Shown: positions 1-64,000 of the stretch, one piece after another
How the letters are laid out: the number at the start of each line of letters is the position of its first letter
How positions within the stretch are numbered: position 1 is the stretch's first letter
NCBI GenBank assembly: GCA_945882915.1
Contig: CAMCWV010000005.1
Coordinates: 18,647-82,646 of the forward strand
Direction: 5' to 3'
DNA: 64,000 bases
Source of the DNA: Waddlia chondrophila WSU 86-1044
GTDB lineage: Bacteria; Chlamydiota; Chlamydiia; Chlamydiales; CAMCWV01
Made by a program: the position numbers and the translations under genes
Notes under the pieces: generated by a model
The model's input: only the letters and a program-made list of their open reading frames with translations
What the model was told of the DNA's origin: nothing
The model's database searches: none

Positions 1-12
1 CTACCGGAAGAG

Positions 13-1296
13 ATGCTAGAGGGGCAACCCGCTGAAGAGCCGCTCTCAAAACTTGCCATCTTGCAAATTCTCCAGCTCTTAGAATTACAGCCTCTTCCAA
101 TGGAAGAGTTTTTCTTTCAAAAATCCTTCGCTTCCTGCCTGTCCAAACTCGCTTCTTACAGGACAAACCACGAGCACTCCCCTCTTATCCAAGGCTTTGT
201 CGAGAAAGGACTTAAAGGAGCATTAGCCGCAAACAAACCACGGTTCTTAAAATGGATGGCCGTTGTTACGATTCAACACCTAACCGTCGCAAACCCTATA
301 AACGAAGAGCCCTCACTAATTTGGCTCGTGGTCCAAGACCTAGTAAAGATTGGAAGTAATAACGACGACCCTTGCTACGGAATTGCAGCTATCAATCTTC
401 TCAACCTTCTAAAGAGACATAATCAATCGCCAACAATGCTGCAGACATGGCTTCTTGACAACCTCAAAGCCATGCTGAACGATCCTCCCTTCCAGCCCTT
501 AAAAACAGCGCTAATTGTTAACCTCATGCAACTTCATTTAGCTAATGAGGACCCAATCATTGAGAGCCCGTCTCAAAGACGTTACAAAGACATCGTCCAC
601 CTCTTCTTTAAGAAAGTCTCTAAGACTGACGTTCAACTTGCAGAGGCGGTTCTTGTTGGTATGGGAAAGGAGCTTGACAGAGAAACCTATTTGACAGAGC
701 TTCTTACCTTCATCAGATCGCAAGTAGCTATTGGATTGATAGGGACTGGGCAAAAATCTCAAAAGGCCATACTTCAAAACGCTTGCAGGCTTCTTCTCAG
801 CCAAACAAAGAGCCTCTCTTTAGACTTTAGCACCACTTCTTCTTCCGAGGATTTTTTCCAGGCCTTTCTTATTGCAGTAACAGAAGCAACGCTTACACTG
901 CTTCATGCCTCTTTTAAAAAAGACGTTGTAACTTTTAGAGAAGAAAACAAAACCGAGATCACTGCCTTGGTGACCTTACTCCAAAAAGTAATCTCTTCTA
1001 ACTATGAGCTGCTACAACATTTCTCGCCAGAAAGAATAAGCACTGCGGAAGCACTGCTCACCTCTGTTATCGAGGCGCTCAGAAAGCAGGGAATGCCCCC
1101 AAGTCTTAAACTTGCAGAGAGCCTTCTTGAGCGGGCCTTTTCTGCCAATATCATTTCAGATGCAGTCTATGAGGCAATACTCTCTAATCTTATCGAAGAC
1201 TGGAGCCACCATGGTGCTTCAAGCACGATCGAAGCGCTACAAATAAAAGTCCTCTGCCTCTACAGCTTCCTCGGGAAATCAACAAGCGAGTGTTAG
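13..1296 (+). CDS. hypothetical Leu-rich alpha-helical protein; ORF runs to the window edge, so the N-terminus may lie upstream
   Basis: 427-codon ORF with no competing frame. No motif I recognise. Confidence 0.55.
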   Translation: MLEGQPAEEPLSKLAILQILQLLELQPLPMEEFFFQKSFASCLSKLASYRTNHEHSPLIQGFVEKGLKGALAANKPRFLKWMAVVTIQHLTVANPINEEPSLIWLVVQDLVKIGSNNDDPCYGIAAINLLNLLKRHNQSPTMLQTWLLDNLKAMLNDPPFQPLKTALIVNLMQLHLANEDPIIESPSQRRYKDIVHLFFKKVSKTDVQLAEAVLVGMGKELDRETYLTELLTFIRSQVAIGLIGTGQKSQKAILQNACRLLLSQTKSLSLDFSTTSSSEDFFQAFLIAVTEATLTLLHASFKKDVVTFREENKTEITALVTLLQKVISSNYELLQHFSPERISTAEALLTSVIEALRKQGMPPSLKLAESLLERAFSANIISDAVYEAILSNLIEDWSHHGASSTIEALQIKVLCLYSFLGKSTSEC

Positions 1297-1384
1297 TAAT
1301 AGCAGAGCCCTTTTAACCGTGAAGTGCATCACTTAAGGACAGCAGCTCCCACTAAAAGTTTATTTTTTAACTCCTGAGAGACGG

Positions 1385-1432
1385 GGCGATTTTATCAAGA
1401 AAGATTTGACGCTCACAGAGGGGTGTTTTGGC
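1385..1432 (+). repeat. F7 repeat piece, reverse-complement match to 38900-38947 inside the IS3 remnant
   Basis: ggcgattttatcaagaaagatttgacgct...ggggtgttttggc is shared by both loci with a few mismatches. Confidence 0.5.
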
Positions 1433-1613
1433 GGGGCAATCGCATAAAGAAATTTTATGCAGTCTGAACACTTTCGCGCCCTACATTTTAAATTGTGTCC
1501 CAGAGGGACACTTGGACCTAGTACAGCGTAATGTAAATAAGTTTAGATTACGCTGCACTGGCCAGGCGGTGGAATGCGAGGGCGTTAGCCCGAAGACATG
1601 CAACCCCTGGTCA

Positions 1614-1687
1614 ATATACTCCGCTTAGCTAAAAATGGGAACTTGGACTAGCGCGAAAGCTCCCGTTTTCAGCTAAGCGGAGTATAT
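1614..1687. repeat. F1 palindromic element, short form (74 bp)
   Basis: atatactccgcttagctaaaaatggga ... tcccgttttcagctaagcggagtatat. Both ends carry the GCTTA/TAAGC variant. Confidence 0.85.
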
Positions 1688-1688
1688 T

Positions 1689-1883
1689 TAAGGAGCGAGC
1701 TTTGCTCGCTCTTTGGAGTGCTGGGACAAGTCCAACGCTTTTATTAGCCGGGACATGTCCCGGCGTACGCGCTTTTGCCAAAGAACTTTATTGCGATCTT
1801 CCGTACAGACCTCGCCAAATCGAGGTCTGATGAAAGCTAGGACATGTCCCAGCACTCCAAAGAGTTCGCTACGCTCACTCCGG
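1689..1883. repeat. F2 palindromic element, copy a
   Basis: ggagcgagc..ctctttggagtgctgggacaagtcc on the left and ggacatgtcccagcactccaaagag..ctcactcc on the right, with internal hairpins (gccgggacatgtcccggc). Confidence 0.85.
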
Positions 1884-1986
1884 AGCGCGCTATCTGAAGT
1901 CTTATGGGGAAGCACTTTTCTGTTGCTGCGAAAATTCTCAAACGCCATCCTTAGAGAAACACTTAACCTGAGGCCGGACCTAACTC

Positions 1987-2568
1987 ATGCCCTTCACACT
2001 TCAAATCGGAGCAAAAGCTCCTCCTTTTACACTCCTCGCAACAGATGGAAAAAACTATAGCCTTGAAGATTTTGACAGCTCCCCTGTTCTGGTTGTTTTC
2101 TTTACCTGCAATCACTGCCCCTACGTCATAGGCTCCGATGAAGTCACTCGCCAAACAGCAGACAAATTCGCGTCCAAAGGAGTCTTATTCATAGGGATCA
2201 ACTCCAACAGCGAAAACACCAAGCCTGAAGATTCTTTTCCTCTCATGGTCAAAAGGATGGAAGAACAAAAATTCCCCTGGACTTACCTCCGAGACGAGAG
2301 CCAAGCCGTCGCAAAGGCTTACGGCGCGCTCCGCACTCCCCATTTCTACGTATTCAATGAAAAAAGAGAGCTTATCTATACAGGACGGGGGATCGACACC
2401 CCTCGCGATGCCTCACAAATGAAGGTCAATGACCTTGAGCGCATCCTAGGAGAGCACCTCTCTGGAAAGCCCATATTGACACCTATTATACAGCCAATCG
2501 GCTGCAATGTTAAGTGGGATGGGAAGGACGCCCACTGGATGCCAGCTGATGCTTGTGATCTTGTATGA
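1987..2568 (+). CDS. thioredoxin-fold thiol-disulfide oxidoreductase (redoxin/AhpC-TSA family)
   Basis: CxxC motif in [10 protein letters not shown]. Layout is typical of the redoxin family. Confidence 0.75.
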
Positions 2569-3803
2569 GCTCTTCCAGCGCTTTGAGAATTGTTGTTGTT
2601 GGTGGAGGCGCCGCAGGGTTCTTTGCTGCCATCACTGCAAAAGAAAACAACCCCGATGCAAGCGTTGTCTTGCTAGAAAAAACAAGTCAGCAACTTGCAA
2701 AAGTACGCATCTCTGGAGGTGGCAGATGCAATGTCACCCACGCCTGCTTCGACCCGCTTTTGTTAACCAAGAACTATCCCAGAGGAAACAAAGCACTCAT
2801 CGGCCCCTTCCATAAGTTCCAACCACGAGATACAATCGAATGGTTTGAATCGCGCGGAGTTGAGCTTAAAACAGAAGCTGACGGGCGGATGTTCCCCGCT
2901 TCAAACACCTCTCAAAGCATTATTACTTGCCTCATGAACGAAGCAGAAAAAAATGGTGTCGTCATCAGGTTAAAACAGCGACTGCAAGAAGTGTCAAAAG
3001 CAAACGACCTCTTTCAAGTCATCTTGGCCTCTGGCGAGACCTTAACTTGCGAGCGCCTTCTTATTGCTACAGGAAACAGCTCTGAAGGACACGCCTTAGC
3101 TAAGTCTTTAGGGCACTCGATCCACTCTCCTGTCCCCTCCCTCTTTACATTCAACTGCCCCACCTCGCCCCTTCTTGATCTTTCAGGAATTGTTGTTCCT
3201 AATGTCGAGATCTCCGTTGCAGGCTCTTCGTTAATGACAACCGGGCCGCTTTTACTCACTCACTGGGGCTTTAGCGGTCCCGCAGCACTTAAGCTTTCTG
3301 CATGGAGTGCCCGTCTTCTTCACGAAAAAGAATACCGCGTTTCACTCACAATCAACTGGCTTCCTGCACACACCTTAGAGGCCTTGCAAACAACGCTACT
3401 TAACGGAAGAAAAGAAAGGCCCCAAAACAACTTGTGCAAAGAAAACCCCTTCACCCTTCCTAAGAACCTGTGGAACCGATTATTAGAGCTGCAAGGGTTT
3501 CGACAAGGGTTTCAAGAGGGGCGGAAGATTGGAGAGCTCTCTAACGATGACATTCAACGGCTAGTTCAGAAGCTTCATGGCGACAGCTACGAAGTGAATG
3601 GAAAGACAACGAATAAAGAAGAGTTTGTGACCTGCGGCGGGGTTGACCTTGACGAGGTTCACTTCAAAACAATGGAAAGCCGAATTTGTCCCGGGCTATT
3701 CTTTGCGGGCGAAGTCTTGGACATCGACGCTGTCACCGGAGGGTTCAACTTCCAAAACGCCTGGACTACTGGCTGGCTTGCTGGCAATGCTATAGCACAC
3801 TAA
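2565..3803 (+). CDS. HI0933/YhiN (BaiN-like) family NAD(P)/FAD-dependent flavoprotein
   Basis: N-terminal [14 protein letters not shown] dinucleotide fold, [12 protein letters not shown], and C-terminal [17 protein letters not shown] overlap with the upstream gene. Confidence 0.8.
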
Positions 3804-3840
3804 ACTACAGCACACTAGGCAATGGGAGTCGCGCTATAGT

Positions 3841-5388
3841 TTAATGTCGATCCCAGCTAAGTTCGTATTCGCAACAGTCATCAAGTGCAATGATCTCTTG
3901 CCTGTTAACAGGCTGCGTAGCCAGAGACTCTAGGTAATCGAGATTGGGCGTTTTTGAAGCTTCGCTTGGAGTCGAGAAAGAAGACCTTCCAAAGGGAATG
4001 GAAAAGACAAGACGTCCTTGTCCAATGAATTCAAATCTGGTGTCGTAAGAGCCTATGAGTTCAAGAGTAACATACTCCATAAACCGCGCACCCACACGAG
4101 CCCTTCCTCCATAAATATTAGGGTTACACTCGCAATCTTCACGGTAGTAGTAAGGACCTATTGCAGCAAAAAGATCGTACTCAGAATCTCGGTACCATTT
4201 TTTTAGGTTTGTCTCAATCTCAAAGTCTACGCCTCTAAGCAGCGTTTCGCTCATACGGAATCTAGCATAGCTCAGAGAAGGATTTGTATAGTGCTTTTCT
4301 TCCCATGGGTAGTGCCGTGCAGGGTTGCCTATCGGCAAATAGGTGTTCATTCTTAAATCGTATTCAAGACCGAGCACCTCAAGCCCAATACCAAGCTGAT
4401 GATATTCCGTCTTCCCATGACGGAAGTCGTAGTAGATGTTTGCACCAAGAACCTTTTCCCACTCAGCATGCAAATATCTTACTCCGCCGCCAATGTTTAA
4501 GGCCCACTTAGCGTTGTTAAAGTAATGCCCCCTGAGGTCGAAGAATGGCTCAAAATCCCCCTTTCTAGAAACTCTTTCGTTGCTTGCAAAAAGTCCAAGA
4601 GTGGTGTACCCACTATCATAACCAAACCCTTTAGCTTCGATGTGGCTGATGTGTGGGCGCAAAAATAATGACGAGCCTTCTTGAGGTGCGATGATAGGAC
4701 ACTTTCCGCGAGAATGGCCAGACGGTTTAGGAGGGGCATACTTTTCTGAGGGGACAAACCTGTCTGGAGGGATTGTGTTTTCTCCAGCAAATGCTGGCCT
4801 GCAGGAGGGAAAGAAACTATCTGAGCTAGCAAAACAATCTTTAGTTGATTTTTTTTCGGCGTCTTTACCGGTTCCTTTGAGCGCTTCTTGAGCAGGAACC
4901 ACTTCTTTAATTGGATTTTTGGGCAGATGCCTGAAAGCCTCTCTGCTAGATTCTCTGCTAGCCTCTTTGGGTACTGCTTTAGAAGCGTTGATTTTTGATG
5001 ATGCTTGAGATGATGATTGCGAGTTGGCATCGCCAGACTTAGTAGTAGACTTCGCACTTTTTTTGCCGGCTTTTTTGTCGCCACCTTTGCTATTGTTAGC
5101 TTCAGGGGGACGCTCGTTGTCTCTGCAGGAAGGAAGAAAAAAACTAACATCGTCAGCGTCAGGATCGATGCCAGTCACCGAGGATGTGGCCGCATTAGAA
5201 GCGCGTAATTGCGATCCAGGTTGCGATCCAGATTGCGCTCCCGACTGGGCCCTTGACTGAGAGGCCCCGGGCTGACTTCCATCAGAGCCATAAGGAAAGT
5301 GTGCCGTCGGTTTGGTTGCTGGTAGACTTTGTAGCCACAAGCAGCCTGCTAACGCAAAAAAACAAGCTGCTAATTTTAACGGTCTCAC
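3841..5388 (-). CDS. putative outer-membrane lipoprotein: S/Q/G/K-rich low-complexity N-terminal half and a C-terminal beta-barrel resembling the inverse-autotransporter (intimin/invasin) beta-domain
   Basis: Signal peptide with lipobox FALAGC. LGANIYYDF..HQLGIGLEVLGLEYDLRMNTYLPIGN resembles the IAT_beta pattern. Alternating beta-strand-like C-terminus. Confidence 0.6.
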   Translation of the reverse strand: MRPLKLAACFFALAGCLWLQSLPATKPTAHFPYGSDGSQPGASQSRAQSGAQSGSQPGSQLRASNAATSSVTGIDPDADDVSFFLPSCRDNERPPEANNSKGGDKKAGKKSAKSTTKSGDANSQSSSQASSKINASKAVPKEASRESSREAFRHLPKNPIKEVVPAQEALKGTGKDAEKKSTKDCFASSDSFFPSCRPAFAGENTIPPDRFVPSEKYAPPKPSGHSRGKCPIIAPQEGSSLFLRPHISHIEAKGFGYDSGYTTLGLFASNERVSRKGDFEPFFDLRGHYFNNAKWALNIGGGVRYLHAEWEKVLGANIYYDFRHGKTEYHQLGIGLEVLGLEYDLRMNTYLPIGNPARHYPWEEKHYTNPSLSYARFRMSETLLRGVDFEIETNLKKWYRDSEYDLFAAIGPYYYREDCECNPNIYGGRARVGARFMEYVTLELIGSYDTRFEFIGQGRLVFSIPFGRSSFSTPSEASKTPNLDYLESLATQPVNRQEIIALDDCCEYELSWDRH

Positions 5389-5442
5389 ACCAGCTCCTTA
5401 AAAACTGCGCTACTTCTACTAAACCACTTTTCGCCAATGTTA

Positions 5443-6222
5443 CTAAGACCCAATCTGCTGTGCTATTGGCGCTATAGTGACATAAGCAACAGGTATTGCG
5501 TTCCCAGATGCTGGCGAATTACTTGCTAGAAAAATCGCATGAGCAGATTTAATAACATCCCCTGTAGCATTCACTATAGAAAAGGTTGTTCCTTTAGCGG
5601 TGTCAAACAACACCGAGATTGAGAGCATGTTTTCATCTGAGGCTATCAGAAGTTGACTGCCATCAAGAATCGTATCGCCCTGTTTAATTGCAACAGCTCC
5701 AGTGCCCCCTTTTAAGTCTAATGCCACTCCATAGTGAATCATATACAGCCCTTGAGGCAGCGTAAACACACCATCTTTATAAGAAATGCCACCACTAAGA
5801 GTTTGGGTGGGAAATAATATAGTAGCATTGTCCTCAACAGAGGTGCCTCCAACCTTAAGGAAAGCATGCCCATGCTGAGCGGTGACTGGAACAGGTGAAG
5901 GTCCAGCCGGTCCGGTTGCGCCCGCTGGACCTTTGGCTCCCACTGGACCTGTGGCCCCCGTTAGACCTGTGGCTCCCGTTAGACCTGTGGCTCCCGTTAG
6001 ACCTGTGGCTCCCACGGCACCTGTGGCTCCCGTTAGACCTGTGGCTCCCACTGGACCTGCTGGCCCCTGTATTCCTGGAGGGCCCGGGGGGGGGCACTTT
6101 TTGCAGGAGAAAATGTCATCTATAAGGGATGATCTAAGCGGTGTTTTTTCATCAGCAATCGCGTTTGATATCGGAGCGGAAATCAACAATGCGGCCACAG
6201 TCGCTAAAAGTACTCTAACCAT
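5443..6222 (-). CDS. secreted collagen-like (G-X-Y)n protein with a C1q/BclA-like C-terminal globular domain
   Basis: Signal peptide [21 protein letters not shown]. About 24 uninterrupted G-X-Y triplets ([22 protein letters not shown]...). The C-terminal [16 protein letters not shown] resembles the C1q jelly-roll signature. Confidence 0.85.
5924..6067. repeat. 18-nt tandem array (8 units, 3 consecutive perfect copies of gttagacctgtggctccc) inside the collagen-like gene
   Basis: Direct reading. Units start at 5924, 5942, 5960, 5978, 5996, 6014, 6032 and 6050. Confidence 0.9.
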
Positions 6223-6435
6223 CTTTCAATCCTTAACTGAATAAATTTTTATACTATTACACGCTGCGAAATTGTCGCTAACAGGGCTGTAGAAAAGGAG
6301 TTCCCTCTACAAAAAAAAACTGGATCAACACTATATTCATCTTATCTGAATTTGCAAGAAAAAAATGTAACCCCTTGCAACCAACCGCCCTTACAGGTTG
6401 CTACTCTTAAGCGCTGTAATTATATACTCCTCGTG

Positions 6436-6680
6436 CTTGACAGCGTTTAGCTTAGCGCCCGCTTAAGGAGCGAGCGGCAGCGTTGCTCTTTGGAGTGCTG
6501 GGACAAGTCCAACGCTTTGTTAGGACTCGACCTGTCGAGTCCACTGAACCTTAGCAAGCGAACCTGTGTGTCTGCCCCTCGACATGTCGAGGGCTGGTGA
6601 AAGCGTTGGACATGTCCCAGCACTCCAAAGAGTTCGCTTCGCTCACTCCTTAAACCCAACTGAGTTAAACGTTATCTGCC
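6436..6680. repeat. F2 element, copy b, with extended ends
   Basis: gcttgacagcgtttagc...cttaaggagcgagc...ctttggagtgctgggac ... gtcccagcactccaaagag...ctccttaa...gttaaacgtt. Flanked by 25-bp direct repeats at 6410-6434 and 6708-6732. Confidence 0.85.
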
Positions 6681-6718
6681 AGCTCTATTTTTTAAAGTAA
6701 GAGTCCCAGCGCTGTAAT

Positions 6719-6752
6719 TATATACTCCTCGTAGTTGAAAACGGGAATTTGG
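6719..6752 (+). repeat. F1 left-end fragment, fused to an F4 element
   Basis: tatatactcctcgtagttgaaaacgggaatttggg, then the sequence switches to F4. Confidence 0.8.
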
Positions 6753-6845
6753 GCCACCTAAGGTCTGGGATTCAGATGGAACCAACGCAAACGTTTGTTA
6801 ATGGGCAGTCTATAATCCCAGGGCGGGACGCCCTGGTTACACACT
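6753..6845. repeat. F4 element (partial)
   Basis: ccacctaaggtctgggatt...aacgtttgttaatgg...cccagggcgggacgccctgg is similar to 49975-50118. Confidence 0.6.
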
Positions 6846-7026
6846 AAAGACAAATGGGCTGTCAGGATGGGCGTAAATAACTTATTTAAAATGTTTTAAA
6901 TAAAAAAATAGTTTGCAAAAATCACACTATTTGGTTATCATTTAGCCAGCTTTTGTAAAACCCGCCTATTCTTTTGAAAAGTCGTGTTACAAAGTTCTTT
7001 TACACCCACACACAAAGTGAACAAAC

Positions 7027-8322
7027 ATGACTTTCAAAGATTTAGACGACGCAGCCAAAGACACTATCAAGCAAGAGACAACTAAACAAGACACAACCGG
7101 CGTAACTTTCAAAGATTTGAACCTAGCCCCCGGTATTCTTAAAGTCCTCGAAGAAATCGGCTACGAAAAACCAACTCCTATTCAAGAGCAAGCCATTCCA
7201 AAGATCCTAGAAGGTCTTGACATCCGCGCTTCTGCCCAAACAGGAACTGGCAAAACAGCCGCCTTTATTCTCCCTACATTAAACAAACTAATGGGCCCAA
7301 CAACCCTAACAGGCAGAGGCCCTCGCGTTCTTGTTTTAGTTCCTACACGCGAACTTGCATTGCAAGTAGCCGCCGAAACAATCAAGTACAGCAAGTACCT
7401 CTCTCGCATGAGAACTGTTTGTATTTTTGGAGGCGCACCCTACCCGATCCAAAACAGAGAGCTTTCTCGCCCTTACGAGATCCTCGTTGCAACACCTGGC
7501 CGCCTCATTGACCATCTTGAGCGCGGACGCATCGACTTCTCACGTTTAGAGATGCTCATCCTCGATGAAGCTGACCGCATGCTCGATATGGGGTTCATCG
7601 ATCCTGTAGAACAAATTGCTGCAGCAACTCCTAGATCACGTCAAACATTGATGTTCTCTGCAACCCTTAAAGGGAGCGTAATGAACCTCTCTAGAAGCCT
7701 TCTAAAGAACCCAATCGACATCAGCGTTACTGCCGACACTGTAAAACACGAAAACATCGAACAACGCCTTCATAACGTCGATGGCCTCGATCACAAAAAC
7801 CGTCTTCTAGACCATATTTTAAGCGATCCTACGATCAACCAAGCAATCGTCTTCACCTCAACAAAGCACCATGCTGACCAGCTCGTAGACCAACTCTACA
7901 GCCAAGGGCACCATGCAGCAGCACTTCATGGCAACATGAACCAGCGTCAACGCACACGAACAATCACGGAACTCCGTCAAGGAAAAATCCGCGTTCTCGT
8001 TGCAACAGACGTTGCTGCAAGAGGAATTGACGTTCAAACAATTACTCACGTTATCAACTTTGACCTGCCAAACAACGCAGAAGACTACGTTCACCGCATT
8101 GGCCGTACAGGACGTGCCGGCGCTAACGGAATCGCTCTTTCATTCGTTGCTTCTAAGGATCAGCAGTCGATCAGACGCATTGAGCAGTTTACTGGCCAAA
8201 AGATTACCGCCCACGTAATCCCAGGCATGGAGCCTTCCCTCAAGCTAAGATCACGAGCAAACCCTTCAACAAGAAACGGCCAAAAGCCAAGATTCTTCGC
8301 CAACAGAAGATCTTCTTACTAA
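7027..8322 (+). CDS. DEAD-box ATP-dependent RNA helicase (RhlE-like)
   Basis: Motifs AQTGTGKT, PTRELA, DEAD (LDEADRM), SAT and HRIGRTGRAG. Confidence 0.92.
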   Translation: MTFKDLDDAAKDTIKQETTKQDTTGVTFKDLNLAPGILKVLEEIGYEKPTPIQEQAIPKILEGLDIRASAQTGTGKTAAFILPTLNKLMGPTTLTGRGPRVLVLVPTRELALQVAAETIKYSKYLSRMRTVCIFGGAPYPIQNRELSRPYEILVATPGRLIDHLERGRIDFSRLEMLILDEADRMLDMGFIDPVEQIAAATPRSRQTLMFSATLKGSVMNLSRSLLKNPIDISVTADTVKHENIEQRLHNVDGLDHKNRLLDHILSDPTINQAIVFTSTKHHADQLVDQLYSQGHHAAALHGNMNQRQRTRTITELRQGKIRVLVATDVAARGIDVQTITHVINFDLPNNAEDYVHRIGRTGRAGANGIALSFVASKDQQSIRRIEQFTGQKITAHVIPGMEPSLKLRSRANPSTRNGQKPRFFANRRSSY

Positions 8323-8366
8323 AATAATAAGCTTTCGAAAGGAAGCTTATTAGAAGTTCAACATGA

Positions 8367-8407
8367 CTGCTACCGAAGCCTCACCGCTTTGGTAGCAGTT
8401 TTTTTTT
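8367..8407 (+). terminator. intrinsic terminator after the helicase gene
   Basis: 12-bp stem ctgctaccgaag/ctttggtagcag (one G-T pair) followed by T9. Confidence 0.8.
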
Positions 8408-8526
8408 GCCCCACAGGCTTAAAATATAATTTGACATCTCAAAGGATTAGACTTACTATTTAATTAAGTGGTGGATCTAACTTGGCATTGCTGTATAATT
8501 ATTTGTTTGATTATTCTTTATTCTTT

Positions 8527-8580
8527 CTGTGTCTCTGCGTTTCAAATATTTTAATATTAAATTTTTGAAACACAGATGCG
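8527..8580. repeat. F3 small AT-rich palindrome
   Basis: ctctgcgtttcaaa-N-tttgaaacacaga. A related copy lies at 38809-38852, with a partial match at 31118-31134. Confidence 0.55.
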
Positions 8581-8620
8581 TAATATGTACTCCTCGGTGA
8601 CGATCGGCAAAGGAATATTT

Positions 8621-10333
8621 ATGGTTCAGAAAGTTACCACCGGCGGCGACAAAATCATTCAGTGCCTCGAACGCGAGGGCGTGGAGGTCGTGTTCGGCTA
8701 CTCCGGCGGCGCCGCGATGCCGATCTTCGACGCGCTGGTCGATTCGCGCATCAAGTTCGTGCTCGTCAGGCATGAACAGGGAGCCACCCATATGGCCGAT
8801 GGCTACGCCCGCGCCACAGGCAAGCCTGGCGTCGTTCTGGTGACGTCGGGCCCGGGCGCAACCAACTGCGTCACGGGACTGCTCACGGCGCTGATGGACT
8901 CGGTGCCGATGATCGTGCTCACCGGCCAGACCATCACCTCAATGCTCGGCAAGGACGCCTTCCAGGAAGCGGACGTGACCGGCATCACATATCCAGTCGT
9001 GAAGCACAGTTATCTGGTCAAGAACGCCGATGATATTCCGCGCGTCATGAAGGAAGCCTTTCATATCGCCACCACGGGAAGGCCTGGACCGGTGCTGATC
9101 GACCTGCCGAAGGACATCACCCAGGGACCATGCACGGCGCCATTTATCGACACAGTAAACCTGCCGGGCTACTATGTGCCTGCCCATCCCGACAGCGCGC
9201 TGCTGTGCAAGACCGCCAGCCTCCTGATGAAGAGCCGCAAGCCAGTGCTGTACGTGGGCCACGGCGCCGTGATCTCGAATGCCGGCGCGGCGATTCTGGA
9301 ACTGGCAAAGGCACTCAACGCACCGATCGTCAACACGCTGCTCGGTAAGGGCGCGTGCGCGGAGGATCACCCGCTGCACTTGGGCATGCTCGGCATGCAC
9401 GGGACGGCCTACGCCAACCGGACAGTGGAGCACTGTGACCTGATCATGGCAATTGGCGCGCGGTGGGACGACCGCATCACGGGCAAGCTCTCGGGATTCT
9501 GTCCCGACGCGGTCAAGATTCATATCGACATCGACGTGGCGGAGTTCAACAAGGTGGTCCGTCCCGATGTGACCATGGCCGCCGACGCGCGGCTGGCCAT
9601 CGAGGCACTAGTGCCACTAGTGGGGCCTCTCGACACGGCCGACTGGCTCAAAGAGATCGCCGGCTGGCGCAAGCAGTACCCACTGAAGTATGCCAAGAAG
9701 GGCGGCCTGCGCGCGCAATATGTCGTGGACCGGCTCGACAAGCTCGGCGGACGCGACTGCATCATCACGACCGACGTCGGCCAGCACCAGATGTGGGCGG
9801 CGCAGTTCTGTCTCACCACGAAGCACCGCCACTGGATCTCCAGCGGAGGCGCCGGGACGGTGGGGTTCGGATTTCCAGCGGCAATTGGCGCGGCCATGGC
9901 AACAGGTAAACCCGTCTGGGCCATCGTCGGCGACGGCGGCTTCCAGATGACCCTCTGCGAGCTGGCTACCGCGAAGCTCCAGAAGGTGCCGGTGAAGATC
10001 CTGATCATCAATAACAGCTACCTGGGCATGGTTCGCCAGTGGCAGGAGCTCTTCTTCGATAACCGCATCTTAGGGGCGGACCTCGAGGGCAATCCTGACT
10101 TCATCAAGCTCGCTGCGGCCTACGACATTCCAGCCAAGCGCATTACACGCGCGGGCGACGTGGACAAGGCCATCAAGTGGGCGATGGCCTATAACGACGG
10201 ACCCTGCCTGATTGAGGCCGAGGTGGTGAAGGATGACAACGTCTTCCCGATGATCCCGAGCGGAGCACCACTCTCGGAAATGCTCACCGAGAAGCCGAAG
10301 GCCAAGATGAAGAAACCGACGGGGTCGACGTAG
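8621..10333 (+). CDS. ilvB: acetolactate synthase (AHAS) large subunit, ThDP-dependent; GC-rich foreign composition
   Basis: VFGYSGGA, RHEQGA.HMADGYAR, GPGATN and the ThDP motif GDGGFQM...NN. Start chosen at the ATG 8 nt after aaagga; the track ORF starts at 8576. Confidence 0.88.
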   Translation: MVQKVTTGGDKIIQCLEREGVEVVFGYSGGAAMPIFDALVDSRIKFVLVRHEQGATHMADGYARATGKPGVVLVTSGPGATNCVTGLLTALMDSVPMIVLTGQTITSMLGKDAFQEADVTGITYPVVKHSYLVKNADDIPRVMKEAFHIATTGRPGPVLIDLPKDITQGPCTAPFIDTVNLPGYYVPAHPDSALLCKTASLLMKSRKPVLYVGHGAVISNAGAAILELAKALNAPIVNTLLGKGACAEDHPLHLGMLGMHGTAYANRTVEHCDLIMAIGARWDDRITGKLSGFCPDAVKIHIDIDVAEFNKVVRPDVTMAADARLAIEALVPLVGPLDTADWLKEIAGWRKQYPLKYAKKGGLRAQYVVDRLDKLGGRDCIITTDVGQHQMWAAQFCLTTKHRHWISSGGAGTVGFGFPAAIGAAMATGKPVWAIVGDGGFQMTLCELATAKLQKVPVKILIINNSYLGMVRQWQELFFDNRILGADLEGNPDFIKLAAAYDIPAKRITRAGDVDKAIKWAMAYNDGPCLIEAEVVKDDNVFPMIPSGAPLSEMLTEKPKAKMKKPTGST

Positions 10334-10378
10334 CGGGCGCGGCGCCTCTTGTCCTTGTTTTTACTTTTCGAGGTTTTC

Positions 10379-10972
10379 ATGCCATTCAACACTGAAACGC
10401 GCGGCATCCAATTCGAATTCGATCCCGGAAAGCCCCCCCGTCGTCGGGAGGTCGCCGCGGCCGTCAAGCCGCCGCTCCACACGCTCTCGCTGCTTATGCG
10501 CAACAAACCGGGCGTCCTCGTGCGCATCTCGCTTGTCTTCTCGCGACGCGGCTATAACCTGGAGTCGCTGGTCTTGTCGCCGGCGCTCTCCGTCGAGGGC
10601 ATGGACGCGATGCCTGGAGAGTTCTCGCGGATGACGATCACCTGCTCGGGGGATCCCGATAGGCTCGAGCAGATCATCAAACAGATCGAGAAGCTGATCG
10701 ACGTGGTGCATGCCATCGATTACACGGGCAAAGCGGTGATCGAAACCGAAGTGGTCCTCGTGAAACTCAAGGCCAGCCTGAGCGGGCGCACCGAGATTCT
10801 CCAGATCGCCGAGAGCTTCAAGGCGACTGTCGGGGACTTCGGGTTGGAGTCGGTCATCCTCCAGTGCGCGGCGGAGACCGAGAAACTCGACGTGTTCATC
10901 GCGCAGCTCACCCCCTTCGGCATCATCGATCTGGTGCGCTCAGGCAAGATCCTGATGATATACTCCTCGTAG
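10379..10972 (+). CDS. ilvN: acetolactate synthase small (regulatory) subunit with ACT domain; the last codons and the stop lie inside an F1 element
   Basis: HTLSLLMRNKPGVLVRISLVFSRRGYNLESL is the ACT signature of IlvH/IlvN. The gene ends ..ATG ATA TAC TCC TCG TAG within the F1 terminus. The start is uncertain (10349 or 10379). Confidence 0.8.
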   Translation: MPFNTETRGIQFEFDPGKPPRRREVAAAVKPPLHTLSLLMRNKPGVLVRISLVFSRRGYNLESLVLSPALSVEGMDAMPGEFSRMTITCSGDPDRLEQIIKQIEKLIDVVHAIDYTGKAVIETEVVLVKLKASLSGRTEILQIAESFKATVGDFGLESVILQCAAETEKLDVFIAQLTPFGIIDLVRSGKILMIYSS

Positions 10973-11123
10973 CTGAAAATGGGAACTTGGACGGCGCCAA
11001 AGCCCCGGGGCTGAACGATCGCAAGCGCCCTTTGTATTTCTAATACTAAGGCACTTGCGATCGTTCAGCCGCGGGAGCTTTCGCGCTAGTGCAAATTCCC
11101 GTTTTCAACTACGAGGAGTATAT
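10958..11123 (+). repeat. F1 element, long form (about 166 bp)
   Basis: Full imperfect palindrome with central loop ctttgtatttctaatactaa. Confidence 0.9.
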
Positions 11124-11285
11124 ACTCCGCTTAGCTGAAAATGGGAACTTGGACGGCGCCAAAGCCCCGGGGCTGAACGATCGCAAGGGCCCTTTGTATT
11201 TCTAATACTAAGGCACTTGCGATCGTTCAGCCGCGGGGCTTTCGCGCTAGTGCAAATTCCCGTTTTCAACTACGAGGAGTATATA
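11119..11285 (+). repeat. F1 element, long form, head-to-tail with the previous copy (shared TATAT)
   Basis: Near-identical to 10958-11123. The left end is the GCTTA variant and the right end the CTACG variant. Confidence 0.9.
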
Positions 11286-11306
11286 CTCCTCGTAGCTGAA
11301 AACGGG
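11281..11306 (+). repeat. F1 left-end fragment
   Basis: atatactcctcgtagctgaaaacggg, then unrelated sequence. Confidence 0.8.
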
Positions 11307-11388
11307 CCGTTCAAGTACTGAGGGTCAAGAGTACCAGTGTCATGCTGTAAGGCTGCAATTACAATTATGCGGGCAAAGCTCGTCTAAA

Positions 11389-13215
11389 TCACTTCTCCAG
11401 CTGCTTATCGAAGCTCACCTTCGTTTCTTCATAAAGAAGTGCGAGCTGCTCTAATTCAGCAAAAAGCAAATCAAGCTTTCTTTTCTTATCGTCGATAGTC
11501 CTCGAAAGCGTTGCAATTGCAAGGCCATCTCCCTTTTGAGAAAGGGCTATGAGATCATGAACGGCTTTCTCGTTTTCTTGATCGAGTGCCATAACTTCAG
11601 CTTCAATCCGGTCCATCTTCTTCTGAATCGGCTGTAGAGCCTTTGATTTGCTATTAATAAGCTCTGTCCGCTTTTGTTTATTTTCACGCCGCTCTTCTGG
11701 CTTGAGCTTTACTTTTACCGCCTTCTCACTCCCCTGCTCCCAACCTTCTTTCTCCAAGAATTCCTCATACCCTCCCAAGAAAAGATGTTGATTTCCTTGA
11801 TGGCAGATCACAAACTTTGAAGGGACTTGCCGCAAAAACATTTCACTGTGGGTTACAATAACAACTGCCCCTTCAAATGAATCTAGGGCCATTAAAAGCG
11901 CCTCGATAGACTCCATGTCCAAGTGGTTCGTCGGCTCATCAAGCAGCAGCAGGTTGCAAGGAGTTGCGAGGATTTTCCCTAAGAGAACGCGGCTGCGCTC
12001 ACCTCCAGACAGCACAGAGATCTTTTTCTTTGCGTTATCATCAGAAAACATCATGATCCCGCAAATCCCCCTAACCTCCGTAAAGGTCATTCCAGGACGA
12101 ACAGAGGCGATCTCCTCTTCCACTGTCATATTAGGGCGAAGACGTTCAATGTTCGTTTGTCCAAAATAACCAATCTTCGCGTTATTTGAAGCCCTAACAG
12201 TGCCCTGATCAGGCTCAAGCTCCTGAGCAATAAGACGGAGAAATGTCGACTTTCCACGCCCGTTTTTTCCAACAACTGCAATCCGGTCATTCTTTTCAAT
12301 CCGAAGACTAAAATTCTGAATAATAGGAGTCTCGCGCTCATAGGCAAACGAGACCTCATTCACCTCCAAAAGCTTCTCTCCGGGTAAAGGGGCATACGAA
12401 AAATCAAAATCGAGATGGTGAAGCTGGGCAAGCTGTTCCAAAACAGGCATTCTTCCAATGGCTTTGGTCCTAGAGCGCGCCTGCCCCGCCTTACTTGCTT
12501 TTGCCCCAAAACGATCAACAAACGACTGGAGATGGTCTCTTTTTTTCTCCATATTCATGCGCGTCCGCTCATAGATCTCTTCTTCTTGTAAGAGCTGGGT
12601 GTAGAATTTCTCTGTTCCCCCCTCAGTCTTACGGATCCCTTTTCGATGAACTCCGAGTGTGTGCGTTGTCACGCTATCCATGAATTCGCGATCGTGGGAG
12701 ATAATAATCAGCTCGCCTTTCCAGCTGCGCAAAAACCGACCAAACCAGCGGACAGAAACAATATCAAGGTAGTTTGTAGGTTCATCCAAAAGTAGACAGT
12801 CAGGCTCACCAACAAGCACCTTTGTAAGATGAATACGGAGCTGATATCCCCCAGAAAACTTCGCAGGAGAGGCGTAAAGATCCTCTTCCTTAAATCCTAG
12901 ACCAAAAAGGATCTTCTCTACTTTATGCAGCTGGTCTTCATCCTGCGGGCGCAAACCTAAAGCCGCCTCTTGAAGCACTGTCTCTTGGGTGAACTTAAGA
13001 TGCTGATTCAAGTATCCAATCGAATAAAACTTAGGCGCAGAAATTATTCCCCCATCAGGCTTTTCTTCTCCGGTAATCATTCGCAAAAGGGTTGTCTTTC
13101 CTGAACCGTTACGCCCTATCAGGCCACACCGCTCTCCCTTATTTAACTTAAATGAGAGCCCTTCGAGGACCGTCTCCCCCATGTAGCTCTTGTTTAACCC
13201 TTCAACCTGAATCAT
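11389..13215 (-). CDS. ABC-F family ATPase (two ABC domains, C-terminal coiled coil)
   Basis: Two Walker A motifs (GRNGSGKTT, GKNGRGKST) and two signatures (FSGGYQLR, LSGGERSR). No membrane domain. Confidence 0.9.
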   Translation of the reverse strand: MIQVEGLNKSYMGETVLEGLSFKLNKGERCGLIGRNGSGKTTLLRMITGEEKPDGGIISAPKFYSIGYLNQHLKFTQETVLQEAALGLRPQDEDQLHKVEKILFGLGFKEEDLYASPAKFSGGYQLRIHLTKVLVGEPDCLLLDEPTNYLDIVSVRWFGRFLRSWKGELIIISHDREFMDSVTTHTLGVHRKGIRKTEGGTEKFYTQLLQEEEIYERTRMNMEKKRDHLQSFVDRFGAKASKAGQARSRTKAIGRMPVLEQLAQLHHLDFDFSYAPLPGEKLLEVNEVSFAYERETPIIQNFSLRIEKNDRIAVVGKNGRGKSTFLRLIAQELEPDQGTVRASNNAKIGYFGQTNIERLRPNMTVEEEIASVRPGMTFTEVRGICGIMMFSDDNAKKKISVLSGGERSRVLLGKILATPCNLLLLDEPTNHLDMESIEALLMALDSFEGAVVIVTHSEMFLRQVPSKFVICHQGNQHLFLGGYEEFLEKEGWEQGSEKAVKVKLKPEERRENKQKRTELINSKSKALQPIQKKMDRIEAEVMALDQENEKAVHDLIALSQKGDGLAIATLSRTIDDKKRKLDLLFAELEQLALLYEETKVSFDKQLEK

Positions 13216-13287
13216 AATTAGACCTCTTTCTTCATTTCTGGCATATTCTGCTCAGTCTTAATCAAACTTAAAACCTATGAGGTAGCT

Positions 13288-13896
13288 ATGATGCAACAGT
13301 GGATATTTCGTGTCGCTATTTTTGCTATAAGTTTCCTACTTTTTCAATCTATTCAAGCAACGGAGAGTGCTCAAATGAGCAAAACTGAACAAAAAAAACC
13401 AGCAGAAAACGCAAGCAGCCGGCCTGTTGTTCTTATTGAAACAAACCAAGGGACTTTTGAGGTCACTTTGTCCCCTGATATTGCCCCAAAAACCTGTGAA
13501 AACTTTATCGGCCACGTCAATGCCGGTTATTACAATGGACTCATCTTCCACAGAGTCATTCCAGGCTTTATGATTCAAGGGGGAGATCCCACAGGAACAG
13601 GCAGTGGCGGAGCGTCCATCTGGAAAGATGAACCTAAATTTAAGGATGAATTTAGCCTTAAAGTTAAGTTTGACAAGCCGGGGATCCTTGCGATGGCCAA
13701 TGCAGGCCCAAATACAAATGGAAGCCAGTTTTTCATCACGACAGTCGCGACCCCTCACCTTAATCAGCGTCATACGATTTTTGGTGAAGTTACAAAGGAT
13801 TACAGCACAATAACAAAAATTGAAAAAACAAAAACAGGTAATGGCACCCGCCCTATTGAAGATCAAAAGATCATCAAAATGACTGTAAAACAGTAA
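13288..13896 (+). CDS. secreted cyclophilin-type peptidyl-prolyl cis-trans isomerase
   Basis: FHRVIPGFMIQGGDP and NGSQFFIT motifs, with an N-terminal signal peptide. Confidence 0.9.
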   Translation: MMQQWIFRVAIFAISFLLFQSIQATESAQMSKTEQKKPAENASSRPVVLIETNQGTFEVTLSPDIAPKTCENFIGHVNAGYYNGLIFHRVIPGFMIQGGDPTGTGSGGASIWKDEPKFKDEFSLKVKFDKPGILAMANAGPNTNGSQFFITTVATPHLNQRHTIFGEVTKDYSTITKIEKTKTGNGTRPIEDQKIIKMTVKQ

Positions 13897-14005
13897 GCAA
13901 AGAAGGCGCTAGTAAAGAAGTTACTAGTAAAAACTTAGCCCCTGATCTACTCTCTTGGGTAACCAGGTGGGCAGGTTAGGGGGCTAAATAATTAACAGGC
14001 GACCT

Positions 14006-14545
14006 ATGTTTCGTGTTTTATTGCTCATAAGCCTGCTTCTCGCCCCCGCTGTCTACGCCTCTAATAACACGGTTCGCCGCATAGGCGACCTTGGGCAGGT
14101 GGCTCTTCCTGTCACAGCACTAGCAATGACCTGGGCATTTGATGACCTCGGCTTTGAAGAAGATAACGGCTTCATGCAACTAGCAAAAACCTTTGCCCTG
14201 ACAGAGATCACAACACACTCATTAAAATACACTGTCGAAAGCAAGCGCCCTAACGGTGAAAAGCACTCATTCCCCTCCGGACACACAGCAGCAGCGTTTG
14301 CTGGTAGCGGATTCATTCAAAAACGTTATGGCTGGGAATACGGCATTCCCGCTCATCTTCTTGCCGCTTTTGTCGGCTACTCACGCGTAGAAATTAAAGC
14401 CCACTGGGCAAGCGATGTCATCGCTGGAGCTGCTATTGGCCTCTTCTACAACTACATCTTCACAACACCCTTTAACGCCCCTTCTCACGTCTATCCAGTC
14501 GTGACCTCAAATAGCGTTGCAATTGCCTGGCAAGGAAGTTTTTAA
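14006..14545 (+). CDS. PAP2-family phosphatase
   Basis: Tripartite motif KRPNG / PSGH / SRVEIKAHWASD, plus a signal peptide. Confidence 0.8.
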   Translation: MFRVLLLISLLLAPAVYASNNTVRRIGDLGQVALPVTALAMTWAFDDLGFEEDNGFMQLAKTFALTEITTHSLKYTVESKRPNGEKHSFPSGHTAAAFAGSGFIQKRYGWEYGIPAHLLAAFVGYSRVEIKAHWASDVIAGAAIGLFYNYIFTTPFNAPSHVYPVVTSNSVAIAWQGSF

Positions 14546-14554
14546 GGGCAAATT

Positions 14555-15532
14555 CTAAAGAGTGATCCAGCCACTTACAATGGCAGCAAGAGTCATTGAG
14601 GCAATCACAATCCAAAGACAAAAGCCCTGCAATAAAGGCCCAACCCCCATCGTATAGAAAGCGCTACGGTCAAGGCTTGCTCCGATAAAAAACAGCGCAA
14701 GGATAATCATGTGCTCGGCAATCCCTCTGACAAAAAGGCCTGCATGATGGAAAGCCGGAATCCACGTGACAATAGCCGCAGCAATGACAAACCCGAGGAT
14801 GAACCACGGCTTTCTAGTTTTTCTCTGCGGCCCCTCCCCTTTTTGCTTTCTTGAATAAACAGCAGCAATGATGAGCGTAATGGGAATAATCCAAAGAGCT
14901 CTTGCAAGCTTAACCGTTGTAGCCACATCCAGAGCATGCTGACCATACTGTACAGAAGCTCCCACCACAGAGCTTGTGTCATGAATAGCAAGGCCGCACC
15001 AAAGACCAAACTGCGTTTCATCCAACCCAAAGAGATGTCCGAGCTTAGGAAAGACAACAAGAGCTACGGCATTTAAAATGAAAATAGTTGCAAGAGCCAT
15101 CGATATATCATGACTCTTAGCATGGATGACAGGAGCAATAGAGGCAATGGCACTCCCGGCACAAATCGCCGTCCCCCCACCAATTAAGAGAGACGCATCT
15201 GAAGGGGTCTTGAAAAGGCGTCCCAATGCACGGTTGATTAATAAAGTCAAAGAGATGCCGATAACGGTATACCCAATCCCGTACAAGCCAACCCTGGCCA
15301 CTGTAACAAGGTTCATCCCAGCTCCAAGCCCCATAACAGCATAGCCAAGCAGCAGCGGCGTTACCTTCTGAACAAAGCTCCCAAGGGGATTGCCAAACAC
15401 CATTACAAACACAATGCCCGCAACAAGAGCGATGGCCGGTTGCATCAGTTTAGTAGCGGGAATCAGAAAGGGCAAAGCAAACAGGAGGGCGGCAATCAGG
15501 CAAAAAAGAAGCTGCAAAAGGCGTGTTTTCAA
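14555..15532 (-). CDS. YeiH/UPF0324-family integral membrane protein (putative sulfate exporter family)
   Basis: About 10 hydrophobic segments. Overall resemblance to YeiH (GLGAGMNL, TVKLARALWIIP). Confidence 0.6.
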   Translation of the reverse strand: MKTRLLQLLFCLIAALLFALPFLIPATKLMQPAIALVAGIVFVMVFGNPLGSFVQKVTPLLLGYAVMGLGAGMNLVTVARVGLYGIGYTVIGISLTLLINRALGRLFKTPSDASLLIGGGTAICAGSAIASIAPVIHAKSHDISMALATIFILNAVALVVFPKLGHLFGLDETQFGLWCGLAIHDTSSVVGASVQYGQHALDVATTVKLARALWIIPITLIIAAVYSRKQKGEGPQRKTRKPWFILGFVIAAAIVTWIPAFHHAGLFVRGIAEHMIILALFFIGASLDRSAFYTMGVGPLLQGFCLWIVIASMTLAAIVSGWITL

Positions 15533-15675
15533 AAGGACTCTTCCTAAAAACCGGTAATGCTCACCACAGAGACGTGAAGGAAAATACGAAAAAGACAGGT
15601 TTTAAAGAGCGAGTGAAACGAGCTCCTTAGAACTTCTCTCTCTCATATTTTCTCTAAGACAAAAGGCTCAAAGAC

Positions 15676-16734
15676 TTATGCAGAGCAGAGTTCGCTCTCG
15701 CAGCTTGGTTCGCCTGCCTCAGCTTCTTCTTGCTTCTGAGGCTTAGAAAAGTCAGCTTCGTGCCAAGGGTAACTATTTAGCAACTCAAGAATTTCAGGAA
15801 TCGACTTTGAACGGTTGATCGACTCGCGAAGACCCCGAACACCCTGTCCATTGCGCAGGAACCAGCAACCTACTCTTCGGGTGTCAAATATCGCCTTACG
15901 CTCATCCTGATAGGCGATGATGTGCTGCACGTGCTCTAAAAGTGCATCTCTGAAGTGAATTGCTGTACGTGTTATGGGAGGCTCTCCAGCAAAATGGCGA
16001 TGGATATCTTCGATAAGCCAAGGCTGTCCCATCATCCCGCGCGCTAGCAAGATCGCATCACAACCGGTATCGATAAAGATTTTTTCAGCACTTTGAACAT
16101 CCACAATGTCCCCATTACCAATGACTTTAATGTTCTTTGCCACTTGCTTACACTCGCGGATATAATCCCACACTGCCGGCCCTTTATAGCCTTGAGAGCG
16201 CGTTCTGCCATGAATACAAATTGCTGCTGCGCCCGCCTCTTCCGCAATGCGGGTCACCTGCGGAGCTACGATGCTATTAGCATCCCATCCCACGCGGATC
16301 TTGACGGTGACAGGGATCTTTACAGCTGCGACCATATTCGAGATGATCTCTCCGATTAGGTCGGGATTTTTAAGCATTCCAGAGCCGCTTCCATCCTTTG
16401 TGACCTTATCGACTGGACAGCCGCAGTTTAAATCAACGACGTCAAAGCCCAAGTCTTCAATGATTTTGGCACACTCGGCTGCAAGTTCTGGCTTGCTGCC
16501 GCAAAGCTGCCCGCCAATAGGGTGCATAGAGGGGTCAAAGTCGAGGTAGCGGTAGGTCCCGGGATGATTACGCACTAGAGCGTCCATCTTGACCATTTCA
16601 CAGTAGACAAGGCCAGGCTGATACTTAACTGCCATCTTCCGGAAAGGGACGTCGGAGCAACCTGCCAAGGGGGCGCAGAAGACATTGGAAGGCAAAGAAA
16701 GGTTGCCAAGAGAGAAGGGGCGCTTTAAAGACAT
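15676..16734 (-). CDS. dus: tRNA-dihydrouridine synthase (DusB-like); the start codon is embedded in an F1 terminus
   Basis: CAPLAGCSDVPFR, DLNCGCP and IHGRT motifs. The 5' context on the coding strand is ctAGGAGtatATG. Confidence 0.88.
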   Translation of the reverse strand: MSLKRPFSLGNLSLPSNVFCAPLAGCSDVPFRKMAVKYQPGLVYCEMVKMDALVRNHPGTYRYLDFDPSMHPIGGQLCGSKPELAAECAKIIEDLGFDVVDLNCGCPVDKVTKDGSGSGMLKNPDLIGEIISNMVAAVKIPVTVKIRVGWDANSIVAPQVTRIAEEAGAAAICIHGRTRSQGYKGPAVWDYIRECKQVAKNIKVIGNGDIVDVQSAEKIFIDTGCDAILLARGMMGQPWLIEDIHRHFAGEPPITRTAIHFRDALLEHVQHIIAYQDERKAIFDTRRVGCWFLRNGQGVRGLRESINRSKSIPEILELLNSYPWHEADFSKPQKQEEAEAGEPSCESELCSA

Positions 16735-16899
16735 ATACTCCTAGTAGCTGAAAATGGGAACTTGGACGGCGCCAAAGCCCCGGGGCTGAACGATCGCAAG
16801 TGCCCTTTGTATTTCTAATACTAAGGCACTTGCGATCGTTCAGCCGCGGGAGCTTTCGCGCTAGCCCAAATTCCCGTTTTCAACTACGAGGAGTATATA
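16733..16899 (+). repeat. F1 element, long form
   Basis: Full palindrome, followed by a further left-end fragment at 16895-16910. Confidence 0.9.
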
Positions 16900-17021
16900 C
16901 TCCTAGTAAAAGCAAAAAGTATAACCAATGGGCAATAAAAATTTTGGCTATTTTAAATGGTTTTTACTAAGATTTCAATTGAAATAAGAAAAAGTAAGTA
17001 TTTTAAAGAATAAACAGGTTG

Positions 17022-17062
17022 CCCCCACATGAAGGTAACGTGGGCCGCCTAAGGCCTCCTAT
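17022..17062. repeat. F4 fragment
   Basis: gaaggtaacgtgggccgcctaaggcc. Confidence 0.6.
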
Positions 17063-17075
17063 TTACGTATGTTTT

Positions 17076-17320
17076 GCTTGACAACGTTTAACCCAGCAAT
17101 GCTTAAGGAGCAGGGCGTAAGCGAAGCTCTTTGGAGTGCTGGGACCTGTCCAACGCTTTGTTAGGACTCGACATGTCGAGTCCACGCAGCCCTAACAAGC
17201 CACAGTTTCGTACAGTCCTCGACATGTCGAGGACTGATGAAAGCGTTGGACTTGTCCCAGCACTCCAAAGAGCTTCGCTTACGCTTCCGCTCCGGGCATG
17301 CTAACCAACAATCGTTAAAC
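17076..17320. repeat. F2 element, copy c, with extended ends
   Basis: gcttgacaacgtttaac...gcttaaggagc...ctttggagtgctgggac...ggactcgacatgtcgagtcc...cctcgacatgtcgagg...gtcccagcactccaaagag. Confidence 0.85.
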
Positions 17321-17323
17321 AGG

Positions 17324-18010
17324 TTAAGCGCAGACAATGGCGTGGCGGTGACACATTCCTGAAAGGAAGTTCCAGAGCGCATCAAGAACTTTGCCTGCTG
17401 CAAGGCGGACATCATCCATCCGGCCAGGCTGCACATGCTCACCAAGAAGAGCGCGCTCTTGAGCCGCATGCTTTTTATCAGCTGCGATATGAACGCGGAA
17501 GTACTTCCAATCCTTTGGACTTGTCATTCCATAAAACTTCTTGAGACCCTCAATTTTAGATGTGCAAATCGAAGGGATCTGGCTCTCGTAAGCATACAAA
17601 GCAGCGACCCCTTCAGCCACGGTCTGCTTGCCACAGATGCCGCGGAAAGTCGTTATCAACTCTTTAATCTCTGAGTTTGGCTGATGCGCATTAAGTTCTT
17701 CCTCAGTAACGCCCAAAGAAAGAGCAAAGTTTCTCCAAAGATCTGGGTGGTTAGGAGAGCCAGCTTCCTCTTCAATAAGGTTTTGAAGAAGAATCTTTCT
17801 GGTTGCTGCATCTTCGGTGTGCGCATGGATTGCTGAGATATATGTAGGGAACGCTTTAACGTGGTGATAGTACTCTTTAGCATACTCTTTAAGGCACTCA
17901 ATAGACAGCTCCCCTCTTGACCAAGCTAAATAAAAAGGATGCGCCAAAAGGTGTTTTTGTTGAATTTGCTCATCAAGTCCCTGAAGAAAAATCTCATTTT
18001 GCATTGCCAT
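17324..18010 (-). CDS. CADD (CT610)-family heme-oxygenase-like di-iron protein (PqqC/TenA-like; described as a p-aminobenzoate synthase in Chlamydia)
   Basis: Strong resemblance, from memory, to C. trachomatis CT610 (KHLLAHPFY..WS.GEL, YAKEYYHHVKAFP.Y, GVAALYAYESQIP). Start taken at MAMQNE; the track ORF is longer. Confidence 0.8.
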   Translation of the reverse strand: MAMQNEIFLQGLDEQIQQKHLLAHPFYLAWSRGELSIECLKEYAKEYYHHVKAFPTYISAIHAHTEDAATRKILLQNLIEEEAGSPNHPDLWRNFALSLGVTEEELNAHQPNSEIKELITTFRGICGKQTVAEGVAALYAYESQIPSICTSKIEGLKKFYGMTSPKDWKYFRVHIAADKKHAAQERALLGEHVQPGRMDDVRLAAGKVLDALWNFLSGMCHRHAIVCA

Positions 18011-18138
18011 ATTTCGCTCTCTGTTAAAAAGATTTAAATAGTTTACTGACTTTTGCCAACTATGCATCGAGTAACTTTTAATAGCCAATTTTTATCGACC
18101 AATCTATCCTCACAAAAAAGGAAGTGCAGGAGGGCATC

Positions 18139-18549
18139 ATGTCTCAAGGTGTTTTTGATGGAAAAAAGCTCGTTTTATCAGAAAAAGAATGGAAGGCTCT
18201 ACTAAGTCCTAAACAATTTGCTGTTTTGCGTGACAACGGAACAGAGCCACCATTTAGGAACGAATACTGTGCCAACCACCAAAAAGGTGTTTACCTCTGC
18301 GGCGGCTGCTCCCTTTCTTTGTTTAGCTCAGAAACAAAATTTGACTCTGGCACAGGATGGCCAAGTTTTTGGGCGCCGATCAATGAACAAAACGTCTCAT
18401 GCCAAAAAGACAACAAGCTTGGCATGACAAGAACGGAAGTTCATTGCAGCAGATGCGAAGGGCATCTTGGTCACGTTTTTGATGACGGGCCAAAGCCTAC
18501 AGGAAAGCGGTACTGCATGAACTCCGCCGCCTTAAAATTTCAAAAATAA
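18139..18549 (+). CDS. msrB: peptide-methionine (R)-S-oxide reductase
   Basis: GTGWPSF and RYCMNS motifs, with two CxxC zinc pairs. AGGAGG lies 5 nt before the ATG. Confidence 0.9.
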
Positions 18550-18669
18550 AAGGTCTGTTATCTTCCTGGGATAGACTCGTAGCTGATTTTTTTGTCTGAG
18601 AGCTCAAAGAGCAACGCTATCGCTTAGCTTCGGACGCCTCCCACGTTGAAAGCGAAGTTGTTCGTCTGG

Positions 18670-20931
18670 TTAGCGCATGAGGTTTAGCGCTGAGCCAGCT
18701 TTAAACCAAGCGACCTGATCCCCGTTCATCGTGTGCTTTACTAGCACCTTATCCTCACTGCCATCACTGTGTTTAAAGATGACTGTTAAATCCTTAGCAG
18801 GAGCCAGAGCTGCTAGATTGATAATGCTCACCCTATCATCTTCACGCGCTTTATCATAATCCGCAGGGTTAACGAAAACTAAAGGAAGAACCCCTTGCTT
18901 TTTCAGGTTAGTTTCGTGAATGCGGGCAAATGACCTCACAATAACCGCAGCAGCCCCCAGAAAACGTGGAGACATCGCCGCATGCTCGCGAGAGCTCCCC
19001 TCACCATAGTTTTCATCTCCAATAGCCACCCAACGAAGCCCCTCAGCTTTGTATTCACGGGCCACCTTCTGAGGCTCCGAATACTCACCTGTCAGCTGAT
19101 TTTTAACACTCCCCGGCTTGTCATTAAACGCTGAGACAGCACCCAAGAACATGTTATTCGAAATGTTATCTAGGTGTCCTCTGTACTTCAGCCATTTACC
19201 CGCAGGGCTAATATGGTCTGTGGTGCATTTCCCCTTTGCTTTAAGAAGTAGTGGCAAGGCGCTATAATCCTTACCATTCCACGCCTTTAAGGGTTCTAAG
19301 AGCTGTAATCTTTCTGACTTTGGATCCACCACAATCTGAATCTTTCCCCCATCAACAGCCGGAGCCTGATAGCCAACATCTGCCGGCGCAAACCCATTTC
19401 TTGGCAAGTCGTCGACAACAGGAGGCGCTTTCAATCTAATCCTAACACCGCCACCCGCCTCAAATTCATCCTTCAAGGGATTGATATCCAAACGACCCGC
19501 TAAGGCATAAGCCATAACCACTTCAGGCGAGCCAATAAAGCTCATCGTCGCATTGTTCCCATCGTTGCGCGCAGGGAAGTTACGGTTGTAACTGGAGATG
19601 ATCGAGTTGACCTCGCCTGGTTTAATATCATCGCGCTTCCACTGACCAATACAAGGGCCACAGGCGTTAGCCATGACTGTTGCTCCTGCTTTTTCAAGGC
19701 TTTCCATTTGGCCATCCCGTTTGATGGTCTGGAAAATCATTTCACTTCCTGGCGTAATCATCAGAGGCGTCTTCGTCTTCGCCTTCTTCTCAACAGCCTG
19801 GCGTGCTACATCCGCTGCTCTGGAGATGTCCTCGTACGAACTGTTCGTGCAGCTCCCAATCATCGCCGCCTTAAGCACAACGTCGTACCCCTTTGCTTTT
19901 GCATCCGCTGCCATCTGAGAAACCGGTCTAGCCAGATCTGGCGTGTGCGGCCCTACGACATAAGGCTCAAGAGTGTCGAGGTCAATCTCAACAACTCTGT
20001 CATAATACTTTTTCGGGTCAGCTTCACACTCTCTATCTGGCTCAAGTAGATCGACATTCTTATCGGCAAGATCAGCTATCTCTGCACGCTTAGTGGCACG
20101 CAAATATCTTCCCATCGAGAGGTCATAGGGGAAAAGTGAAGTGGTCGCCCCAATTTCTGCTCCCATATTCGTGATTGTCCCCTTTCCCGTGCAACTCAAA
20201 GTGCGAGCCCCAGGGCCGATGTATTCGATAATAGCGTTTGTGCCGCCACTAACTGTAAGCACTTGAGCCACCTTAAGAATGATATCCTTAGGAGAGCTCC
20301 AGCCGCCGAGCTTCCCCGTAAGGAAAACAGCGATGCGTTTGGGATGCTTCACAACCCAAGGCATGCCAGCCATCACATCGACAGCGTCAGCGCCGCCAAC
20401 ACCGCAAGCCACCATTCCAAGGCCCCCAGCATTTGGCGTATGTGAATCTGTTCCAATCATCATCCCGCCCGGAAAGGCATAATGCTCAAAAACCACTTGA
20501 TGAATGATGCCCGATCCTGGCCTCCAGAATCCGATCCCAAATTTTTGCGAAGCTGAAGCTAAAAAGTTATAGACCTCTTTGTTCACATCATTAGCAGCAG
20601 CAAGATCTTTGACAGCCCCCTCATGAGCCTGGATCAGATGGTCACAGTGAATTGTTGAAGGAGCCTTAACTCTTGCAATCTCTGCCTGCGTGAACTGCAA
20701 AATAACCATCTGAGCAGTTGCGTCTTGCATGGCAATTCGGTCTGGGCGCAGCTCTAAAAACCCATCTCCCGGCTTCAGCTCCTGGCTTTTAGGTTTGTCA
20801 AGATGACCAAAGAGGATCTTTTCGCTAAGAGTGAGCGGGCGTCCTAACCGTTTCCGAATAACCTCAAGGTTCTTACGAATAGTCGCATAGACATTTTCTA
20901 CCATTTCAGGGGTCGTTTCAACAGTAAGCAT
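18670..20931 (-). CDS. acn: aconitate hydratase, about 750-aa mitochondrial-type
   Basis: RPLTLSEKILFGHLD N-terminus, Fe-S cysteines (..GSCTNSS.., ..NACGPCIGQW..) and length clearly shorter than AcnA/AcnB. Start at the ATG after ggaga. Confidence 0.9.
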   Translation of the reverse strand: MLTVETTPEMVENVYATIRKNLEVIRKRLGRPLTLSEKILFGHLDKPKSQELKPGDGFLELRPDRIAMQDATAQMVILQFTQAEIARVKAPSTIHCDHLIQAHEGAVKDLAAANDVNKEVYNFLASASQKFGIGFWRPGSGIIHQVVFEHYAFPGGMMIGTDSHTPNAGGLGMVACGVGGADAVDVMAGMPWVVKHPKRIAVFLTGKLGGWSSPKDIILKVAQVLTVSGGTNAIIEYIGPGARTLSCTGKGTITNMGAEIGATTSLFPYDLSMGRYLRATKRAEIADLADKNVDLLEPDRECEADPKKYYDRVVEIDLDTLEPYVVGPHTPDLARPVSQMAADAKAKGYDVVLKAAMIGSCTNSSYEDISRAADVARQAVEKKAKTKTPLMITPGSEMIFQTIKRDGQMESLEKAGATVMANACGPCIGQWKRDDIKPGEVNSIISSYNRNFPARNDGNNATMSFIGSPEVVMAYALAGRLDINPLKDEFEAGGGVRIRLKAPPVVDDLPRNGFAPADVGYQAPAVDGGKIQIVVDPKSERLQLLEPLKAWNGKDYSALPLLLKAKGKCTTDHISPAGKWLKYRGHLDNISNNMFLGAVSAFNDKPGSVKNQLTGEYSEPQKVAREYKAEGLRWVAIGDENYGEGSSREHAAMSPRFLGAAAVIVRSFARIHETNLKKQGVLPLVFVNPADYDKAREDDRVSIINLAALAPAKDLTVIFKHSDGSEDKVLVKHTMNGDQVAWFKAGSALNLMR

Positions 20932-20965
20932 CCCGCTCTCCAAAAATTATAAACACTTGTTGTAG

Positions 20966-21132
20966 ATATACTCCTCGTAGTTGAAAATGGGAATTTGGAC
21001 TAGCGCGAAAGCTCCCGCGGCTGAACGATCGTAAGTGCCTTATTATTAGAAATACAAAGGGCACTTGCAATCGTTCAGCCCCGGGGCTTTGGCGCCGTCC
21101 AAGTTCCAATTTTCAGCTACGAGGAGTATATA
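20966..21132 (-). repeat. F1 element, long form, inverted orientation
   Basis: Arms and loop (ttattattagaaatacaaagg) are the reverse complement of the 10958 copy. Confidence 0.9.
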
Positions 21133-21187
21133 ACCGGTTGAAGGGATAAAATACCCCCATTTTCAGGAGCAAAGTTTAAGAGGCCAG

Positions 21188-21649
21188 ATGTCCATTCTCG
21201 ATAAAATAGCCAAGATTGAAGCGTTGATCCAAAGAGCCTCCTCTGAAGGAGAGCGCAATGCTGCCAGGTTAGCAAAAGAGCGGGTGCTTGCACTGCTTAT
21301 GCAACAGCAAGATCAAAAGACTAAAGAACAAGAACGGAAAGAGGAAGAACCTAGAGAATATAAGATCTCTACAGGCAACTCCTGGAAAAAACGCCTATTT
21401 GTGGCTCTCTGCAGTAAACACGAGCTTCGCACCTACCGCTATTACAGACAAAAGCATACGAACACTTGCGTTCGTGTGGCCAAGACATTCATGGACAAGA
21501 TCCTCTGGCCAGAGTTTCAGCAGTACTCAAAGCTTCTTGAGGAGCTTGTCGAAGAAATTCTTAAAGAGCTCATCACAAAAATCCATGCATCTGAAGAGGA
21601 AGAAGTTATCGTTACCGCCGAACTTGACCACAGCATGCTTAGCTTATAG
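21188..21649 (+). CDS. hypothetical protein with a DUF2786-like N-terminus
   Basis: ILDKIAKIEALIQRASSEGERNAA resembles the DUF2786 helix pattern. The rest is uncharacterised. Confidence 0.55.
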   Translation: MSILDKIAKIEALIQRASSEGERNAARLAKERVLALLMQQQDQKTKEQERKEEEPREYKISTGNSWKKRLFVALCSKHELRTYRYYRQKHTNTCVRVAKTFMDKILWPEFQQYSKLLEELVEEILKELITKIHASEEEEVIVTAELDHSMLSL

Positions 21650-21688
21650 CGCATAGCAAACAAAGCAAAGTTCCTTGCTAGCATAGTC

Positions 21689-21872
21689 TGGAGCGAGCGA
21701 AAGCGAAGCTCTTTGGAGTGCTGGGACTTGTCCTAGCTTTCATCAGCCATCGACATGTCGAGGGCTGCACGAAACCGTGGCTTACTAAGGTTGAATGGAC
21801 TCGACATGTCGAGTCCTAACAAAGCTAGGACAAGTCCCAGCACTCCAAAGAGCTTCGCTTTCGCTCGCTCCT
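21689..21872. repeat. F2 element, copy d (inverted relative to copy c)
   Basis: Same ends and CGACATGTCG hairpins. Confidence 0.85.
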
Positions 21873-21910
21873 GGCTGTGTTAGCAAAGAGCTTCGTTGCC
21901 ACGCAGAGTT

Positions 21911-22603
21911 TTATCTTTTAAGTAACTCGAGGTCGTGGCTTTCCGGTTCTAGCTCAACGTGCTGGTTCTGCCCGGACGAAACACCAAAATACTTAAATAC
22001 TGTAACGATAAGATAATCGATGGCAACTCTGATATCGCTTGCTGCATTGCCAGAAAAGGCTGCGCTCCCACTCCACAGAGGATCCGATGAAGAAGCATGC
22101 TCCTTCATTCCCTCTTTTTCATACGAGCGACCAAATACATCAATATGCAATGAGCTAGTGTATAAAGTTCTTTGCTCTGGAGTGTAAACGGTTGTTCCTG
22201 ATCCTTGCGTATAAGACTGAACCTGACTCTCGCCGAGTCCTTTATGGCTTATAATGCCGTAAGTCGTTTGCGTCTCTCCTGGTACATAACGAGGCACACT
22301 CACAAGCTTTTCTTTGCCTTCCGTTTTGGTGGTAAAGTAGAGCAGATAATCGGCCTCAACCTTTCTCCCGGCGTTGTACCCTTTTAGATAAAGATAGTGC
22401 TCTATCTTTTGAGCGATCTCTTTGGAAAGAAGTGGATTGTCTGTTTCGGCTGGAATCACTGCAAAAACGGTACCTGCCGGAAAACCTGAGGGAAGAGCTT
22501 GTTTGTCAACAAAGGCGGTTGTCCCCACAGAAACAGCGTTTTTGCCGCAAGAAACCACGGTCATAACAGCAATAATAAAACACAGCGTTCTGACTAATTT
22601 CAT
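21911..22603 (-). CDS. putative lipoprotein
   Basis: Signal peptide with lipobox (VVSC). No other motif recognised. Confidence 0.65.
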   Translation of the reverse strand: MKLVRTLCFIIAVMTVVSCGKNAVSVGTTAFVDKQALPSGFPAGTVFAVIPAETDNPLLSKEIAQKIEHYLYLKGYNAGRKVEADYLLYFTTKTEGKEKLVSVPRYVPGETQTTYGIISHKGLGESQVQSYTQGSGTTVYTPEQRTLYTSSLHIDVFGRSYEKEGMKEHASSSDPLWSGSAAFSGNAASDIRVAIDYLIVTVFKYFGVSSGQNQHVELEPESHDLELLKR

Positions 22604-22718
22604 CTAAAACCCCTCGGTATTTCTTATTAATCTTTAAAAAAATCCAAAAAAAACCCATAAGACGCCTTATATACTATTCGGCCAAAATGAACATCAACTA
22701 TTGAAACCAGGAACAATC

Positions 22719-23339
22719 ATGAAGTATATCTATGAGTTCATAGGAACGTTTTTCTTAGTTTTCACGATCGGAATGACCGTACTCGAGCCTGGCATTGGCG
22801 TACTAGCACCTCTAGCTATTGGGTCGGTACTTACAGCCATGGTCTTTGCTGGTGGGCACGTTTCTGGGGCGCACTACAATCCAGCGGTCTCTCTTGCTGT
22901 CTGCTTGCGCGGCAAAATAACTGGAGGCCAACTGCTCGGTTATTGGGTTGTACAACTAGCCGCAGCTATTGTTGCTGCCTACCTTACAGTCTACCTTAAA
23001 GGAAGCTCTGCTGGAGCGCCGATGGTCCTAGATACCACGCATGCACTTATAGCCGAGTTCCTCTTCACTTTTGCTCTTTGCTTTGTTGTTTTGAACGTAG
23101 CAACAGCCAAGAAAACAGCCGGCAACTCGTTTTTCGGCTTGGCAATTGGGCTCATAGTCCTCGTAGGCGCCTATGCCGTTGGGACTATCTCTGGAGGCGC
23201 TTTCAATCCAGCTGTTGCTCTTGGGATATCGATCATGAAACTTAGCGCCTGGAACAACCTTTGGATCTTCCTTGTTGCTACCTTACTTGGCGGCGCCTGC
23301 GCAGCAGGAGTCTTCAAACTTGCTCACCCACAAGAGTAG
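22719..23339 (+). CDS. aqpZ: aquaporin/MIP-family channel
   Basis: Two NPA boxes (HYNPAVS, FNPAVA) and six hydrophobic segments. Confidence 0.9.
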   Translation: MKYIYEFIGTFFLVFTIGMTVLEPGIGVLAPLAIGSVLTAMVFAGGHVSGAHYNPAVSLAVCLRGKITGGQLLGYWVVQLAAAIVAAYLTVYLKGSSAGAPMVLDTTHALIAEFLFTFALCFVVLNVATAKKTAGNSFFGLAIGLIVLVGAYAVGTISGGAFNPAVALGISIMKLSAWNNLWIFLVATLLGGACAAGVFKLAHPQE

Positions 23340-23343
23340 ATCT

Positions 23344-24324
23344 TTAATCACAACGCCATCCTTCTTCAAGAAGTGGCATAGAAAACTCCAAAAAAGCGCT
23401 TATGTCAAGCTGCGTAAAGGTAAGCATCGTCTGTCGCTTCTCCTGAAGCTTCTGGTTTCCTTTAAACAAAAAGCTCATGAGCTGTTTCATCTTGCTCACT
23501 CTTGTTTTTGCCGGCATATCCGGCCGGATTCCTTCGGAGTAAACTTTTAAATAACGGAGCAAATCTGTCCACTGAGGCTGGTATACTGTCCCTGCAAAAT
23601 GGGCGCGAATCTGATGGAAAATAAAAGGGTTAATAACGCTCCCGCGCCCAACCATCAGAGCGTCACATTTCGTTTCAGCTAACATTCTAAGGGCGTCGTC
23701 AACAGTTAAAATATCCCCATTACCAACCAATGGAACCTTTAAAAGACTCTTAGCTTCTGCAATAAGATCCCAGCGCGCCGGAGGGCCGTAGCCATCTACT
23801 TTTGTTCTTGGGTGAAGCGTGATATATTGAACACCGCTCTCCTCCGCCGCAAGGAGGTTCTCCCTAAACAAGGAGATATCATCAAACCCCGAGCGCATCT
23901 TCAATGTCACTGGAATAGAGACAGCCTTAACCATTGCCCGGGCAACATCATGCAAGAGGGCAGGCTCCTTCAATAAACTCGACCCCGCGCCACGTCCTGT
24001 TACCGTGTTAGAAGGGCAGCCACAATTTAGGTCAATGCGTGGCGCTCCTCTCCGCTCAATTTCCTGAGCCATCCCGGCCATCAGTTCAACATCAGAGCCC
24101 ATAAGTTGGGCAACAAGGGGGATAGGCGCTGTCTCGTCTGCCTGATATTCGCGGGCAAGACTTGGGATGTGCGCATTTGCTGGCACGCGAAGAAACTCCG
24201 CTACTGCAGCATCAAAACCCCCGACAGAGGCCATTGCTTTGCGGAAGCAGCGGTCACCTACTCCCTCCATGGGAGCTAGCAACAAATACGGACAACCATT
24301 TTTATCTTTGGGCAGGAGCATCAT
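23344..24324 (-). CDS. dus: tRNA-dihydrouridine synthase (DusC-like)
   Basis: LAPMEGVGD, DLNCGCP and LHPRT motifs. Confidence 0.85.
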   Translation of the reverse strand: MMLLPKDKNGCPYLLLAPMEGVGDRCFRKAMASVGGFDAAVAEFLRVPANAHIPSLAREYQADETAPIPLVAQLMGSDVELMAGMAQEIERRGAPRIDLNCGCPSNTVTGRGAGSSLLKEPALLHDVARAMVKAVSIPVTLKMRSGFDDISLFRENLLAAEESGVQYITLHPRTKVDGYGPPARWDLIAEAKSLLKVPLVGNGDILTVDDALRMLAETKCDALMVGRGSVINPFIFHQIRAHFAGTVYQPQWTDLLRYLKVYSEGIRPDMPAKTRVSKMKQLMSFLFKGNQKLQEKRQTMLTFTQLDISAFLEFSMPLLEEGWRCD

Positions 24325-24429
24325 AGGGAACCAGTATACACGAAAAAGGAAAAAGATGGAGGGGGAAAAAGGGATCGCCTTCTCCAGTCTTAATTGCGCG
24401 TAACTTACCTTGTCAGCTATGATAGCCGC

Positions 24430-26238
24430 ATGAGCCTACTTTTTAACTGCCAATCTTTAAGTAAAGCATTTACCACCCGCATCCTTTTTAAGGAGCTCTC
24501 CTTCAGTGTTTTCGAGGGAGACCGGATAGGCCTTATCGGGCCAAATGGATCGGGGAAATCAACGCTTTTAAAAATCCTCTCCGGGATAGAAAATGCCTCT
24601 TCAGGGACGCTCTCTCCAAAGCGTGGGCTGAAAATTGGGTATGTCCCCCAGTCTGCAGAGCTGCCCGACTTGCTACCAAGCGAGATCCTTCTCAAAAGCC
24701 TTCGAGATAACCACGAGATGGCAGATTACGAAAAGGAAGTCCTGGTTCAAACATGGCTCAGCAAGCTCGGCTTTAATGGACAAGAAATATCTGCCCAAAG
24801 ACTCTCTGGAGGATGGAAAAAACGGCTTACCTTCGGGCAGGCAATGATCTCCACTCCCGACATCCTTCTCTTGGACGAGCCAACAAACCACCTTGACCTT
24901 GAAGGGATCCTCTGGCTAGAAAAATTCCTTGTCAAAGAATCTCCCACTTACGTTTTGGTAAGCCACGACCGTTATTTCCTCCAAAACATGACCAATCGGA
25001 TCATCGAAATAGACCCCGTCCACGAAAAAGGGCTCTTTTCTATCGATGGCTCCTACGCAAACTTCCTTGAGAAAAAAGAAGAGTTCCTTAAAGGGCAAAT
25101 TCAACAAGAGCGCTCAATCGCCTCAAAAGCCCGGCGCGAACTAGAATGGCTGCGCAAATCCCCAAAGGCGCGCACAACAAAAGCACAGTCGCGAGTCGAC
25201 GATGCCCACGAAATCTTGCAAGAGCTTTCTGAAGTAAAGCACCGAAACAAACAAAACAAGGCAACGATTGACTTTGCTGCAACACAGCGCGAATCAAGAA
25301 AGCTAATCGTTGCTAAAAACATCTCTAAAGAAATTGGTGGCCGGACACTTTTCCAGCACCTCGACTTCACCCTCTCACCAGGCATAAGAATTGGGCTGAT
25401 GGGGCCTAATGGTTCGGGAAAAACAACATTATTAAAGCTCCTTCTAGGAGAGCTTACCCCCGATCAAGGGACCCTTAAAAATGCTGACGACCTCAAGGTT
25501 GTCTACTTCGATCAGCACCGGACTCAGCTCCCTGATGACATCACTTTAAAAGACGCCCTTTCGCCTACTGGAGACTTTGTAAACTTCCGTGGACAGATGA
25601 TCCATGTGAATGGCTGGTGCAAGCGCTTCTTGTTCTCTCCCGATATTCTCGGCATGCGGATTGGCAAGCTTTCTGGCGGTGAAAGGGCCCGTATTGCTGT
25701 TGCCCACCTAATGCTCCAACCAGCAGATGTCCTCCTTTTGGACGAACCCACTAACGACCTAGACATCCCCACGCTCGAAACCCTCGAAGAGAGTCTCGTG
25801 GACTTCCCTGGGGCGATTGTATTGATCACGCACGATAGATACATGCTCGACCGGACATGCACCACCCTTCTGGCGTTAGGAGACCTCGACAAAAACGAGC
25901 TCTACGCCGATTACAGACAGTGGGAAGCCTCAACTAAAAGTGGGGCGAAAAGTGCAGCGGCAGCCAGGCCCAAATCTAGCGCCAAACCCCAAGAACCCGC
26001 AATCCCGTTAAAACCAAAAATCTCTTTTACAGAAAAGAAAGAGCTCGATCAGATCGAAGCTAAAATCTTAAAGCTGGAAGAACAAATCCAACAGTACAAC
26101 CACCTTCTAGAAACTACTGAGGTTGCCGAGAACCCCGAGCGCCTTCAGATCGTCTGCAAAGACATTGGCCTTGCCGAGAACCAAGTTGAACAACTTTATC
26201 TCCGCTGGGAGCTCCTCGAGAAAAAATCTCAGGGGTAG
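24430..26238 (+). CDS. ABC-F family ATPase (Uup-like, C-terminal coiled coil)
   Basis: GPNGSGKST/GPNGSGKTT and LSGGWKKR/LSGGERAR motifs. Start at ATG MSLLFN; the track uses an upstream TTG. Confidence 0.88.
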   Translation: MSLLFNCQSLSKAFTTRILFKELSFSVFEGDRIGLIGPNGSGKSTLLKILSGIENASSGTLSPKRGLKIGYVPQSAELPDLLPSEILLKSLRDNHEMADYEKEVLVQTWLSKLGFNGQEISAQRLSGGWKKRLTFGQAMISTPDILLLDEPTNHLDLEGILWLEKFLVKESPTYVLVSHDRYFLQNMTNRIIEIDPVHEKGLFSIDGSYANFLEKKEEFLKGQIQQERSIASKARRELEWLRKSPKARTTKAQSRVDDAHEILQELSEVKHRNKQNKATIDFAATQRESRKLIVAKNISKEIGGRTLFQHLDFTLSPGIRIGLMGPNGSGKTTLLKLLLGELTPDQGTLKNADDLKVVYFDQHRTQLPDDITLKDALSPTGDFVNFRGQMIHVNGWCKRFLFSPDILGMRIGKLSGGERARIAVAHLMLQPADVLLLDEPTNDLDIPTLETLEESLVDFPGAIVLITHDRYMLDRTCTTLLALGDLDKNELYADYRQWEASTKSGAKSAAAARPKSSAKPQEPAIPLKPKISFTEKKELDQIEAKILKLEEQIQQYNHLLETTEVAENPERLQIVCKDIGLAENQVEQLYLRWELLEKKSQG

Positions 26239-26592
26239 GCAGCGCCAAAACAGGCTGCGCCTGGTAATAGACGAAAATGGACAACTACAACGTCTCATAA
26301 AAAATTAATAGCAGTTATTGCGTCTGTGCCATCTCTTTTTTCCACTCGGTCCATTTTGTACATGAGCAAGGCCACTTCGGCCAGCGCTTGTCCACTTAAG
26401 GCGAAGCCCTCTTATTCGTTTTACTAATAACAATGAAGATGCTTCTCTTCATGCCCAAAATTACGCTCGCTCTGCTCGAAAAACATTTAGTGGGAGCTGC
26501 TGCAAGTCAAAGCCTGCCATTGACGAAAAGAGACCTAAGTGATTCAATCAAGTAATCTTTAGCACCCCCATAACCAAACAAGGAGTCTTCCT

Positions 26593-26940
26593 ATGTCATG
26601 CGATAAAGGTTCTTGCAGTTCACCTCACTCAAACAGCAGCTGCCATTGTGACTGTCACAAAGGGTGTGGCTGCTCTTGCCACAACAAAAGCCAAGGCGCT
26701 GAAGGCGAGTGCTGCGTGTCAGATCCTCTAATACAGCTTGCTGACCAGGCGTGGATGGAACTAATGAAAGAAAAAATTAAAGCGCAATTCCAAGCAAGCT
26801 CTGGCTCTAAAATGGACGGCGTTGCCAAAGTTCTCGCTTCAGCATGTGGAGCTAAATGGCAGCTTAAAATGGCCACAAAACAACACCGTGACGATTATAA
26901 AAAAAACCTCTCAGAAGCTTTCCAAAAACACTCTAAATAG
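26593..26940 (+). CDS. small hypothetical protein with a Cys/His-rich N-terminus
   Basis: 11 Cys and 4 His in the first 41 residues (CDKGSCSSPHSNSSCHCDCHKGCGCSCH..ECC), followed by a helical Lys-rich tail. aaggag lies upstream of the ATG. Confidence 0.6.
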   Translation: MSCDKGSCSSPHSNSSCHCDCHKGCGCSCHNKSQGAEGECCVSDPLIQLADQAWMELMKEKIKAQFQASSGSKMDGVAKVLASACGAKWQLKMATKQHRDDYKKNLSEAFQKHSK

Positions 26941-27039
26941 CGCTAATTTCATAAAACACCTCTCTCAAATAACTAAAGGCAGAAGTAAGCTCTTACTTCT
27001 GCCTTTAGTGTTGCTTCAACAAATATTAGAAAACACAAC

Positions 27040-27114
27040 ATATACTCCGCTTGGCTGAAAACGGGAGCTTTCGCGCTAGTCCAAATTCCCGTTTTCAAAT
27101 AGGAGGAGTATATA
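27040..27114. repeat. F1 element, short form
   Basis: atatactccgcttggctgaaaacggg...ccaaattcccgttttcaaataggaggagtatata. Confidence 0.85.
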
Positions 27115-27690
27115 AAAGACCACACCTCTTGTCAGCGCTGCAAATGGGTCCCTGAAGGCAATCCACTCTACGAAGCTTATCACGACACTGAATGGGGCGT
27201 TCCTGTTCACGATGACAGAACGCATTTCGAATTCTTAATTCTTGAAGGGGCGCAGGCTGGACTTAGCTGGCTGACACTCCTTAAAAGGCGCGAAGGCTAC
27301 CGCAAGGCATTTGCTGGCTTCGATCCAAAGAAGGTGGCTGCCTACGACGATACTAAGATCGCTGAGCTACTCGCCTTTGAAGGGATCATCCGCAACAAGC
27401 TTAAAGTTGCTGGCGCAGTAGTGAATGCAAGGCTTTTTCTGGAGATTCAAAAGGAGTTTGGGAGCTTTGATAAGTACATCTGGCGGTTTGTTAACGGAAA
27501 AACCATTCGAAATAAACGAGAGACCATTAAAGATCTGCCCACAGAAACCGCAGAGTCGCAGGCGCTAAGCAAGGACTTGAAGAAAAGAGGCTTTAAGTTC
27601 GTTGGCGGGGTGATCATGTACGCCCACATGCAAGCAACAGGGCTTGTTAATGACCACACCGTGGACTGCTTCCGCTACAAACAGGTCTAA
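27112..27690 (+). CDS. tag: DNA-3-methyladenine glycosylase I with no canonical start codon (the frame opens inside the F1 element)
   Basis: CQRCKWV..NPLYEAYHD.EWGVP...EGAQAGLSW...GLVNDH matches Tag along its full length. An in-frame TAG sits at 27100. No ATG, GTG or TTG occurs before the conserved N-terminal Cys motif. ATA at 27112 lies 5 nt after AGGAGG. Confidence 0.65.
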   Translation: MKDHTSCQRCKWVPEGNPLYEAYHDTEWGVPVHDDRTHFEFLILEGAQAGLSWLTLLKRREGYRKAFAGFDPKKVAAYDDTKIAELLAFEGIIRNKLKVAGAVVNARLFLEIQKEFGSFDKYIWRFVNGKTIRNKRETIKDLPTETAESQALSKDLKKRGFKFVGGVIMYAHMQATGLVNDHTVDCFRYKQV

Positions 27691-27857
27691 TCTCTCTGTC
27701 TAGCTTTAAGCTGTTTGAGCTTGTGCCTGCTCTTTAGCAAATTGGGGAGAGCGCAAAACGCCTACCGTAAAAAACACCATTAAAGACACTGCAACAAAAG
27801 CAACTAAGCAAGGCATTAAAGGATCGCCGTTGTAGAGGTAACCGGTAAGTGCCACAA

Positions 27858-28285
27858 ATATACTCGCTTATACCCAGGGCGCTGCCCTCGGCTGTTTGCA
27901 ATTACAGCCTTTCAGGCTGCGTGAAATATATTCGCTTATACCCAGGGCGCTGCCCTCGGCTGTTTGCAATTACAGCCTTTCAGGCTGCGTGAAATATACT
28001 CGCTTATACCCAGGGCGCTGCCCTGGGCTGTTTGCAATTGCAGCCTTTCAGGCTGCGTGAAATATACTCGCTTATACCCAGGGCGCTGCCCTGGGCTGTT
28101 TGCAATTGCAGCCTTTCAGGCTGCGTGAAATATGTTCGCTTATACCCAGGGCGCTGCCCTGGGCTGTTTGCAATTGCAGCCTTTCAGGCTGCGTGAAATA
28201 TACTCGCTTATACCCAGGGCGCTGCCCTGGGCTGTTTGCAATTGCAGCCTTTCAGGCTGCGTGAAATATGTTCGCTTATACTCTT
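27858..28285. repeat. 68-bp tandem array, 6 full units plus a partial seventh
   Basis: Unit starts (tcgcttata) at 27864, 27932, 28000, 28068, 28136, 28204 and 28272. Each unit contains the hairpins cccagggcgctgccctggg and gcagcctttcaggctgc. Confidence 0.95.
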
Positions 28286-28340
28286 CTTTAAAAAGGGGGA
28301 TTTAACAACTGTTTTCTTCATCTGCCTTAACGTGTAGTTC

Positions 28341-28598
28341 TTACGTGTGCTTAAAATGGACGAAAAGGCGTCCAAAGTTTGAGCTGTCTTTTTCTATGCG
28401 ATGGTACAGCGCTTTGATATGTTTTTGATCTAAAAACCTCAAAACCTTTTTCTTGAGCTGCCCGCTCCCCTTCCCGGGAATGATCTCAACTAAAGAGATC
28501 TTTTTTTCTACCGCCTCGCGAATAATACGGTTAAGCTCGGCATCAATATCAGAGCCTTTATTGAAGATCTCATGCAGGTCGAGTTTCAGTTTAGCCAT
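28341..28598 (-). CDS. Smr-domain protein
   Basis: LDLHE...IIPGKGSGQLKK.V..FL is a typical small Smr/MutS2-C domain. Start at MAKLKLD. Confidence 0.75.
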   Translation of the reverse strand: MAKLKLDLHEIFNKGSDIDAELNRIIREAVEKKISLVEIIPGKGSGQLKKKVLRFLDQKHIKALYHRIEKDSSNFGRLFVHFKHT

Positions 28599-28686
28599 AT
28601 TGTTACCCCCAAAGCCTCTATTTTTTTTGCTAGAAAGTCCCCTCATAACATAGACTTCACTCTTTTTTTGTGTGAGGTAAAAAACA

Positions 28687-30765
28687 ATGTACACTTTTAT
28701 TATTATTTCGGGATTTTTAGCCCTGGTCTACGGCGCTCTAATGACCCGCTCCATTTTGAAGTTGTCTACTGGCAATGAAAAAATGCAAGAGATCGCAAAG
28801 GCTATTCAAGAGGGGGCAAAAGCCTATCTCAACCAACAATACAAGGTGATTACCTTGGTTGGTATCGTTCTCTTTGCCCTATTAACCTGGCTCCTTAATT
28901 GGCACGTAGGTATCAGTTTTGTTATTGGAGCTGTGCTCTCTGGGGCTACAGGCTTCATCGGCATGAACGTGTCTGTACGGGCTAACGTCCGCACTGCAGA
29001 AGCTGCTAAACAAGGCCTTGGAGCTGCTCTAAAGGTTGCCTTCGAAGCTGGAGCCGTTACAGGGATGCTTGTAGTTGGCCTAGGACTTTTGGGGATCACT
29101 GCTACTTACATGTGCCTCGACAACTCAGGGCTTCCATGGAGAGCTGTAAGCGAAGCCCTCATCGCTCTTGGGTTCGGAGCTTCTCTCATTTCCATCTTCG
29201 CGCGTCTTGGCGGCGGGATCTTCACAAAAGGCGCCGACGTTGGTGCTGACTTGGTAGGAAAAGTTGAGGTTGGGATCCCTGAAGACGATCCTCGCAACCC
29301 AGCTGTTATCGCTGACAATGTTGGAGACAACGTTGGGGACTGCGCCGGTATGGCTGCTGACCTTTTCGAAACTTATGTGGTTACCATTGTTGGAACCATG
29401 CTCCTTGCTGGCGTTTACTTTACAGGTGCCACTCTAAAGTCATTAATGATGTACCCACTGGGCATCGGTGCAGTAAGCATTCTTTGCTCACTTATCGGAA
29501 CCTTCTTTGTCCGTCTTGGTAAGTCTCAGAACATCATGGGCGCCCTTTACAAAGGGTTCATTGTTACCGCTCTTCTTTCTGCAGTAGGGATCGGAGTCAT
29601 CACTCACCTCGTAGTTGGATTTGACCAAGCCTTTGTTGTTGCTGGCAAGCATTTTACCGGCGGAAGCCTGTTCTACTGTGGCCTTGCAGGCCTTGTTGTT
29701 ACAGCGCTTCTGATGATCATCACAGAATACTACACATCAACAAGATTTAGCCCTGTAAAGAGCATTGCAGCATCATCCCTGACAGGACACGGAACAAACG
29801 TTATCCAAGGTCTTGCTGTCTCGCTTGAGTCTACAGCACTCCCTGTGATCGTTATCTGCGGTGGAATCCTCTTCACCTACCAGTGTGCAGGCCTCTTTGG
29901 CATCGCAATTGCAGCCTCTTCCATGCTCGCTCTAGCAGGGATGATCGTCGCACTCGACGCCTACGGCCCTGTAACAGACAACGCCGGTGGTATCGCTGAG
30001 ATGGCTAACTTGCCTTCAAGCATCCGCAAAACAACTGACGCTCTCGATGCCGTCGGAAACACAACAAAAGCTGTGACTAAGGGTTATGCCATCGGATCTG
30101 CAGGACTTGCAGCCTTGGTTCTTTTCTCTGCTTTCATCGAAGACCTTAAATACTACTTCCCAAACAATACCTGCCAATTCATGCTAGATAACGCCTTTGT
30201 TGTTATTGGCCTTTTCCTTGGTGGGATGCTTCCTTACCTCTTCGGGGCAATGAGCATGAAAGCTGTCGGTAGAGCCGCTGGATCTGTTGTTGTTGAAGTG
30301 CGCCGTCAGTTCAAAGAGCGTCCTGGCATCATGACAGGCAAAGATCGCCCCGACTACGGCAAAGCCGTGACAATGCTGACAAAAGCTGCGATTAAGGAGA
30401 TGATCATCCCATCTCTACTTCCAGTACTTGCGCCTATTGTTGGCTATACTTTGATCTACTTCATTGCTGGACAAGAACAAGCGTTTATAACCCTCGGCTC
30501 TATGCTCCTCGGGATTGTAGTGACAGGCCTCTTTGTGGCTATCTCTATGACCTCTGGCGGCGGCGCTTGGGATAACGCCAAGAAGTACATCGAAGATGGT
30601 AAGCATGGCGGCAAAGGTTCTGAAGCTCACAAAGCTGCGGTTACCGGAGACACTGTAGGAGATCCGTACAAGGATACTGCAGGTCCTGCTATCAACCCAA
30701 TGATCAAGATCGCAAACATCGTTGCACTCTTGCTTTTGGCAATCCTCTCTTCTGTTGCTGCATAA
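28687..30765 (+). CDS. hppA: membrane-bound proton-translocating pyrophosphatase
   Basis: [39 protein letters not shown] and [18 protein letters not shown]. Confidence 0.95.
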
Positions 30766-30806
30766 TGTAAGCGCAGGTTAGGAACTGGAGCCAAAGGCTC
30801 TAAAAG

Positions 30807-30850
30807 GCGTAAGCCCTGATCGACAAGATTGGGGCTTACGCTTTTTTTTT
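30807..30850 (+). terminator. intrinsic terminator after hppA
   Basis: gcgtaagccc / ggggcttacgc stem followed by T9. Confidence 0.8.
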
Positions 30851-30859
30851 ACCCTTCTG

Positions 30860-31086
30860 CAATGCATTCGCAGAGCTTAAGGAGCGAGCTTGCTCGCTCT
30901 TTGGAGTGCTGGGACTTGTCCAACGCTTTCATTAGACCTCGACTTGGCGAGGTCTGTACGGAAGATTGCGATAAAGCTCTTTAAGCAAAAGTGCATATAG
31001 CCTCGACAAGTCGAGGCTTAACAAAGCGTTGGACTTGTCCCAGCACTCCAAGGAGCGAGCTTGCTCGCTCCGAATGCGCTTGCTAA
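30860..31086. repeat. F2 element, copy e
   Basis: Same ends. Internal hairpins gacctcgacttggcgaggtc and gcctcgacaagtcgaggc. Confidence 0.85.
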
Positions 31087-31189
31087 AAGACATTTTTTTC
31101 TTTCTCTTATATTTCTATGTGTCTCTGCGGTGCCCCCTACTCGGCAAGATTAAGATTTCAAAAAGATTGTTTGTTGCCAATTCGCCGTT

Positions 31190-32257
31190 GTGCTAAAAAA
31201 AAATTTAGCACCTATAGCTGCAAAACAGGAGGTACCCATCGCAACCGCCTCTCCCCCAATTACAGGATCTCACACCTTCTTCGAAGCTCCTGGTTTTGTA
31301 ATGAAAGAGGCCTTTTGGCTTGCTGGCAACTGTATAAACAACGTACTGCCCGCTTCTTTGTGCTTTCATAAAGAACACTCAATAGTCAAAATCTTCAAAG
31401 ACTTCGTGCATAATGCTGAAAAGAACCTCATAAAATTCGGAATGCTTTCAGTTTCTGTAAACTTTGCCCCCATCACATTCATCGCTACTCTCCTTGTTAG
31501 CGTGACTCTTTCGCAACACTTCATCTTTAATAAAGTCGTCTCACTGCTGCGGGAATTGGTCGTTGTAAAATGGTTAGAAGGGTATTTCGACAAACTCAGC
31601 CTCCCCCAAAGGCTCATTACAGGGGTTGCTTTAATTGGGATGACCCATCTTGGGTTTGCCTTCTCTGCCTGCATTCCAGAATATGGAGCGCTTATTAACC
31701 CCGCGCTCACAACTATTGGGGGCCTGTTTACAGGGAATTGGTACGCAAATGTCGGGCTAAGAAAAATTGAAGATTATTCAGTTGGGGAATTTGAGATCGC
31801 CTTTTCAAAGATGCCTCCAGAAAAGGTAACTGCCATTATAGAGCCAATGCAGATTAACACTCTTGCCACAAAGTCAGTAGACGAAATGAAAGAGTTATTC
31901 TCAAAGATGAAACCTTCTCATGTAAGAGTAATTGGCAAGGCTGCAGCTGCAATGCAAAGAGATGAATTTGATGATGACGATGATGAACCTGACGGTCCAA
32001 TAGTTCACCACTTCGTGCTTGAAAACCTAGCAAAACAACCTCTTACGGAAATCAAGGCGCTTTTTGCGAAGATGTCTCCTCACAGACGGCAGGCGCTAAG
32101 AGATGCCGCAGCCCTCGACCCTCCTCCCGACACCCCCCTTGACTCACCCACCCTAAGCGATCCCCTTTCAGAAGACTTAGCGCCAAAGAAACAGCGTGGG
32201 TGGAAAAAGCTCTTCTGCTGCTTTAAGAAAAAAGAAATCGACGACCCAGATGCTTAA
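31190..32257 (+). CDS. hypothetical membrane-associated protein with a triple F[SA]KM.P motif, an acidic tract and a polybasic di-Cys C-terminus; start uncertain
   Basis: Hydrophobic segments at about residues 90-190. Repeats IAFSKMPPEK / ELFSKMKPSH / ALFAKMSPHR. DDDDDEPD tract. WKKLFCCFKKK at the C-terminus. Confidence 0.6.
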   Translation: MLKKNLAPIAAKQEVPIATASPPITGSHTFFEAPGFVMKEAFWLAGNCINNVLPASLCFHKEHSIVKIFKDFVHNAEKNLIKFGMLSVSVNFAPITFIATLLVSVTLSQHFIFNKVVSLLRELVVVKWLEGYFDKLSLPQRLITGVALIGMTHLGFAFSACIPEYGALINPALTTIGGLFTGNWYANVGLRKIEDYSVGEFEIAFSKMPPEKVTAIIEPMQINTLATKSVDEMKELFSKMKPSHVRVIGKAAAAMQRDEFDDDDDEPDGPIVHHFVLENLAKQPLTEIKALFAKMSPHRRQALRDAAALDPPPDTPLDSPTLSDPLSEDLAPKKQRGWKKLFCCFKKKEIDDPDA

Positions 32258-32438
32258 GAATAGGAAGCAAGCCCCCATGCTTTCCGTTTATATACTCCTC
32301 TTAGTTGCGAGCATGTGATTGCCCTGCACTTTTAGCTTTCCAATGAGAGCGCACGCCTAAAGTTCTCAGGCGAAATGTCGATGACTATACTACAAACAGA
32401 ATCCGCTTTGTCTTTGAATTTATAATAAAGGCTTCATC

Positions 32439-33947
32439 ATGCGCATATCTTCACCCAGAACACCTTCATTCGACGAGGCGTTTAATAATCTCAAACGACT
32501 TGGAGATTATTCTGAGACCAAAAAAGAGGGGGCCCACATAAGAGAAGCGTTTGTGAGCAGCTTTGGGGGGAGCCTTATCATCCCTAAAAACACGCTGACA
32601 GGAAAGCTTATCTCTTGTGTCGACTGGATAAGCCATCAGCTCAACCGTCTATTCAAAGTCATCCATCTAGCCTATAACCTAACAGAAGGGACCCAGCGCC
32701 TTCTTAACGCGATCAAAAGCTCTGGAGCAGCATTAGCCCTCCAGAGCGTAGACAAAAAGCAGATGCTCGAATCTATTTGCAAAAAACTGCCCGCACGATC
32801 AGAGAGCCCTTTAGATGAGATTGAACAGCAAGTCGACACCATTCGCAAACAGCTTTTGCCCGAAACCACAGGGGCAGGGCCCCCTCCCCCGCCAAAAAGA
32901 GTCACCGCTCCTTCTTCTGTCTCAGGAGAGCAAGTTTCAGAAGAGGTTAAAAATGCTTCGCTTCTTCTTATAACACAGGCCGTCATTGAAACAGCTATGC
33001 CTGTCTTGAAAAATCTATTAGAAGGGTACATTGCCTTTCAAAAGGCCTATAAAGAATACCAGCAGAGGCCCCCTTCAAAAGGGGCCTCCGAAGAAGGGAG
33101 CCTGCAAGAAAAGAAAGTAGAGTTGCTAATTGAACATTGCGGAATGCCAGAAGCGCAGTGGATAGCAACTGGTACAAAGACCTTACAGCCCATCCTCGAA
33201 AACCTCAACACTCAAGGCCTAGGCAATCTTCTTGATATGCCCTTACTTACAGGCCTTATCTCATGTTTTGAAGACCCCGCGCCTTCTCTCGCAAACATGC
33301 TTTTAAAACTTTTAGAGCCTAAACAGTTTTTCGAAAGCTTACGCCCTCAGATAGAGGCAACGCCATCATCTAAACAACCGGCGTCAGCTCAAGAACAAGT
33401 AGCAGCGCCCCCCTCTACAGGAGAGTTTGACTATGGCAAAGGGCTTCTCACTCTTGCAGAGCCACTTCTAGACATCTTAATTCCAAAAACTTTTGCCTTC
33501 GGGCTTAACCGTTCCCTTGCAGGCAAGGCTGTGAATTCAGCTCTAGATGACATAAAAAAAACCGTTGATACAGCTCTTGCAACGCCTCCAACTCCAGAGG
33601 CTGAGCAGGCCCTAAAAGAGCAGGTGGTTAGTTTTGCAAAAAGAAGCTTCAGTGGCGATCTTGTAGGTGGTGATTTAAGCGAAACAGATAGAGCTATATT
33701 CAAAGCAGCGCTTACTACACGGTGGCTTGGTGAGGTTGAGGTGCTAAAAGAAGGGCTCTCTTCCGGGAAAAAACTCCTCCTAAATGCAGTCCCTACGACA
33801 GCTGCTATCGATGCAGCAGCGGAGGCGATCTCGACCCTCTGCTCGCACAAAGCCATCTTCTGCAAGTTCACATTTGAATTTCTAGCCGCGCTATCAAAAA
33901 ACCCGAAAATGAATATAGCCCTCAACCAGCTCGGCCTCAACAAATAA
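32439..33947 (+). CDS. hypothetical soluble protein with a poly-proline tract
   Basis: 502-codon ORF containing GAGPPPPPKR. No recognisable domain. Confidence 0.65.
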   Translation: MRISSPRTPSFDEAFNNLKRLGDYSETKKEGAHIREAFVSSFGGSLIIPKNTLTGKLISCVDWISHQLNRLFKVIHLAYNLTEGTQRLLNAIKSSGAALALQSVDKKQMLESICKKLPARSESPLDEIEQQVDTIRKQLLPETTGAGPPPPPKRVTAPSSVSGEQVSEEVKNASLLLITQAVIETAMPVLKNLLEGYIAFQKAYKEYQQRPPSKGASEEGSLQEKKVELLIEHCGMPEAQWIATGTKTLQPILENLNTQGLGNLLDMPLLTGLISCFEDPAPSLANMLLKLLEPKQFFESLRPQIEATPSSKQPASAQEQVAAPPSTGEFDYGKGLLTLAEPLLDILIPKTFAFGLNRSLAGKAVNSALDDIKKTVDTALATPPTPEAEQALKEQVVSFAKRSFSGDLVGGDLSETDRAIFKAALTTRWLGEVEVLKEGLSSGKKLLLNAVPTTAAIDAAAEAISTLCSHKAIFCKFTFEFLAALSKNPKMNIALNQLGLNK

Positions 33948-34000
33948 GCAATTGCCCTCACCTGAAGGCATAGTCGATTAAATCTCAAATGATAGGCTCA

Positions 34001-34136
34001 GACAGCGCCAAAGCTCGCGGGATTAAACAATCGTAAGCAGTTCAATATTAGAAATATAGGCCTGCTTACGATCGTTCAGCCGCGGGAGCTTTCGCGCTAG
34101 ACCAAATTCCCATTTTCAGCTACAAGGAATATATAC
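34001..34136 (+). repeat. F1 element, divergent, lacking the left terminus
   Basis: ..gcgccaaagc..cgtaagcag ttcaatattagaaatatagg cctgcttacgatcgttcagccgcggg...cattttcagctacaaggaatatata. Confidence 0.75.
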
Positions 34137-34203
34137 AATCTTAGAACCCGCTCCTCAACCAAACCTGCTATTTAAATCTGAAACTTAAAAAAGGGGTTCC
34201 CTC

Positions 34204-34803
34204 ATGAAAAGAGATGTGCGTAATATTTGGGGCGCCGCACTCAACTATCGCGACACCGCTAAAGAGGTAGGCTGCGCCGTCTCTACAGACCCCATCTTTT
34301 TCTTAAAAGCAGGATCAACACTCACAGAAGAAAATCAGCCAATTGTGCTTCCCCAGTTCTCTCGGGAGATCTTTCACGAGATTGAAGTAGCTTTGCAATT
34401 TAACAAGAAGCTCGAGATTAAATGGGCCGGGCTTGCCCTTGACCTCACCGCAGGAGATGCCCAAGGCCCAGCCATTGAGAAATCACGTCCCTGGACACTC
34501 ATTAAGTCTTTTAAGAATGCTTGTCCTGTTGGAAGCTTCTTTCCCATTAAAGACTTAACCTCTCTTTCAAACGTCGCCTTTGGCTTAACAATCAATGGAG
34601 AGGTGCGTCAAGAAGGGAACACAAACCAGATGGTCTCTTCCTGTTCAAGGCTTGTGAGCTACCTTTTAGAACATTTTCCCGTTTGTCCTTACGATATTGT
34701 CCTTACAGGAAGTGTCGGTGGGGTTGGGCCTCTAAAAAAAGGCGACCGACTAACCGGCTACCTCGGAAATTACTACAAAGCTCACTGGACTGTAGCTAGA
34801 TAA
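34204..34803 (+). CDS. fumarylacetoacetate hydrolase (FAH) family protein
   Basis: IWGAALNYRD, HEIEVAL and the LTGSVGGVGPLKKGD C-terminal pattern. Confidence 0.75.
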   Translation: MKRDVRNIWGAALNYRDTAKEVGCAVSTDPIFFLKAGSTLTEENQPIVLPQFSREIFHEIEVALQFNKKLEIKWAGLALDLTAGDAQGPAIEKSRPWTLIKSFKNACPVGSFFPIKDLTSLSNVAFGLTINGEVRQEGNTNQMVSSCSRLVSYLLEHFPVCPYDIVLTGSVGGVGPLKKGDRLTGYLGNYYKAHWTVAR

Positions 34804-34893
34804 ACAGGTCCCGCTCTAACCACAAGCTTTTGAAAAAAACCTGCAACAACTCCCAAGAAAGCAAGTGCCATAAAACGTGGCATTGCAGGGATG

Positions 34894-35060
34894 TATATAC
34901 TCCTCGTAGCTGAAAATGGGAACTTGGACGGCGCCAAAACCCCGGGGCTGAACGATTGCAAGTGCCCTTTGTATTTCTAATACTAAGGCACTTACGACCG
35001 TTCAGCCCCGGGAGCTTTCGCGCTAGTCCAAATTCCCGTTTTCAACTACGAGGAGTATAT
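34894..35060 (+). repeat. F1 element, long form
   Basis: Full palindrome. Confidence 0.9.
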
Positions 35061-35101
35061 TAATCGAATTAGGTGCTTGAAAAAGAAAAAAATGCGAAAA
35101 C

Positions 35102-35374
35102 ATGTCAAACAAAGCCGAAAGCAACTGGGAAGTTTATGTAATTCAAACGGACGATGGGAAGCTCTATACGGGGATTACGAGCGATTTAGCACGCCGGTTC
35201 GATGAACATCAGAGCCACAAAAAAGGGGCCCGTTTCTTCCACTTCTCAGAGGCCAAAAAGGTCCTTTTTAGAGAAAGCCACCCGAATAGATCTGAGGCCT
35301 CAAAGCGAGAAATGGCTATCAAAAAACTAACCCGAAAAGAAAAATTAGAGCTAATCACAAAAACAAGTAGGTGA
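35102..35374 (+). CDS. GIY-YIG nuclease-domain protein (UPF0213/YhbQ-like)
   Basis: WEVYVIQTDDGKLYTGITSDLARRFDEH. Confidence 0.75.
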   Translation: MSNKAESNWEVYVIQTDDGKLYTGITSDLARRFDEHQSHKKGARFFHFSEAKKVLFRESHPNRSEASKREMAIKKLTRKEKLELITKTSR

Positions 35375-35393
35375 GCTTTAAAGGAATATAGCC

Positions 35394-35750
35394 ATGACTA
35401 AACCCATCCTCCCGCAACTCGATGAAAAGCTCCTGGCGCAGTGCAGGGTCGAAAGCTACCGCTCAAGTGGCAGCGGTGGGCAACACGTTAACGTTACTGA
35501 TAGCGCCGTCCGAATAACCCACATCCCCACAGGACTCGTCGTCACAAGCCAAAAAGAACGGAGCCAATACCGCAACAAGCTAGATTGCCTCGAAAAACTT
35601 AGGAAACTGGTGGAAAAGCTTAATTACAAGAAACCTCAACGAATCCCAACACGCGCCTCCAAGTCAGTCCGCCTTAAAAACAGCATAAAAAAGTCAAAAG
35701 ACTCCGAAAAGAAGCGCCTACGCCGCCAGCCCTCCCATAATCACGACTAA
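35394..35750 (+). CDS. arfB: alternative ribosome-rescue factor / peptidyl-tRNA hydrolase ArfB (GGQ domain)
   Basis: [23 protein letters not shown], a basic C-terminal tail, about 118 aa. Confidence 0.85.
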
Positions 35751-35922
35751 GTCGCAGCTATGGCATTGCCTAAGCAGCTTGAATAGATTGGAATAAGCTG
35801 CTTAATGATTGAGCTTCAGCCTTAGCCGGAATCGTTATCGAGCCATCTGGATTCAACATAGCGCTGTCCAATACTGCTTTAACAAGCTGAAATGGATTAG
35901 TGGCCGCTGATCCCGCATACAA

Positions 35923-36056
35923 CCCACATTGAGCAATTCGCGTTTAGAGTATTGTGTCAACAGGTTGGAGCAGGTTCAAGATCTAGGCGATAGATTTTTT
36001 TTCATCACCTGACCATTCTTTTTTTAACTCAATTTTTGCACTTCATTTTTGAAAAG
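35923..36056 (+). repeat. F5 element, copy a
   Basis: cccacattgagcaattcgcgtt.agagtatt.tgtcaacaggttggagcaggttcaagatctaggcgatagatttttt..catcacctgac...tttttgcacttcatttttgaaaag. Confidence 0.85.
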
Positions 36057-36238
36057 ACGAGTCTAAATCGAAGCCTTCACTTGTCGAACTTCGAAGTTGA
36101 AAAGGCGATGTTAAACTAGGCTGTGTTTTTTTACTGATCGTCCTCGTCTTAGGCGCGCTCGGCTTTACTAATATTACCAGCTTATCTATGGAATATCCCC
36201 AAATCTCTTTCTTCATTTTTGTTGCGCTCTTCATAACT

Positions 36239-37648
36239 TCACTTATCATCGGCATCGGTAGTCGCAGAAAGCCCTAACTCACACCCTGCACTCCTATACA
36301 CCTTAAGAGCCAGTTTTGCCTCTAACGCGTGCTCTACAATTGGCTTTGGATAAGCACCCACCCCCTCACGGTTTCTGGGCAAGTGCCATGTGTGGATTGT
36401 TTTAGAAGAAAACTCTGCTAACTCTGGAATCCAACGCTTAATGTAAACGCAATCAGGATCACACTTCATTGCCTGAGCCCACGGATTAAAAATTCGGAAA
36501 TAGGGTTGAGCATCACAACCGGTACTCGCCGCCCACTGCCAATTACCGTTATTTACAGCAGGGTCGTAATCGAGAAGCGTTTGAGAAAAATACTTCTCAC
36601 CCCATCTCCAGTCAAGATGGAGATCTTTTACAAGAAAACTTGCAACAATCATCCTCACCCGATTATGCATAAATCCCGTTTGGTTTAGCTCTCTCATTCC
36701 GGCGTCGACAATAGGAAAGCCCGTCTGTCCTTCAGACCAGAGCTTGAATAGTTTTTCGTCTCCGCTCCATTTTATTTCATTAAATTTTGCCTTAAACGCC
36801 TCCCCAAAGACTCTAGGAAAGTGAAAGGCAATTGCAGTAAAAAAGTCTCGCCAATAAAGAGAGCGAACCGGCCCGCAGTCTGCCCCTAACTCTTTGGCTA
36901 TTGCGTAATAGGCCTCTCTAGGAGAGCACGTTGTGAATTTAAGATGCGCAGAGAGGTGTGTTGTTCCTTGTTCTGCAGGATAGTTACGCTCTACATTGTA
37001 ATTAGAAAATGTTGAGACTTTTTTCAAGATTTCTAACGCAATACTTCTCCCACCTTTTTGCTGCAGAGCTCTCTTGGGGAGGATTTTTTTATACAAAACG
37101 GCACCTTCAGCAAATGAGATGGGCTGAGAGTAGTAATGCGTATAAGGATTGCGCTCAGGATGGCGGACAGTAAGCTTTGAAGCGTTCCGATAATAGGGGG
37201 TAAAGACTGTGTAGGGCGTTTCGTCAGATTTTAATGTCTTATCTAATGGGTGTAAAAGAGCGTCATCGAAGGAATGAAAATCGACTTCATAATCTTCACA
37301 AATGGCCTCGATTTTTTCATCTCGCTGAATACTGTAGGGAGTGTAATCGCGATTGACGACTACAGAATCAATATCCAATTGCTTAATGCACTTTTCAATA
37401 ACCTTTTCGGGCTCTCCAAAAAAAAGATAGAGCCTCCCCTTTCTGGCTTCAATCTCTTTTGCCAGCTCCTCCAAAGACTCGATCATAAACTGCAGCGAGC
37501 GGTTGCTTTTATAGGGATTATTATCAATCTGCTGAGGAGTGAAAATAAAGCTAAGGACAACCTCTTCTGCATTTTTAAGAGCAAACAGGAGCCCTGTATT
37601 GTCCTCTAGCCTCAAATCCCTTCGAAATACAAACAGCGCTCGCTTCAT
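36239..37648 (-). CDS. phr: deoxyribodipyrimidine photolyase (class I CPD photolyase/cryptochrome family)
   Basis: TGFPIVDAGMRELNQTGFMHNRVRMIVASFLVKDL and DYDPAVNNGNWQWAASTG. Confidence 0.92.
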   Translation of the reverse strand: MKRALFVFRRDLRLEDNTGLLFALKNAEEVVLSFIFTPQQIDNNPYKSNRSLQFMIESLEELAKEIEARKGRLYLFFGEPEKVIEKCIKQLDIDSVVVNRDYTPYSIQRDEKIEAICEDYEVDFHSFDDALLHPLDKTLKSDETPYTVFTPYYRNASKLTVRHPERNPYTHYYSQPISFAEGAVLYKKILPKRALQQKGGRSIALEILKKVSTFSNYNVERNYPAEQGTTHLSAHLKFTTCSPREAYYAIAKELGADCGPVRSLYWRDFFTAIAFHFPRVFGEAFKAKFNEIKWSGDEKLFKLWSEGQTGFPIVDAGMRELNQTGFMHNRVRMIVASFLVKDLHLDWRWGEKYFSQTLLDYDPAVNNGNWQWAASTGCDAQPYFRIFNPWAQAMKCDPDCVYIKRWIPELAEFSSKTIHTWHLPRNREGVGAYPKPIVEHALEAKLALKVYRSAGCELGLSATTDADDK

Positions 37649-37980
37649 ATTTTAATCTCAAAAATTAATGTGAAAGAGCTCTTCGTAAAAACACCTGCTT
37701 TAACAAAGGCCTCTGCTTGGGATTTAAGCCCTTTATCCAGCACGCTAAGAAAAGCAATAACATAGAAGCAAGCGGTCTGCGCAAACCCAAATCTCTATAG
37801 TGGACCCCAAAGGCAAGATAACTTTTCCGTCTTAAGTAGTTATGGTCTGCATCTCTATCTTGCCGTTTCTGTTAAAAAAAAAGAAAACAGATTTTGCTCT
37901 TCTTCATCCACTGTTCGCTGTATTCATAAGTTGGCAACCTGCCTCTTATCATCTGCGAATAAGCGACCTAGGTTGTCAAC

Positions 37981-38500
37981 TTATGAACACAAGTGAACAG
38001 TTCTTTTAAAATATACATCACTAGGGCAGTGATAGTCCAAAGACTGGAGCAATCTCTCGTTATTGTAGAAACGAAAATACCTACCAATGCCCTCTCGAGC
38101 CATTTTTAAAGACTCATAACTCTTTAAATAAATATCTTCATACTTCAAAGACCGCCACACGCGCTCTAGTATGCCTGTAAAGGCTAAACTCGTAAATTGC
38201 ACGCCCTGATCCGTATTGAAAATCTCTGGTTTCCCATTCTTCAAGGCCTCTTCAAGAGCCTCAATACAAAACCCGGCATCAAGTGTATTTGATCCAGTGC
38301 GCGGCAAACCCCGCCCTAAAGGACGGGGTTTGCCGCGCACTGGATCAACTGTAGATTATAGACCGTTTCCTCGGGAGGCTCCAGGTAATAGGAGGAGCGG
38401 TTTAACCCTAAAAGTCGACATTGATGAGCAAGAGAAAAATCTTGGTCAGCAATGTCGACGACAGCCCAACGCTCTTTTAGAGCTAAAGTCCAAGTTTTTT
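37981..38500 (-). pseudogene. IS3-family OrfB (DDE integrase) remnant; the N-terminal part of the catalytic core is missing
   Basis: HTH part (FSLAHQCRLLGLNRSSYYLEP) and C-terminal rve part (NTDQGVQFTS...YNNERLLQSLDY) are separated only by a 56-bp palindrome. Confidence 0.7.
38291..38346. repeat. 56-bp near-perfect palindrome (27-nt arms, one mismatch, 2-nt loop) at the OrfB deletion point
   Basis: gatccagtgcgcggcaaaccccgccct aa aggacggggtttgccgcgcactggatc. Confidence 0.9.
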
Positions 38501-38739
38501 TTAAGCCAATCAATCTCTATGGTTAATTGACCTACCTTGCGTTCCAAATCAGCTTTTACAGATTCTGCGTCTGTTCCTTTCTTGGATTGTCGTTCGAAAA
38601 GAGACTCTGCGCCATCTAACAATGCTTTTTTCCATTGAGCAACTTGCAAGGGATGAATCCCATATTGCCGCGCGATCTCATTTACAGTCCGTTCAACCTT
38701 CAGCGCTTCAATGGCAACTTTTTTCGTAACAGTCCACAT
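38446..38739 (-). CDS. IS3-family transposase OrfA (HTH plus leucine zipper)
   Basis: VNEIARQYGIHPLQVAQWKK..., coiled-coil tail. gaaggagg lies 3 nt before the ATG. Confidence 0.75.
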   Translation of the reverse strand: MWTVTKKVAIEALKVERTVNEIARQYGIHPLQVAQWKKALLDGAESLFERQSKKGTDAESVKADLERKVGQLTIEIDWLKKNLDFSSKRALGCRRHC

Positions 38740-38808
38740 ACCCCTCCTTCGTCGGTGCATGTGAACTGTTACAAACTTTTTTGTATTTTCTCTCACGTTC
38801 TCTATGCC

Positions 38809-38852
38809 TCTGTGTTTAAAAAAATGGTATTAATATTTTTGAAACACAGAGA
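38809..38852. repeat. F3 small palindrome
   Basis: ctctgtgttt aaaaaaatggtattaatattt ttgaaacacagag. Related to 8527-8580. Confidence 0.55.
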
Positions 38853-39201
38853 ACACTGAGAGGGAGGAAAGCGGGCAATGCCACTTCAATCGTAAGGCTG
38901 CCAAAACACCCCCCTATAAGCGTCAAATCTTTCTTGATAAAGTCGCCCTGGGTATGTGAACTGTTACCTTTTTTCTTAAATAGTGCTGTTCTTAGATTTC
39001 CGTTCATGTGCCAGACCCTCCTTTGGCCTTAAAATTTAGCACAGAACATAACTTTGAGACCTGTCTAGTTTTTGGGGTCCATTATACTCACTCGCCTTCC
39101 CCCATTCAAGTAACCAACTCAAAACGCCTTGCACCATATTCAGGACGAAGATAGATAGCACCACTTTTTAAGCGAACCACCACCACATGAAGTCTTTGTT
39201 A

Positions 39202-39268
39202 TTGACATCCACCTATTCAATAGGTTAAAATACCTACTATATAGGTTATATGACCTATTTAACAGGTG
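39202..39268 (+). promoter_or_regulatory. sigma70-like promoter overlapped by three ACCTA-N5-TAGGT-type operator palindromes
   Basis: TTGACA (39202-39207), an 18-nt spacer, then TAAAAT (39226-39231). Palindromes are acctattcaataggt (39211-39225), acctactatataggt (39232-39246) and acctatttaacaggt (39253-39267). Confidence 0.55.
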
Positions 39269-39272
39269 ACAT

Positions 39273-39608
39273 ATGCTTGAATATTTATTCGGAAATAAGA
39301 ATGTTGAAAAGGTGCTAATCTACCTGTGCTTACATGAAAAATGTTATGCCTCTGAATTGAGCAGATGTTTTGAATCACCTTTAGATCCCATCCAAAAAAC
39401 CCTTCAAAAACTAGAACAGGGAGGGCTGCTAGTCAGTTTTCTGGAGGGTAAAACTCGCCTATTCGAATGGAATCCTCGCTACCCCTTTCTACAAGAAATT
39501 CAAATGCTTGCTCAAAAGGCGTGCGAATTTCTACCTGAAGACATCAAAGAAAAAACGTATCAGAACATGAAGCGAAGAAGACCCCGAAGGACAAAAAAAC
39601 CGCTGTGA
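39273..39608 (+). CDS. small winged-helix DNA-binding protein (ArsR/MarR-like fold; antitoxin-like)
   Basis: KVLIYLCLHEKCYASELSRCFESPLDPIQKTLQKLEQGGLL has the wHTH pattern. Basic tail. The stop overlaps the next start (GTGA). Confidence 0.65.
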   Translation: MLEYLFGNKNVEKVLIYLCLHEKCYASELSRCFESPLDPIQKTLQKLEQGGLLVSFLEGKTRLFEWNPRYPFLQEIQMLAQKACEFLPEDIKEKTYQNMKRRRPRRTKKPL

Positions 39609-40161
39609 AATCTAATAAACAAACTAACTTTACAAAGATTGACATTAAGGATTTAGCCTTATTTGTGCACAAACACTAGAAGATAGCGGCATTAAAAGCG
39701 TTCTTGTAGGGGGCGCCCGCGTTTCCATCTGCACAGAAAATCGTTACCAATCCTATGATCTGGACTTTGTGACGCATTCAGACTTGAAAAAGATCCGAAA
39801 GGTCTTAGCAGAGATTGGATTTCATGAAAAAGACCGATACTTCACTCATCCCGAATGTCCCTATTTAATTGAATTCTGCACCCCACCTGTTGCCGTAGGA
39901 AATGAACCTGTAAAAGATTACCAAAGAATCGAATCTCCGATAGGAACTTTGGAGCTTCTCACACCAACAGATTGTGTAAGAGACAGGCTGTCACATTATT
40001 ACCATGGGGGAGATGCTCAAGGATTAAAACAAGCTCTAATGGTTGCTAGAAGCCATAAAGTTGATCTACAAGACATTAAAGAATGGTCTCGCAAAGAAAA
40101 GGCCTCTAGCAAATACCTTAAATTTCAAAATGAGCTCCACTCGTCCAAAAAAGACTCTTGA
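39605..40161 (+). pseudogene. nucleotidyltransferase-fold protein, apparently frameshifted near 39670
   Basis: A frame-2 N-terminus (VKSNKQ..KDLALF) stops at 39677. It continues in frame 1 as ..LEDSGIKSVLVGGARVSI...YDLDF (NTase G-G..D.D pattern). Confidence 0.5.
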
Positions 40162-40213
40162 AGATGGATCGCGTAATACTTGCGTAACTAGTGTGGATTG
40201 GGAGGGGAAAGGT

Positions 40214-40296
40214 TGGGGACGGCTGGATTCGAACCAACGAACTCGTAAGAGAAGAGATTTACAGTCTCTCGCAATTGGCCACTCTGCCACATCCCC
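40214..40296 (-). tRNA. tRNA-Tyr (GTA), long variable arm
   Basis: Cloverleaf read by hand: acceptor GGGGATG/CGTCCCC, anticodon loop ctGTAaa, T-loop GGTTCGAATCC. Confidence 0.9.
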
Positions 40297-40314
40297 AAAA
40301 CTAGAAAAAAAATT

Positions 40315-40387
40315 TGCTGGCGAAAGGATTCGAACCCTCGACCGGCCGATTACAAATCGGCTGCTCTACCAACTGAGCTACACCAGC
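40315..40387 (-). tRNA. tRNA-Thr (TGT)
   Basis: Acceptor GCTGGTG/CGCCAGC, D-loop AGCTCAGTTGGTAGAGC, anticodon loop ttTGTaa, T-loop GGTTCGAATCC. Confidence 0.9.
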
Positions 40388-40463
40388 ATATATACTCCTC
40401 TTAGTTGAAAACGGAAGCTTTGGCGCTAGCCCAAATTCCCGTTTTCAACTAAGAGGAGTATAT
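40388..40463. repeat. F1 element, short form, abutting the 5' end of tRNA-Thr
   Basis: atatatactcctcttagttgaaaacgg...ccaaattcccgttttcaactaagaggagtatat. Confidence 0.85.
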
Positions 40464-40527
40464 CTCTAAAAGATGATAAAGAGACTGCCTTTATAACAAA
40501 GAAGCCCTTTTATCCTCAACGAGTTTA

Positions 40528-40947
40528 TTATTTTTCTGAATAATCCTTCGTTGTTGGGTGGAATTTCGGCTCTTCACGCCGCTCTGCAGCCTTAAGACGG
40601 CCCGCTTCATCTTCCGCGTCACTACGCGCTTTTTCCTCTTCAGAAAGCTCTTTTCGCTTAGAAATATCGGGCTTTGACTGCTCTACCCCAGAAGCGGAGT
40701 AATTATGTTTCGTAGGAGAAAAATCAGCTCTTCGCAGCATTGCTTTTTCACTCGCCTGAATATCTATTGCGCGCTGAAATAGGTCCACTGTCGTCACTTC
40801 AATAGGCGGCTCTGCTACTTGCTTCTTTCCACCACTACTAATTACAGAAACCTTGCGTTTAAGAGAATTGCCCATGCAGCATTTCTTATATTTTAAGCCC
40901 GATCCACACGAACAAGGGTCGTTGCGTCCTATTTCTGCTTTTTTCAC
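40528..40947 (-). CDS. SEC-C motif-containing protein
   Basis: N-terminal [17 protein letters not shown]. The rest is charged and low-complexity. GTG start with AGGAG 8 nt upstream. Confidence 0.7.
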
Positions 40948-40960
40948 GGCTGGAACTCCT

Positions 40961-41035
40961 ATATATACTCCTCGTAGCTGAAAATGGGAATTTGGACGGC
41001 GCCAAAGCCCCGTTTTCAGCTAAGAGGAGTATATA
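40961..41035. repeat. F1 element, short form
   Basis: atatatactcctcgtagctgaaaatgggaatttggacggcgccaaagccccgttttcagctaagaggagtatata. Confidence 0.85.
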
Positions 41036-41099
41036 AAAGAGATCTAAGAAATTGTCTACCATTGACTTCTCTCTTCGGCCTCTTTAAAATAGATGGCCC

Positions 41100-41873
41100 A
41101 TGCTACCTATTATATCGTCCACCAACACCCGCGACCCTCTACCTATCGCTAGACCTCCATGGTCTGGCGTGGGAAAAAAGCTTGAAAGCGCTTGCCGCAA
41201 AGCTCTTTTTGAATTTGACCTTATTCCCCCATCAGGCCGCATCGCCATTGCTTTAAGCGGTGGCAAAGACAGCCTAACCCTCTTGTTTTTGCTTAAAGCC
41301 ATCTCTGGAAGAGGCTTTCCTGAGCTAGACATTCATTGCATCCACGTTGGGGGTGAATTTTCTTGTGGCTCTGGCGTAAGTACCCATTTTTTACGGGCAA
41401 TTTGCAAAGAGCTAGGCGTCAATTTTATTTTACGTGAGTCAACTCAAAAGCTAGAAACACTCGAATGCTACCGCTGCTCACGCGAAAGGCGCGCCCTCAT
41501 CTTTGATGCAGCAAAAGAAATTGGTGCCGAGGCAATCGCCTTCGGCCATCACCGCGATGACAGCGCCCAAACTCTCCTTATGAATCTTCTTCACAAGGCA
41601 GAATTCGCCACCATCCTCCCAAAGCTCGACATGCTCGAATACGGAGTCACCATCATCAGACCCCTCATCTTCATGTCAGAAGCCGAAATCAAAACCTTCT
41701 CCCAGCAACATGGCTTTGCTAGAATCACCTGCCAATGCCCCGTAGGGCAAGATTCCATGCGGAAAAAAGTCGACAAGATTCTTAGCGAACTGGAAGCTCT
41801 ATTTCCAAATGTGCGGGCAAACATCGCCCAGGCCGGAATGATTTACGGCTCCGACAAGGCGCGTAGGCCATAA
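41100..41873 (+). CDS. ttcA: PP-loop ATPase, tRNA 2-thiocytidine synthase TtcA-like
   Basis: SGGKDS PP-loop and the CYRCSRERR cysteine motif. Confidence 0.75.
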   Translation: MLPIISSTNTRDPLPIARPPWSGVGKKLESACRKALFEFDLIPPSGRIAIALSGGKDSLTLLFLLKAISGRGFPELDIHCIHVGGEFSCGSGVSTHFLRAICKELGVNFILRESTQKLETLECYRCSRERRALIFDAAKEIGAEAIAFGHHRDDSAQTLLMNLLHKAEFATILPKLDMLEYGVTIIRPLIFMSEAEIKTFSQQHGFARITCQCPVGQDSMRKKVDKILSELEALFPNVRANIAQAGMIYGSDKARRP

Positions 41874-41935
41874 AGTAGGGGGCCACTTAATCAGCAACTT
41901 CTCTCTGCTGTATTTTTGTCGACTCTCTTCCACGC

Positions 41936-43273
41936 TTATATCGATTTGATTAGGCGGTTAGAGGGGGAAAGGTTAATAAGTGCATCAAAGTTCTGTAAAC
42001 ACTGCTGCAAAGTGGTCAGCTCTTTTGTAAGAGCAATCGGAAGTGAGTTTACTCCTGCATGCTCCAGGGTATCTAAAACATCCTTAATCGTTAACTTCGA
42101 AAAGTCACGCCCTAGCTGATACGCAACCTCACCCTCCTGCTCCCCCAACGTCTCTACAAGGATGTGGCAGGTGACAAGCCGATCTAAAATCTCATGCAAT
42201 AAACGAACAGGAATTTCAAGATCCCGCGCAACAACTACTGCCGTCCAGGCCTTGTCATAACGACCGAAATTCTTCACAAGATAGTTAACAACGTAAAGAG
42301 CCAAAAGCTTCTTGTAACTGTAGCTTAAACTCAGGCAGTCAGCTTCAAATTCATACGTCTCTGCATTCTGATGGGCAAAAGCGATCTCTGCACCCCACAA
42401 AATAACAAGCCAGCTTGTATGGAGCCATATCAAGAACAAGGGAACTGCAATATAGCTCCCATATACCGCGCCATAATTTAAGATCTTCACCTGAAGAATC
42501 ACATAAGCCCACTGAACAATCTGGTAGACTGTCCCCGCTGCAAACCCTCCGATAGCCGCAGAAACGCGGTTCACTCTAGTATTAGGCAAAAAGAGATATA
42601 GGAAAGTAAACAGCATCCACCCAGCAACATAAGGAATAAGCTGCGTCAACCCATAGAGAAGAACTCCTAATTCTGAAAAACGAAACTTCTCATTAATACT
42701 CGCAATCTCTCCTGTCATTCCTAATGTAATTCCCGTTGACACCAGAATAAAAAGGGGACAAATAGTCATCATCGCCAAGTAATCAATGCACTTTTTATCG
42801 AACGTTCGGTGTTTTTTTATGCCCCAGATACTATTAAAAGCTCTCTCAACAGAACCAAAGACTCTTAAAGAGGAGAAAAATAGAAGCACAGCTCCAGCTC
42901 CTGCGACAAACTTCTGCTGCGCGGCCTCAAGAAGATGGGAGGCAACAAGTATCACCTTTTCCGCAACGACCCTCTCTTCCGAAAACTTCTGTAAAATAAG
43001 GCCCTCGAGGATCGGTTGCACACCAAAGCCTTTTGCCACACCAAAAATCAATGCTAAAACAGGAACAAGAGCCAGTAGAGAATAGTAAGTTAAAGAGGAG
43101 GCCCGTAAAAGGCATTCATCCCCCCGAAACTCCCGCAAGGAAATCATAAATACGCGTAAGTATTTAGTAAGAAGAAACCGGCCGCGTGGCAGTTCTTTAG
43201 CGCGAATGCGCCAAATACCAGTTCGCAAAAATTCTATTAGGTGAGATATCCGATGGCGTTTCATTTTGCCCAC
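41936..43273 (-). CDS. YihY/BrkB-family inner-membrane protein
   Basis: LRASSLTYYSLLALVPVLAL signature, 6 hydrophobic segments, C-terminal soluble extension. Confidence 0.75.
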   Translation of the reverse strand: MGKMKRHRISHLIEFLRTGIWRIRAKELPRGRFLLTKYLRVFMISLREFRGDECLLRASSLTYYSLLALVPVLALIFGVAKGFGVQPILEGLILQKFSEERVVAEKVILVASHLLEAAQQKFVAGAGAVLLFFSSLRVFGSVERAFNSIWGIKKHRTFDKKCIDYLAMMTICPLFILVSTGITLGMTGEIASINEKFRFSELGVLLYGLTQLIPYVAGWMLFTFLYLFLPNTRVNRVSAAIGGFAAGTVYQIVQWAYVILQVKILNYGAVYGSYIAVPLFLIWLHTSWLVILWGAEIAFAHQNAETYEFEADCLSLSYSYKKLLALYVVNYLVKNFGRYDKAWTAVVVARDLEIPVRLLHEILDRLVTCHILVETLGEQEGEVAYQLGRDFSKLTIKDVLDTLEHAGVNSLPIALTKELTTLQQCLQNFDALINLSPSNRLIKSI

Positions 43274-43443
43274 TTGTATTAGTTTTATCTTTGATTCTTT
43301 CCGTCTTTCCTGTCAACTTTCTCTGTAGAACCCCTTTTATTTCCACTGCACTAAACAAAGCCTTGAATGGTAAGAACAGATTCTAGTAAAATGGTTTAAA
43401 TTTCAGTTTATCCAGTGCGCTCTTGACTAGAGGTATTCAGTAC

Positions 43444-44265
43444 ATGTCCAGCAAACCTCATATCCTTCTTTGCAACGATGACGGCATCCACGCTCCTGGG
43501 CTTTACCACCTATGGCGCGCTCTTCGCACTATTGCCGACATCACCATTGTTGCCCCTTCAACGGAGCAATCTGGAAAAAGCGTAAGCAATACATTTTTTC
43601 ACCCACTGCAAATTGAAAAGGTTCGTTGGGAAGAGAATACTCCTGCGCATGCAGTCAACGGCACGCCTGCAGACTGCATTAAGATGGCGCTTAGCGTTAT
43701 TTTAAAGAGCCCCCCAGACCTCATCGTATCAGGCATTAATGCCGGGTCCAACGCTGGACGCAATGTTCTGTACAGTGGTACTGTTGGCGCTGTTATTGAA
43801 GGAACTATGCGCGGCGTTAAAGGGGTTGCGGTTTCTTGCCTTAACTTTGACACCCCTCGCTTTGAAGTAGCCGAAAAGTATATTGCCCTTGTCATTCAGT
43901 ATGTCTTAACGACCCCGTTCCCTAAAGGAACATTTTTGAACATAAACTTCCCTGATGCCGAAGAGATCGAAGGATTCAAGTTTGCAAGACAAGGAAACAG
44001 CTACTGCGTAGAAGACCCCGACACTCGCACTCACCCTACAGGACGTAAATACTACTGGCTTGGCGGCAAGCACGTCATGCTTGAAGAGCATCACGATAGC
44101 GATATTGAGCTGCTTAGCCAAGGCTATATGACAGCTGTTCCTATTCACATCGCAGACCTCACCGACAAGCATTTACTAGCTTCCCACAGAGACCCCTTCG
44201 AAAAATTATTTCAAAAGAGCCCTAAGAAAGCAGAATGTTTCTCGGGAACCAGCTGCTGCCTTTAA
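43444..44265 (+). CDS. surE: 5'/3'-nucleotidase SurE
   Basis: ILLCNDDGIHAPGL and SGINAGSNAG.NVLYSGTVGA. Confidence 0.9.
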   Translation: MSSKPHILLCNDDGIHAPGLYHLWRALRTIADITIVAPSTEQSGKSVSNTFFHPLQIEKVRWEENTPAHAVNGTPADCIKMALSVILKSPPDLIVSGINAGSNAGRNVLYSGTVGAVIEGTMRGVKGVAVSCLNFDTPRFEVAEKYIALVIQYVLTTPFPKGTFLNINFPDAEEIEGFKFARQGNSYCVEDPDTRTHPTGRKYYWLGGKHVMLEEHHDSDIELLSQGYMTAVPIHIADLTDKHLLASHRDPFEKLFQKSPKKAECFSGTSCCL

Positions 44266-44289
44266 AAACTCTACTGTCGGCATGAGGAG

Positions 44290-44456
44290 TATATACTCCT
44301 CGTAGCTGAAAATGGGAAATTGGACGGCGCCAAAGCCCCGGGGCTGAACGATCGCAAGTGCCCTTTGTATTTCTAATACTAAGGCACTTACGATCGTTCA
44401 GCCGCGGGAGCTTTCGCGCTAGTCCAAGTTCCCATTTTCAGCTACGAGGAATATAT
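44290..44456 (+). repeat. F1 element, long form; its right end supplies the SD and part of the ATG of the next gene
   Basis: Full palindrome ending gctacGAGGAatatAT|G. Confidence 0.9.
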
Positions 44457-44940
44457 GCAAGACTTGAGGTTCACCAAAGTCTTATCCAGATTTTCATGCT
44501 GGATAATAGCTTTAATTCTCACAGCTTTTGGGCTTTTAACAACCAGCTGCCAAAGCAAAGAAGCAAGGTTGCAAGCCAAAAGTCAGCTCAAAGGGGAAGA
44601 AATCATCCGCCAGCTTATTACTGAATTGCAAGACATTCACTCACGAGAAGAGCTCGTAACGGCATCTTCCAAGCTAAAAGCCCTTTTTAACGACCTTGTA
44701 GATGTCATAATCCAAGCAAGAGAACAGGCAGCAGAGCGGGCAGGAAATAAGACTTTGGCAATAAATCCAGAGCAATCTCAAAAGCAAATGACAATTCTCA
44801 GTCAGCAGCTCCAAGTCGAACTTGCGCGGATTTATATATTAGAAGGAGGGCGAGCCCTCACAGAAACAGCTCAGGCCAAGGCGCTTAACCGCCTGGACCT
44901 CTTGGAGAAAAGATCGAAAGGACAGACTTATAGTCGATAA
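44455..44940 (+). CDS. putative lipoprotein, helical
   Basis: Signal peptide ending LLTTSC. Rest uncharacterised. Confidence 0.6.
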   Translation: MQDLRFTKVLSRFSCWIIALILTAFGLLTTSCQSKEARLQAKSQLKGEEIIRQLITELQDIHSREELVTASSKLKALFNDLVDVIIQAREQAAERAGNKTLAINPEQSQKQMTILSQQLQVELARIYILEGGRALTETAQAKALNRLDLLEKRSKGQTYSR

Positions 44941-44950
44941 AGCCTTAAAT

Positions 44951-45056
44951 CCCAGATTGGGCAATTCGCGTTGAGACTATTCTGTCAACAGGTTGGAGCA
45001 GGTCCAAGATCTAGGCGCTAGATTTTTTCATCACTTGACTGTTCTTTTTTTTTAAG
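44951..45056 (+). repeat. F5 element, copy b
   Basis: cccagattgggcaattcgcgttgagactattctgtcaacaggttggagcaggtccaagatctaggcgctagattttttcatcacttgac. Confidence 0.85.
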
Positions 45057-45066
45057 CTATCAAGCC

Positions 45067-45166
45067 TATACTCCTCGTAGCTGAAAACGGGAATTTGGGC
45101 TAGCGCGAAAGCTCCCAGGGCTTTGGCGCCGTCCAAATTCCCGTTTTCAGCTACGAGGAGTATATA
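45067..45166 (-). repeat. F1 element, medium form (about 100 bp)
   Basis: Both termini plus gggctagcgcgaaagctcccagggctttggcgccgtcc. Lacks the central loop segment. Confidence 0.85.
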
Positions 45167-45352
45167 AGACAGACCCCAAGACGGACCAAAAAAGCAGCGT
45201 TGTCGAAAGAATTTGACCGGGTATTCTCGATGGGGAACCTGACTTATTGAGAAGTTGCGATTATTTGTTGAGGAAAATTCAGCGGGACATGTAGAGTAAT
45301 CACTTAATTTTCCAAGCCTTGAATGTTGGATTAGAAGTTAGATTTGAAGCTG

Positions 45353-45407
45353 GATTCAGAGAAAATCAGATTCGAAGAAAATCAGATTCGAAGAAAATCA
45401 AATTCAA
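45353..45407 (+). repeat. 16-bp tandem repeat (3 units plus a partial) running into tRNA-Val
   Basis: gattcagagaaaatca gattcgaagaaaatca gattcgaagaaaatca aattcaa. Confidence 0.85.
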
Positions 45408-45480
45408 GGGCGTATAGCTCAGTTGGTAGAGCTCCTGTCTTACACACAGGTGGTCATAGGTTCGAGCCCTGTTGCGCCCA
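45408..45480 (+). tRNA. tRNA-Val (TAC)
   Basis: GGGCGTATAGCTCAGTTGGTAGAGC, anticodon loop ctTACac, GGTTCGAGCCC, acceptor closes with TGCGCCC-A. Confidence 0.9.
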
Positions 45481-45558
45481 TTGCTTGTAAAGCATGCTGT
45501 TTTAAACAGTTTACTTTGCAAGTACTATTCGAAAGCTTGCAAAGCAGGCGACTTTTTT

Positions 45559-45632
45559 GCGGGAGTAGTTCAATTGGTTAGAGCACCGGCTTGTCACGCC
45601 GGAAGTTGCGGGTTCAAGTCCCGTCTCTCGCG
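45559..45632 (+). tRNA. tRNA-Asp (GTC)
   Basis: GCGGGAGTAGTTCAATTGGTTAGAGC, anticodon loop ttGTCac, GGTTCAAGTCC, acceptor CTCTCGC-G. Confidence 0.9.
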
Positions 45633-45807
45633 AACTTTTTTTTTCAATCTTGTTTCTCCATTCCTCTTAATTACGACTTATTGACAAAAGATCGTTCAAA
45701 AAGCCTCTTTTTTTCCTATACAACCATTCTTTTAATCCGTATTGTCCAGCCTAGTCAACAAGCCTCTTTTGATGAGGCACAATACTATTCATACCAAGTA
45801 AAATATT

Positions 45808-46737
45808 ATGGTTAAAGCTACTACCTCTCAGCGCATTACACACTACTTAGTCATTTTTTTTTGGACGGCTTTAGGTGCTTTTTTAGCGGCATTTTCTATC
45901 GAAACACTGCTTATACCCCACAGCCTGATCGATGGCGGCGTCGTCGGTCTGTCTATGATCGGCGCCCACCTCTTGGGCAAGCAATACCTTCCTTATTTTT
46001 TACTCCTACTTACCTTGCCATTCTTATTTCTTGCCTATAGGTCCATAGGAAAAACATTTGTTATTCAGATGTTTGTAGCGGTCATCTTATTTGCCATTTC
46101 CCTCCATCTTGTCGCAAAATTAGACATCACCTTCGATAAGCTTGGGATTTTAGAGGTGATGGTAGCCGGCGGTGCGCTTCTTGGATTAGGGGGTGGCCTT
46201 ATCATTCGCCATGGGGGTTGTATTGATGGAACAGAGATTCTAGCCATCATCATTAGCCGTACCCGTGGATTCACGGTTGGGCAGGTTATTTTAGTTATCA
46301 ACGTCTTGGTATTTACAATCGCAGGGATTGTCTATCAAGACCCAGAGCCAGCTCTTCGCTCCATGATAATGTTCATTGTCGCAAGTAAGATGATGGATAT
46401 TGTGATCGTTGGTTTTGACGAGACAAAATCTGTCACCATCATTAGTGGACACCCTAAACAAGTTGCCGAAGCGCTTGTTCATGAACTTGGCATTGGGCTC
46501 ACAGTTTTTTATGGCCGCGGCGGCTTTACCGGCAAAGACAAAGAGATCCTTTACGCTATTGTTGAACGTCTACAACTTGCCGAGCTGAAAGAAATTATTC
46601 ACCGAGAAGATCCCCACGCCTTCATTGCCGTCCAAAACCTGCATGAAGTCATTAACGGCCATGTCCGGATGAATCTTGGCGGTACACCTCAAGCAAAGAA
46701 GATCAAAGAGATCTTCCAAAAGACAAGAGCAGATTAA
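45808..46737 (+). CDS. YitT-family membrane protein with a C-terminal DUF2179 domain
   Basis: IDGGVVGLSMIGA, five hydrophobic segments, and the C-terminal ..TVFYGRGGFTGKDKEILY..V.R.Q..ELK pattern. Confidence 0.75.
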   Translation: MVKATTSQRITHYLVIFFWTALGAFLAAFSIETLLIPHSLIDGGVVGLSMIGAHLLGKQYLPYFLLLLTLPFLFLAYRSIGKTFVIQMFVAVILFAISLHLVAKLDITFDKLGILEVMVAGGALLGLGGGLIIRHGGCIDGTEILAIIISRTRGFTVGQVILVINVLVFTIAGIVYQDPEPALRSMIMFIVASKMMDIVIVGFDETKSVTIISGHPKQVAEALVHELGIGLTVFYGRGGFTGKDKEILYAIVERLQLAELKEIIHREDPHAFIAVQNLHEVINGHVRMNLGGTPQAKKIKEIFQKTRAD

Positions 46738-46819
46738 GCCTTCTCAAGGGTCTGGGCATTAGTACAGCGCTAATTTTGCATTATAAAAGCAGTCAAAAGA
46801 ACTTATTAAAGTGAGTTTT

Positions 46820-48532
46820 ATGATCCGAGGAACGCCACCTGCTGTTGGAGCTCACACTATCCTTAAAGAGCTTGGGCAGGATGGCTTTGGTATCGTTTAT
46901 GAAGCGCAAGACGAGAAAAAACAGCCCATCCTGCTCCGAGTGATTGCTCCGGAAATTTCTAATAACGACAACTTTGTCGTCCGCTTTGAATTGCTAAAAG
47001 CCATCCTCCCCTCAATAGAGCATAAAAACCTTCTTAAAGTAATTGAGCTCGGATCTCATAAAAACATCTTCTTTATTGCTAAAGAGCGCCCTGGGGTAGA
47101 CGGCAAAGCCTTAAATGCGAGCCTACAGACGCTAAATTCATTCGACTTCACAAACACCTCTAGCAACACTCTTGGACGGCACCGCACACTACTTGAGCTC
47201 TTTGAAGGAATTGCTCAAGGGCTCTCTGCCCTTGAGCAGGTGCGCAAAAGCTATTACAAACATGGGATCCTCCACAACAGCTTAAAACCCGATAACATTT
47301 ATATTTTTTCTAACTCCGCGCAAGGAATTCTGTCTCAAGGCACCCCAAGTCCTAAGCTAGATGGTTATGCGGAGCCGTTTTTGTTTTTTGGAGACGGTCC
47401 ACAGTCGCTTCTTCACTATCGAATGGCAACGCCTCTAGCTACTGCTAAAAGACTTAATCAAGAAAAGAACGGGATCCAAAGCAGTCCTCTTAATTTATAC
47501 GGCTATGAACCATTTTACCCGCCGGAATCTCGTCAAGGACTCCCCCTGCACCCCACCTCTATGCAGTATGCTTTTGGAGCTCTTCTTTACCACCACATTA
47601 GCAAACAACATCCAAAAGGGTTGTTTATTCCGCTCAAAGAGCATGACGGCTCTTTAGACCCTCTTTGGGATGAAATCGTCAACCGATGCCTAGCCTCTCC
47701 TCATGGTGGCGGTTATGCGAATATGGGAGAGGTTGCTGGACATCTAAAAAAACAACTCGTCTCTCATCTAGAGCTTTCTCCTGAAGAGAAGAAAATAAAA
47801 AGTATTAAGCCGCCTGCTGGAATGGCACTTGTCGCCTGTTTAGAAAAAGTTGAGATCGGCGCTCATGATGGCCCCGAGAATGAACAGCCCCCCTTCCGGA
47901 TGCGCATCAAGCCATTTTTTATGGATATCTTCCCTGTAACGTTTAAGCAATTTAAAGAGTGCATGCCTCTTTACACGGGCAGTGACTATTCGAGGGGAGA
48001 CAACCTCCCCGCTACACTAATTTCAATCTCTATGGCCAAGGCCTACTGCAGATGGAGAAGCGAAAAAGAAGGGCTGCCACCGCAAACCTACCGTCTGCCA
48101 ACAGAATATGAGTGGGAAGCTGCTGCCAGAGGACAAGGAGGGCTCCAGTATCCGTGGGGAGCTACACAAGATCCCCTTCAGCTCTATTGCAATAAAGACA
48201 AAGAACGAGGAACAATTGCATTAGGACAGCTACCTGCCGGCAGATTTGGCCTTCATGACATGCTAGGAAATGTGTGGGAATGGACAGATTCACTATTTCA
48301 CCCCCACCCCTTTGCAAAGGGAGCTGAAAAGCCTGTATCGCCTAAGCTACACGTCGCAAAAGGCGGGTGCTGGCTCACTCCCCTCGAGCTCTGCAGAGGC
48401 AGTCTCAGGCAAGGCTTTGCCCCACACGAGCCAAAAGCAAACATCGGATTCCGCTGCGCCCGGAACGTCGATTATATACTCCTCGCAGCTGAAAATCGGC
48501 ATCTGGACGGCGCCAAAGCCCCGGGGCCTTAG
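46820..48532 (+). CDS. Pkn1-like fusion: N-terminal protein-kinase-like domain (catalytic motifs degenerate) plus C-terminal FGE/SUMF1-type domain; the last ~20 codons are F1-derived
   Basis: Kinase-like LGQDGFGIVYEA, LLRVI, HNSLKPDN and LDGYA. FGE motifs RLPTEYEWEAAARG, GNVWEWT and GFRCAR. The tail DYILLAAENRHLDGAKAPGP is encoded by the F1 element. Confidence 0.8.
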   Translation: MIRGTPPAVGAHTILKELGQDGFGIVYEAQDEKKQPILLRVIAPEISNNDNFVVRFELLKAILPSIEHKNLLKVIELGSHKNIFFIAKERPGVDGKALNASLQTLNSFDFTNTSSNTLGRHRTLLELFEGIAQGLSALEQVRKSYYKHGILHNSLKPDNIYIFSNSAQGILSQGTPSPKLDGYAEPFLFFGDGPQSLLHYRMATPLATAKRLNQEKNGIQSSPLNLYGYEPFYPPESRQGLPLHPTSMQYAFGALLYHHISKQHPKGLFIPLKEHDGSLDPLWDEIVNRCLASPHGGGYANMGEVAGHLKKQLVSHLELSPEEKKIKSIKPPAGMALVACLEKVEIGAHDGPENEQPPFRMRIKPFFMDIFPVTFKQFKECMPLYTGSDYSRGDNLPATLISISMAKAYCRWRSEKEGLPPQTYRLPTEYEWEAAARGQGGLQYPWGATQDPLQLYCNKDKERGTIALGQLPAGRFGLHDMLGNVWEWTDSLFHPHPFAKGAEKPVSPKLHVAKGGCWLTPLELCRGSLRQGFAPHEPKANIGFRCARNVDYILLAAENRHLDGAKAPGP

Positions 48533-48636
48533 CGTTTGCCCTCTCCAGAAGGTAACCCTTTAATTGCTACGGGCTTCTTCTCTTTTTTTCTTTTGTGCGC
48601 CGTCCACATTCCCGTTTTCAACTACGAGGAGTATAT
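48473..48636. repeat. F1 element whose centre is replaced by other sequence (includes an F4 piece at about 48528-48562)
   Basis: Left end tatatactcctcgcagctgaaaatcgg..ggacggcgccaaagccccgggg. Right end gcgccgtccacattcccgttttcaactacgaggagtatat. Confidence 0.8.
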
Positions 48637-48893
48637 TTAAGGAGCGAGCGTAAGGGAAGCTCTTTGGAGTGCTGGGACAAGTCCAACGCTTTCACCAGTC
48701 CTCGACATGTCGAGGACTGTACGAAACTCTCGCTTACTAAGGCTGAGTGGACTCGACATGTCCAGGCGTACGATGTGGTGGACTGCTACGCTTTACTAAC
48801 CCAACAAGGGCGTACACTCCTCGACATGTCGAGGAGTGTTGAAAGCGTTGGACAAGTCCCAGCACTCCAAAGATCGAGCGATGCTCGATCCTT
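48637..48893. repeat. F2 element, copy f (longest, three CGACATGTC hairpins)
   Basis: ttaaggagcgagcg...ctttggagtgctgggacaagtcc ... ggacaagtcccagcactccaaagatcgagcg..ccttaa. Confidence 0.85.
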
Positions 48894-48920
48894 AAATATA
48901 CGCCTCTTAGCTGAAAAAAA
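48894..48920 (+). repeat. F1 left-end fragment
   Basis: atatacgcctcttagctgaaaaaaaa. Confidence 0.7.
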
Positions 48921-49172
48921 ACCGCGGAAGCGGTAATTAAGCGGCAAAGCCGCGGCAGATGCTAGCCGTAGGTGCCCGAAGGGAACCTGCGGAAGTGTGT
49001 ATAAAAAAACGCAGGGCCGCGGCCAGCGGCGACACTCTTTCTGTGAGAAATGTCGCCACTGACCGTGGCTTACTATTATAATTCTACTAGTCCGTAGGTT
49101 TCCCTCGGTCACCTACGGCTAGCATCTGCAACGGCCTTGCCGCTTAATTACCGCTGCCGCGGTTTAAATAAC
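48920..49172. repeat. F6 GC-rich element, full hairpin form
   Basis: Arms aaccgcggaagcggtaattaagcggcaaagccgcggcagatgctagccgtagg.. and ..cctacggctagcatctgcaacggccttgccgcttaattaccgctgccgcggttt. Confidence 0.8.
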
Positions 49173-49174
49173 CC

Positions 49175-49308
49175 CGTCTTTTCAAAAATGAAGTGCAAAA
49201 ATTGAGTTAAAAAAAGAATAGTCAGGTGATGAAAAAATCTATCGCCTAGATCTTGAACCTGCTCCAGCCTGTTGACAGCATATTCTCAACGCGAATTGCT
49301 CAATCTAG
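49175..49308 (-). repeat. F5 element, copy c (inverted)
   Basis: Reverse complement of the 35923-36056 pattern, full length. Confidence 0.85.
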
Positions 49309-49335
49309 GTCAAATGACAGGGCGAAGCCTTTATT

Positions 49336-49920
49336 TTATTCCCAGCGCTTGGTGGGAGGAGACTTTAATTTTAGGGCGTCAAAGGCTCTGGCGACGATGA
49401 ATGATTCGACATCGTCCATGTTTTTGGGATGCAAATACCACGCAGGCATAGGTGGTAGCACCACGCCGCCCATACGCGTAATCTTAAGCATGTTCTCAAG
49501 GTGAATTTCGGAAAGGGGTGCTTCACGAGGGACAACAATAAATGGGCGTCTCTCCTTGAGAACAACATCTGCAGCGCGCCGCAAAAGGTTGTCTGCAAGC
49601 CCCAAAGCTATCGCAGCTAAACTTGCCATGCTACAAGGAATAACGATCATCCCATCAGTAAGAAAAGAACCACTTGCAATAGAAGCAGAAAAATCAGAAA
49701 TACTATGACAAGTCACGCGCTTTTGGACCTCTTTAGAATAGAGTTTCATCCACTTCTCGCCACTCGCATACTCTGTGCCAAGCTCTTCAATAGCCGTAAA
49801 GCAAGCACCTTTCGACAAAACAAGGTGGACATGATGCCCTGCAAGGGCAAGTGCTTCTACCATACGATAACCAAGAATAATTCCTGAGGCTCCTGAAACC
49901 CCTACAACAATACGGCTCAT
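49336..49920 (-). CDS. ubiX: flavin prenyltransferase UbiX
   Basis: RIVVGVSGASG, the PCSM.SLAAIA pattern, about 190 aa. Confidence 0.88.
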   Translation of the reverse strand: MSRIVVGVSGASGIILGYRMVEALALAGHHVHLVLSKGACFTAIEELGTEYASGEKWMKLYSKEVQKRVTCHSISDFSASIASGSFLTDGMIVIPCSMASLAAIALGLADNLLRRAADVVLKERRPFIVVPREAPLSEIHLENMLKITRMGGVVLPPMPAWYLHPKNMDDVESFIVARAFDALKLKSPPTKRWE

Positions 49921-50193
49921 ATTATAATATCCTCATCTTAGCTGAAAACTGGAAAAATTATCCTAAACAAGCGCTTGCCCTTTCTAGAAGGTAACGTGGA
50001 CCGCCTAAGGTCTTGGATTTCAGACCCAAGCCTACAACAAACGTTTGATTAGTGGTAGGTTAGACCCCAGACCGGGACGGCTCACGTTGCCTTCTGGAGA
50101 GGGTAAACGCTTGTTTTGAGGCTTCCAGGTGAAAAATCGTGATTTTTGTGGAAACTTAAAGAGCTTGTTTTCAGCTAAGAGAAGGATATAACT
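49921..50193. repeat. composite: degenerate F1 termini enclosing a full F4 palindrome
   Basis: Left ataatatcctcatcttagctgaaaactgg. F4 at 49975-50118 (gaaggtaacgtggaccgcctaaggtc ... gacggctcacgttgccttc). Right gttttcagctaagagaaggatata. Confidence 0.7.
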
Positions 50194-51050
50194 CCTATAG
50201 CGGCAGCCATCATCGTCAACCCAACCCATGTGTTACATGAAAAAAAGACCTGAGGAATTGCATCCAGGGCCTTAGGATTAATTTTACGGTGATAATGAAT
50301 ATAAAGAGAAGCTACCACACCAACGCCAATAAAATAAACGGCCGAAAGCCCCATTAGCACCCCAGCCCAGATAAGCGCTGCCACAGCAACCACATGTGAC
50401 ATACGTGCCACCCATAGCGCCCCCTGAGCCCCTAATACCACAGGAATGCTCCGCAGCTTGTGCCCAGTATCAAATACATGGTCTTGAATTTGGTATATGA
50501 CATCCATTCCAGCTAGTGAAGCGAGAGCCGCCACCCCAAGGAGTACTGGCGGCCAGGCAAGAGAGTCTGTGATTGCTATCCAGGCACAAAAAGGGGCAAA
50601 AAACTCGATAAGCCCCAGAACAAAATGACAAAGCATAGTGAAACGTTTAGTGTACGAGTATCCCCAAAGAAGAAGGATAATAAACGGCGACAGGGCCAAG
50701 CAAATGTTGTTGATCAATCCAGCAACGACAACACCTCCAATAACCGATCCCCAAGCAAGTAACATCACCTGTCTTGGAGAGACCTCCCCCTTTGGAATAG
50801 AGCGATCTTTTGTTCTTGGGTTGTCAGCATCGATGTGCCTATCAATCAAGCGATTAAAAGACATCCCTGCAACTCTAGCAAAGCAAAATCCTAAAACAAT
50901 CCACACGCTTTTTAGACCAAAAGTGCTCCAATTAAAAGAGTTAGCAAACGCCGGATCTGCAAAAGGCAAAATCGCACCTATAACGGCCCAAGGCAACCCA
51001 AAAAGAGTTTGCTCAACCATAATTAATTTCTTAAAGACTGCCCAACGCAT
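50175..51050 (-). CDS. ubiA: UbiA-family aromatic prenyltransferase (4-hydroxybenzoate polyprenyltransferase-like / MqnP-like)
   Basis: NRLIDRHIDADNPRTKDR motif, second Asp-rich region, 8-9 hydrophobic segments. The stop and last codons lie in the degenerate F1 terminus. Confidence 0.85.
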   Translation of the reverse strand: MRWAVFKKLIMVEQTLFGLPWAVIGAILPFADPAFANSFNWSTFGLKSVWIVLGFCFARVAGMSFNRLIDRHIDADNPRTKDRSIPKGEVSPRQVMLLAWGSVIGGVVVAGLINNICLALSPFIILLLWGYSYTKRFTMLCHFVLGLIEFFAPFCAWIAITDSLAWPPVLLGVAALASLAGMDVIYQIQDHVFDTGHKLRSIPVVLGAQGALWVARMSHVVAVAALIWAGVLMGLSAVYFIGVGVVASLYIHYHRKINPKALDAIPQVFFSCNTWVGLTMMAAAIGVISFS

Positions 51051-51156
51051 CTTCTTTCCTTTTGTTTCCGATCGATTTAACCTTGAAAATTATAAGGCAT
51101 ATAAGGCAAAGGGGTATACTATTCCAACTAGAATCTTTTATGGGGAAATTAAGACA

Positions 51157-51846
51157 ATGAAATCTAAAATAAGATCAAAAGAATCTATTGAACAAGCGCA
51201 ACACTTAGATTCATGGCGCGTTTTCAGAATTATTTCAGAGTTTGTTGATGGTTTTGAAACACTCACAACTATTGGCCCCTCCGTTTCTATCTTCGGATCT
51301 GCAAGAACAGATACTAAATCCCCCTATTATAAAATGGCAACTGATGTCGCTAAGAAAATTGCCGAAAAAGGGTATGCCGTCATTACTGGGGGCGGCCCTG
51401 GGATCATGGCAGCTGCCAATAAAGGGGCTCAATTAGGAAAAGGAGCCTCTTGCGGCCTAGGCATTGACCTTCCTTTTGAAACAGGTGCAAACTCTCACAT
51501 TGATGAAAAATACAACCTCCATTTCCACTACTTCTTTGTCCGTAAAGTGATGTTTATGAGGTACGCACAAGCGTTTGTTGTTCTTCCCGGAGGTTACGGA
51601 ACTCTCGATGAACTTTTCGAGGCCCTCACGCTCATTCAGACCAAAAAAGTACAGCCCTTCCCTGTCTATCTCATGGGATCATCCTACTGGAACGGACTTA
51701 TTGAATGGCTAAAAAGCGTTGTTATTACAAACAACAACCTCTCACCAGAAGACCTTAGCCTTTTCACAATTACCGATGACCCTGAAGAAGTTGTAACCGG
51801 TATCGAAGCCCATTACCAAGCCTCTTGCTCCGTCAGTAACTTCTAG
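51157..51846 (+). CDS. LOG/TIGR00730-family Rossmann-fold protein
   Basis: GGGPGIMAAANKGA and PGGYGTLDELFE. Start at MKSKIR; the 402-aa track ORF is an artefact running antisense to ubiA. Confidence 0.85.
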   Translation: MKSKIRSKESIEQAQHLDSWRVFRIISEFVDGFETLTTIGPSVSIFGSARTDTKSPYYKMATDVAKKIAEKGYAVITGGGPGIMAAANKGAQLGKGASCGLGIDLPFETGANSHIDEKYNLHFHYFFVRKVMFMRYAQAFVVLPGGYGTLDELFEALTLIQTKKVQPFPVYLMGSSYWNGLIEWLKSVVITNNNLSPEDLSLFTITDDPEEVVTGIEAHYQASCSVSNF

Positions 51847-51973
51847 TGGTCTGTTATGAGGATTGAAAATTTATAAATAAATTTTTTCGTTGAAGACGTA
51901 AAAATTAGTTCACCTCTCCCTCTAATCGTGGTATTGTAAATTTAATTGATACCGCTAACAAGGAGACTTCCCC

Positions 51974-52666
51974 ATGCAAGACCTTAATTCCACGCAACAA
52001 AATCCTTGGTTTTCTATCTGGCGCCATCCGCGAGCTACTATGCGAGGCATCCTAGACACAAACCCAAAGCGAACGGTTCTTTGGCTCGTGCTGATCAATG
52101 GTCTTTTGCAAGGGCTGTTTGTATGGCCACCAGGCCTCTCAAGCTCTCACCACCCTATATTCGTCGTCTTATTTAGCGCCGTCTTTGGCGCTCTTATGGG
52201 ACTAATTGGCCTCTATGTAGTCGGTACGGTCACAAAATGGACAGGAAGTTGGGTTGGAGGTGTCGGGTCTTATCTAGAAATAAGAGCGGCTATTGCTTGG
52301 TCGTTAGTTCCTCATATCTGGGGAATGATCCTCAAGCCCTTTGAGATCTTTTTCTGTGGGGTTGCAGGCCCTTTAATGGTTACAGAGCATGGTCCTGAAG
52401 AGTTTGTTCTATTTTCTGTTGCTAGCTTATTCGGAGCTATAGAACTCGTTCTTGCTGTTTGGATTATTGTGATAACAATACAGTGTCTGGCAGAAGCACA
52501 CCGCATCCACGCATTTAAGGCTATTATTGCCTGGGTACTTGCTATAATAATTATTGGGGCTATTGTGGGGCTATTAGCTGTTTTGGGAGCCTTGGTGTTT
52601 GACCCAATAGACACGCTCCTAGCGCCATCACTTGGAGTGTCTTCTGCAGCCGTAGGGACGCCTTAA
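51974..52666 (+). CDS. Yip1-domain-like integral membrane protein
   Basis: Five hydrophobic segments and a Yip1-like N-terminal region. Weak call. Confidence 0.5.
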   Translation: MQDLNSTQQNPWFSIWRHPRATMRGILDTNPKRTVLWLVLINGLLQGLFVWPPGLSSSHHPIFVVLFSAVFGALMGLIGLYVVGTVTKWTGSWVGGVGSYLEIRAAIAWSLVPHIWGMILKPFEIFFCGVAGPLMVTEHGPEEFVLFSVASLFGAIELVLAVWIIVITIQCLAEAHRIHAFKAIIAWVLAIIIIGAIVGLLAVLGALVFDPIDTLLAPSLGVSSAAVGTP

Positions 52667-52738
52667 AGGGCGCTACTGAGCACCCAAGGCTTCGCCGAGG
52701 ACCATGGACGGATGGACAAGCGGGCTAGCGCCCGCCTA

Positions 52739-54139
52739 CTATAGGGCGAAGCCCGTTTCTTGATGCGTGTGGTCTTTGTCGTCTTTCCAGATGACCTTGC
52801 CTTCTTCTACGAGCTTATCGATGTAGGTCAGGTCGTATTTTCCTGAAAGGAACTTCTCGTCATCCAGCATGAATTTGTGGAAAGGGATCGTCGTCTTAAT
52901 CCCCCCAATCATAAACTCTCGCAAAGCGCGCTTTGCAGAAGCAATCGCCTCTGTACGGGTTTTTCCCCTAACAATGAGCTTAGCCACCATAGAGTCATAG
53001 TAAGGCGGGATAGTGCAACCAGAATAACAAGCGCTATCGATACGAACATTGGGACCGCCAGGAGCCAAGTAGTACTCTATTTTGCCTGGGGATGGCGCAA
53101 AGTTAGACATCGGATTTTCGGCGTTAATGCGGAACTGCATCACATGCCCATTAAACGTAACCTCTTTTTGCTTTAAGGAAAGCTCTTGTCCCATAGCAAT
53201 GCGAATCTGCTCAACGACAAGGTCAATGCCCGTAAGCTCTTCTGTAATCGTATGCTCAACTTGAATACGGGTGTTCACTTCCATGAAGTAGAAGTTCTTG
53301 TCTTGATCAAGCAGGAACTCGACCGTTCCCACCGAATGGTACTTGGCTGCCTTAACAATCTGAACCGCCGCCCGTCCCATTTGTTTACGAAGCTTAGGAG
53401 AAAGAATAGGGCTAGGAGCTTCTTCAATAAGCTTTTGGCGCCTACGCTGGACTGTGCAGTCTCTTTCGCCTAAGTGGATGTAATTTCCATGCTTATCCCC
53501 TACGACCTGCACTTCAATGTGCCGGGGACCAACAATCATCTTCTCAAGATAAATATCCGGGTTGCCAAAGCTCGCTTCGGCCTCTCCTCTAGCAGCTGCA
53601 AAATGTTTAACGAATTCCTTTTCCGAATAGGCAACGCGAATCCCCTTTCCACCGCCACCAGCAACAGCTTTAATGAAAATCGGATAGCCTAAGGTTTTAG
53701 CAACATTTAACGCCTCATCAATGTCTCTTATCACTCCATTAGAGCCTGGAATTACTGGACACTTAGCGTGTTTAGCAGTAGACTTTGCCTTGACTTTGTC
53801 CCCAAGCAGCGCAATTGTAAGTGAAGAGGGGCCAATAAAATTAAGCCCACTACTTTCGCAAATAGAAGCAAAATTCGCATTTTCAGAAAGGTAACCATAG
53901 CCTGGGTGAATCGCATCTGCCCCCGTGATCTCGCATGCAGCAAGAATATTAGGAATTCTAAGATACGATTTTGAAGAAGGGGCCTCTCCAATGCAAATTG
54001 CCTCGTCAGCATAGAGAACATGCAAAGACTCGGCATCTGCTTGTGAGTAGACCGCCACCGTTTGCAATCCCAAGTCATGACATGCTCGAATAATACGAAC
54101 TGCGATTTCACCACGATTGGCAACTAAAACTTTATGCAT
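52739..54139 (-). CDS. accC: acetyl-CoA carboxylase, biotin carboxylase subunit
   Basis: MHKVLVANRGEIAVRIIRA, the ATP-grasp GGGGKG motif, EMNTRIQVEH-like MEVNTRIQVEH. Confidence 0.95.
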   Translation of the reverse strand: MHKVLVANRGEIAVRIIRACHDLGLQTVAVYSQADAESLHVLYADEAICIGEAPSSKSYLRIPNILAACEITGADAIHPGYGYLSENANFASICESSGLNFIGPSSLTIALLGDKVKAKSTAKHAKCPVIPGSNGVIRDIDEALNVAKTLGYPIFIKAVAGGGGKGIRVAYSEKEFVKHFAAARGEAEASFGNPDIYLEKMIVGPRHIEVQVVGDKHGNYIHLGERDCTVQRRRQKLIEEAPSPILSPKLRKQMGRAAVQIVKAAKYHSVGTVEFLLDQDKNFYFMEVNTRIQVEHTITEELTGIDLVVEQIRIAMGQELSLKQKEVTFNGHVMQFRINAENPMSNFAPSPGKIEYYLAPGGPNVRIDSACYSGCTIPPYYDSMVAKLIVRGKTRTEAIASAKRALREFMIGGIKTTIPFHKFMLDDEKFLSGKYDLTYIDKLVEEGKVIWKDDKDHTHQETGFAL

Positions 54140-54202
54140 AGAATTTACGACAAGGAGTTACGTTAAAAAAAATTACGTTGGAAAGTTATTCCTTAATGAG
54201 CC

Positions 54203-54697
<495 letters not shown>

Positions 54698-54725
54698 TCA
54701 AAACCTCCGCTATCAGACTTCTTTC

Positions 54726-55319
54726 TTAACACCGTTGAACGTATTCCTTTGACTTTGTATCCAATTTGATAACGTCATCTTTTCCAATGAAAGGGGGAAC
54801 TGCTATCTTAGCGCCAGTCTCTATCGTGGCAAGTCTGGCGCCTCCGATCGTGCCGACCCTTCCGTTGGGCCCCGCGTTTTCTTGCTCTACTTTAACTACT
54901 CTTAACTCTAAGTATTGAGGAAGCTCGACGGAATGAATGGTGGAACCGTAGAACGAGGCAGTGAGACCGACCCCTTCCTTAAGGAATTGAATAGCATCTC
55001 CGACCACCCTGGACGAAACCGGAACAAGATCTAAATTGCTAACATTGAGGAACAAGAGATCATTCCCCTCTCTGTAAAGGTATTCAAGCTTCTGATGGCT
55101 TAGATGAACCGCCTTTACCGTGCAACCAAGCTCAAAACTCTTTTCGACAACTTTATTGGTATCTAAATCTTTGAGCTTCATCCTCATAAGCGGAGGGGCA
55201 CCCTTGAGGCTCGTTACCTTCTGATTTGATTCAACATGGTACAATTTACTGCTAATGGAAATCGTCATTCCAGGTGTAACCTGTTGGCTTATAAGAGGGG
55301 CGTTTGGGGTGGTAACCAT
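54726..55319 (-). CDS. efp: elongation factor P family protein
   Basis: Three-domain EF-P layout and length. Position between accB and rpe is as I recall for Chlamydia. Confidence 0.8.
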   Translation of the reverse strand: MVTTPNAPLISQQVTPGMTISISSKLYHVESNQKVTSLKGAPPLMRMKLKDLDTNKVVEKSFELGCTVKAVHLSHQKLEYLYREGNDLLFLNVSNLDLVPVSSRVVGDAIQFLKEGVGLTASFYGSTIHSVELPQYLELRVVKVEQENAGPNGRVGTIGGARLATIETGAKIAVPPFIGKDDVIKLDTKSKEYVQRC

Positions 55320-55410
55320 AATAAGTAATGAGCTCGATTTTATTAGTTATGCAAGACGTACAATTTAACCCAAAAATGACTTTAAGAAAAGATAAAACAG
55401 GACCTTCCGA

Positions 55411-55496
55411 CCCAGATTGAGCAATTCGCCTTGAGACTATGCTGTCAACGGGTTGGAGCAGGTTCAAGATCTAGGCGATAGATTTTTCTCATCATT
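55411..55496 (+). repeat. F5 element, copy d (3' truncated)
   Basis: cccagattgagcaattcgccttgagactatgctgtcaacgggttggagcaggttcaagatctaggcgatagatttttctcatca. Confidence 0.85.
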
Positions 55497-55546
55497 TGCT
55501 TGGTGGCAGGTTAGATCCCAGACCTTAGGCGGTCCACGTTACCTTC
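55497..55546. repeat. F4 half element abutting the rpe stop codon
   Basis: ggttagatcccagaccttaggcggtccacgttaccttc. Confidence 0.65.
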
Positions 55547-56284
55547 CTATGAAGTGCAGTTTCGGAGGGCTGCAATGGCCACAGCCATATCAGGAGCTTG
55601 GAAAAGATGGGTCCCCGCTACAAGAATATTGGCTCCAGCCTTAACACATAATTTCGCAGTCTCAAGATTGATCCCCCCATCCACCTGAATATCAAGAGGC
55701 GGTAACTTAGGAGTAGAGTCTCCTGGCTTTTGAATCACTCCTCCGGCTCGAATATGGTGTTTGTCCACGAATCCACGTGTGAACCTAATTTTTTCAAGCA
55801 CCTTAGGCATAAAAGCCTGGCCACCATGACCAGGGGGAACAGTCATCAGCAAAATAAGATCGACCTTATCCAAATAATTAATCACCATGCTATCCGAGGT
55901 TTCTGGACAAAACGCCAAGCCCGCCTTAACCCTTTGCCCATTCACATTGCATTTGCGAATGTAATGCAAAAGATCGGCAACATTTTCGGTCGCTTCAAAA
56001 TGGAAAGTGATCTGGTTAGCTCCTGCTTTCACAAAAGGCTCAACCCAATTCTCTGGGGCATGGACCATAATATGCACATCTAAAAACATTTTAGGCACAG
56101 CCCTTCTAACCGCTGCAACAGCTCTTGGGCCAAGCGTAAGATTAGAGGCAAAATGACCATCCATAATATCAATATGCAATGTGTCGGCGCCAGAAGCTTC
56201 AATGCGTTTGGCTTCTTCTGCAAGACGGCCAAAATCTCCAGCCAAAAGAGAAGGAGAAATTTTAATATCAGCCTTATTAATCAC
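55547..56284 (-). CDS. rpe: ribulose-phosphate 3-epimerase
   Basis: ISPSLLAGDF, LHIDIMDGHF, and the VDGG...AGA pattern. Confidence 0.92.
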   Translation of the reverse strand: MINKADIKISPSLLAGDFGRLAEEAKRIEASGADTLHIDIMDGHFASNLTLGPRAVAAVRRAVPKMFLDVHIMVHAPENWVEPFVKAGANQITFHFEATENVADLLHYIRKCNVNGQRVKAGLAFCPETSDSMVINYLDKVDLILLMTVPPGHGGQAFMPKVLEKIRFTRGFVDKHHIRAGGVIQKPGDSTPKLPPLDIQVDGGINLETAKLCVKAGANILVAGTHLFQAPDMAVAIAALRNCTS

Positions 56285-56303
56285 AAGAAATCCTTAAAAA
56301 ATC

Positions 56304-57602
56304 TTAGTTTTCAAATGTCAATATTTTAGGAAGCCTCTCAGTGGCCTGGTAAGGACCAGTAATAGCAATGTTCATAGCAGAAGAGATGAAAATCTCTTTA
56401 GCACACTGGTGAACCTGCTCTGCAGTGACAGCCTCGATCTTCTTACAAAAATCTTCTGTAGAAAAGTTCCGGTCGCGCGTCAGAAGTTTTTCCCCTGCCC
56501 ACAGCATACTCGCCATCGAGTTTTCCATATCTTGCAACGTCTGTCCAATAATATAACGCTTTGCCCTAGCAAGCTCCTTTGGCGTTACCTTTTGATTGCA
56601 AAGCTCTTTCAAGACTTTCATGCTCGCTTCAATGCAGACATCTACTTTATTTCTTTCTAAACTAGACTGCACATAAAAACAGCCCACATCGTCATATAAA
56701 TCTAAGGCCGAAGTGATGTGATAGGCAAAGCCGTGCTTTTCTCGAATCTCCTGGAAAAGCCGTGAGCTCATATTCTCACCGACAATCGTATTAAGCACAC
56801 GCAAACTCCATCTACGAGAGTCGTAACGATCTGAGCAGAAAACACCAAACTGCAAATGGCACTGTTCGGTTTCTTTGATTTCGACTTGAACACGGAGCGT
56901 CGACTGCTCGGGCTTAAATCTAACGCACTCCTCTCTAACACCGCTGCGGAACCTCTGCGAATGCTGCTTTGCCCAGTCTACCACTTGAGAGTGCTTAATA
57001 GCCCCGGCAACAGCTATGACGGTATTTGGAGCAATGTAATACCTTTCGTAAAAGGCCCTTAACTGCTCAGCCGTTATTTTAGAGACGCTATCTTCTGTCC
57101 CCAAAATCCAGTTTCCAAGTGGATGCCCAGGAAAAACTACTGATGAGAACAGATCGTTAATAAAGCTGCTAGGCTGATCTTCGCAAGAGTGAATCTCCTC
57201 AATGATCACCTCTCTCTCTTTCTCTAAATCATCGAGATTGAAAAGAGGCGCCGTGTACATATCTAAAAGAACGTCCATACAATCACGGAAGCTCTCTGGC
57301 AAAGCTTTCACGTAGAAACAGGTGCTCTCTTCTGTTGTGTACCCATTAATTGAGCCGCCAGCACCTTCGATGCTTTCGCTAATTCCCTTAGCCGAATACT
57401 TAGATCCTCCCTTAAAGAGCATATGCTCAATAAAGTGGGACATCCCCATCTCTGCTGGTTTTTCAAAACGAGACCCAACACCAGCAAAGAGGCCAGCAGA
57501 GACCGTATAGGCGCTAGGCATCTCGACCGTGACCACCTGAAGTCCATTATCTAATAGGCTGCTCTCAATGTTTTCTTTAGGTAAAGGAATCATGTTTTTC
57601 AA
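56304..57602 (-). CDS. M16-family (insulinase-like) zinc peptidase
   Basis: HFIEHMLFKG (HxxEH) motif, about 430 aa, two-domain layout. Confidence 0.88.
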   Translation of the reverse strand: MKNMIPLPKENIESSLLDNGLQVVTVEMPSAYTVSAGLFAGVGSRFEKPAEMGMSHFIEHMLFKGGSKYSAKGISESIEGAGGSINGYTTEESTCFYVKALPESFRDCMDVLLDMYTAPLFNLDDLEKEREVIIEEIHSCEDQPSSFINDLFSSVVFPGHPLGNWILGTEDSVSKITAEQLRAFYERYYIAPNTVIAVAGAIKHSQVVDWAKQHSQRFRSGVREECVRFKPEQSTLRVQVEIKETEQCHLQFGVFCSDRYDSRRWSLRVLNTIVGENMSSRLFQEIREKHGFAYHITSALDLYDDVGCFYVQSSLERNKVDVCIEASMKVLKELCNQKVTPKELARAKRYIIGQTLQDMENSMASMLWAGEKLLTRDRNFSTEDFCKKIEAVTAEQVHQCAKEIFISSAMNIAITGPYQATERLPKILTFEN

Positions 57603-57614
57603 AAGTTTTTAAGA

Positions 57615-57655
57615 ATTCAGGCCCAGACCGAGATGGCTCACGTGATACTGCTAGC
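57615..57655. repeat. F4 fragment
   Basis: cccagaccgagatggctcacgtgata resembles 50061-50090. Confidence 0.45.
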
Positions 57656-57688
57656 GGCCTCTTATTTTGGTTTTCTCTTTCCCTGTCT

Positions 57689-59974
57689 TTATCCTATTCT
57701 TATTTCTGTGGTTTTTTGTTGCTGCCAGCTCGCGAGCGAGCGCTCAACAGCACTTTGGAACTGCAACTGCAAAGCCGGGTCGTCATTAGAGTAAATATAC
57801 CCTAAACAAGGGCTATCATGAACATTAACAAAGATAGAGGCAAGTTGAATGGGAGAAATCTGTAGAGCCTCAACTTTTTGTTCCACATACTGTTTAAAAG
57901 AGGTGTGAGCCGCAGTTATCAGAACGTAAACAAACCTGTTGTCAGCTCTAGAAGCCACGGCATATGCCTCTGCATGAAAAAAACCTTTCTCTTGAACCTC
58001 TAACAGCATCTTGAAAAGGATTTGCAAAGGAGCCGGTTCTAAAACAGTCCCCATAACTACTGGCGTCAGGGAATAGAAGAAGTTTTCGAGAAGCCATTCG
58101 TTATGGCGAGAAATCCCTTGCAGAGACTCTTTCACAGCACAAAACAGCTCATTTTGTTTGGAAATCATCCCTCCATTGTAGTCTCTTACTTCACCAACAA
58201 TGCGCATCAACTCAGAAATAACCGACTGCCGCGCTTTGTACAGATCAAGAGAGTGATCACTACGAAGGAAGTCAACTTTCTTTAGGCGCACTCTACACAC
58301 AGTAGCTTCTTTTTCGTAACGTTTGCGAAGAGCCCCCACAACCTTTACCCTGTCGGGAACGTACTCCAAAAAGGTATCTGCTCTTTCAAAGAGCTCCTGA
58401 ATAGCTTTGCTATCTGGCTTAAGCAGTCGCAGCAAAATGATAGTAAAAGAAATGGCGGCATCTGTCTGCTCGTCAAATGAAATAATCACTTGCGGCATGT
58501 CCCGCGTGTATTTGAGTTGATGGCTAAGCGAAACAATATTGCGCATCACCTCTTCTTCATTGCGCGGCATGAAAATGGGGTGAATAAGATGCTCAATCCC
58601 CCCTTTTAGATCGGTAGGGATCTGCCTTTTCACAATTTTTAACTCTTCAAGAGAAAACTCTGAGCCATCGTTTTTCTCGACTTCAAGATAAAGTGTCCGA
58701 ATAGGATCAAATCTAGCAGGGTTAGCAAAGAATGACCCCTCTACCAATTTGACACTGGGAATATAGTGCTGCAAGGCCTTGAGAACGTGACGCTCTTCAA
58801 AGACCTCGTAATCCCTAAGAAAGTTCACAGCAACAACAATGCCCAAAACAACTTTAACGCCGCCTGGAGGGTGGTGCAAGCGTGTTTTTCCTAGCTTTAA
58901 GAACACATGGCGCTTGTCGGGGTACTGTTCTATGCATTTGCGAAGTTCTCGGCGGAAAATATAGTGAACGCAAATGATGCGGCTCATATGGCGATATTCA
59001 CGAATGGCTTTAAACTCATTCGTACAAAGCACCAAAAAGTGTTGCATTTCGGAAAAGACGTCATAATCCAAATCTTGAGGACGACGCTTGATTAACATCG
59101 CAATGTTTTCTTGGATCATCGCCGTCTTTACATCAGCAGAGAGCCCTTTAATTTCGAGAATACGGTTGGCATGGTAGATAGAACCTATTCCCAAGCAAAC
59201 TTCTGTTTCGATAATCCTTAGATTACGCTTGATTTTTGCCAGCTCATCTTCAGTCTCTACCCGAAGCATCACTTCTATCATGGTGTACGAGTCATCACTA
59301 AGATCAACCATTCGGAAGTCAGCGGCATAAAATAATACGACATCAATACTCTCTGTTGGAACAAGCCACCTGCTAACCATCTCATAAAAAAACTTAAAGG
59401 CACCTCTACGGTGCTTGTTTAGCATATAGAAAGAGAGATTGAAGGGAGCTTCTTTAAATTCGGAGTGAGCAAAGAGGGGGAGGTGGCGCTTGAAACGGGT
59501 TAGGCACCCTTGGGTAGCTTCAAGACTTTTACCAAAGTCCCAAAAGAGGTCTTGTGGAATAAGGCAGGCGAGCCTTTCTTTAATCACCGAAACGTAAGGG
59601 CGACTGGAAGTGTGAACGTTTATGCCATCGAATACCGTAGTAATCCGAGGGATGTAAGATTGAGACTTAGGCGTCAGTTGGCTTTTGCTTGCATTTAAGC
59701 TTAAATTTGAACTCGCCATGGCGTTCACAGTAGGGAAGTTCTTCTCGCCAGATTGAGAAGGGCGCAAACCGGGTGATCCCGAGAGGTAGCGTAAAGGTGA
59801 CTTTACAAGGGTGATTTGCCTTGTAAAATGACCCGTAGGCATTCGGCCCCCAAAGAGCGCTGAGATGCTTTTTTGGGCCAGAAAGGAAAAATGTCGACGC
59901 TCATTCCGCAGGGACTTCTTCATAAACAGCATCCTGCTGACAAGATCTTCTTTCTTCAGAAATAACAGTTCCAA
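57689..59974 (-). CDS. large hypothetical protein; start uncertain (candidates at 59974, 59932, 59842)
   Basis: 761-codon ORF with no recognisable motif. The longest form overlaps the upstream gene by 74 nt. Confidence 0.65.
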   Translation of the reverse strand: MELLFLKKEDLVSRMLFMKKSLRNERRHFSFLAQKSISALFGGRMPTGHFTRQITLVKSPLRYLSGSPGLRPSQSGEKNFPTVNAMASSNLSLNASKSQLTPKSQSYIPRITTVFDGINVHTSSRPYVSVIKERLACLIPQDLFWDFGKSLEATQGCLTRFKRHLPLFAHSEFKEAPFNLSFYMLNKHRRGAFKFFYEMVSRWLVPTESIDVVLFYAADFRMVDLSDDSYTMIEVMLRVETEDELAKIKRNLRIIETEVCLGIGSIYHANRILEIKGLSADVKTAMIQENIAMLIKRRPQDLDYDVFSEMQHFLVLCTNEFKAIREYRHMSRIICVHYIFRRELRKCIEQYPDKRHVFLKLGKTRLHHPPGGVKVVLGIVVAVNFLRDYEVFEERHVLKALQHYIPSVKLVEGSFFANPARFDPIRTLYLEVEKNDGSEFSLEELKIVKRQIPTDLKGGIEHLIHPIFMPRNEEEVMRNIVSLSHQLKYTRDMPQVIISFDEQTDAAISFTIILLRLLKPDSKAIQELFERADTFLEYVPDRVKVVGALRKRYEKEATVCRVRLKKVDFLRSDHSLDLYKARQSVISELMRIVGEVRDYNGGMISKQNELFCAVKESLQGISRHNEWLLENFFYSLTPVVMGTVLEPAPLQILFKMLLEVQEKGFFHAEAYAVASRADNRFVYVLITAAHTSFKQYVEQKVEALQISPIQLASIFVNVHDSPCLGYIYSNDDPALQLQFQSAVERSLASWQQQKTTEIRIG

Positions 59975-60710
59975 GCTGATGATTAGAACCTACATGGGTA
60001 GCCACATCATGAAAGGACAGGACATGTAATGGTAAACCATTTCTTCCTGCTAAAGCAATACATCGCTCGTGCAAGACCTGGCCGCCACCATTTTTAACAA
60101 TTTTTAAGGCTTCCTCATAACTAAGAGAGGAGAGGAGCTTAGCTCCCGGCTTTTTCTTTGGATCTTCCTCAAAAATTCCAGCAACATCTTTAAAAAATTC
60201 GACTTTATCGGCCTTAAGGGCAAGCCCTAATGCAACAGCGGTTGTATCGGAGCCTCCCCTTCCAAGAGTGGTAATTTCCCCTTCTTGACTCACCCCTTGA
60301 AAACCCGCAACAATAACAATGGTTCCTTGCTCAAGGTGGGGAAGCAATCGGTGAGGCCTTACTTCAATAATACGAGCATCGGAATGGGTGCCTGATGTGA
60401 TAATGCCCGATTGACTTCCTGTAAAACTAATCGCCTTTTTCTTTTTGGCAGCTAAGGCCATTGCTAAAAGAGAGATGCTAATTCTTTCTCCGACCGTGAT
60501 AAGCATATCATATTCGCGGCGCGGCGGGTCGCTATTTACCTCTTTTGCCAGAGCAATGAGCTGGTCTGTCATATCACCCATCGCGCTGACAACAACAGCT
60601 ACCTGTCGGTACTCTTTTGCTTTTGCGACAATGATATCGGCAATTTTTGAAAAATGGGCGGGGGTTTCGACAGCTGCGCCACCAAATTTCATTATTAACG
60701 TGCTTTTCAT
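59901..60710 (-). CDS. lysC: aspartate kinase catalytic domain only (no ACT regulatory domains)
   Basis: MKFGGAAV, VVVSAMGDMTD and LGRGGSDTTAVALG. 269 aa against roughly 400 or more for canonical enzymes. aaggag lies 9 nt before the ATG. Confidence 0.8.
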   Translation of the reverse strand: MKSTLIMKFGGAAVETPAHFSKIADIIVAKAKEYRQVAVVVSAMGDMTDQLIALAKEVNSDPPRREYDMLITVGERISISLLAMALAAKKKKAISFTGSQSGIITSGTHSDARIIEVRPHRLLPHLEQGTIVIVAGFQGVSQEGEITTLGRGGSDTTAVALGLALKADKVEFFKDVAGIFEEDPKKKPGAKLLSSLSYEEALKIVKNGGGQVLHERCIALAGRNGLPLHVLSFHDVATHVGSNHQLGTVISEERRSCQQDAVYEEVPAE

Positions 60711-60749
60711 GGGCCTAAGACTCCTTGAACTCTATCCGGCAGAGTACTA

Positions 60750-60916
60750 ATATACTCCTCGTAGCTGAAAATGGGAATTTGGACGGCGCCAAAGCCCCGG
60801 GGCTGAACGATCGTAAGTACCCTTTGTATTTCTAATACTAAGGCACTTACGATCATTCAGCCGCGGGAGCTTTCGCGCTAGCCCAAATTCTCGTTTTCAA
60901 CTACGAGGAGTATATA
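60750..60916 (+). repeat. F1 element, long form
   Basis: Full palindrome. Confidence 0.9.
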
Positions 60917-61007
60917 TTCCTTTTAGCTGAAAATGGGAATTTGGGCTAGCGCGAAAGCTCCCGCGGCTGAATGATCGCAAGTCGCCCAATATTAAAAATA
61001 TACTCCT
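60911..61007 (-). repeat. F1 element, truncated (left half only)
   Basis: tatatattccttttagctgaaaatgggaatttgggctagcgcgaaagctcccgcggctgaatgatcgcaag, then diverges. Confidence 0.8.
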
Positions 61008-61096
61008 CTTAGCTGAAAACGGGAATTTGGATGGCGCCAAAGCCCCGGGGCTTTGGCGCCATCCAAATTCCCGTTTTCACCTAAGAGGAGTATATA
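61008..61096. repeat. F1 element, medium form, near-perfect palindrome
   Basis: ...ggatggcgccaaagccccggggctttggcgccatcc..., with TCTTA/TAAGA termini. Confidence 0.9.
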
Positions 61097-61156
61097 GTCT
61101 CATTCGTCAACACTTCTTCTTGACACCCTTATTAAAGTCCTTAAAAGGAAGATTTC

Positions 61157-61549
61157 ATGTTCATTATAAAAAGAACCTACCACTTTGAAGCTGGACACAA
61201 CCTGCCGCTCGTCAAAGGAAAGTGCCAAACACCTCATGGCCACTCTTTTCTCTTAATAGTAAGTTTAAAGTCCCCAACTCTCAAGACAAAAGGGGCAGAA
61301 AAAAACATGATCACCCCTTTTGAAAAGATTGATGCCCTTGTCATGCCGATGATGCAAAAGTGGTTTGACCACAAATGGCTAAACGAAAGCCTCAAAACAG
61401 ACGCTCCTACTTGTGAGTTTATGGCTAAGTGGATTTATGACCACCTAAAGCCAAGCCTTCCCGCCCTCTACTCGATTGAAGTCTCTGAAAACGCTCTCTG
61501 CACCGCCATTTATATACTCCGCTTAGCTGAAAATGGAAGTTTGGGCTAG
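61157..61549 (+). CDS. queD: 6-carboxytetrahydropterin / 6-pyruvoyl-tetrahydropterin synthase family; the last ~12 codons are F1-derived
   Basis: YHFEAGHNLP and C..PHGHSF catalytic motifs. The tail YILRLAENGSLG is encoded by the F1 element. Confidence 0.8.
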   Translation: MFIIKRTYHFEAGHNLPLVKGKCQTPHGHSFLLIVSLKSPTLKTKGAEKNMITPFEKIDALVMPMMQKWFDHKWLNESLKTDAPTCEFMAKWIYDHLKPSLPALYSIEVSENALCTAIYILRLAENGSLG

Positions 61550-61595
61550 CGCGAAAGCTAGCCCAAACTTCCATTTTCAGCTAAGCGGAGTATAT
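61511..61595. repeat. F1 element, short-medium form, perfect palindrome
   Basis: tatatactccgcttagctgaaaatggaagtttgggctagcgcgaaagctagcccaaacttccattttcagctaagcggagtatat. Confidence 0.9.
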
Positions 61596-61596
61596 T

Positions 61597-61756
61597 AAGC
61601 CACGGTCAGTGGCTACATTTCTCACAGAAAGGGTGTCGCCGCTGGCCGCGGCCCTGCGTTTTTTATACGCATTTCCGTAGGTTCCCTTCGGTCACCTGCG
61701 GCTAGCATCTGCCGCGGCTTCGCCGCTTAATTACCGCTGCCGCGGTTCAAATAACC
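61597..61756 (-). repeat. F6 element, half form
   Basis: Reverse complement of about 48920-49075 (aagccacggtcagtgg..gccgctggccgcggccctgcg...gctagcatctgccgcggcttcgccgcttaattaccgctgccgcggtt). Confidence 0.8.
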
Positions 61757-61944
61757 AAGAAGATTCTTCATGCGACTGCCCTTCCACATCCCCTGTAAGC
61801 ATCAAATTACTATTTGTACAATCGCCCCGGCCCAGCGCTCCTCCTGAGCTACTGCCTGGTTTTAACCTTATCTTTTGATTGCGTTTTTCGAGGTACTTCT
61901 ATATACTGATTACATTTATTATAAACTTCAGGAGAAACCCTTAA

Positions 61945-63795
61945 ATGTCCAAACCTTCATCAAACCTTCTTCAAGCCACTCTAACAACTCAGGCAGCTTC
62001 CCCCTATACATGGGATTCATATAACGCAAGTAACATTCAATGCAATGCGGCCGACCTTAAAGAGTTTACAGATCTGCTAGAGAGTGGAGCAGAAGAGTCA
62101 AATCCTAACGCAGCTTCTGTTAGGCTTGCAGGTTGTATTGTTAAAGGAACTGTTGTTGAAATAACTAAAGACTACGTCGTTGTAGATGTGGGCCAAAAAT
62201 CAGAAGGGCTTGTCTCTGTTAGCGAATTCCCAAACCTATCAGAGATTTCTATTGGTAGCCTTTGTGACGTTCTTATAGACCAAACTGAAGACGAAAACGG
62301 ACAAATGTGCCTTTCTTATGAGAAAGCAGACCGTATTAAGCAGTGGGAAAACATCTCTAAAAATGCACAAGAAGGGTCTATTGTTATCGGCGAAATCACT
62401 CACAAAGTTAAAGGCGGTTTGATAGTCAATATCGGAGAAACTGGCACAGTGGAAGCATTCCTCCCTGGCTCACAAATTGACAACAAGCGCATTAAAAGCC
62501 TTGATGATTACATCGGACATCGCCTTGAGTTCAAAATTATTAAGATCAACATGAAGCGTAAAAACATCGTTATTTCTCGCCGTGAACTCCTGGAAGCTTG
62601 CCGCAATTCTAACAAAGCCAAAATGCTCGAGACACTCAAAGAAGGCAGCATTGTTAAGGGTACCGTGAAAAACATCACAGACTTCGGTGTCTTCTTAGAC
62701 CTCGACGGTGTTGACGGTCTACTCCACATCACAGACATGTCTTGGAAAAGAATTAAGCATCCTTCTGAGATGGTCACCCTAGGCGCAGTGCTTGAAGTTA
62801 AAATCCTCACTATCGATAAAGACAAAGGACGTATTGCCCTCGGCCTCAAACAACTAGAGCCAAATCCATGGGATCAAATCGAGTCAAAATACCCACCAGG
62901 AACGGTTGTAGAAGGGAAAATTGTTAACCTCCTTTCTTACGGCGCGTTCATCGAGCTCGAGCCTGGTGTCGAAGGCCTTATCCACGTTTCTGAAATGTCA
63001 TGGACAAAAACTATATCTGATCCTAACGAAATTGTTAAGAAAGGCCAGACAGTTAAAGCGATCGTTCTTTCTGTTCAAAAAGCAGACGGGAAAATCTCTC
63101 TGGGGATCAAACAAACAGAGGACGATCCTTGGAAAGCAGCTGTTTTAAAGTACCCAATCAGCGAGATCGTCACAGTAGAAGTAATCGGCTTAAATAGCTA
63201 TGGCGCTTTTGTTGAGGTAGAGCCAGGGATTAATGGCCTTGTCCACATCTCTGATCTGAGCTGGACTAAGAAAATTTCACACCCTTCTGAAACGCTTAAA
63301 AAGGGAGATAAAATCAGCGCAAAGATCTTGTCTGTCGACACAGAAAACAAAAAGATCACACTTGGTGTCAAGCAGCTAGGAACAAATCCTTGGGATGTCA
63401 TAAAAAATACTATGCCTGAAGGATCAATTGTTGAGGTGAAGATTGCAAAAACAACAGCCTTCGGTGTTTTTGTAAATATCGTTGCATTCGATGATGTTGA
63501 GGCTCTTATCCACTCATCAGAACTATCTGATGCCTCCTTCGCAACAGTAGATGAGGCGGTAAAGAGGTGGAAAGAGACTCAGGGTGATAAACCACTTACG
63601 GCAAGGGTTCTTAAGCTCGATTCTGAAGCTAAAAAGATTGCCCTCTCTTGTAAAGACCCCTCTGCAAACAACGATGGCGGCAGAGATAAGATCACTGTTC
63701 CTGGACGTCAGGCTCAAGGAACTGCTTCCAAAAGCTCAGCTAGTCTCAGCGACTTGAGCGAATTGCTTGCAGCTTATCGTGAAACAAAGAAATAA
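61945..63795 (+). CDS. rpsA: 30S ribosomal protein S1 (six S1 domains, N-terminal extension)
   Basis: Repeated G..V.G.V..I..FGAFV.L..GV.GL.H.SE.SW pattern, six times. Confidence 0.95.
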
Positions 63796-63831
63796 CGCCC
63801 TGCGGGAACCGTACGTTTATTCGTTAACCTA

Positions 63832-63858
63832 AAAACCGAAGGGCAACCTTCGGTTTTT
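63832..63858 (+). terminator. intrinsic terminator/attenuator after rpsA
   Basis: aaccgaagg gcaa ccttcggtt followed by ttt. Confidence 0.65.
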
Positions 63859-63899
63859 GCATCATTATCAACGACCAACAATGACAGAGATCGATACTT

Positions 63900-64000
63900 A
63901 TGAACAAAGACCTAATTGCCCTCTTGGAATACTTCCAGAATGATAAAGGGATCCCAACAGAAGTTCTCATTTCAGCCATCGAAGAAGCAATTTGCATTGC
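63900..64000 (+). CDS. nusA: transcription termination/antitermination factor NusA, 5' part (runs off the window)
   Basis: MNKDLIALLEYFQNDKGIPTEVLISAIEEAI resembles the NusA N-terminus. Position after rpsA. Confidence 0.7.
   Translation, partial: MNKDLIALLEYFQNDKGIPTEVLISAIEEAICI

Follow-up and report, generated by a model that had tools for sequence, protein, structure and literature searches.

The window, that is the whole 64-kb stretch of DNA analysed here, carries a dense family of foldback repeats, named F1, whose members are probably non-autonomous MITEs with terminal inverted repeats, inserted by a transposase encoded elsewhere, diversified by deletion and snap-back copying, and then left to neutral decay. 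F1 is a fresh case within a familiar category of bacterial repeats and not a new kind of system. It resides in an uncultured bacterium that may be Bdellovibrionota-like. Bacterial MITEs are defined as small (under about 400 bp), non-coding elements with inverted ends, a terminal TA and a target duplication (PMC2229807, PMC5896051).

Abundance and distribution of the F1 repeats

On both strands of the window, the motif TATATACTCC was counted 22 times, compared to 0.04 occurrences expected from shuffled sequences. Repeat finding, run alongside an nhmmer profile trained on the seven long F1 copies, recovered all 14 copies listed in the initial annotation, one of which, a medium copy placed at 61008, actually starts 10 nt away, at 60998. 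The HMM tally of about 18 substantial copies and 7–8 end fragments, corresponding to about 25 sites, agrees with the 18 copies and roughly 8 terminal fragments counted previously, and provides coordinates for four substantial copies that had none (33997–34134, 48474–48636, 49927–50189 and 60912–61000). F1 spans 2548 bp, i.e. 4.0% of the window, and the long copies share 93–98% pairwise identity.

As expected for MITEs, many copies are dispersed in one genome. All of them are intergenic or reach only the last codons of ilvN, of the PTPS gene and of an FGE-sulfatase gene. Their density is patchy: 25 sites fall within the 64 kb, but the upstream 7.4 kb are free of F1 and the downstream 9.8 kb contain a single copy, and extra copies lie beyond the window on contigs L005, L011 and L031. 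In addition, the window holds at least three further foldback families.

Ends, flanks and folding of the F1 copies

A full F1 copy measures about 166 nt. Inverted ends of 27 nt (ATATACTCCTCGTAGCTGAAAATGGGA) enclose two slightly different arms, named A and B, with a hairpin at the centre. The complete copies are all bounded by ATATACTCC...GGAGTATAT; all start with (A)TATACTCC and finish with GGAGTATA(T), thereby displaying the terminal 5'-TA-3' typical of MITEs. In most complete copies, reverse-complementing the right end reproduces the first 27–34 nt of the left end with 0–6 mismatches, and these are the terminal inverted repeats of the element. Each complete copy folds as one long hairpin, with DNA folding energies at z values of -4 to -23 with respect to shuffled sequences, so that the proposed foldback structure is borne out. 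The same holds for the two arm types and for the three end variants, which read TCG, GCT and TCT at positions 10–12.

The elements are small (72–166 nt, with a diverged relative of 263 nt) and non-coding. Stop codons interrupt four of the six reading frames, the other two being 49-aa open frames, and the peptides translated from all six frames matched no protein among 5.8 billion clusters.

Tabulation of the flanking sequences, a check suggested at the outset, revealed ATAT as invariant around every complete copy, while no direct repeats longer than ATAT were found flanking F1 copies. Where copies stand in tandem, they have precisely ATAT or TA in common, which generates GGAGTATATACTCC four times and would be expected if TA or ATAT were duplicated; the flanking ATAT could also belong to the element itself. 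A C-TATACTCC flank, present in copy 45065 (where the left flank reads CC-TATACTCC) and in two foreign relatives, favours a TA plus TACTCC arrangement. None of the alternative assemblies compared revealed an empty site.

Long-form copies

The long form (165–166 nt) is represented by the copies starting at 10958, 11120, 16733, 20966, 34895, 44291 and 60750. Copies 10958–11123 (plus strand, ends TCG/TCG) and 11120–11284 (plus strand, mixed ends GCT/TCG) form a tandem pair that has ATAT in common and is followed by a left-end fragment at 11281–11311 (plus strand). The first of the pair overlaps the final codons of ilvN (10349–10972), and contig L009/L002 contains one copy at this site, compared to two in the window.

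Copy 16733–16898 (plus strand, ends TAG/TCG) lies about 98 nt upstream of the Dus gene start and is followed by an 18-nt left-end stub of the same TAG variant (16895–16912). Copy 20966–21131, on the minus strand and hence opposite in orientation to the other long copies, fills the space between two divergent genes, aconitase (start at 20931) and a gene at 21188; within its loop, a sigma-70-like TTGCAA-17-AATAAT sequence points to aconitase. Copy 34895–35060 (plus strand, ends TCG/TCG) precedes a small GIY-YIG gene by 42 nt. At 44281–44456 (plus strand), a 10-nt right-end stub stands in front of the long copy 44291–44456, whose terminal ATATG overlaps the ATG of the open reading frame 44455–44940. 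Copy 60750–60915 (plus strand) is 40 nt upstream of the start of an amino-acid kinase gene on the minus strand. It is joined by half a long copy, extending from the B arm to the loop (60912–61000, minus strand) and cut at the start of the next copy. At 33997–34134 (plus strand) lies a relative of the long form in which the left end is degenerate and the loop differs.

Architectures and probable origin of the derivatives

The size variation described in the initial annotation is real, but the scheme of three nested size classes proved too simple, since at least six architectures can be distinguished, the long form being one of them. The second is the long form without its central hairpin, a medium copy of 101 nt at 45065–45165 (minus strand). 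Two further medium copies are palindromes. Specifically, the 98-nt copy 60998–61095 (unstranded, ends TCT/TCT) is a near-perfect A/A' palindrome with 1 mismatch, in which the symmetry centre falls between CCCC and GGGG and a private GGATGG variant is mirrored. The 84-nt copy 61512–61595 (unstranded, ends GCT/GCT) is a perfect B/B' palindrome, its two 39-nt arms being separated by a GCGAAA loop, and contributes the final 12 codons, together with the stop codon, to the PTPS gene (61157–61549).

The short copies (72–74 nt) are mirror-image "1.5-arm" forms. Those of the B type join the left end, a B segment and the right end, and are found at 1614–1687 (74 nt, minus strand, GCT/GCT), 27040–27113 (74 nt, plus strand, mixed ends GCT/TCC) and 40390–40463 (plus strand, TCT/TCT), the latter beginning 1–2 nt from the 5' end of tRNA-Thr (40314–40388, minus strand). 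The A type, with an A segment between the two ends, is represented by the 72-nt copy 40963–41034 (plus strand, mixed ends TCG/TCT), which sits in a 152-nt divergent intergenic region.

Finally, two copies have a foreign core. Copy 48474–48636 (163 nt, plus strand) combines F1 ends and an A segment with a different core and overlaps the final 59 nt of an FGE-sulfatase/kinase open reading frame, while 49927–50189 (unstranded) is a 263-nt foldback with a different core and diverged F1-like ends (ATATCCTCATCTTAGCTGAAAAC / ...GTTTTCAGCTAAGAGAAGGATAT). End fragments start at 6422, 6720, 11281, 16895, 32290, 44281 and 48896. Among those on the plus strand, the left-end fragment 6422–6458 adjoins an F2 repeat, 6720–6792 is an F1 left end fused to a different 'GGNCCNCCTAAGGTC' module, 32290–32312 is a left end of the TCT variant, and 48896–48921 is a diverged F1-like left end (ATATACGCCTCTTAGCTGAAAA) fused to an F3 foldback.

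The shorter forms descend from the long form, as previously supposed, with deletion junctions that are directly readable. The variants at the two ends of a copy are mirrored or mixed as described before, except that 16733 and 27040 also belong to the mixed group. In the test against chance, 11 of 15 copies had matching left and right variants, compared to 5.7 expected (permutation p = 0.0013), and one more matched copy (GCT/GCT) lies just beyond the window (contig L005, 20014–20086). The idea of hairpin-templated copying, raised to explain this pairing, finds support in the two perfect palindromes: in both 60998 and 61512, private deep-arm variants are mirrored, and the symmetry centres coincide with short palindromes present in the long form. 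Judged from their sequence, the two copies fit snap-back copying, and a partial A/A' copy in contig L011 would be a third case.

Two routes may therefore be envisaged. Along the first, internal deletions would be joined at homologies of 3–5 nt, as in interrupted repair or replication slippage. Along the second, a snap-back (template-switch) synthesis, the nascent strand would fold back on a short palindrome of the arm, AGCCCCGGGGCT for A and AGC-GCGAAA-GCT for B, and copy itself, probably yielding perfectly symmetric elements with the centre deleted. We propose that the left and right variants match because copies became symmetric in this way and were then amplified.

Proposed insertion of F1 and search for a cognate transposase

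F1 copies would have entered (T)ATAT(A) sites through the action of a transposase whose gene lies elsewhere in the genome. This enzyme may duplicate TA, as those of the IS630/Tc1-mariner superfamily do, a tentative family assignment that we presume from the TA flank and the AT-rich target. The TA flank and its A-TA-T context are compatible with that superfamily. Once inserted, the copies would decay neutrally and behave as passive features, replacing 3' codons, occupying promoter and 5'-UTR regions, and probably serving as recombination sites.

Scans with Pfam and NCBIfam, together with the gene tables, uphold the statement that no transposase with matching ends is present in the window, and reading about 25 kb of additional sequence did not reveal an autonomous element with F1 ends either. 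Apart from one decayed IS3-type transposase remnant (37981–38796), with ends unrelated to those of F1, the window codes for housekeeping functions. Exact matching with a 21-mer from the F1 end returned nothing in genome contigs or metagenome contigs, and a degenerate 26-mer pattern of the end returned nothing among the matches listed for genome contigs. Nor could F1 be assigned to a named family, as already stated in the initial annotation: searches of Rfam and of plasmids, sequence-based literature searches and three collection scans all came back empty. With Rfam 15, only four tRNAs exceeded the gathering threshold over the window, F1 itself giving only sub-threshold matches to generic hairpins (miRNA precursors).

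Wider relatives and alternative explanations

The junction palindrome GAGGAGTATATACTCCTC matched 15 metagenome contigs, which is the number expected by estimate. Seven of them (L014, L015, L016, L018, L019, L021 and L024) carry other short palindromic repeats ending in ATATACTCCTCG...CGAGGAGTATAT. In L014, L016 and L018, the first 20 nt of the repeat ends agree with F1 at 17–18 positions, and L016 is gammaproteobacterial by its AlaRS. We regard it as doubtful that the ATATACTCCTCG-ended repeats and F1 form a cross-phylum foldback superfamily, distinct from cut-and-paste MITEs, which is mobilised by an enzyme so far not connected with it and propagates through a single-strand hairpin (snap-back) intermediate that repeatedly re-symmetrises the arms.

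It is also unlikely that F1 has no dedicated transposase and spread only by host template switching, tandem duplication and recombination or gene conversion. The tandem and partial tandem arrays with a common ATAT, the variable copy number at 10958 between assemblies, the snap-back type palindromes and the mosaic distribution of end variants across architectures would be accounted for by such processes. So would the alternative junctions within F1, since contig L011 departs from the window at 6739, within the F1 end at 6720, and contig L031 does so at about 44425, in the right end of copy 44291, running on into carA; both could be assembly joins through repeats. However, recombination alone would not account for about 20 unrelated intergenic loci where the copies have precisely conserved ends and are always flanked by ATAT, and the occurrence of the 12-nt terminus on different gammaproteobacterial repeats points to an enzyme recognising the ends.

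A different enzyme is implied if F1 is REPIN-like and moves as a single-stranded hairpin through a Y1/HUH transposase (RAYT or an IS200/IS605 relative) and not through a DDE one, a reading that we consider quite improbable. The entire element is a hairpin, symmetric derivatives with mirrored arm variants would arise easily from a single-strand intermediate, and no DDE transposase with F1-matching ends was found in the window. REP sequences are imperfect GC-rich palindromes of 20–40 nt carrying a conserved GTAG, which the subterminal GTAG of F1 (CTCGTAGCTG) resembles. This GTAG is, however, missing in the GCT and TCT variants and in the foreign relatives sharing the terminus. Moreover, the F1 ends are not themselves palindromic but form a 27-nt terminal inverted repeat with an AT/TA flank, IS200/IS605 elements are not known to have terminal inverted repeats, and a Y1_Tnp-type gene is absent from the window and the flanking sequence (about 25 kb).

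The location of several copies might instead suggest hairpins selected by the host for RNA processing or as terminators, promoters or protein-binding sites. Copies lie 16–100 nt upstream of the starts of aconitase, Dus, PTPS, a PP-loop gene and tRNA-Thr, and others overlap the 3' ends of three genes; the long-form loop contains the sigma-70-like motif, improved in copy 20966, and the right end GAGGAG-TAT-ATG adjoins two start codons. Yet, of 23 private substitutions at paired stem positions in the seven long copies, 17 break the pair, 6 preserve it as a wobble and none is compensated, so that selection on the hairpin, an option left by the initial annotation, is unsupported. Copies occur in both orientations, many of them being truncated or nested. 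In the 20-kb stretch 10000–29999, neither promoter-like matches (22 versus 18.7) nor terminator-like matches (27 versus 24.2) were enriched, and the Rfam matches were, as reported above, of the generic hairpin kind. Host selection as the origin of F1 is therefore very unlikely; single copies may have been co-opted.

The idea that the repeats are assembly artefacts can practically be dismissed, even if the window and all comparison contigs derive from metagenome assemblies and two alternative junctions fall within F1 copies, because at least six ENA samples and two Logan runs, assembled independently, show identical copies at identical sites, and the copies differ from one another by 2–7%.

Implications of the F1 load

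If the MITE reading is true, the window bears one of the densest local MITE loads among bacteria. F1 would lie in the promoter or 5'-UTR of such core genes as aconitase, tRNA-Thr and PTPS, rewrite the 3' ends of three genes, and be found where assemblies differ in structure. It also offers a compact natural series for MITE diversification, leading from the long form to deletion forms and then to symmetric snap-back forms. Short-read contigs frequently end within F1 copies; such repeats break the short-read assemblies of the host lineage, and chimeric contigs are possible. Finally, the 12-nt terminus common to gammaproteobacterial repeats is a handle for finding the responsible transposase family.

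Comparison with known repeats

Like the REP/REPIN sequences mobilised by RAYT, F1 elements are abundant intergenic hairpins with two inverted halves, and the symmetry is kept in some copies. They differ in having long AT-tipped terminal inverted repeats instead of short GC-rich palindromes, no RAYT gene was seen, and long copies lack compensatory evolution.

Among the MITEs derived from IS630/Tc1-mariner, the plant Stowaway elements have the terminus TA-CTCCCTCCGT, which we take to be loosely similar to the F1 terminus (TA)TACTCCTCG. RUP of Streptococcus pneumoniae and other IS630/Tc1-mariner MITEs are elements of about 100 nt with inverted ends and insertion at TA, comparable to the TA/ATAT flank and AT-rich target of F1. 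The ends of RUP match IS630-Spn1 (PMC2229807), whereas for F1 neither an IS630-type nor another autonomous partner was found.

QMITE1 and QMITE2 of Coxiella burnetii and RPE of Rickettsia are lineage-restricted MITEs of 100–400 bp with inverted ends of 21–29 nt; they overlap gene ends and, as in F1, full-size and reduced versions occur together (PMC5896051). They have no sequence in common with F1. Their direct repeats vary from 2 to 9 bp, compared to the invariant ATAT of F1, and RPEs often lie in-frame inside genes, whereas F1 reaches only 3' ends.

The Correia elements of Neisseria (CREE/NEMIS) are, like F1, small non-coding foldbacks; they have TA at the termini and inverted ends of roughly 26 nt. 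The family is marked by an inverted-repeat sequence of its own and by a core containing an IHF site. Both are dense, intergenic and often beside gene starts or ends, and both show several combinations of end variants, with no known cognate transposase. Correia elements fall into two size classes, of 155 and 107 bp, which differ by an internal deletion (PMC2229807). The likeness is one of architecture only, and the hosts are unrelated; the searches reported above returned no sequence similarity. Compared to the Correia family, F1 reaches a higher local density, about 0.3 per kb in the window, and displays more architectures, including the perfectly symmetric A/A' and B/B' forms.

Identification and reality of the F1 copies

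Counting both strands, 22 occurrences of the decamer TATATACTCC were found across the window, compared to 0.04 expected from dinucleotide-preserving shuffles, and repeat finding resolved the sequence around these decamers into overlapping families with common ends. The window was rescanned with an nhmmer profile built from the alignment of seven 165-166-nt copies of F1, a family of foldback, MITE-like repeats whose copies are named here by their start coordinate. All the copies listed in the initial annotation were recovered, and their positions were confirmed with the exception of a medium copy placed at 61008, which truly starts at 60998. Further members are a 163-nt copy at 48474-48636, in which the core between the F1 ends is a different one; a long copy at 33997-34134 whose left end is degenerate; a half copy at 60912-61000; a foldback of 263 nt at 49927-50189 whose F1-like ends are diverged; and seven end fragments. 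Altogether, F1 amounts to 2548 bp, or 4.0% of the window.

All complete copies have ATATACTCC...GGAGTATAT as their boundaries and form a single long hairpin each, with DNA folding energies of -16 to -67 kcal/mol and z-scores of -4 to -23 against mononucleotide shuffles; the seven long copies share 93-98% pairwise identity. Contig ends in short-read assemblies often fall within F1 copies. The copies are not assembly artefacts: independent MEGAHIT assemblies from six ENA samples, as well as two Logan runs, contain them at the same sites with 99.8-100% identity. In conclusion, the F1 finding is real, and its first reading was largely right.

Anatomy of F1 and origin of the smaller forms

The long form consists, from left to right, of a left end of about 27 nt (ATATACTCCTCGTAGCTGAAAATGGGA), an A segment (CTTGGACGGCGCCAAAGCCCCGGGGC), a central hairpin (TGAACGATCGCAAGTGCC, loop, GGCACTTGCGATCGTTCA), a B segment (GCCGCGGGAGCTTTCGCGCTAGTCCAAAT) and a right end, so that the two arm types noticed at first correspond to its A and B segments. 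The smaller classes, which had been described as nested within the long one, do not form a single nested series. Specifically, copy 45065 is the long form minus the central hairpin, while in copies 27040, 40390 and 1614, the last of which is inverted, the B segment follows the left end immediately, the junction being ...AAAACGGGA|GC. In copy 40963, the left end and the A segment are fused to the right end at ...GCCCC|GTTTTC, and the same junction is found in a copy lying just outside the window on a comparison contig (L005 20014-20086). Copy 45065 and these two groups of short joins are internal deletions, with 3-5 nt of homology at the junctions.

Two medium copies have a different architecture. 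In the copy at 60998-61095, A is joined to its own reverse complement with a single mismatch over 98 nt, and the copy at 61512-61595 reads B' followed by its reverse complement, with perfect 39-nt arms around GCGAAA. The centre of symmetry lies, in the former, on the 12-nt palindrome AGCCCCGGGGCT, present in the A segment of the long form, and, in the latter, on AGC-GCGAAA-GCT, present in its B segment. Moreover, each of them carries a private deep-arm variant that is mirrored in the opposite arm (GGATGG/CCATCC in 60998; GGAAGTTTGGG/CCCAAACTTCC in 61512). An A/A' or B/B' element cannot be obtained from an A/B element by deletion and requires a step of inverted copying. Exactly these A/A' and B/B' products would result from snap-back (template-switch) synthesis primed from the small internal palindromes, and we infer from their sequence that copies 60998 and 61512 may have originated in this way.

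Matching of the ends and decay of the hairpin

At positions 10-12, the F1 ends read TCG, GCT or TCT, with TAG and TCC found in one case each. The matching of left and right variants reported in the initial annotation proved to be real, albeit on a small sample, with 11 of the 15 complete copies matched versus 5.7 expected (permutation p = 0.0013); copies 11120, 16733, 27040 and 40963 have mixed ends. Considering the minority variants alone, 4 matches were counted versus 0.93 expected (p = 0.0023), and these matched minority variants are found only in short or medium copies. Since one and the same deletion architecture carries different end variants, the pattern is reticulate, reflecting either recurrent deletions or an exchange of ends between copies.

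Selection on the hairpin, one of the explanations originally offered for the matching, was assessed on the seven long copies. Of their 32 private substitutions, 9 lie outside the pairs, 17 disrupt a pair and 6 retain pairing by a G-T wobble only; none is compensated. In addition, the asymmetries between the left and right arms of the long form (L/R' positions 16, 23 and 29) have been passed on unchanged to most long copies. The lack of compensated substitutions and the inherited asymmetries indicate that F1 copies decay neutrally once inserted; the symmetry arises as new source copies form and is not kept by selection.

Flanking sequences and structural variation at F1 sites

Tandem F1 copies overlap by exactly ATAT, giving GGAGTATATACTCC (four cases). 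Immediately outside ATAT, T predominates on the left and A on the right, and no direct repeat was detected beyond the ATAT flank. Copy 45065 and two foreign relatives start with C-TATACTCC, and this favours an element TACTCC...GGAGTA with a duplicated TA in an A-TA-T context, although a 4-nt ATAT duplication fits equally well. Because no empty F1 site was found in the comparison assemblies, F1 insertion and target duplication are events that we can only infer.

Structural differences between assemblies were observed at several F1 sites. At the site of a tandem pair in the window and in contig L010, the contig behind the comparison sequences L002 and L009 has a single F1 copy, distinguished by a SNP pattern of its own. 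Contig L011 parts from the window after the first 20 nt of the F1 end at 6720, and from there runs into an ATPase_2/AAA_16 gene and a further F1 copy (L011 14200-15967). Contig L031 follows the window through most of F1 44291, shares the private A of this copy at position 29, and then switches to a different F1 right end leading directly into carA-carB (L031 6001-13197); it terminates in additional F1-like ends flanking a new core (12826-12901). As the distinguishing positions of L031 are about 100 nt apart, a distance shorter than the k of 141 indicated by contig names of the 'k141' type, a simple graph mis-join at this junction seems unlikely. Rearrangements mediated by F1 within the population, or else chimeric joins, would account for the L011 and L031 junctions.

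Host and gene setting

The window is ordinary chromosome, with genes including ilvBN, two ABC-F genes, a mitochondrial-type aconitase, a membrane pyrophosphatase, a photolyase, four tRNAs, accBC, efp and rpsA. The aconitase is at most 83% identical to any other protein in the collection searched, and its nearest named relatives (66-68%) belong to Bdellovibrionota, Oligoflexia and 'Deltaproteobacteria' MAGs. These identities point to an uncultured, poorly sampled lineage as the host, whose placement by aconitase sequence is tentative.

All F1 copies are intergenic or overlap just the final codons of a gene. The genes overlapped at their 3' end are ilvN (by F1 10958), an FGE-sulfatase/kinase gene (by F1 48474) and PTPS, for which F1 61512 provides the last 12 codons and the stop. 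Other copies lie close to gene starts: F1 20966-21131 lies between aconitase, whose ATG is 35 nt away, and its divergent neighbour, 57 nt away, F1 40963-41034 is separated by 16 nt and 66 nt from a pair of divergent genes, F1 40390 is 1-2 nt from the 5' end of tRNA-Thr, and the F1 cluster 60750-61095 occupies most of a divergent promoter region.

A scan of the 20-kb stretch 10000-29999 with promoter and terminator consensus sequences revealed no enrichment. The loop of the long form includes a weak sigma-70-like motif (TCGCAA-17-AATACT), and in F1 20966, which faces the aconitase gene, both hexamers are shifted toward consensus (TTGCAA and AATAAT; 21042-21070, minus strand). The terminal ATAT of F1 followed by G forms the ATG start codon of two different genes, ORF 44455-44940 (44453-44457) and carA (L031 6164-6168), with the GAGGAG of F1 3 nt upstream. 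To judge from this arrangement, F1 may supply the ribosome-binding site to both.

Other features of the region were also recorded. The ilvB-ilvN block (8500-11000) has a GC content of about 0.55, compared to 0.42-0.48 elsewhere, which hints at a foreign origin; in one assembly, opposite-strand ORFs were mis-called there by gene callers. A collagen-like gene (5443-6222) contains 18-nt (GXY) repeats, and the repeat region varies between assemblies, L011 showing 96.9% identity along 830 nt. A tandem array of about 8 copies of a 68-nt unit (27788-28331), overlapping the region of a small Smr-domain gene, varies in copy number between assemblies.

Other repeats and transposase-like genes

F1 is accompanied by further foldback families. 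F2, which reads TTAAGGAGCGAGC...GCTCTTTGGAGTGCTGGGACnnGTCC ... GGACnnGTCCCAGCACTCCAAAGAGC...GCTCGCTCCTTAA, is present as repeats of 190-260 nt at 1688-1890, 6463-6655, 17103-17300, 21688-21875, 30877-31072 and 48637-48895. Two of these begin directly after an F1 right end (TATAT|TTAAGG; 1687/1688 and 48636/48637), and another is separated by 4 nt from the left-end fragment of F1 at 6422-6458. Like F1, F2 has an AT-only tetranucleotide, TTAA in its case, adjoining GGAG/CTCC. F3, of about 280 nt, is found at 48922-49175, preceded by a diverged F1-like left end (48896-48921), and at 61596-61760, as a half element cut exactly at the end of F1 61512-61595.

An 85-nt repeat with a terminal T-run (88-89% identity) maps at 35918-36000, 44946-45028 and 55406-55488, with a reverse complement near 49247-49310; positioned between gene ends or just past them, it may represent a further small mobile element or a shared terminator. 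Finally, a conserved module, …GGTAACGTGGNCCGCCTAAGGTCT…, lies within or beside F1-type ends at 6750-6860, 17019-17064 and 49975-50120, and also at 48520-48560. It had no Rfam match at threshold and could be subterminal sequence of a putative parent element.

The sole transposase-like genes in the window are two short ORFs within 37981-38796, both on the minus strand, encoding an HTH_Tnp_1 domain (38446-38796) and a truncated rve_3 domain (37981-38340). They belong to a decayed IS3-type insertion sequence (37796-39086) with candidate 23-nt inverted repeats at 37796-37818 and 39064-39086, located in the lowest-GC stretch of the window. These inverted repeats show no resemblance to F1, and the remnant was rejected as its parent element. 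A small GIY-YIG nuclease-family gene (35102-35374) lies 42 nt from F1 34895-35060, and another GIY-YIG gene (L014 1537-1860) adjoins an F1-like element on a foreign metagenome contig; the two proteins are just 29% identical and the association is probably a coincidence.

Distribution of F1 and its terminus

The exact 21-nt F1 end had no match in species-representative genomes or in JGI metagenomes. F1 is absent from L004, a relative with 78% aconitase identity that also shows no synteny to the window. Six-frame F1 peptides matched none of 5.8 billion protein clusters, blastn against PLSDB plasmids returned nothing but a 35-nt chance match, and the single match of the junction palindrome in viral contigs was due to chance.

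The 18-nt junction palindrome GAGGAGTATATACTCCTC was found in 15 metagenome contigs, approximately the number estimated by chance. Seven of them (L014, L015, L016, L018, L019, L021 and L024) are not chance matches; they bear other short palindromic repeats with the same ends as F1, ATATACTCCTCG...CGAGGAGTATAT, which include solo ends and tandem junctions. Hand alignment of the ends of the L014/L016/L018 family to F1 gave 17-18 matches over the first 20 positions. L016 carries a gammaproteobacterial AlaRS fragment, whose named relatives (71-77% identity) all belong to the Gammaproteobacteria. A terminus kept across phyla on otherwise different cores would be the expected trace of an end-recognising transposase family.

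Comparison with known elements

Similarity of F1 to described families was not detected in Rfam, in plasmids or in the literature searched by sequence. Specifically, Rfam searches at gathering and E-value thresholds returned only tRNAs and generic hairpin noise, and nothing relevant emerged from literature searches by F1 sequence and on MITEs in Bdellovibrio.

According to the descriptive definition of a bacterial MITE (PMC2229807, PMC5896051), F1 fits as a small, non-coding, multi-copy and intergenic element with terminal inverted repeats and a terminal TA; its target duplication and cognate IS are presumed. F1 resembles Correia elements, which have a TA flank and no known transposase and occur in two size classes set apart by internal deletion. 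It also resembles RUP, which targets TA and whose ends match those of IS630-Spn1. Unlike REP/REPIN sequences, F1 has ends that do not form palindromes by themselves, and no Y1 transposase gene was found in the window or its flanks. F1 is best filed as a new MITE family, made distinctive by its very high density in this region, where several other foldback families also occur, by symmetric derivatives pointing to snap-back copying, and by a terminal dodecamer common to repeats in another phylum.

Follow-up and report, generated by a model that had tools for sequence, protein, structure and literature searches.

A two-gene acetolactate synthase islet of probable acidobacterial origin lies between host repeat termini in a chlamydial genome

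We analysed a 64,000-nucleotide stretch of chlamydial DNA (the window) and found that a 2.36-kb islet containing only ilvB and ilvN, the genes for the two subunits of acetolactate (acetohydroxyacid) synthase (AHAS), sits in an intergenic region flanked by the genes for a DEAD-box helicase and an ABC-F ATPase. Because composition, phylogeny and DNA homology agree, the acquisition of the ilvB-ilvN unit by a Chlamydiota bacterium through horizontal transfer, as put forward in the original prediction, can be regarded as nearly certain. Our overall explanation, to which we give a probability of about 0.6, is that the donor was a high-GC member of the Acidobacteriota of the Vicinamibacteria type, that the junctions lie at the ends of a host MITE and that the pair probably encodes an AHAS. 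The islet and its genes are as follows.

8607..10957, + strand: donor-derived DNA of 62% GC, delimited by blastn against contig L002
8621..10333, + strand: ilvB, large subunit of a biosynthetic-type acetolactate (acetohydroxyacid) synthase, 570 aa (TIGR00118)
10379..10972, + strand: ilvN, AHAS regulatory small subunit, 197 aa (TIGR00119)

The GC content of the islet (8621-10957) is 61.9%, against 46.0-46.7% for the remaining window, and the four hand counts from which the step had first been read proved exact (61.7% at 8641-8700, 66.7% at 9721-9780, 26.7% at 8461-8520 and 53.3% at 7441-7500). Neither elsewhere in the window nor in the host contigs retrieved does any stretch exceed 57% GC, a value that a collagen-repeat gene reaches. 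Third codon positions, described earlier as mostly G/C, gave a GC3 of 0.81 for ilvB and 0.83 for ilvN, compared with a mean of 0.454 (sd 0.053, maximum 0.58) for the other 53 window ORFs, corresponding to z-scores of 6.8 and 7.1. The antisense strand is filled with spurious ORFs of 104-194 aa across the islet, also as predicted. Both products score above the profile cut-offs (IlvB, 718.6 bits to TIGR00118, cut-off 538.35; IlvN, 139.1 bits to TIGR00119, cut-off 56.9, profile positions 3-154 of 158), which bears out the claim that the islet codes for just the two AHAS subunits.

Blastn of the window against L002 (62.6% GC) returned 89.3% identity over 2351 nt, at 8607-10957 and nowhere else in the window. 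To the left of 8607, the junction alignment shows weaker similarity to the donor upstream sequence as far as about 8597, placing the left limit of donor homology roughly 14-24 nt 5' of the ilvB start codon; the right limit falls exactly at the MITE. The conserved start of ilvB is the ATG at 8621, not 8576, the homologues being 570 aa long and beginning with MVQK or MLTK.

The DNA around the islet belongs to a member of the Chlamydiota: its ribosomal protein S1 is 60-62% identical to those of Protochlamydia and Parachlamydiaceae and 46-47% identical to those of other phyla, and the right flank carries rpsA-nusA-infB-rbfA-truB-ribF. The databases contain no close chlamydial relative with which the insertion site could be compared, the nearest S1 that is not identical sharing only about 60-63% of residues. 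The neighbouring features are listed below.

7027..8322, + strand: host DEAD-box RNA helicase gene, the left neighbour, 48% GC (NCBIfam CsdA/SrmB/RhlE-type matches)
8365..8400, + strand: intrinsic-terminator-like hairpin and T-run 3' of the helicase gene (15-pair stem, then TTTTTTT)
8431..8459, + strand: candidate sigma-70-like promoter, TTGACA-17-TACTAT (10 of 12 consensus positions; a consensus match only)
11389..13215, - strand: host ABC-F ATPase gene, the right neighbour (NCBIfam ABC-F matches; same position in L084)

The abruptness of the composition step, together with repeats at the right edge of the kind at which misassembly classically occurs, could suggest that a high-GC acidobacterial fragment was misjoined into a chlamydial contig. 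A chimera of this sort, named at the outset as a finding that could undo the claim, is very unlikely, since the helicase-ilvBN-repeat junctions recur in three other assemblies, from other samples and under at least two naming schemes, one of which (L084) spans the islet together with both host flanks. These assemblies, L001 (ERZ28613056), L083 (ERZ27280263) and L084 (ERZ27280265), are 99.8-99.98% identical to the window, carry the genes intact and have the helicase gene next to ilvB. Furthermore, no repeat at the left junction is of a length that could deceive assembly software, no relative in the databases comes closer to the islet than 89.3% nucleotide identity, and the ilvN reading frame is completed by sequence of the host MITE, which is absent from all donor loci checked.

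Protein search and phylogeny had been proposed for tracing the donor. They placed IlvB within Acidobacteriota-type sequences and brought to light no similarly composed homologue of vertical descent. The closest IlvB relatives share 94-88% of amino acids and lie on Vicinamibacteria-type contigs of 62-66% GC, and the top matches include MAGs named Vicinamibacterales and Acidobacteria. In the neighbour-joining tree, the window IlvB is sister to P0002 and nested in a clade with the Vicinamibacterales sequence P0010. Since MAGs of this clade go under conflicting names (Vicinamibacterales, Acidobacteria, Planctomycetes and Polyangia), L002 was classified by a flanking gene, whose named relatives are found solely in Acidobacteriota (Luteitalea, Vicinamibacterales). 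The best match among those listed in a GTDB genome scan with IlvB was a 'Planctomycetota' MAG at 83%; the 88-94% relatives were not among them. All donor-type contigs checked have 62.6-67.7% GC and a GC3 of 0.84-0.92, and in the donor loci ilvBN likewise forms a stand-alone pair with variable, unrelated neighbours and an IlvN of 200 aa. A plasmid search with the islet returned only short stretches (43-98 nt) matching the ilvB genes of unrelated bacteria and thus indicated no plasmid vehicle.

Acetolactate synthase is encoded by some chlamydiae, for which acetoin formation has been proposed (PMC9666466), and the pair could in principle be an old chlamydial ilvBN that stayed high in GC, or the source from which Acidobacteriota received the genes in a reverse transfer. 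We consider both versions improbable in the extreme. The window sequence forms one long terminal branch nested in a large clade from which every sampled contig is high in GC, its GC3 of 0.82 fits the donor-type genomes and not the 0.45 of the host, and none of the best 120 IlvB matches is named chlamydial. Composition is therefore donor-like and unlike that of the host, and the IlvB phylogeny conflicts with the position of the host, as expected from transfer into the chlamydial lineage. Like the compositionally atypical islets that environmental chlamydiae have acquired horizontally, the islet is foreign in composition, conflicts with the host in phylogeny and is inserted between host genes that are conserved; it differs from them in being very small (two genes), bounded by MITE termini, still at donor GC3 and without an integrase, tRNA target or conjugation genes.

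The transfer is fairly recent in a relative sense. The original wording, 'recent', holds insofar as GC3 is essentially unameliorated, and is weakened by a dS of 0.41 to the closest known relative of the donor, the true donor being absent from the databases. The ratio of strong-to-weak to weak-to-strong changes is 62:12 for the window and 42:4 for L002, each counted on its own branch, so that the chlamydial branch shows no particular surplus of strong-to-weak changes; with no amelioration signal detectable, residence time is inseparable from divergence within the donor lineage. Chlamydiae live within eukaryotic cells and are often held to be poorly placed for gene uptake. With donor codon usage intact and boundaries known to a few bases, the locus provides direct evidence that environmental chlamydiae still gain genes from free-living soil bacteria. 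Horizontal transfer into Chlamydiota is well documented and acetolactate synthase has been reported in other chlamydiae, so the locus represents a clean case of gene transfer between phyla rather than a new type of system.

Both ends of the islet coincide with termini of the abundant 164-nt hairpin MITE of the host, here called F1. The repeats at the two junctions are as follows.

8534..8576, strand not applicable: F3-type palindrome, TCTGCGTTTCAAA...TTTTTGAAACACAGA, with arms matching a second palindrome at 38809-38850
8583..8596, + strand: remnant of an F1 MITE terminus, ATATGTACTCCTCG, oriented like the one at 10958
10958..11123, + strand: F1 MITE copy 1, about 164 nt, a near-perfect hairpin
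11120..11285, + strand: F1 MITE copy 2, absent from L084, which is otherwise 99.8-99.9% identical
11282..11306, + strand: solo F1 terminus, a partial third copy

The left edge had been described as carrying an F3 palindrome and a degenerate F1-like terminus, and both were found there. ATATGTACTCCTCG agrees with the F1 terminus consensus at 13 of 14 bases, with 0.01 matches expected by chance, and all other window matches to this pattern are true F1 termini. The adjacent 8597-8612 was considered as MITE interior and rejected, its alignment with the donor upstream sequence being better. The F3 palindrome was likewise considered as a unique element; its central 33-mer is unique, yet its arms recur at 38809-38850 (four arm matches in the window versus 0.42 expected). 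At the right edge, the MITE takes the place of the last seven ilvN codons and gives the stop, a TAG (10970-10972) inside the terminal repeat of F1 copy 1, in agreement with the predicted double F1 array that supplies the stop codon. Compared with L002, L085 and L086, the donor-type C-terminus VRGAEET is absent from IlvN and is replaced by MITE-encoded IYSS followed by the stop. The phrase 'domesticated by the host repeats' is thus a fair description, with host MITE sequence forming the C-terminus and stop of ilvN and a remnant of a MITE terminus lying at the left junction. At copy 2, L084 is 162 nt shorter.

F1 has the properties of a MITE, being short, non-coding and present in many copies with terminal inverted repeats. 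Its termini gave 37 matches in the window versus 0 expected and pair up into 16 copies that span 70-261 nt, of which ten measure 161-182 nt and most of the others 70-98 nt, and the DNA fold of the element has an energy of -71.5 kcal/mol (z = -16). The flanks are often TA, but the element ends are themselves TATA, which makes a target-site duplication inseparable from the terminus. MITE-encoded gene ends also occur in two ordinary host genes (46811-48532 and 61157-61549), bringing the window genes of this kind to three with ilvN. Rickettsia palindromic elements and Stowaway/IS630-type MITEs insert into or beside genes. By description, F1 resembles them in being short (164 nt), non-coding, palindromic and high-copy, in its terminal inverted repeats, often TA-flanked, and in joining ORFs (ilvN and the two host genes). 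F1 itself has no Rfam match at gathering thresholds, at which the window yielded four tRNAs only.

The structure of the junctions suggests that this MITE family had a part in the acquisition, and the three window genes ending in F1 copies recall the Rickettsia elements. We infer that the junctions were either made at MITE ends or cut back to them; break repair or deletion between MITE copies would leave exactly two genes. The pair keeps the ribosome-binding sites of the donor and sits 3' of the candidate host-type, AT-rich promoter in intergenic host DNA of 29% GC, from which it may be expressed, and the MITE hairpin at its end, besides giving the stop codon, could serve as a terminator. As RNA, the ilvB leader (8460-8625) folds no more stably than shuffled sequences (z = -1.1) and gives no evidence of an attenuator. 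A more far-reaching proposal would see in the MITE family a general means by which an intracellular bacterium acquires foreign genes and fits them in: breaks or recombination at the MITE ends would have captured the acidobacterial DNA, later trimmed it to two genes and provided the stop and a terminator-like hairpin, with an active AHAS adding a step that relatives lack; this appears doubtful to us.

The ilvBN pair contains no stop codon or frameshift and is intact in all four assemblies. Because both frames are intact and identical in these assemblies, the pair most likely makes an FAD/ThDP-dependent AHAS holoenzyme of the biosynthetic type. PF02776, PF00205 and PF02775, the N, M and C domains of ThDP enzymes, are recorded for P0001, a protein identical to the window IlvB, and PF01842, PF22629 and PF10369 (ACT and ALS_ss_C) for the identical IlvN product in L001. 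As read from the translation, IlvB has the ThDP-Mg motif GDG-X(24-27)-NN (VGDGGFQMTLCELATAKLQKVPVKILIINN) and the HEQG motif with the catalytic Glu (VRHEQGATHM). Among PDB entries, plant and yeast AHAS match IlvB at about 500 bits and catabolic ALS structures at 217-235 bits. IlvN shares an N-terminal extension of about 35 aa with the donor clade.

Some residues of IlvB depart from the family. The conserved Met of G(T/A)MGFG is absent from IlvB, which has GTVGFG (M414V) and thereby keeps a hydrophobic residue; the Met is present in all 119 closest homologues and in the AHAS of A. thaliana. The Met acts as a prop for the V-conformation of ThDP in the AHAS of plants and yeast; a literature search for a paper giving its role found none. 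Altogether, within a set of 120 homologues the window IlvB has nine residues that no other sequence shares, and four of these fall at positions conserved to at least 95%. In comparison with the biosynthetic IlvB/IlvN (IlvI/IlvH) enzymes, the window pair has the same arrangement, a gene for a three-domain ThDP enzyme followed by one for an ACT-domain regulatory subunit, with TIGR00118 and TIGR00119 scores above cut-off and the GDG...NN motif and HEQG glutamate kept. It differs in occurring in a chlamydia as a stand-alone pair with neither ilvC nor leu genes, in its Val for Met, in the N-terminal extension of IlvN and in the four MITE-encoded residues at the end of IlvN.

Among the 55 window ORFs of at least 100 aa, none encodes ilvC, ilvD, ilvE, alsD or budC, and there is no match to AAL_decarboxy or butanediol dehydrogenase. 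The statement that no ilvC, ilvD or ilvE lies nearby was thus borne out, and the related description of the AHAS as an orphan stands for the approximately 75 kb of host DNA searched, in which none of the five genes was found, and is limited to that stretch; L083, which reaches about 1.4 kb further left, carries no ilv genes there. The enzyme would turn pyruvate into acetolactate and, if active, changes what the organism can do with pyruvate. As ilvC, ilvD and ilvE were not seen nearby, acetolactate may feed a pathway encoded elsewhere or go to acetoin or diacetyl, as proposed for other chlamydiae. The catabolic AlsS/BudB enzymes share the pyruvate-to-acetolactate chemistry, the route proposed for acetoin in some chlamydiae (PMC9666466), but they lack a regulatory subunit and adjoin alsD or budA, whereas at the window locus ilvN follows ilvB, neither alsD nor budC was found and no decarboxylase is present among the 55 ORFs, a layout unlike that of an alsSD/budABC operon.

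We then compared the evolution of ilvBN on the chlamydial and sister branches. The dN/dS between the window genes and L002 is 0.084. The chlamydial branch carries 100 nucleotide changes, 37 of them non-synonymous, and the sister branch 58, of which 12 are non-synonymous (Fisher p = 0.034); amino-acid changes number 20 versus 7 in IlvB (p = 0.019) and 15 versus 3 in IlvN (p = 0.0075). The chlamydial copy thus shows relaxed or altered constraint, and for this reason it may be in the course of adaptation or at the onset of decay. On balance, we lean slightly towards the genes being still functional.

The same excess of non-synonymous and amino-acid changes would also fit a genuine transfer whose product has become a neutral passenger, of no further use to a bacterium living inside cells, in early decay and intact merely because too little time has elapsed. 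The substitutions unique to IlvB at otherwise invariant positions, including M414V, the swap of the IlvN C-terminus for MITE sequence and the absence of downstream pathway genes from the DNA searched agree with such a passenger, and the unameliorated GC3 fits a short residence. We regard this as unlikely, less so than the other alternatives to a working enzyme of transferred origin. The IlvN truncation is not by itself a sign of decay, because the host genes at 46811-48532 and 61157-61549 also end in a MITE. Retention of a functional pair is favoured by 2.3 kb without a stop or frameshift in any of the four assemblies and by a dN/dS on the window branch of about 0.2, a rough estimate from branch counts that is far under 1. 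Moreover, the loss of donor flanks reached right up to both genes but left them and their ribosome-binding sites untouched, the pattern expected from selection for retention.

The original prediction, that an ilvB-ilvN islet was horizontally acquired not long ago and lies between host repeats, was supported by composition, donor phylogeny, boundaries and the junctions with a host miniature element (MITE). In a 1-kb profile, GC content was 0.59-0.63 at 9001-11000 and 0.40-0.53 in the rest of the window. At 150-nt resolution it climbed from 0.31 (8475-8624) to 0.61 (8625-8774) at the left edge of the ilvB-ilvN islet, and on the right it dropped below 0.50 again past ~11250. The four GC counts made by hand on 60-nt lines proved exact on recount (61.7%, 66.7%, 26.7% and 53.3%). 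GC3 was 0.81 for ilvB and 0.83 for ilvN (z = 6.8 and 7.1), measured against the other 53 window ORFs of at least 100 aa (mean 0.454, sd 0.053, maximum 0.58). The spurious long ORFs that had been noticed, expected with high-GC DNA, were present as antisense ORFs of 104-194 aa throughout the islet. Besides the islet, no stretch of the window or of the fetched host contigs exceeded 57% GC, a value reached by a collagen-repeat gene. As for the host, ribosomal protein S1 (61945-63795) showed 60-62% identity to Protochlamydia, Parachlamydiaceae and 'Chlamydiales' MAGs and 46-47% to other phyla, with no homologues between 63% and 100%; these identities indicate a member of the Chlamydiota without a close sequenced relative.

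Several other contigs carry members of the protein cluster to which the window IlvB belongs, among them near-identical host contigs from other sample assemblies. L001 (ERZ28613056, 4344 bp) matches window 6659-11002 at 99.98% identity, links the DEAD-box helicase gene to ilvBN and extends 45 nt into the MITE. L083 (ERZ27280263, from a 30-kb contig) has the same helicase-ilvBN arrangement, and L084 (ERZ27280265, from a 56.7-kb contig) spans helicase, ilvBN, MITE, ABC-F gene and further. Both genes are intact in all three, the sole islet difference being one SNP in L001. The junctions in these assemblies make a chimera very unlikely. At 8450-10684 of L084 the gene caller gave antisense ORFs (104, 194, 162 and 116 aa) and a 101-aa ilvB fragment, though ilvB is intact, so that automated pipelines can miss or mis-annotate the islet. 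The collagen-triple-helix repeat protein (5443-6222, minus strand; 259 aa, G-X-Y repeats) is encoded with 18 additional nt (6 aa) in L083 and L084, a repeat-length polymorphism between samples.

ilvB encodes the large subunit of a biosynthetic-type acetolactate synthase (TIGR00118, 718.6 bits; cut-off 538), and ilvN its small, regulatory subunit (TIGR00119, 139.1 bits; cut-off 56.9). Translation of ilvB from the conserved start codon, ATG 8621, with AAGGAA in front, gives 570 aa as in all close homologues; ATG 8576 was rejected, not being the conserved start among homologues. ilvN starts at 10379. IlvB keeps the GDGGF...NN motif for ThDP as well as the glutamate of HEQG. Among solved structures, its best matches are the acetohydroxyacid synthases (AHAS) of plants and yeast at ~500 bits, whereas those of catabolic acetolactate synthases score only 217-235 bits.

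We searched 5.8 billion proteins for IlvB homologues. The best matches were one identical protein and P0002 at 94%, followed by MAGs labelled Vicinamibacterales and Acidobacteria among the named members at 91-88%, and by MAGs labelled Planctomycetes and Polyangia at 87-79%. Because MAG labels conflict within this clade, the closest donor-type contig, L002, was classified via the DUF5916 gene beside its ilvBN, whose named relatives are all Acidobacteriota (Luteitalea, Vicinamibacterales, 'Acidobacteria'). In a neighbour-joining tree of 46 sequences, the window IlvB is sister to P0002, nested in a clade with the Vicinamibacterales homologue P0010, and has a terminal branch double the length of that of P0002 (0.0315 vs 0.0151). 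Every donor-type contig fetched has 62.6-67.7% GC and an ilvB GC3 of 0.84-0.92. There, too, ilvB-ilvN stands alone as a pair; its neighbours vary from contig to contig and its IlvN has 200 aa, so a two-gene fragment is a natural unit in the donors. These comparisons identify the donor as an Acidobacteriota lineage of Vicinamibacteria type. Window GC3 is just 0.02 below that of L002, and strong-to-weak changes showed no specific enrichment on the window branch (62:12 vs 42:4 on the L002 branch); judged by these sequences, amelioration has barely begun. On L085, a Vicinamibacterales MAG contig, ilvBN is followed after ~6 kb by a gene for a phage-type integrase (18461-19570), which is probably unrelated to the transfer.

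L002 gave a single blastn match to the window, 89.3% identity over 2351 nt (8607-10957). On the left, the window was aligned with upstream regions from three donors, and weak homology there suggests that donor sequence reaches back to ~8597 (GGTGACGATCGG). The predicted palindrome and repeat-like terminus at this edge were both found, within the following order of elements upstream of ilvB:

8365-8400, candidate helicase terminator, the first element
8431-8459, near-consensus promoter candidate TTGACA-17-TACTAT in a 29% GC host-type spacer
8534-8576, F3 palindrome
8583-8596, F1 terminus remnant ATATGTACTCCTCG directly left of ~8597, matching the host-repeat terminus at 13/14 bases
last before ilvB, donor ribosome-binding site, right of the remnant

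The remnant pattern matches the window at 16 other places, each a genuine repeat terminus (0.01 matches expected by chance). On the right, donor sequence would run on as GTGCGCGGGGCCGAAGAAACCTAG (VRGAEET*); in its place stands a repeat terminus, ATATACTCCTCGTAG, that encodes IYSS*, as anticipated for a double F1 array providing the ilvN stop. The missing donor 3' end was sought beyond the repeats and not found.

F1 is a MITE of ~164 nt with terminal inverted repeats TATACTCC...GGAGTATA, frequently flanked by TA. Folded as single-stranded DNA, it gives a hairpin that is almost perfect (-71.5 kcal/mol, z = -16), and it matched no Rfam family at gathering thresholds. The 37 terminus matches in the window (0 expected) resolve into 16 paired copies (ten of 161-182 nt, five of 70-98 nt and one degenerate copy of 261 nt) and 5 solo termini, which together occupy ~3.5% of the 64 kb. 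F1 was absent from all 82 non-host loci fetched and therefore belongs to the host. In two further host genes, as in ilvN, the 3' end with the stop codon falls within an F1 copy, which makes supplying gene ends a habit of F1; Rickettsia palindromic elements do likewise.

16734-16897, 20967-21130, 34896-35059, 44292-44455 and 60751-60914, example F1 copies
46811-48532, plus strand, FGE-sulfatase-domain protein, 58 nt within an F1 copy
61157-61549, plus strand, PTPS-family protein, 37 nt within an F1 copy

Two tandem F1 copies and a partial third follow ilvN. The window array has two copies (including 11120-11285) and that of L084 one (10931-11117), in contigs otherwise 99.8-99.9% identical; the difference reflects either true variation in the population or a collapsed assembly. 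With one F1 terminus per 1.7 kb, the chance that both islet junctions independently fall within 10 nt of a terminus is estimated at ~1e-4, so MITE ends probably took part in making or trimming the junctions. In the simplest model, foreign DNA would have taken over one copy of a tandem MITE array, sparing its first 14 nt; alternatively, a bigger insert could have been pared down through deletion between MITE copies. Short F1 copies (40391-40462, 45067-45164) also lie near tRNA gene pairs at 40214-40387 (minus strand) and 45408-45632 (plus strand). Another, of 72 nt (27041-27112), lies just upstream of a methyladenine glycosylase ORF (27334-27690, plus strand) that covers only profile positions 64-177 of 177 and looks N-terminally short; the gene may be truncated, or its start call wrong.

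Relative to L002, ilvBN gave dS = 0.41, dN = 0.034 and dN/dS = 0.084. Changes were polarised with the donor-type contigs L085 and L086 as outgroups.

Changes on the two branches since the split (window branch; L002 branch; p)
Nucleotide changes: 100; 58; 0.001
Synonymous/non-synonymous: 63/37; 46/12; 0.034 (Fisher)
IlvB amino-acid changes: 20; 7; 0.019
IlvN amino-acid changes: 15; 3; 0.0075

Among 120 homologues, nine residues are unique to the window IlvB, compared with 0-3 in each of eight control sequences. Positions conserved at 95% or more hold four of the nine (G188A, M414V, S484L and A547S) and no unique residue of the controls. M414V turns GTMGFG into GTVGFG; the methionine keeps ThDP in the V-conformation in plant and yeast AHAS. 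From these sequence data, the chlamydial ilvBN is still constrained, yet its proteins evolve faster, which indicates either relaxed constraint or adaptation. Both horizontal transfer into the chlamydiae and acetolactate synthases in chlamydiae have been described before; new here are the Acidobacteriota donor of Vicinamibacteria type, boundaries resolved to the base, junctions defined by the MITE, and the evidence for accelerated protein evolution since the split from the donor lineage.

Pfam and NCBIfam scans found no ilvC, ilvD, ilvE, alsD or butanediol dehydrogenase gene among the 55 window ORFs of at least 100 aa. These partner genes were likewise absent from the ~10 kb that follow the window on its right (nusA-infB-rbfA-truB-ribF-mutS) and from the extra left flank in L083. 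The description of an orphan AHAS thus stands for ~75 kb of host DNA and is limited to them. A second F3 copy (38809-38850) adjoins two short ORFs (37981-38796, minus strand) with the IS3-type transposase domains HTH_Tnp_1 and rve_3, which look like a broken insertion sequence; F3 may therefore be an IS end or a regulatory hairpin. The ilvB leader folded no better than shuffled sequence and so gave no sign of an attenuator. The host promoter candidate would drive ilvBN expression, yielding a putative AHAS holoenzyme, and the MITE hairpin, which starts 12 nt ahead of the ilvN stop codon, could end transcription. Should the genome carry ilvC, ilvD and ilvE at other loci, acetolactate could then be turned into valine and leucine; it could also go to acetoin or diacetyl via spontaneous or enzymatic decarboxylation. 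An acetoin/diacetyl route has been proposed for acetolactate synthases of sponge-associated chlamydiae (PMC9666466), and acetaldehyde is a possible product of an AHAS side reaction (PMC5613635).

Follow-up and report, generated by a model that had tools for sequence, protein, structure and literature searches.

The ends of F1, a small palindromic repeat scattered through the reduced genome of this uncultured chlamydia, may well act as the default ribosome-binding sites of about 37 genes, a role that we regard as a by-product of insertion and not as a regulatory device (probability roughly 0.55). The loci considered in detail lie in a 64-kb window, i.e., the whole stretch of 64,000 nucleotides that was analyzed, and the counts extend over the rest of the genome. 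In the proposed course of events, a start codon preceded by T (tATG) would offer F1 its preferred TA+T target, the TA duplicated on insertion would rebuild the ATG, and the outward-facing end of the element would set a GAGGAG directly 5' of the rebuilt codon, while the native Shine-Dalgarno (SD) sequence would be moved to the far side of the repeat. Such an insertion would be tolerated because the F1 end is itself an adequate SD. In complete copies, the hairpin that buries this SD would have to be opened constitutively; candidate openers are RNase III, which would cut the long stem, and the ribosome that finishes the upstream gene.

F1 is a lineage-specific, TA-duplicating palindromic MITE. 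A search with its 21-nt end TTTTCAGCTACGAGGAGTATA, allowing at most 4 mismatches, recovered 733 ends in the 1.76-Mb genome, which is a density of one end per 2.4 kb; within the window, GAGGAGTATAT with at most one mismatch occurs 38 times against 0.57 expected from shuffles. The element is confined to one Chlamydiota lineage. Its consensus end is TATACTCCTCGTAGCTGAAAA and the outward reading of that end is GAGGAGTATA. There are 256 complete copies of 70-165 nt, which are dispersed and without coding capacity, and the terminal inverted repeats have arms of 32-87 nt with 84-100% complementarity. A TATA is invariant in 95-98% at both ends, which is compatible with TA duplication. The base after GAGGAGTATA is T in 78% of the ends, followed by A in 44-51%; the target preference is a TA with T after it and A before it. 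The mobility of F1 is apparent from the copy at dus, which differs in position and orientation between assemblies, with two different TA sites used in the two dus haplotypes, and from carA, which has either one or two full copies. A search of the assembly for the IS630/Tc1-type parent transposase expected for TA targets returned no match to PF13358 (DDE_3); this MAG is 94% complete and an IS copy could be missing from it. Two other ideas about F1 were set aside. One was that GCGATCGC inside the element is the cyanobacterial HIP1 motif and points to a cyanobacterial origin, which was dropped as all close relatives of DusB come from Chlamydiota MAGs. The other was leaderless translation from a -10 element in the F1 end, where the sequence at the right distance (TAAGAG/TACGAG) is devoid of the invariant final T. 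The best promoter reading of an F1 end by inspection is TTCCCG-17-TATATN, with 8/12 matches.

The original prediction that several genes start at or just after F1 ends proved real and of wider reach: 37 called gene starts in the genome lie 0-7 nt past such an end, and the starts are backed by homology. Genes were called with a crude program written for this analysis. Nineteen of these genes start as GAGGAGTATATG and eight as GAGGAGTATATATG, while neighbouring offsets hold 1-4 each. We compared these counts with a neutral insertion model, which takes the positions 21-80 nt upstream of gene starts as neutral. The spike at the exact ATG (19 observed vs 12-17 expected from the TA+T target preference of F1) is largely accounted for by this neutral model, and we accordingly rejected selection for landing on the ATG; the pile-up is mostly a consequence of target-site preference. 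The +2 class (TATATATG) alone is in excess, with 8 observed vs 1.3-2.0 expected. Overall, the insertion counts agree with the neutral expectation. F1 occupies 5.8% of the tATG gene starts vs 4.1% of the equivalent non-coding TA-TG sites: the element does not seek out genes, and insertions on start codons are tolerated as well as intergenic ones.

The N-termini of about 20 of the 37 genes, including dusB, ubiX, trpS, murG, dxr, carA and fliQ, were checked by profile coordinates or orthologues. In NCBIfam alignments the first residue falls on profile position 1 for CarA, FliQ, Dxr, GpsA and UbiX, and within 1-7 residues for TrpS, MurG, MutL, UvrC, IspE, KdpD, RidA, PrmC and GcvPA. The checked genes are single-copy and some of them essential, with the exception of dusB, which has a distant Dus paralogue (38% identical). 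As a set, the genes whose starts abut F1 form a functional mixture without a common theme (trpS, murG, dxr, carA, fliQ, kdpD, dusB and others). At trpS, carA, murG, gpsA, ridA, the sigma-28 gene, the mntA-like gene, lpxK, ubiX and the lipoprotein gene the junctions are identical across independent metagenome assemblies, and a search for empty sites at these ten loci found only occupied ones in the other assemblies. Some of the ends are free of a hairpin: those preceding murG, dxr and mutL are truncated, with no partner arm detected.

The insertion is illustrated by dus (Table 1), where the ATG singled out at the F1 end is correct by both profile and orthologue, with AGGAG just before it: the start aligns with that of the orthologue in the closest relative (MSLKRPFSLG vs MFLKRPFSLG), and an identical DusB protein is found in five other assemblies. 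The A of this ATG comes from the terminal TA of the F1 copy. The copy is present on the ATG in L104, L107 and L108 and absent from that position in L105 and L106, so that dus is polymorphic: one haplotype has F1 on the ATG, whereas haplotype B has the native leader and, 26 nt upstream, an F1 copy; the DusB protein does not differ between the two. Haplotype B reads ACTAGGTTTATATG directly before the dus ATG. Comparison with it identifies the far-side flank of the F1 copy as the displaced native leader with two bases changed, which now mirrors the F1 arm. This native leader has only AGG as an SD-like motif. The promoter-like site upstream of the whole copy, identified by consensus match only, is identical in both haplotypes, and a promoter-site search within the dus copy and at its ends found no promoter. 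The predicted fold of the dus leader has a free energy of -133.6 kcal/mol, with an unpaired probability of the SD of about 0. We considered whether the F1-like stump before the distal arm might be a decoy that pairs with CUCCUC and frees the SD, and rejected this as the SD is still paired in the dus fold that includes the stump. The view that such stumps are in every case remnants of old F1 copies was likewise abandoned, as the haplotypes reveal the dus stump to be the native leader with its two changed bases.

The other three loci named in the original prediction fared less evenly. At the lipoprotein gene, GAGGAA and the ATG do adjoin at the end of a complete copy, and the junction is the same in L109, L110 and L112; however, alignments with homologues from other chlamydiae do not begin until residue 16, and therefore the start could be either this ATG or a TTG three codons downstream. 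The stump before the left arm of this copy lies 18 nt past the stop (44263-44265) of a co-directional upstream gene of the SurE family (Pfam). At ubiX, the proposed start codon is right, with profile positions 1-185 covering residues 1-194, but the end is degenerate: the F1-like composite, which is identical in L113-L115, reads GCTAAGATGAGGATATTATAAT before the ATG and has its GAGG 10 nt away, vs the native 4-7 nt. The proposal fails at tag. No ATG, GTG or TTG occurs between the in-frame TAG and the conserved N-terminus of this frame, where an ATA is the only candidate, and profile position 1 aligns with residue 11. Hence, the F1 end at tag marks a lost start rather than a start context.

Table 1. 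Features of the four F1-associated loci in the window (positions are those of the window).
Feature	Position	Strand	Details
dusB gene	15676..16734	-	352 aa; TIGR00737, 364 bits, residues 10-322 on profile 2-314
dus translation start context CTAGGAGTATATG	16732..16744	-	AGGAG 16742-16738, TAT spacer 16737-16735, ATG 16734-16732
Complete 164-nt F1 copy between dus start codon and upstream leader	16734..16897	-	
Far-side flank of dus F1 copy, minus strand TTACTAGGAGTA	16898..16909	-	compared with haplotype B
Promoter-like site TTGAAA-17-TAAAAT, pointing at dus, upstream of the whole F1 copy	16950..16978	-	10/12 matches
Short 74-nt F1 copy, right end overlapping the 5' end of the tag frame	27040..27113	+	
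tag 5' end	27100..27114	+	in-frame TAG 27100-27102, GAGGAG 27103-27108, ATA 27112-27114
GAGGAGTATA stump immediately before left arm of lipoprotein F1 copy	44284..44293	+	
Complete 164-nt F1 copy, right end abutting lipoprotein ATG	44292..44455	+	GAGGAA 44446-44451, ATG 44455-44457
Lipoprotein-like ORF	44455..44940	+	161 aa; homologues in other chlamydiae
ubiX start context	49918..49934	-	GAGG 49934-49931, 10-nt spacer including TATAAT, ATG 49920-49918
Degenerate F1-like composite between the ubiA/mqnP-like gene and ubiX	49921..50190	-	about 261-270 nt, size class 'xl'
Stop TAG of the UbiA/MqnP-like prenyltransferase gene (50175-51050)	50175..50177	-	inside distal arm of composite

The main-class F1 end places GAGG 5 nt and GGAG 3 nt before the ATG, and the TATATATG class places them at 7 and 5 nt. 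The native SD signal of this genome peaks at a 6-nt spacer for GGAG and at 4-7 nt for GAGG. The 5-nt spacing of the F1 GAGG is within this native range, and the 3-nt GGAG spacing of the main class is rare natively; the same holds in the stronger pairing register AGGAG, for which the main class leaves a spacer of only 3 nt. The GAGGAG of F1 agrees with the canonical AGGAGG core. As the assembly lacks the 16S gene, a canonical anti-SD is deduced from the GGAG, GAGG and AGGA peaks upstream of native genes. A sizeable part of the native genes, 62%, has none of these three motifs at -18 to -4. The exact GAGGAG is kept in 33 of the 37 start-abutting ends vs 510 of 696 others, a weak difference (uncorrected p=0.03). 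An SD-like motif is present in the 14 nt before the far end in 54% of the start-abutting copies vs 14% elsewhere (p=1e-5): for instance, GGTGGAAAA immediately precedes F1 at the sigma-28 gene and AAGGA does so at ridA. In such flanks the native SD is found displaced to the far side of the inserted element. The notion of the F1 end as a portable SD and start context is thus upheld as a by-product of insertion, with native-like GAGG spacing and confirmed starts, tag and ubiX being its weak cases, and we infer that the F1 GAGGAG is the SD actually used by these genes.

Complete F1 copies stand at 28 of the 37 starts. In these, RNA folding of the leaders predicts the pairing of the SD with the other arm that had been proposed: the predicted pairing covers the whole SD hexamer, for which the median unpaired probability is 0.000, and the stems have runs of 11-23 bp. 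Therefore, a working SD would need an opening step. Even where the SD is paired, the folds predict partial accessibility of the AUG (median 0.40). Complete hairpins are not depleted at gene starts (76% vs 72% elsewhere), the difference in basal-stem pairing (17/23 vs 52/60) is not significant, and selection against hairpins at gene starts was discarded as complete and solo ends are equally frequent there. This fits constitutive opening and equally well an SD that is irrelevant. The upstream gene is co-directional for 30 of 36 start-abutting copies and divergent for six (83% co-directional vs a baseline of 69%, p=0.07). For 22 of the 36, the entire gap to the co-directional upstream gene consists of repeats, leaving no room for a separate promoter; since most complete start-abutting copies fill operon junctions in this way, the hairpin would have to be transcribed. 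Moreover, among the complete start-abutting copies, 10 of 27 have the stop of the co-directional upstream gene within the distal arm or no more than 12 nt ahead of it, vs 50 of 467 elsewhere, as seen in the ubiA-like/ubiX pair with its TAG inside the arm, at lpxK, and at trpS, where the upstream TAA is 8 nt before the arm. We looked for a signal-dependent open state in the dus fold, where the only competitor, pairing of the far-side flank with the distal arm, leaves the SD paired, and no Rfam family matched. Nothing indicates that occlusion by the hairpin is used as regulatory control.

These results bear on several other ways of reading the F1 ends. Were the hairpin a control element that alternately hides and exposes the SD, with expression set by promoter choice or by regulated hairpin processing, one could point to the predicted full pairing of the SD in complete copies, to the promoter-like site upstream of the entire copy at dus and to the RNase III gene (rnc) in the genome, as well as to the Correia elements of Neisseria, whose cleavage or protection by RNase III affects the genes next to them (PMC2649163). 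We nevertheless consider this quite unlikely, as the affected genes share no functional theme, the insertion positions match neutral target choice, ends with and without a hairpin are equally common at gene starts, the dus copy has no internal promoter that we could find, and dus exists in nature both with and without the hairpin on its ATG while encoding the same protein. Initiation might alternatively be independent of the SD, for example through an A/U-rich unstructured start or S1, in which case GAGGAG would not matter, and this would be why the insertions are tolerated. The 62% of native genes without an SD motif, the bare AGG of the native dus leader in haplotype B and the partly accessible AUG agree with this; however, native genes do show a clear and well-positioned SD signal, several displaced native leaders had good SDs (GGTGGA, AAGGA, GAGGGG), GAGGAG is somewhat better kept at gene starts, and 30S binding would still be impeded by a stem of -45 to -200 kcal/mol that runs up to the AUG, which leaves SD-independent initiation rather unlikely. 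That the frames merely chance to open at an ATG made of the terminal AT of F1 and a following G, with the true starts downstream, is highly improbable: 89 ends with G next create an ATG and only 20 of them open an ORF of at least 100 codons, and the lipoprotein TTG would be such a downstream start, but profile or orthologue alignments reach residues 1-7 in about 20 cases and independent gene callers on other assemblies give the same full-length products.

Two further readings give the folded stem itself a part in initiation. Hairpins between the SD and the start codon bring both together in phage T4 genes 38 and 25, and opening of structure over the start of the next gene by upstream translation is a classic coupling mechanism. 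By analogy, the palindrome might fold out so as to bring the upstream stop and the displaced native SD beside the ATG, which would restore the geometry of the native junction as a split ribosome-binding site or as preserved translational coupling, with the buried F1 SD unused; where the upstream stop lies in the distal arm, the terminating ribosome would unzip the base of the stem and free the start. The stops near or inside the distal arm (10/27 vs 50/467) and the SD-like motifs just before it (54%) speak for this reading. Against it, the 54% is roughly the native SD frequency (about 38-50%) and so does not show selection, almost half of the cases have no far-side SD-like motif, the stems of comparable known hairpins measure 5-8 bp rather than 30-80 bp, the upstream gene is divergent for six copies, and the co-directional enrichment is not significant; we hold it to be unlikely. 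Of similarly doubtful standing is the broader conception of F1 as a junction-compatible transposon: owing to its palindrome, it could enter tight operon junctions with almost no harm, and the outcome would be translational coupling bridged by a mobile hairpin. Here, in two of the three frames the inward arm would bring the upstream gene to a stop within 18 nt, the outward end would rebuild the SD and the ATG, and the folded stem would return the upstream stop and the displaced native SD to the side of the start codon, so that the terminating ribosome could re-initiate across the stem base or unzip the stem and expose the start. If true, it would explain how a gene-dense genome accommodates F1 at its observed density, and a hairpin that bridges or gates translation between neighbours would represent a new route by which mobile DNA rewires operons.

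Small hairpin repeats are already known as donors of promoters, RNase III sites, stop codons and protein tails. On our preferred reading of the F1 end as a default ribosome-binding site, F1 has taken the place of the ribosome-binding region in about 3% of the genes of a reduced chlamydial genome, including single-copy essential ones, in an arrangement that is fixed across independent samples save for the polymorphic dus. This suggests that the shape of a transposon end can decide where an element may survive. For annotation, it is a reason to accept start codons that lie on repeat ends in this lineage. The two dus haplotypes, together with the complete and truncated copies, amount to a natural test of translating a start locked in a stem of 35-80 bp.

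Stem-paired SDs or starts that become usable after cleavage or opening by an upstream ribosome are found in E. coli adhE, phage lambda N, the T7 early mRNAs and the MS2 coat-replicase region. Those are single evolved leaders, whereas the F1 stem is part of a mobile element with copies at dozens of genes, and its unmasking is our inference. MITE bursts in obligate intracellular bacteria, with copies overlapping gene ends, are represented by the QMITEs of Coxiella burnetii and the Rickettsia palindromic elements; these are mainly insertions into coding regions and 3' ends, in contrast to the replacement of ribosome-binding sites by F1. A close parallel in architecture is seen in the Correia elements of Neisseria (CREE/NEMIS), palindromic MITEs flanked by TA that fall into several size classes of about 70-160 bp, are abundant in gene spacers, and often lie 5' of genes and inside transcripts, and whose stems are RNase III substrates that alter the expression of neighbours (PMC2649163, PMC3184786). 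F1 is likewise a TA-flanked palindromic MITE that comes in several size classes and is common in gene spacers; however, its ends are unrelated by inspection, it occurs in another phylum, and its density is far higher. While Correia ends are noted for creating promoters and an IHF site, the F1 end stands out for its SD and the rebuilt ATG, and the F1 stems are candidate substrates of RNase III. REP2 of Neisseria, which we compared alongside Borrelia IR-A/IR-B, is without terminal inverted repeats and carries a promoter, whereas F1 has its SD in the terminal inverted repeat, draws the ATG from the target duplication and yielded no promoter in our search of the dus copy. Mycobacterial MIRUs are short mobile repeats found at start codons inside operons, with the downstream gene still translated (PMC12548453). 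A small ORF in the MIRU is coupled to the gene by a 4-nt overlap, whereas the F1 hairpin requires no ORF reading through it: its end supplies the SD and the ATG, with an in-frame TAA in one subfamily.

Genes in this Chlamydiota genome repeatedly begin at the very ends of F1, a TA-flanked palindromic MITE whose outward-read end carries GAGGAG. Using a simple and crude home-made codon-usage caller (1225 genes, 81% coding density), we determined how far each F1 end lies from the next called start. Of the called genes, nineteen start at GAGGAGTATATG and eight at GAGGAGTATATATG, with none at the offset between these two classes and one to four at every later offset; altogether 37 F1 ends lie within 7 nt of a called start (start-abutting ends). 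The N-termini are confirmed by NCBIfam coordinates: residue 1 falls on profile position 1 in CarA, FliQ, Dxr and GpsA, while the alignment begins within 3 residues in MntA-like, GcvPA, MurG, PrmC, MutL, TrpS and FliI, and within 7 residues in UvrC, IspE, KdpD and RidA. Single-copy genes are represented by trpS, murG, dxr, ispE, dnaE, lpxK, carA, gpsA, uvrC and mutL.

The original prediction had proposed F1 ends as a portable Shine-Dalgarno (SD) and start context for dus, a lipoprotein gene, ubiX and tag. The dus start is right: the gene encodes a DusB (TIGR00737, 364 bits, residues 10-322 on profile positions 2-314), and the orthologue of the closest relative aligns at the same ATG (ATG TTT CTA AAG CGT CCA TTT TCC, MFLKRPFS, as against ATG TCT TTA AAG CGC CCC TTC TCT, MSLKRPFS, here). 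The ubiX start is likewise right (residues 1-194 on profile positions 1-185 of 187), but the repeat before it is a degenerate 261-nt composite whose GAGG is separated from the ATG by 10 nt, a spacing beyond the range usual for native genes. A perfect TATAAT (49921-49926, minus strand) lies directly 5' of this ATG, inside the degenerate F1-like end. Since homologues of the lipoprotein in other chlamydiae align from residue 16 onward, its start is either the F1-end ATG or a TTG that follows three codons downstream. In tag, no ATG, GTG or TTG precedes the conserved N-terminus, only an ATA at 27112; the gene has lost its start at the F1 end rather than gained a start context there.

Coordinates and sequence contexts of features at F1 ends (window positions unless a contig of the same genome, C3, C12 or C16, is named)
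Feature	Position	Strand	Description
dus start context	16744-16732	-	reads CTAGGAGTATATG
dus AGGAG	16742-16738	-	followed by spacer TAT
dus ATG	16734-16732	-	opens 352-codon frame
Complete palindromic F1 copy upstream of dus, 164 nt	16734-16897		ends TATACTCCTCGTAGCTGAAAA...TTTTCAGCTACGAGGAGTATA
Promoter-like site before dus	16978-16950		
Stop TAG of UbiA/MqnP-like gene	50177-50175		inside distal arm (other end) of the element preceding ubiX
Short solo F1 ends in the window	44284-44293 and 16898-16909		
Examples of GAGGAGTATATATG-type gene starts	C3:62769, C16:21825, C12:21346		
Displaced native SD, sigma-28			GGTGGAAAA / F1 / TATG
Displaced native SD, ridA			AAGGA / F1 / TATG
Displaced native SD, trpS			TAAGAGGGGTA / F1 / TATG

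The window holds 38 instances of the motif GAGGAGTATAT with at most one mismatch, where 0.57 would be expected. In the whole assembly (1.76 Mb, 38 contigs, 47% G+C) the 21-nt F1 end is found 733 times with up to four mismatches and 642 times with at most one, the latter threshold returning zero hits in 200 further genomes from this order. All close DusB relatives belong to uncultured Chlamydiota, and none of the genomes sampled is of the same family. F1 has no Rfam match, and no IS630-type transposase was found in the assembly. Complete copies fall into size classes of about 71, 98 and 164 nt; a copy is ~96% identical to its nearest neighbour, with a median pairwise identity of 85%. The tip carries a TATA of 95-98% invariance, followed by T in 78% of the ends and then by A in 44-51%, a pattern that marks F1 as a TA-duplicating element whose preferred target is the palindromic A-TA-T. 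Repeats with at least four copies make up ~44% of the non-coding DNA of the genome (146 of 329 kb, by the home-made gene calls). Short solo F1 ends of 13-17 nt number 54 genome-wide, 20 of them immediately ahead of a full copy's left arm. The outward end of the CTAAGAGG subfamily holds a TAA that shares its frame with the rebuilt ATG (TAA GAG GAG TAT ATG). Read inward, the arm meets stops within 18 nt in two of the three frames. RNA genes too are abutted by F1 ends: 3 nt separate one end (40390-40400, minus strand) from the tRNA gene downstream of it (40315-40387, minus strand).

A start codon preceded by T offers TA followed by T and is therefore a preferred F1 target. We modelled neutral insertion for 1011 genes that have no F1 nearby, weighting their upstream TA sites by the flank preferences of 480 F1 ends not next to genes and normalising to the insertions that lie 21-80 nt before gene starts. 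The model predicts 12-17 insertions exactly on the ATG (19 observed) and 34-37 at offsets of 3-20 nt upstream (30 observed). By another measure, F1 occupies 5.8% of tATG gene starts against 4.1% of non-coding TA-TG sites. The pile-up on the ATG is therefore mainly insertion preference. What it chiefly shows is that start codons are not depleted of insertions: F1 is tolerated there as well as in a spacer. The sole excess is in the TATATATG class (starts at GAGGAGTATATATG), with 8 observed against 1.3-2.0 expected, 4-6x the neutral model; F1 occupies 8 of the 24 gene starts of this type, as opposed to 7% of the comparable sites in non-coding DNA. The excess might stem from better SD spacing, from (TA)n slippage or from a TATATA preference stronger than modelled.

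The SD signal of native genes is clear: GGAG peaks with a spacer of 6 nt (range 5-9), GAGG with one of 4-7 nt and GGAGG with one of 5 nt, and 38% of genes have an SD core motif at -18 to -4; the 16S 3' end is absent from the assembly. The main-class F1 end gives GAGG a 5-nt spacer, which falls within the native range, whereas its stronger AGGAG pairing falls at 3 nt, a natively rare spacing; in the TATATATG class both registers are within the native range. Exact GAGGAG is kept in 33 of the 37 start-abutting ends versus 510 of 696 others (p=0.03), which lends weak backing to the predicted SD role. Only a truncated, hairpin-free F1 end precedes murG, dxr and mutL, and the F1-derived GAGGAG is their only SD candidate. 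Insertion also moves the native SD away from the start: an SD-like motif is present in the 14 nt before the far end in 54% of start-abutting copies versus 14% of others (p=1e-5).

That the SD might be hidden in the element hairpin, as also originally predicted, agrees with folding. From the promoter-like site to +35, the dus leader has a predicted fold of -133.6 kcal/mol with the SD and the first two AUG bases paired; for complete start-abutting copies the median predicted unpaired probability is 0.000 for the SD hexamer and 0.40 for the AUG, while truncated ends give 0.25 for the SD. The upstream gene is co-directional in 30 of 36 start-abutting copies (genome baseline 69%; p=0.07), and in 22 of these 30 the gap is essentially all repeat. 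This leaves no room for a separate promoter, and the hairpin would thus be in the mRNA unless F1 has its own promoter, of which none was seen inside the dus copy. Complete copies are about as frequent at gene starts as elsewhere (76% vs 72%, p=0.85); the stem at gene starts is either routinely opened or of no matter. Conceivably, the folded palindrome bridges upstream stop, SD and start codon: among 27 complete start-abutting copies, 10 have the upstream stop inside the distal arm or no more than 12 nt ahead of it, versus 50 of 467 others, and a ribosome stopping at the UbiA/MqnP-like TAG would have opened the stem base before ubiX. However, simple insertion into tight junctions gives the same numbers, and for this reason we regard bridging as improbable.

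In architecture and leader position F1 is like the Correia elements, as it would be, by analogy, in their RNase III link (PMC2649163). The assembly carries a gene for RNase III (240 bits). Correia elements are known for promoters, not for SD plus ATG (PMC2649163), and MIRUs land at start codons with translation kept via a coupled small ORF (PMC12548453). F1 unites traits of three known repeat systems, including these two, in a new sequence family and phylum.

An exact DusB protein look-up recovered five assemblies besides the window, with two dus haplotypes. In haplotype A (window, L104, L107, L108) F1 sits on the dus ATG; in haplotype B (L105, L106) it lies in the opposite orientation 26 nt further upstream, exposing the native dus leader ...TTTTTTGCTTTTACTAGGTTTATATG. 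The haplotypes differ by 2 synonymous changes in dus, and L108, of arrangement A, has 8 differing sites, all at third codon positions; these silent-only differences are soft evidence of constraint, given that the look-up itself selects identical proteins. The far-side flank is ACTAGGAGTATA in A versus ACTAGGTTTATA in B, and the TT-to-AG change in A completes the flank's inverted-repeat match to the F1 arm, which looks like template-switch correction of a near-palindrome. This dus result also accounts for the frequency of far-side flanks resembling F1 ends (36% of start-abutting copies versus 8% of others): a displaced SD of the GGAG type already has complementarity to the CTCC of the arm. With one of them reverse-complemented, the F1 copies of the two haplotypes differ at only ~5 positions in 164 nt, suggestive of a local hop with inversion. 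At the site of haplotype B's F1, the window reads GGTTATACTTTTT (16917-16930, plus strand; comparison with L105); the empty site there would have been GGTTA-TTTTTT, and the additional bases may be a footprint left by excision. A second repeat family, of GGAGCGAG...CTTTGGAGTGCTGGGAC type, forms an internally deleted stump in the window (~15585-15625), L104 and L107, and a full copy of ~230 bp downstream of dus in L105 and L106; the difference may be either a palindrome-interior deletion or a presence/absence polymorphism.

Elsewhere, the F1 end is kept on the start in every assembly at trpS, carA, murG, gpsA, ridA, sigma-28, the mntA-like gene, lpxK, ubiX and the lipoprotein gene, in a comparison where some short metagenome contigs beginning inside repeats may be chimeric. 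The number of upstream F1 copies varies between assemblies at carA (start at 8604 of contig C29, minus strand). Upstream of it, half an F1 copy encodes the last ~20 residues and the stop of 6-phosphogluconolactonase, and between this gene and carA lie one or two further full F1 copies, depending on the sample.

Follow-up and report, generated by a model that had tools for sequence, protein, structure and literature searches.

The ends of a palindromic repeat, termed F1, supply the present stop codons and C-terminal tails of four bona fide genes at their 3' ends: ilvN, the gene of a kinase-like protein with an FGE-sulfatase domain, a UbiA/MqnP-like prenyltransferase gene (ubiA) and queD. All four lie in the window, the whole 64-kb stretch of DNA that was analysed. 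We propose that F1 is a recently active, high-copy, non-autonomous MITE-like inverted-repeat family of an uncultured environmental chlamydia, a member of the Chlamydiales, and that the tails encoded by its ends are functionless, presumably neutral by-products tolerated at the C-terminus. Taken as a whole, we consider this explanation very probable. The first-pass annotation of this DNA had listed the same four open reading frames as running into F1 ends, and all of them were recovered in place. The coordinates are collected in Table 1.

Table 1. F1 copies in the window and the genes that adjoin them
Feature	Position	Strand	Remarks
Other complete F1 copies	1613-1688, 20965-21132, 40962-41035, 45065-45166, 60749-60916, 60997-61096
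ilvN, acetolactate synthase small subunit	10349..10972	+	start probably ATG at 10379
Tandem F1 array	10957..11310	.	two full copies (168, 167 bp) and one truncated copy, period 162 bp
Dus	15676..16734	-	start ATG 16732-16734, its AT being the F1 end
F1 copy adjoining the Dus start	16732..16899	.	outward end ..TAGGAGTATATG with ribosome-binding site and AT of ATG
F1 copy before Tag (3-methyladenine glycosylase)	27039..27114	.	76 bp; ends ..AGGAGGAGTATATA
F1 reference copy	34894..35061	.	canonical, intergenic, 168 bp
F1 copy adjoining the 5' end of tRNA-Thr	40389..40464	.	76 bp; tRNA-Thr 40314-40388, minus strand
F1 copy before the 161-aa ORF	44290..44457	.	outward end ..GAGGAATATATG overlaps the start codon; far flank catGAGGAG
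161-aa ORF	44455..44940		start codon overlaps the F1 end, as in Dus
Kinase-like and FGE-sulfatase-domain protein, 570-573 aa	46811/46820..48532	+
F1 copy at the 3' end of the kinase-like/FGE gene	48473..48637	.	165 bp, diverged interior
F1 copy between ubiA and ubiX	49926..50190	.	265 bp, degenerate termini, composite interior
UbiA/MqnP-like prenyltransferase, 291 aa	50175..51050	-
queD, 130 aa	61157..61549	+
F1 copy at the queD 3' end	61511..61596	.	86 bp, perfect hairpin

The F1 family and its reading frames

The consensus of the F1 terminus, TATATACTCCTCKTAGCTGA, has 39 matches at up to three mismatches in the window, against 0.01 expected by chance. There are 16 complete copies and about eight partial ones (~24 in all), which together take up 2.56 kb, 4% of the window; five more copies are found in 26 kb of other contigs. 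The copies range from 74 to 265 bp and fall into size classes of 74-76, 86, 100-102, 165-168 and 265 bp, all of them built on one common inverted repeat of ~36 bp with variable internal modules. The terminal inverted repeats are near-perfect and the entire element forms one hairpin, whose two sides bear GAAAA and GTTTTC; its energy is -119 kcal/mol for the consensus and ranges from -44 to -119 kcal/mol among the copies. Pairwise identity between the seven long copies is 92-97%, and none of the six frames is open along the long form. F1 fits the descriptive definition of a MITE, being small, non-coding, bounded by terminal inverted repeats and present in many dispersed copies.

The tetranucleotide ATAT stands at both sides of each F1 copy, followed by a variable outward base, and tandem copies have a single TATATA in common, their period of 162 bp corresponding to one element together with one ATAT. 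Read most economically, F1 would insert into ATAT (or the inner TA) and duplicate the target. This duplication and the native gene ends given below are reconstructions; no empty F1 site was found in any assembly retrievable for the window proteins, all of which are 99.3-100% identical and share the insertions. The search for a transposase gene with F1 ends, or for another autonomous partner, gave none in ~90 kb. A 1.85-kb segment between the terminus at 32289 and a remnant at 33990-34135 was considered as a parent transposon and rejected: the 502-aa ORF within it (32439-33947) resembles an unremarkable hypothetical protein and bears no signature of a transposase. No F1 termini occur close to the IS3-like fragments at 37981-38739. 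A search of Rfam found no family matching F1, a plasmid database held nothing similar, and the JGI metagenomes gave no match to an F1 26-mer.

Read inward, the terminus is TATATACTCCTC(G/T)TAGCTGA; read outward, it ends in ..CGAGGAGTATAT. The first-pass annotation had seen TAG and TGA in two frames of the inward end, and this holds for nearly all copies: frame +1 reads I-Y-S-S-TAG and closes after four codons, and frame +2 reads Y-T-P-R-S-TGA and closes after five. Frame 0 (TAT ATA CTC..) is open for 12 codons on the B side, to a stop in GGAC-TAG-CG, and for 28 codons on the A side. Of the ORFs with 60 or more codons that enter an F1 terminus, only the four named above are genes, with ilvN and ubiA using frame +1 and the kinase-like/FGE gene and queD using frame 0; the TGA frame (+2) is used by no real gene in the window. 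The other ORFs were discarded as genes: that at 40043-40408 overlaps two tRNAs, that at 48595-48936 lies within repeats, and the remaining long ones are uncalled and have no family match.

Gene ends formed by F1

In all four genes, the conserved domains are complete and end 0-5 residues ahead of F1 according to Pfam, NCBIfam and PDB alignments. These alignments and the orthologues described below, which have no such tails, bear out the earlier proposal that F1 at 3' ends supplies stops and tails. The kinase-like/FGE protein reads ..GFRCARNVD and then YILLAAENRHLDGAKAPGP up to the stop TAG (48473-48532), the frame staying open for 19 codons. Residue 551 (GFRCAR) is the last one covered by the FGE-sulfatase profile, and F1 begins at residue 555. 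This F1 copy is the most diverged one, with TCGCAG in place of TCGTAG, a change without consequence for the frame that is read. For the kinase-like/FGE and UbiA-like proteins, the best orthologues show 40-51% identity and belong to Waddliaceae, Simkania, Parachlamydiales and other Chlamydiales MAGs. An alignment with orthologues, the check suggested by the first-pass annotation, revealed the YIL..AEN tail in 0 of 35 kinase orthologues; their tails after GFRC.R are most commonly four residues (11/35) or five residues long, and the 22 residues of the window protein are the longest. If F1 is removed with one ATAT, the gene would read GAT TAT ATT TAA, and ..CARNVDYI followed by a stop is a plausible native end, its TAA being part of the TTAA with which an adjacent repeat, F2, terminates.

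The end of ubiA reads ..GGA GTT ATA TCC TTC TCT TAG, in which the right F1 terminus gives SFS and the TAG. The match to the UbiA-like profile extends to residue 286 (profile position 278 of 282), and the tail is found in none of 119 UbiA orthologues. Removal of F1 with one ATAT would yield GGA GTT ATA TTA TAA T ATG, and the protein could plausibly have ended as ..IGVIL, one base before the ATG of ubiX. The same end point occurs in nine of the 119 orthologues, including that of Simkania; those inspected individually have GAIL, GALL or GSIL before the stop. The two genes that can be reconstructed would thus each meet an immediate in-frame TAA, and their restored ends match the lengths of the orthologues.

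For the two other genes, the native end cannot be rebuilt. The ilvN gene ends ..CTG ATG ATA TAC TCC TCG TAG, with its stop at 10970-10972, and the first terminus of the tandem F1 array provides (I)YSS and the TAG; reconstruction is prevented by the truncated copy with which the array closes. Homology stops at residue 203, where the IlvN profile stands at position 154-155 of 158-164, and solved IlvN homologues continue for ~10 residues past this point. QueD reads ..CTAI and then, from 61511, YILRLAENGSLG to its stop, F1 giving (YI)LRLAENGSLG and the TAG (12 codons); here, reconstruction is prevented because another repeat follows F1. The match to the PTPS profile extends to residue 119 of QueD (profile position 118 of 121). 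This residue, a tyrosine, corresponds to residue 118 in the E. coli QueD of 121 residues, whose structure continues for three more residues.

On the insertion model, a target within the last one to three codons of a gene would leave the native stop on the far side of F1, and translation would enter the inverted repeat as far as the first in-frame stop, that is a TAG after four codons, a TGA after five or, in the third frame, a stop after 12-28 codons. The Y-I or I with which each tail opens is probably native rather than part of F1, because it would derive from the duplicated ATAT target. The recurring motif YIL..AEN had been presented as encoded by F1; the tails are indeed derived from the element, with the exception of this leading YI or I, which most likely belongs to the native target.

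We have to consider whether anything is translated into F1 at all. The extended ORFs could be artefacts of repeat mis-assembly, or pseudogenes, and it is true that contigs break at F1 arrays, that the tandem copy number after ilvN differs between assemblies and that both ilvB and ilvN, which lie in a GC-rich island, were missed by the metagenome gene caller. However, independent assemblies from ENA, Logan and NCBI agree exactly on the gene-F1 junctions. Stretches of the window are 99.9-100% identical to contigs of several ENA metagenome assemblies and Logan runs, and another part of the same genome is present in the NCBI MAG GCA_947441125.1. The sole difference at F1 loci is one tandem copy fewer after ilvN in another assembly, which could be an assembly collapse; the other loci are identical. 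Moreover, the four ORFs are full length with complete domains, and the kinase, UbiA and QueD proteins were called with their tails. An artefact is hardly credible in the light of these results.

It can also be hypothesised that F1 has spread a functional module in the form of the tail YIL..AENG.L.., for instance a degron or sorting signal, and that selection has kept it as a C-terminal counterpart of the Rickettsia palindromic elements. This proposition would agree with the presence of the same motif in the same frame in two unrelated window proteins and in P0121, a protein of another contig, and with the ubiA insertion, which is common to a strain at 99.3% identity; the latter shows that the insertion is not brand new, and nothing beyond that. 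Against this, the tails are of unequal length (3-4, 12 and 19 residues) and are read in two frames, and in the most diverged copy, that of the kinase gene, the departures from the consensus are non-synonymous (V to A, G to R, N to H). Conservation of F1 tracks the DNA palindrome and not the codons. The tail is also absent from the orthologues, and a HMMER scan of 1.8 billion representative proteins with a 34-aa F1 peptide found two short ORFs only. A polyprotein query of all open F1 frames against 5.8 billion sequences, in which tails as short as these score too low, gave one weak match, P0121. No sign of tail function was found in the frames, lengths, substitutions, orthologues or protein library, and a selected module is very improbable. 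Tolerated by-products of insertion remain our preferred explanation of the tails.

Start codons, tRNA genes and distribution over spacers

The first-pass annotation had regarded F1 as confined to C-termini, a view that could not be sustained, since start codons, the tRNA-Thr gene, a ferredoxin-like ORF and P0121 are affected as well. Read outward, the terminus GAGGAGTATAT corresponds to a predicted ribosome-binding site and spacer. For Dus, the sole alternative in-frame ATG would lose the conserved APLAG motif. The far flank of F1 at Dus and at ORF 44455 reads ..GGAG, and excision would restore GGAG-T-ATATG in both. Tag (Adenine_glyco) is without a canonical start, its conserved N-terminus KDHTSCQRCKW coming directly after GGAGTATATA, which leaves either an ATA start or a recent pseudogene; F1 probably adjoins its start codon (27112). 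The ORF that runs into the terminus at 27039 was tested as the N-terminal half of Tag and rejected. In P0121, a 102-bp F1 copy is read in frame 0 within the called protein, adding 96 bp or 32 codons, and the downstream 32 codons may represent read-through. The same contig bears a solo F1 terminus after the first 27 residues of a ferredoxin-like ORF, which it interrupts. Within the window, no F1 copy lies inside a gene and all four translated cases are terminal.

F1 occupies 17 of 54 spacers, and the spacer types are equally occupied (divergent 4/12, convergent 3/12, co-directional 10/30); by this measure F1 shows no preference for 3' ends. The free ATAT sites comprise 34 intergenic ones, four at ATATG starts and one at a gene end, and about 17 loci are occupied, three at starts and two to four at ends. 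F1 overlaps a gene end at four of 17 loci, where 0.5-2.3 would be expected if insertion were uniform over intergenic sites or the last 2-10 codons, with any base, TA, TATA or ATAT as target. The probability of at least four such loci is 0.001-0.35 depending on the model, and the excess is nominally significant under some nulls (P = 0.001-0.03). Four of five gene-end ATAT sites are occupied, versus ~28% of the other intergenic ATAT sites. An excess at gene ends, the subject of a genome-wide count proposed in the earlier note, is present within the window in the counts, but it is marginal, with P values of up to 0.35. These data fit a repeat that has filled about one-third of the permissive ATAT sites, with a gene-end excess that is at most modest; some genuine preference for gene ends may nevertheless exist.

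It is distinctly unlikely, in our opinion, that F1 is targeted to or kept at gene 3' ends because its hairpin acts as a terminator, mRNA stabiliser or RNase III site, in the manner of REP or Correia sequences, with terminus stops selected for a flush fit to coding sequence. The very stable hairpins with their GAAAA and GTTTTC sides would suit such a role, as would the overlaps with gene ends and the occupancy of gene-end ATAT sites. Yet divergent promoter spacers are occupied as often as convergent ones, and F1 lies directly before start codons and a tRNA. Furthermore, no F1 copy passes simple terminator criteria in a scan for terminator and promoter consensus, the T run being only four bases long. 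Selection of the stops themselves is called into question by the observation that two of three frames are closed within 20 nt in 10.8% of all window 20-mers.

A wider proposal is that the F1 terminus is a two-way gene-boundary cassette. Inward, it closes two frames within five codons; outward, GAGGAG and a five-base spacer ending in AT would rebuild a ribosome-binding site and part of a start codon. Thus, F1 would insert seamlessly into the tight junctions of stop, ribosome-binding site and start found in a compact genome, possibly favouring sites similar to its own end (GGAGT-ATAT), and would now be the working stop of at least four genes and the working initiation region of two or three (Dus, ORF 44455, and Tag with an ATA start). 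We regard this reading as unlikely. The outward face of F1 doubling as a ribosome-binding site at starts is the less familiar point, and it is offered as a lead and not as a finding. Under the explanation that we favour, copies inserted in ..ATATG would keep the downstream gene translatable because the outward terminus provides a ribosome-binding site and spacer. The inward stops and this outward site could together make gene boundaries permissive for a selfish element found in one-third of the spacers.

Relation to known repeats and significance

Rickettsia palindromic elements are characteristically inserted within ORFs, in frame. F1 resembles them as a translated palindromic repeat of an intracellular bacterium (32 codons in P0121), but it is overwhelmingly intergenic, its long form is closed in six frames and its in-window cases are terminal. 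No in-frame insertion within an ORF is seen for F1 in the window, P0121 being a possible case outside it. The kinship with these elements suggested in the first-pass annotation thus gives way to another comparison: judged by analogy, the closest counterparts of F1 would be MITEs and REPs overlapping gene 3' ends, namely QMITEs, ERIC/RU-1, Correia elements and GTAG REPs.

The Correia elements of Neisseria carry an IHF site and are flanked by a TA duplication. The short Correia form is open in one frame and occurs fused to ORFs, and the long form is intergenic and closed in all frames (Delihas 2008, PMC2229807). Among the enterobacterial RU-1/ERIC sequences, one abolished the usual stop in an Erwinia amidase gene and lengthened the protein (Delihas 2007, PMC2759123). 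F1 shares with both families the construction of size classes on one inverted repeat, its 102-bp and 168-bp copies paralleling the short and long forms; it differs from them in sequence, in host and in a far higher density (4% of the window, one-third of the spacers). In Coxiella burnetii, QMITE1 and QMITE2 touch functional genes only at the 3' end, with an overlap of 1-50 bp (Wachter et al. 2018, PMC5896051), and QMITE2 supplies the C-terminal 33 aa of EnhC, for which the authors invoke tolerance of the C-terminus (PMC5896051). A comparison by description brings F1 close to the QMITEs in its terminal inverted repeats, its intracellular bacterial host and its position at gene 3' ends. The host phyla differ, however, F1 has a fixed ATAT boundary whereas each QMITE2 copy has a unique direct repeat, and an outward ribosome-binding site at start codons, present in F1, is not described for QMITEs. 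ORFs that flank GTAG REPs often take their TAG stop from the REP termini, and some of these REPs are located inside ORFs (Di Nocera et al. 2013, PMC3733652). GTAG is also present in many F1 copies, but GTAG REPs are palindromes of 20-40 bp with a terminal GTAG and a tie to RAYT transposases, whereas F1 measures 74-265 bp and has its GTAG, often TTAG, 12 nt inside. No Y1/RAYT gene was found among the scanned window proteins, and F1 stands apart from REPs and REPINs, which bear a terminal GTAG or CGTC tag, in size, in the position of GTAG and in the RAYT gene.

F1 is a new family in a new host that behaves like known ones, and it involves no new mechanism: the donation of stops and tails by repeat ends is known in Coxiella, enterobacteria, Neisseria and GTAG REPs. 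For metagenome annotation, the consequence is that C-terminal tails, stops and some start regions are derived from F1; gene callers were wrong on the start of Dus and missed the N-terminus of Tag. At the level of the organism, F1 shows a heavy loading of the gene boundaries of an environmental chlamydia by a selfish hairpin repeat.

Other repeats, their contacts with F1, and transposase fragments

The palindromic, MITE-like repeat family F1 is accompanied in the window by two further families, F2 and F3, and is in contact with both of them. F2 directly adjoins F1 ends at at least three sites, and an identical 24-nt string that includes an F1 terminus is found on both sides of one F2 copy (6410-6440 and 6708-6738). 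F3 comes after the F1 copy 3' of queD. Downstream of ubiX it is inverted, and there an F1 terminus forms one end of it. A similarity to the F1 terminus was also observed at the start of the 68-bp tandem unit, AAATATACTCGCTTA. The gene bearing the in-frame coding repeat differs between assemblies by one 18-nt unit at 5957. The IS3-family transposase fragments, which look degraded, have no F1 termini in their vicinity. Six of the seven long F1 copies in the window (165-168 bp) place their two sides, A and B, in the same orientation on the + strand, a bias for which the two-sided P is ~0.13 with a sample (n=7) too small to judge; GC skew is negative throughout the window.

Features in contact with F1, and other repeats, on the window and on contig L012 of the same genome
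Feature	Sequence	Coordinates	Details
F2	window	1689-1760, 6445-6718, 48638-48894	second repeat family; ends TTAAGGAGCGAGC.. / ..GCTCG.TCCTTAA
F3	window	48895-49165, 61597-61770	third repeat; TAAGCCACGGTCAGTGGC...CCGCGGTT
Tandem repeat	window	27856-28281	68-bp unit, 6.3 copies, 97% identity
In-frame coding repeat	window	5921-6067	18/36 bp; within gene 5443-6222, minus strand
IS3-family transposase fragments	window	37981-38739	rve_3, HTH_Tnp_1; minus strand
Dus start codon	window	16732-16734	overlaps final 2 bases of F1 terminus GGAGTATATG
161-aa ORF start codon	window	44455-44457	overlaps final 2 bases of F1 terminus GGAGTATATG
tRNA-Thr and F1 copy	window	40314-40464	F1 76 bp; its first base adjoins tRNA-Thr 5' end
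F1 copy in P0121	L012	4348-4449	102 bp; in-frame read-through within 3613-4548
Called 78-aa ORF	L012	9824-10060	residues 1-27 resemble 4Fe-4S ferredoxin (CIKCKYTDCVDVCPVDC)

Variation at ilvN and ubiX

The ilvB-ilvN segment (~8000-11400), in which the metagenome gene caller placed antisense ORFs rather than ilvB and ilvN, has a G+C content of 54-56% against ~46% elsewhere, and is probably a horizontally acquired island. It is bordered on its 3' side by a tandem F1 array (10957-11310), which is one full copy shorter in assembly ERZ27280265 (L022), reflecting either a true copy-number polymorphism or an assembly collapse. In the 99.3% identical strain (ERZ28614158, L025; window 49336-49385), divergence is complete from 49385 on, within the 3' end of ubiX. 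UbiX there carries a different 30-aa tail, and the downstream genes (a glycosyltransferase and an epimerase) differ from those of the window, which reflects rearrangement of the region or else chimerism of the contig.

F1 within and at the borders of genes

On L012, the F1 copy in P0121, a called hypothetical protein of 311 aa, contributes 96 bp (32 codons) and is followed by 32 further codons. It may represent an RPE-like internal insertion, or mere read-through into a one-time 3' flank. Beyond its ferredoxin-like residues, the 78-aa ORF continues into a solo F1 terminus and then into unrelated sequence; this gene is truncated or fused. F1 also adjoins a tRNA gene, tRNA-Thr, after which tRNA-Tyr follows on the minus strand. 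At 27112-27117, the frame of Tag (3-methyladenine glycosylase) begins immediately 3' of GGAGTATATA without an ATG, GTG or TTG start, which implies an ATA start or else a pseudogene. For Dus and the 161-aa ORF, the overlap of the start codons with the F1 terminus suggests that F1 provides their ribosome-binding site.
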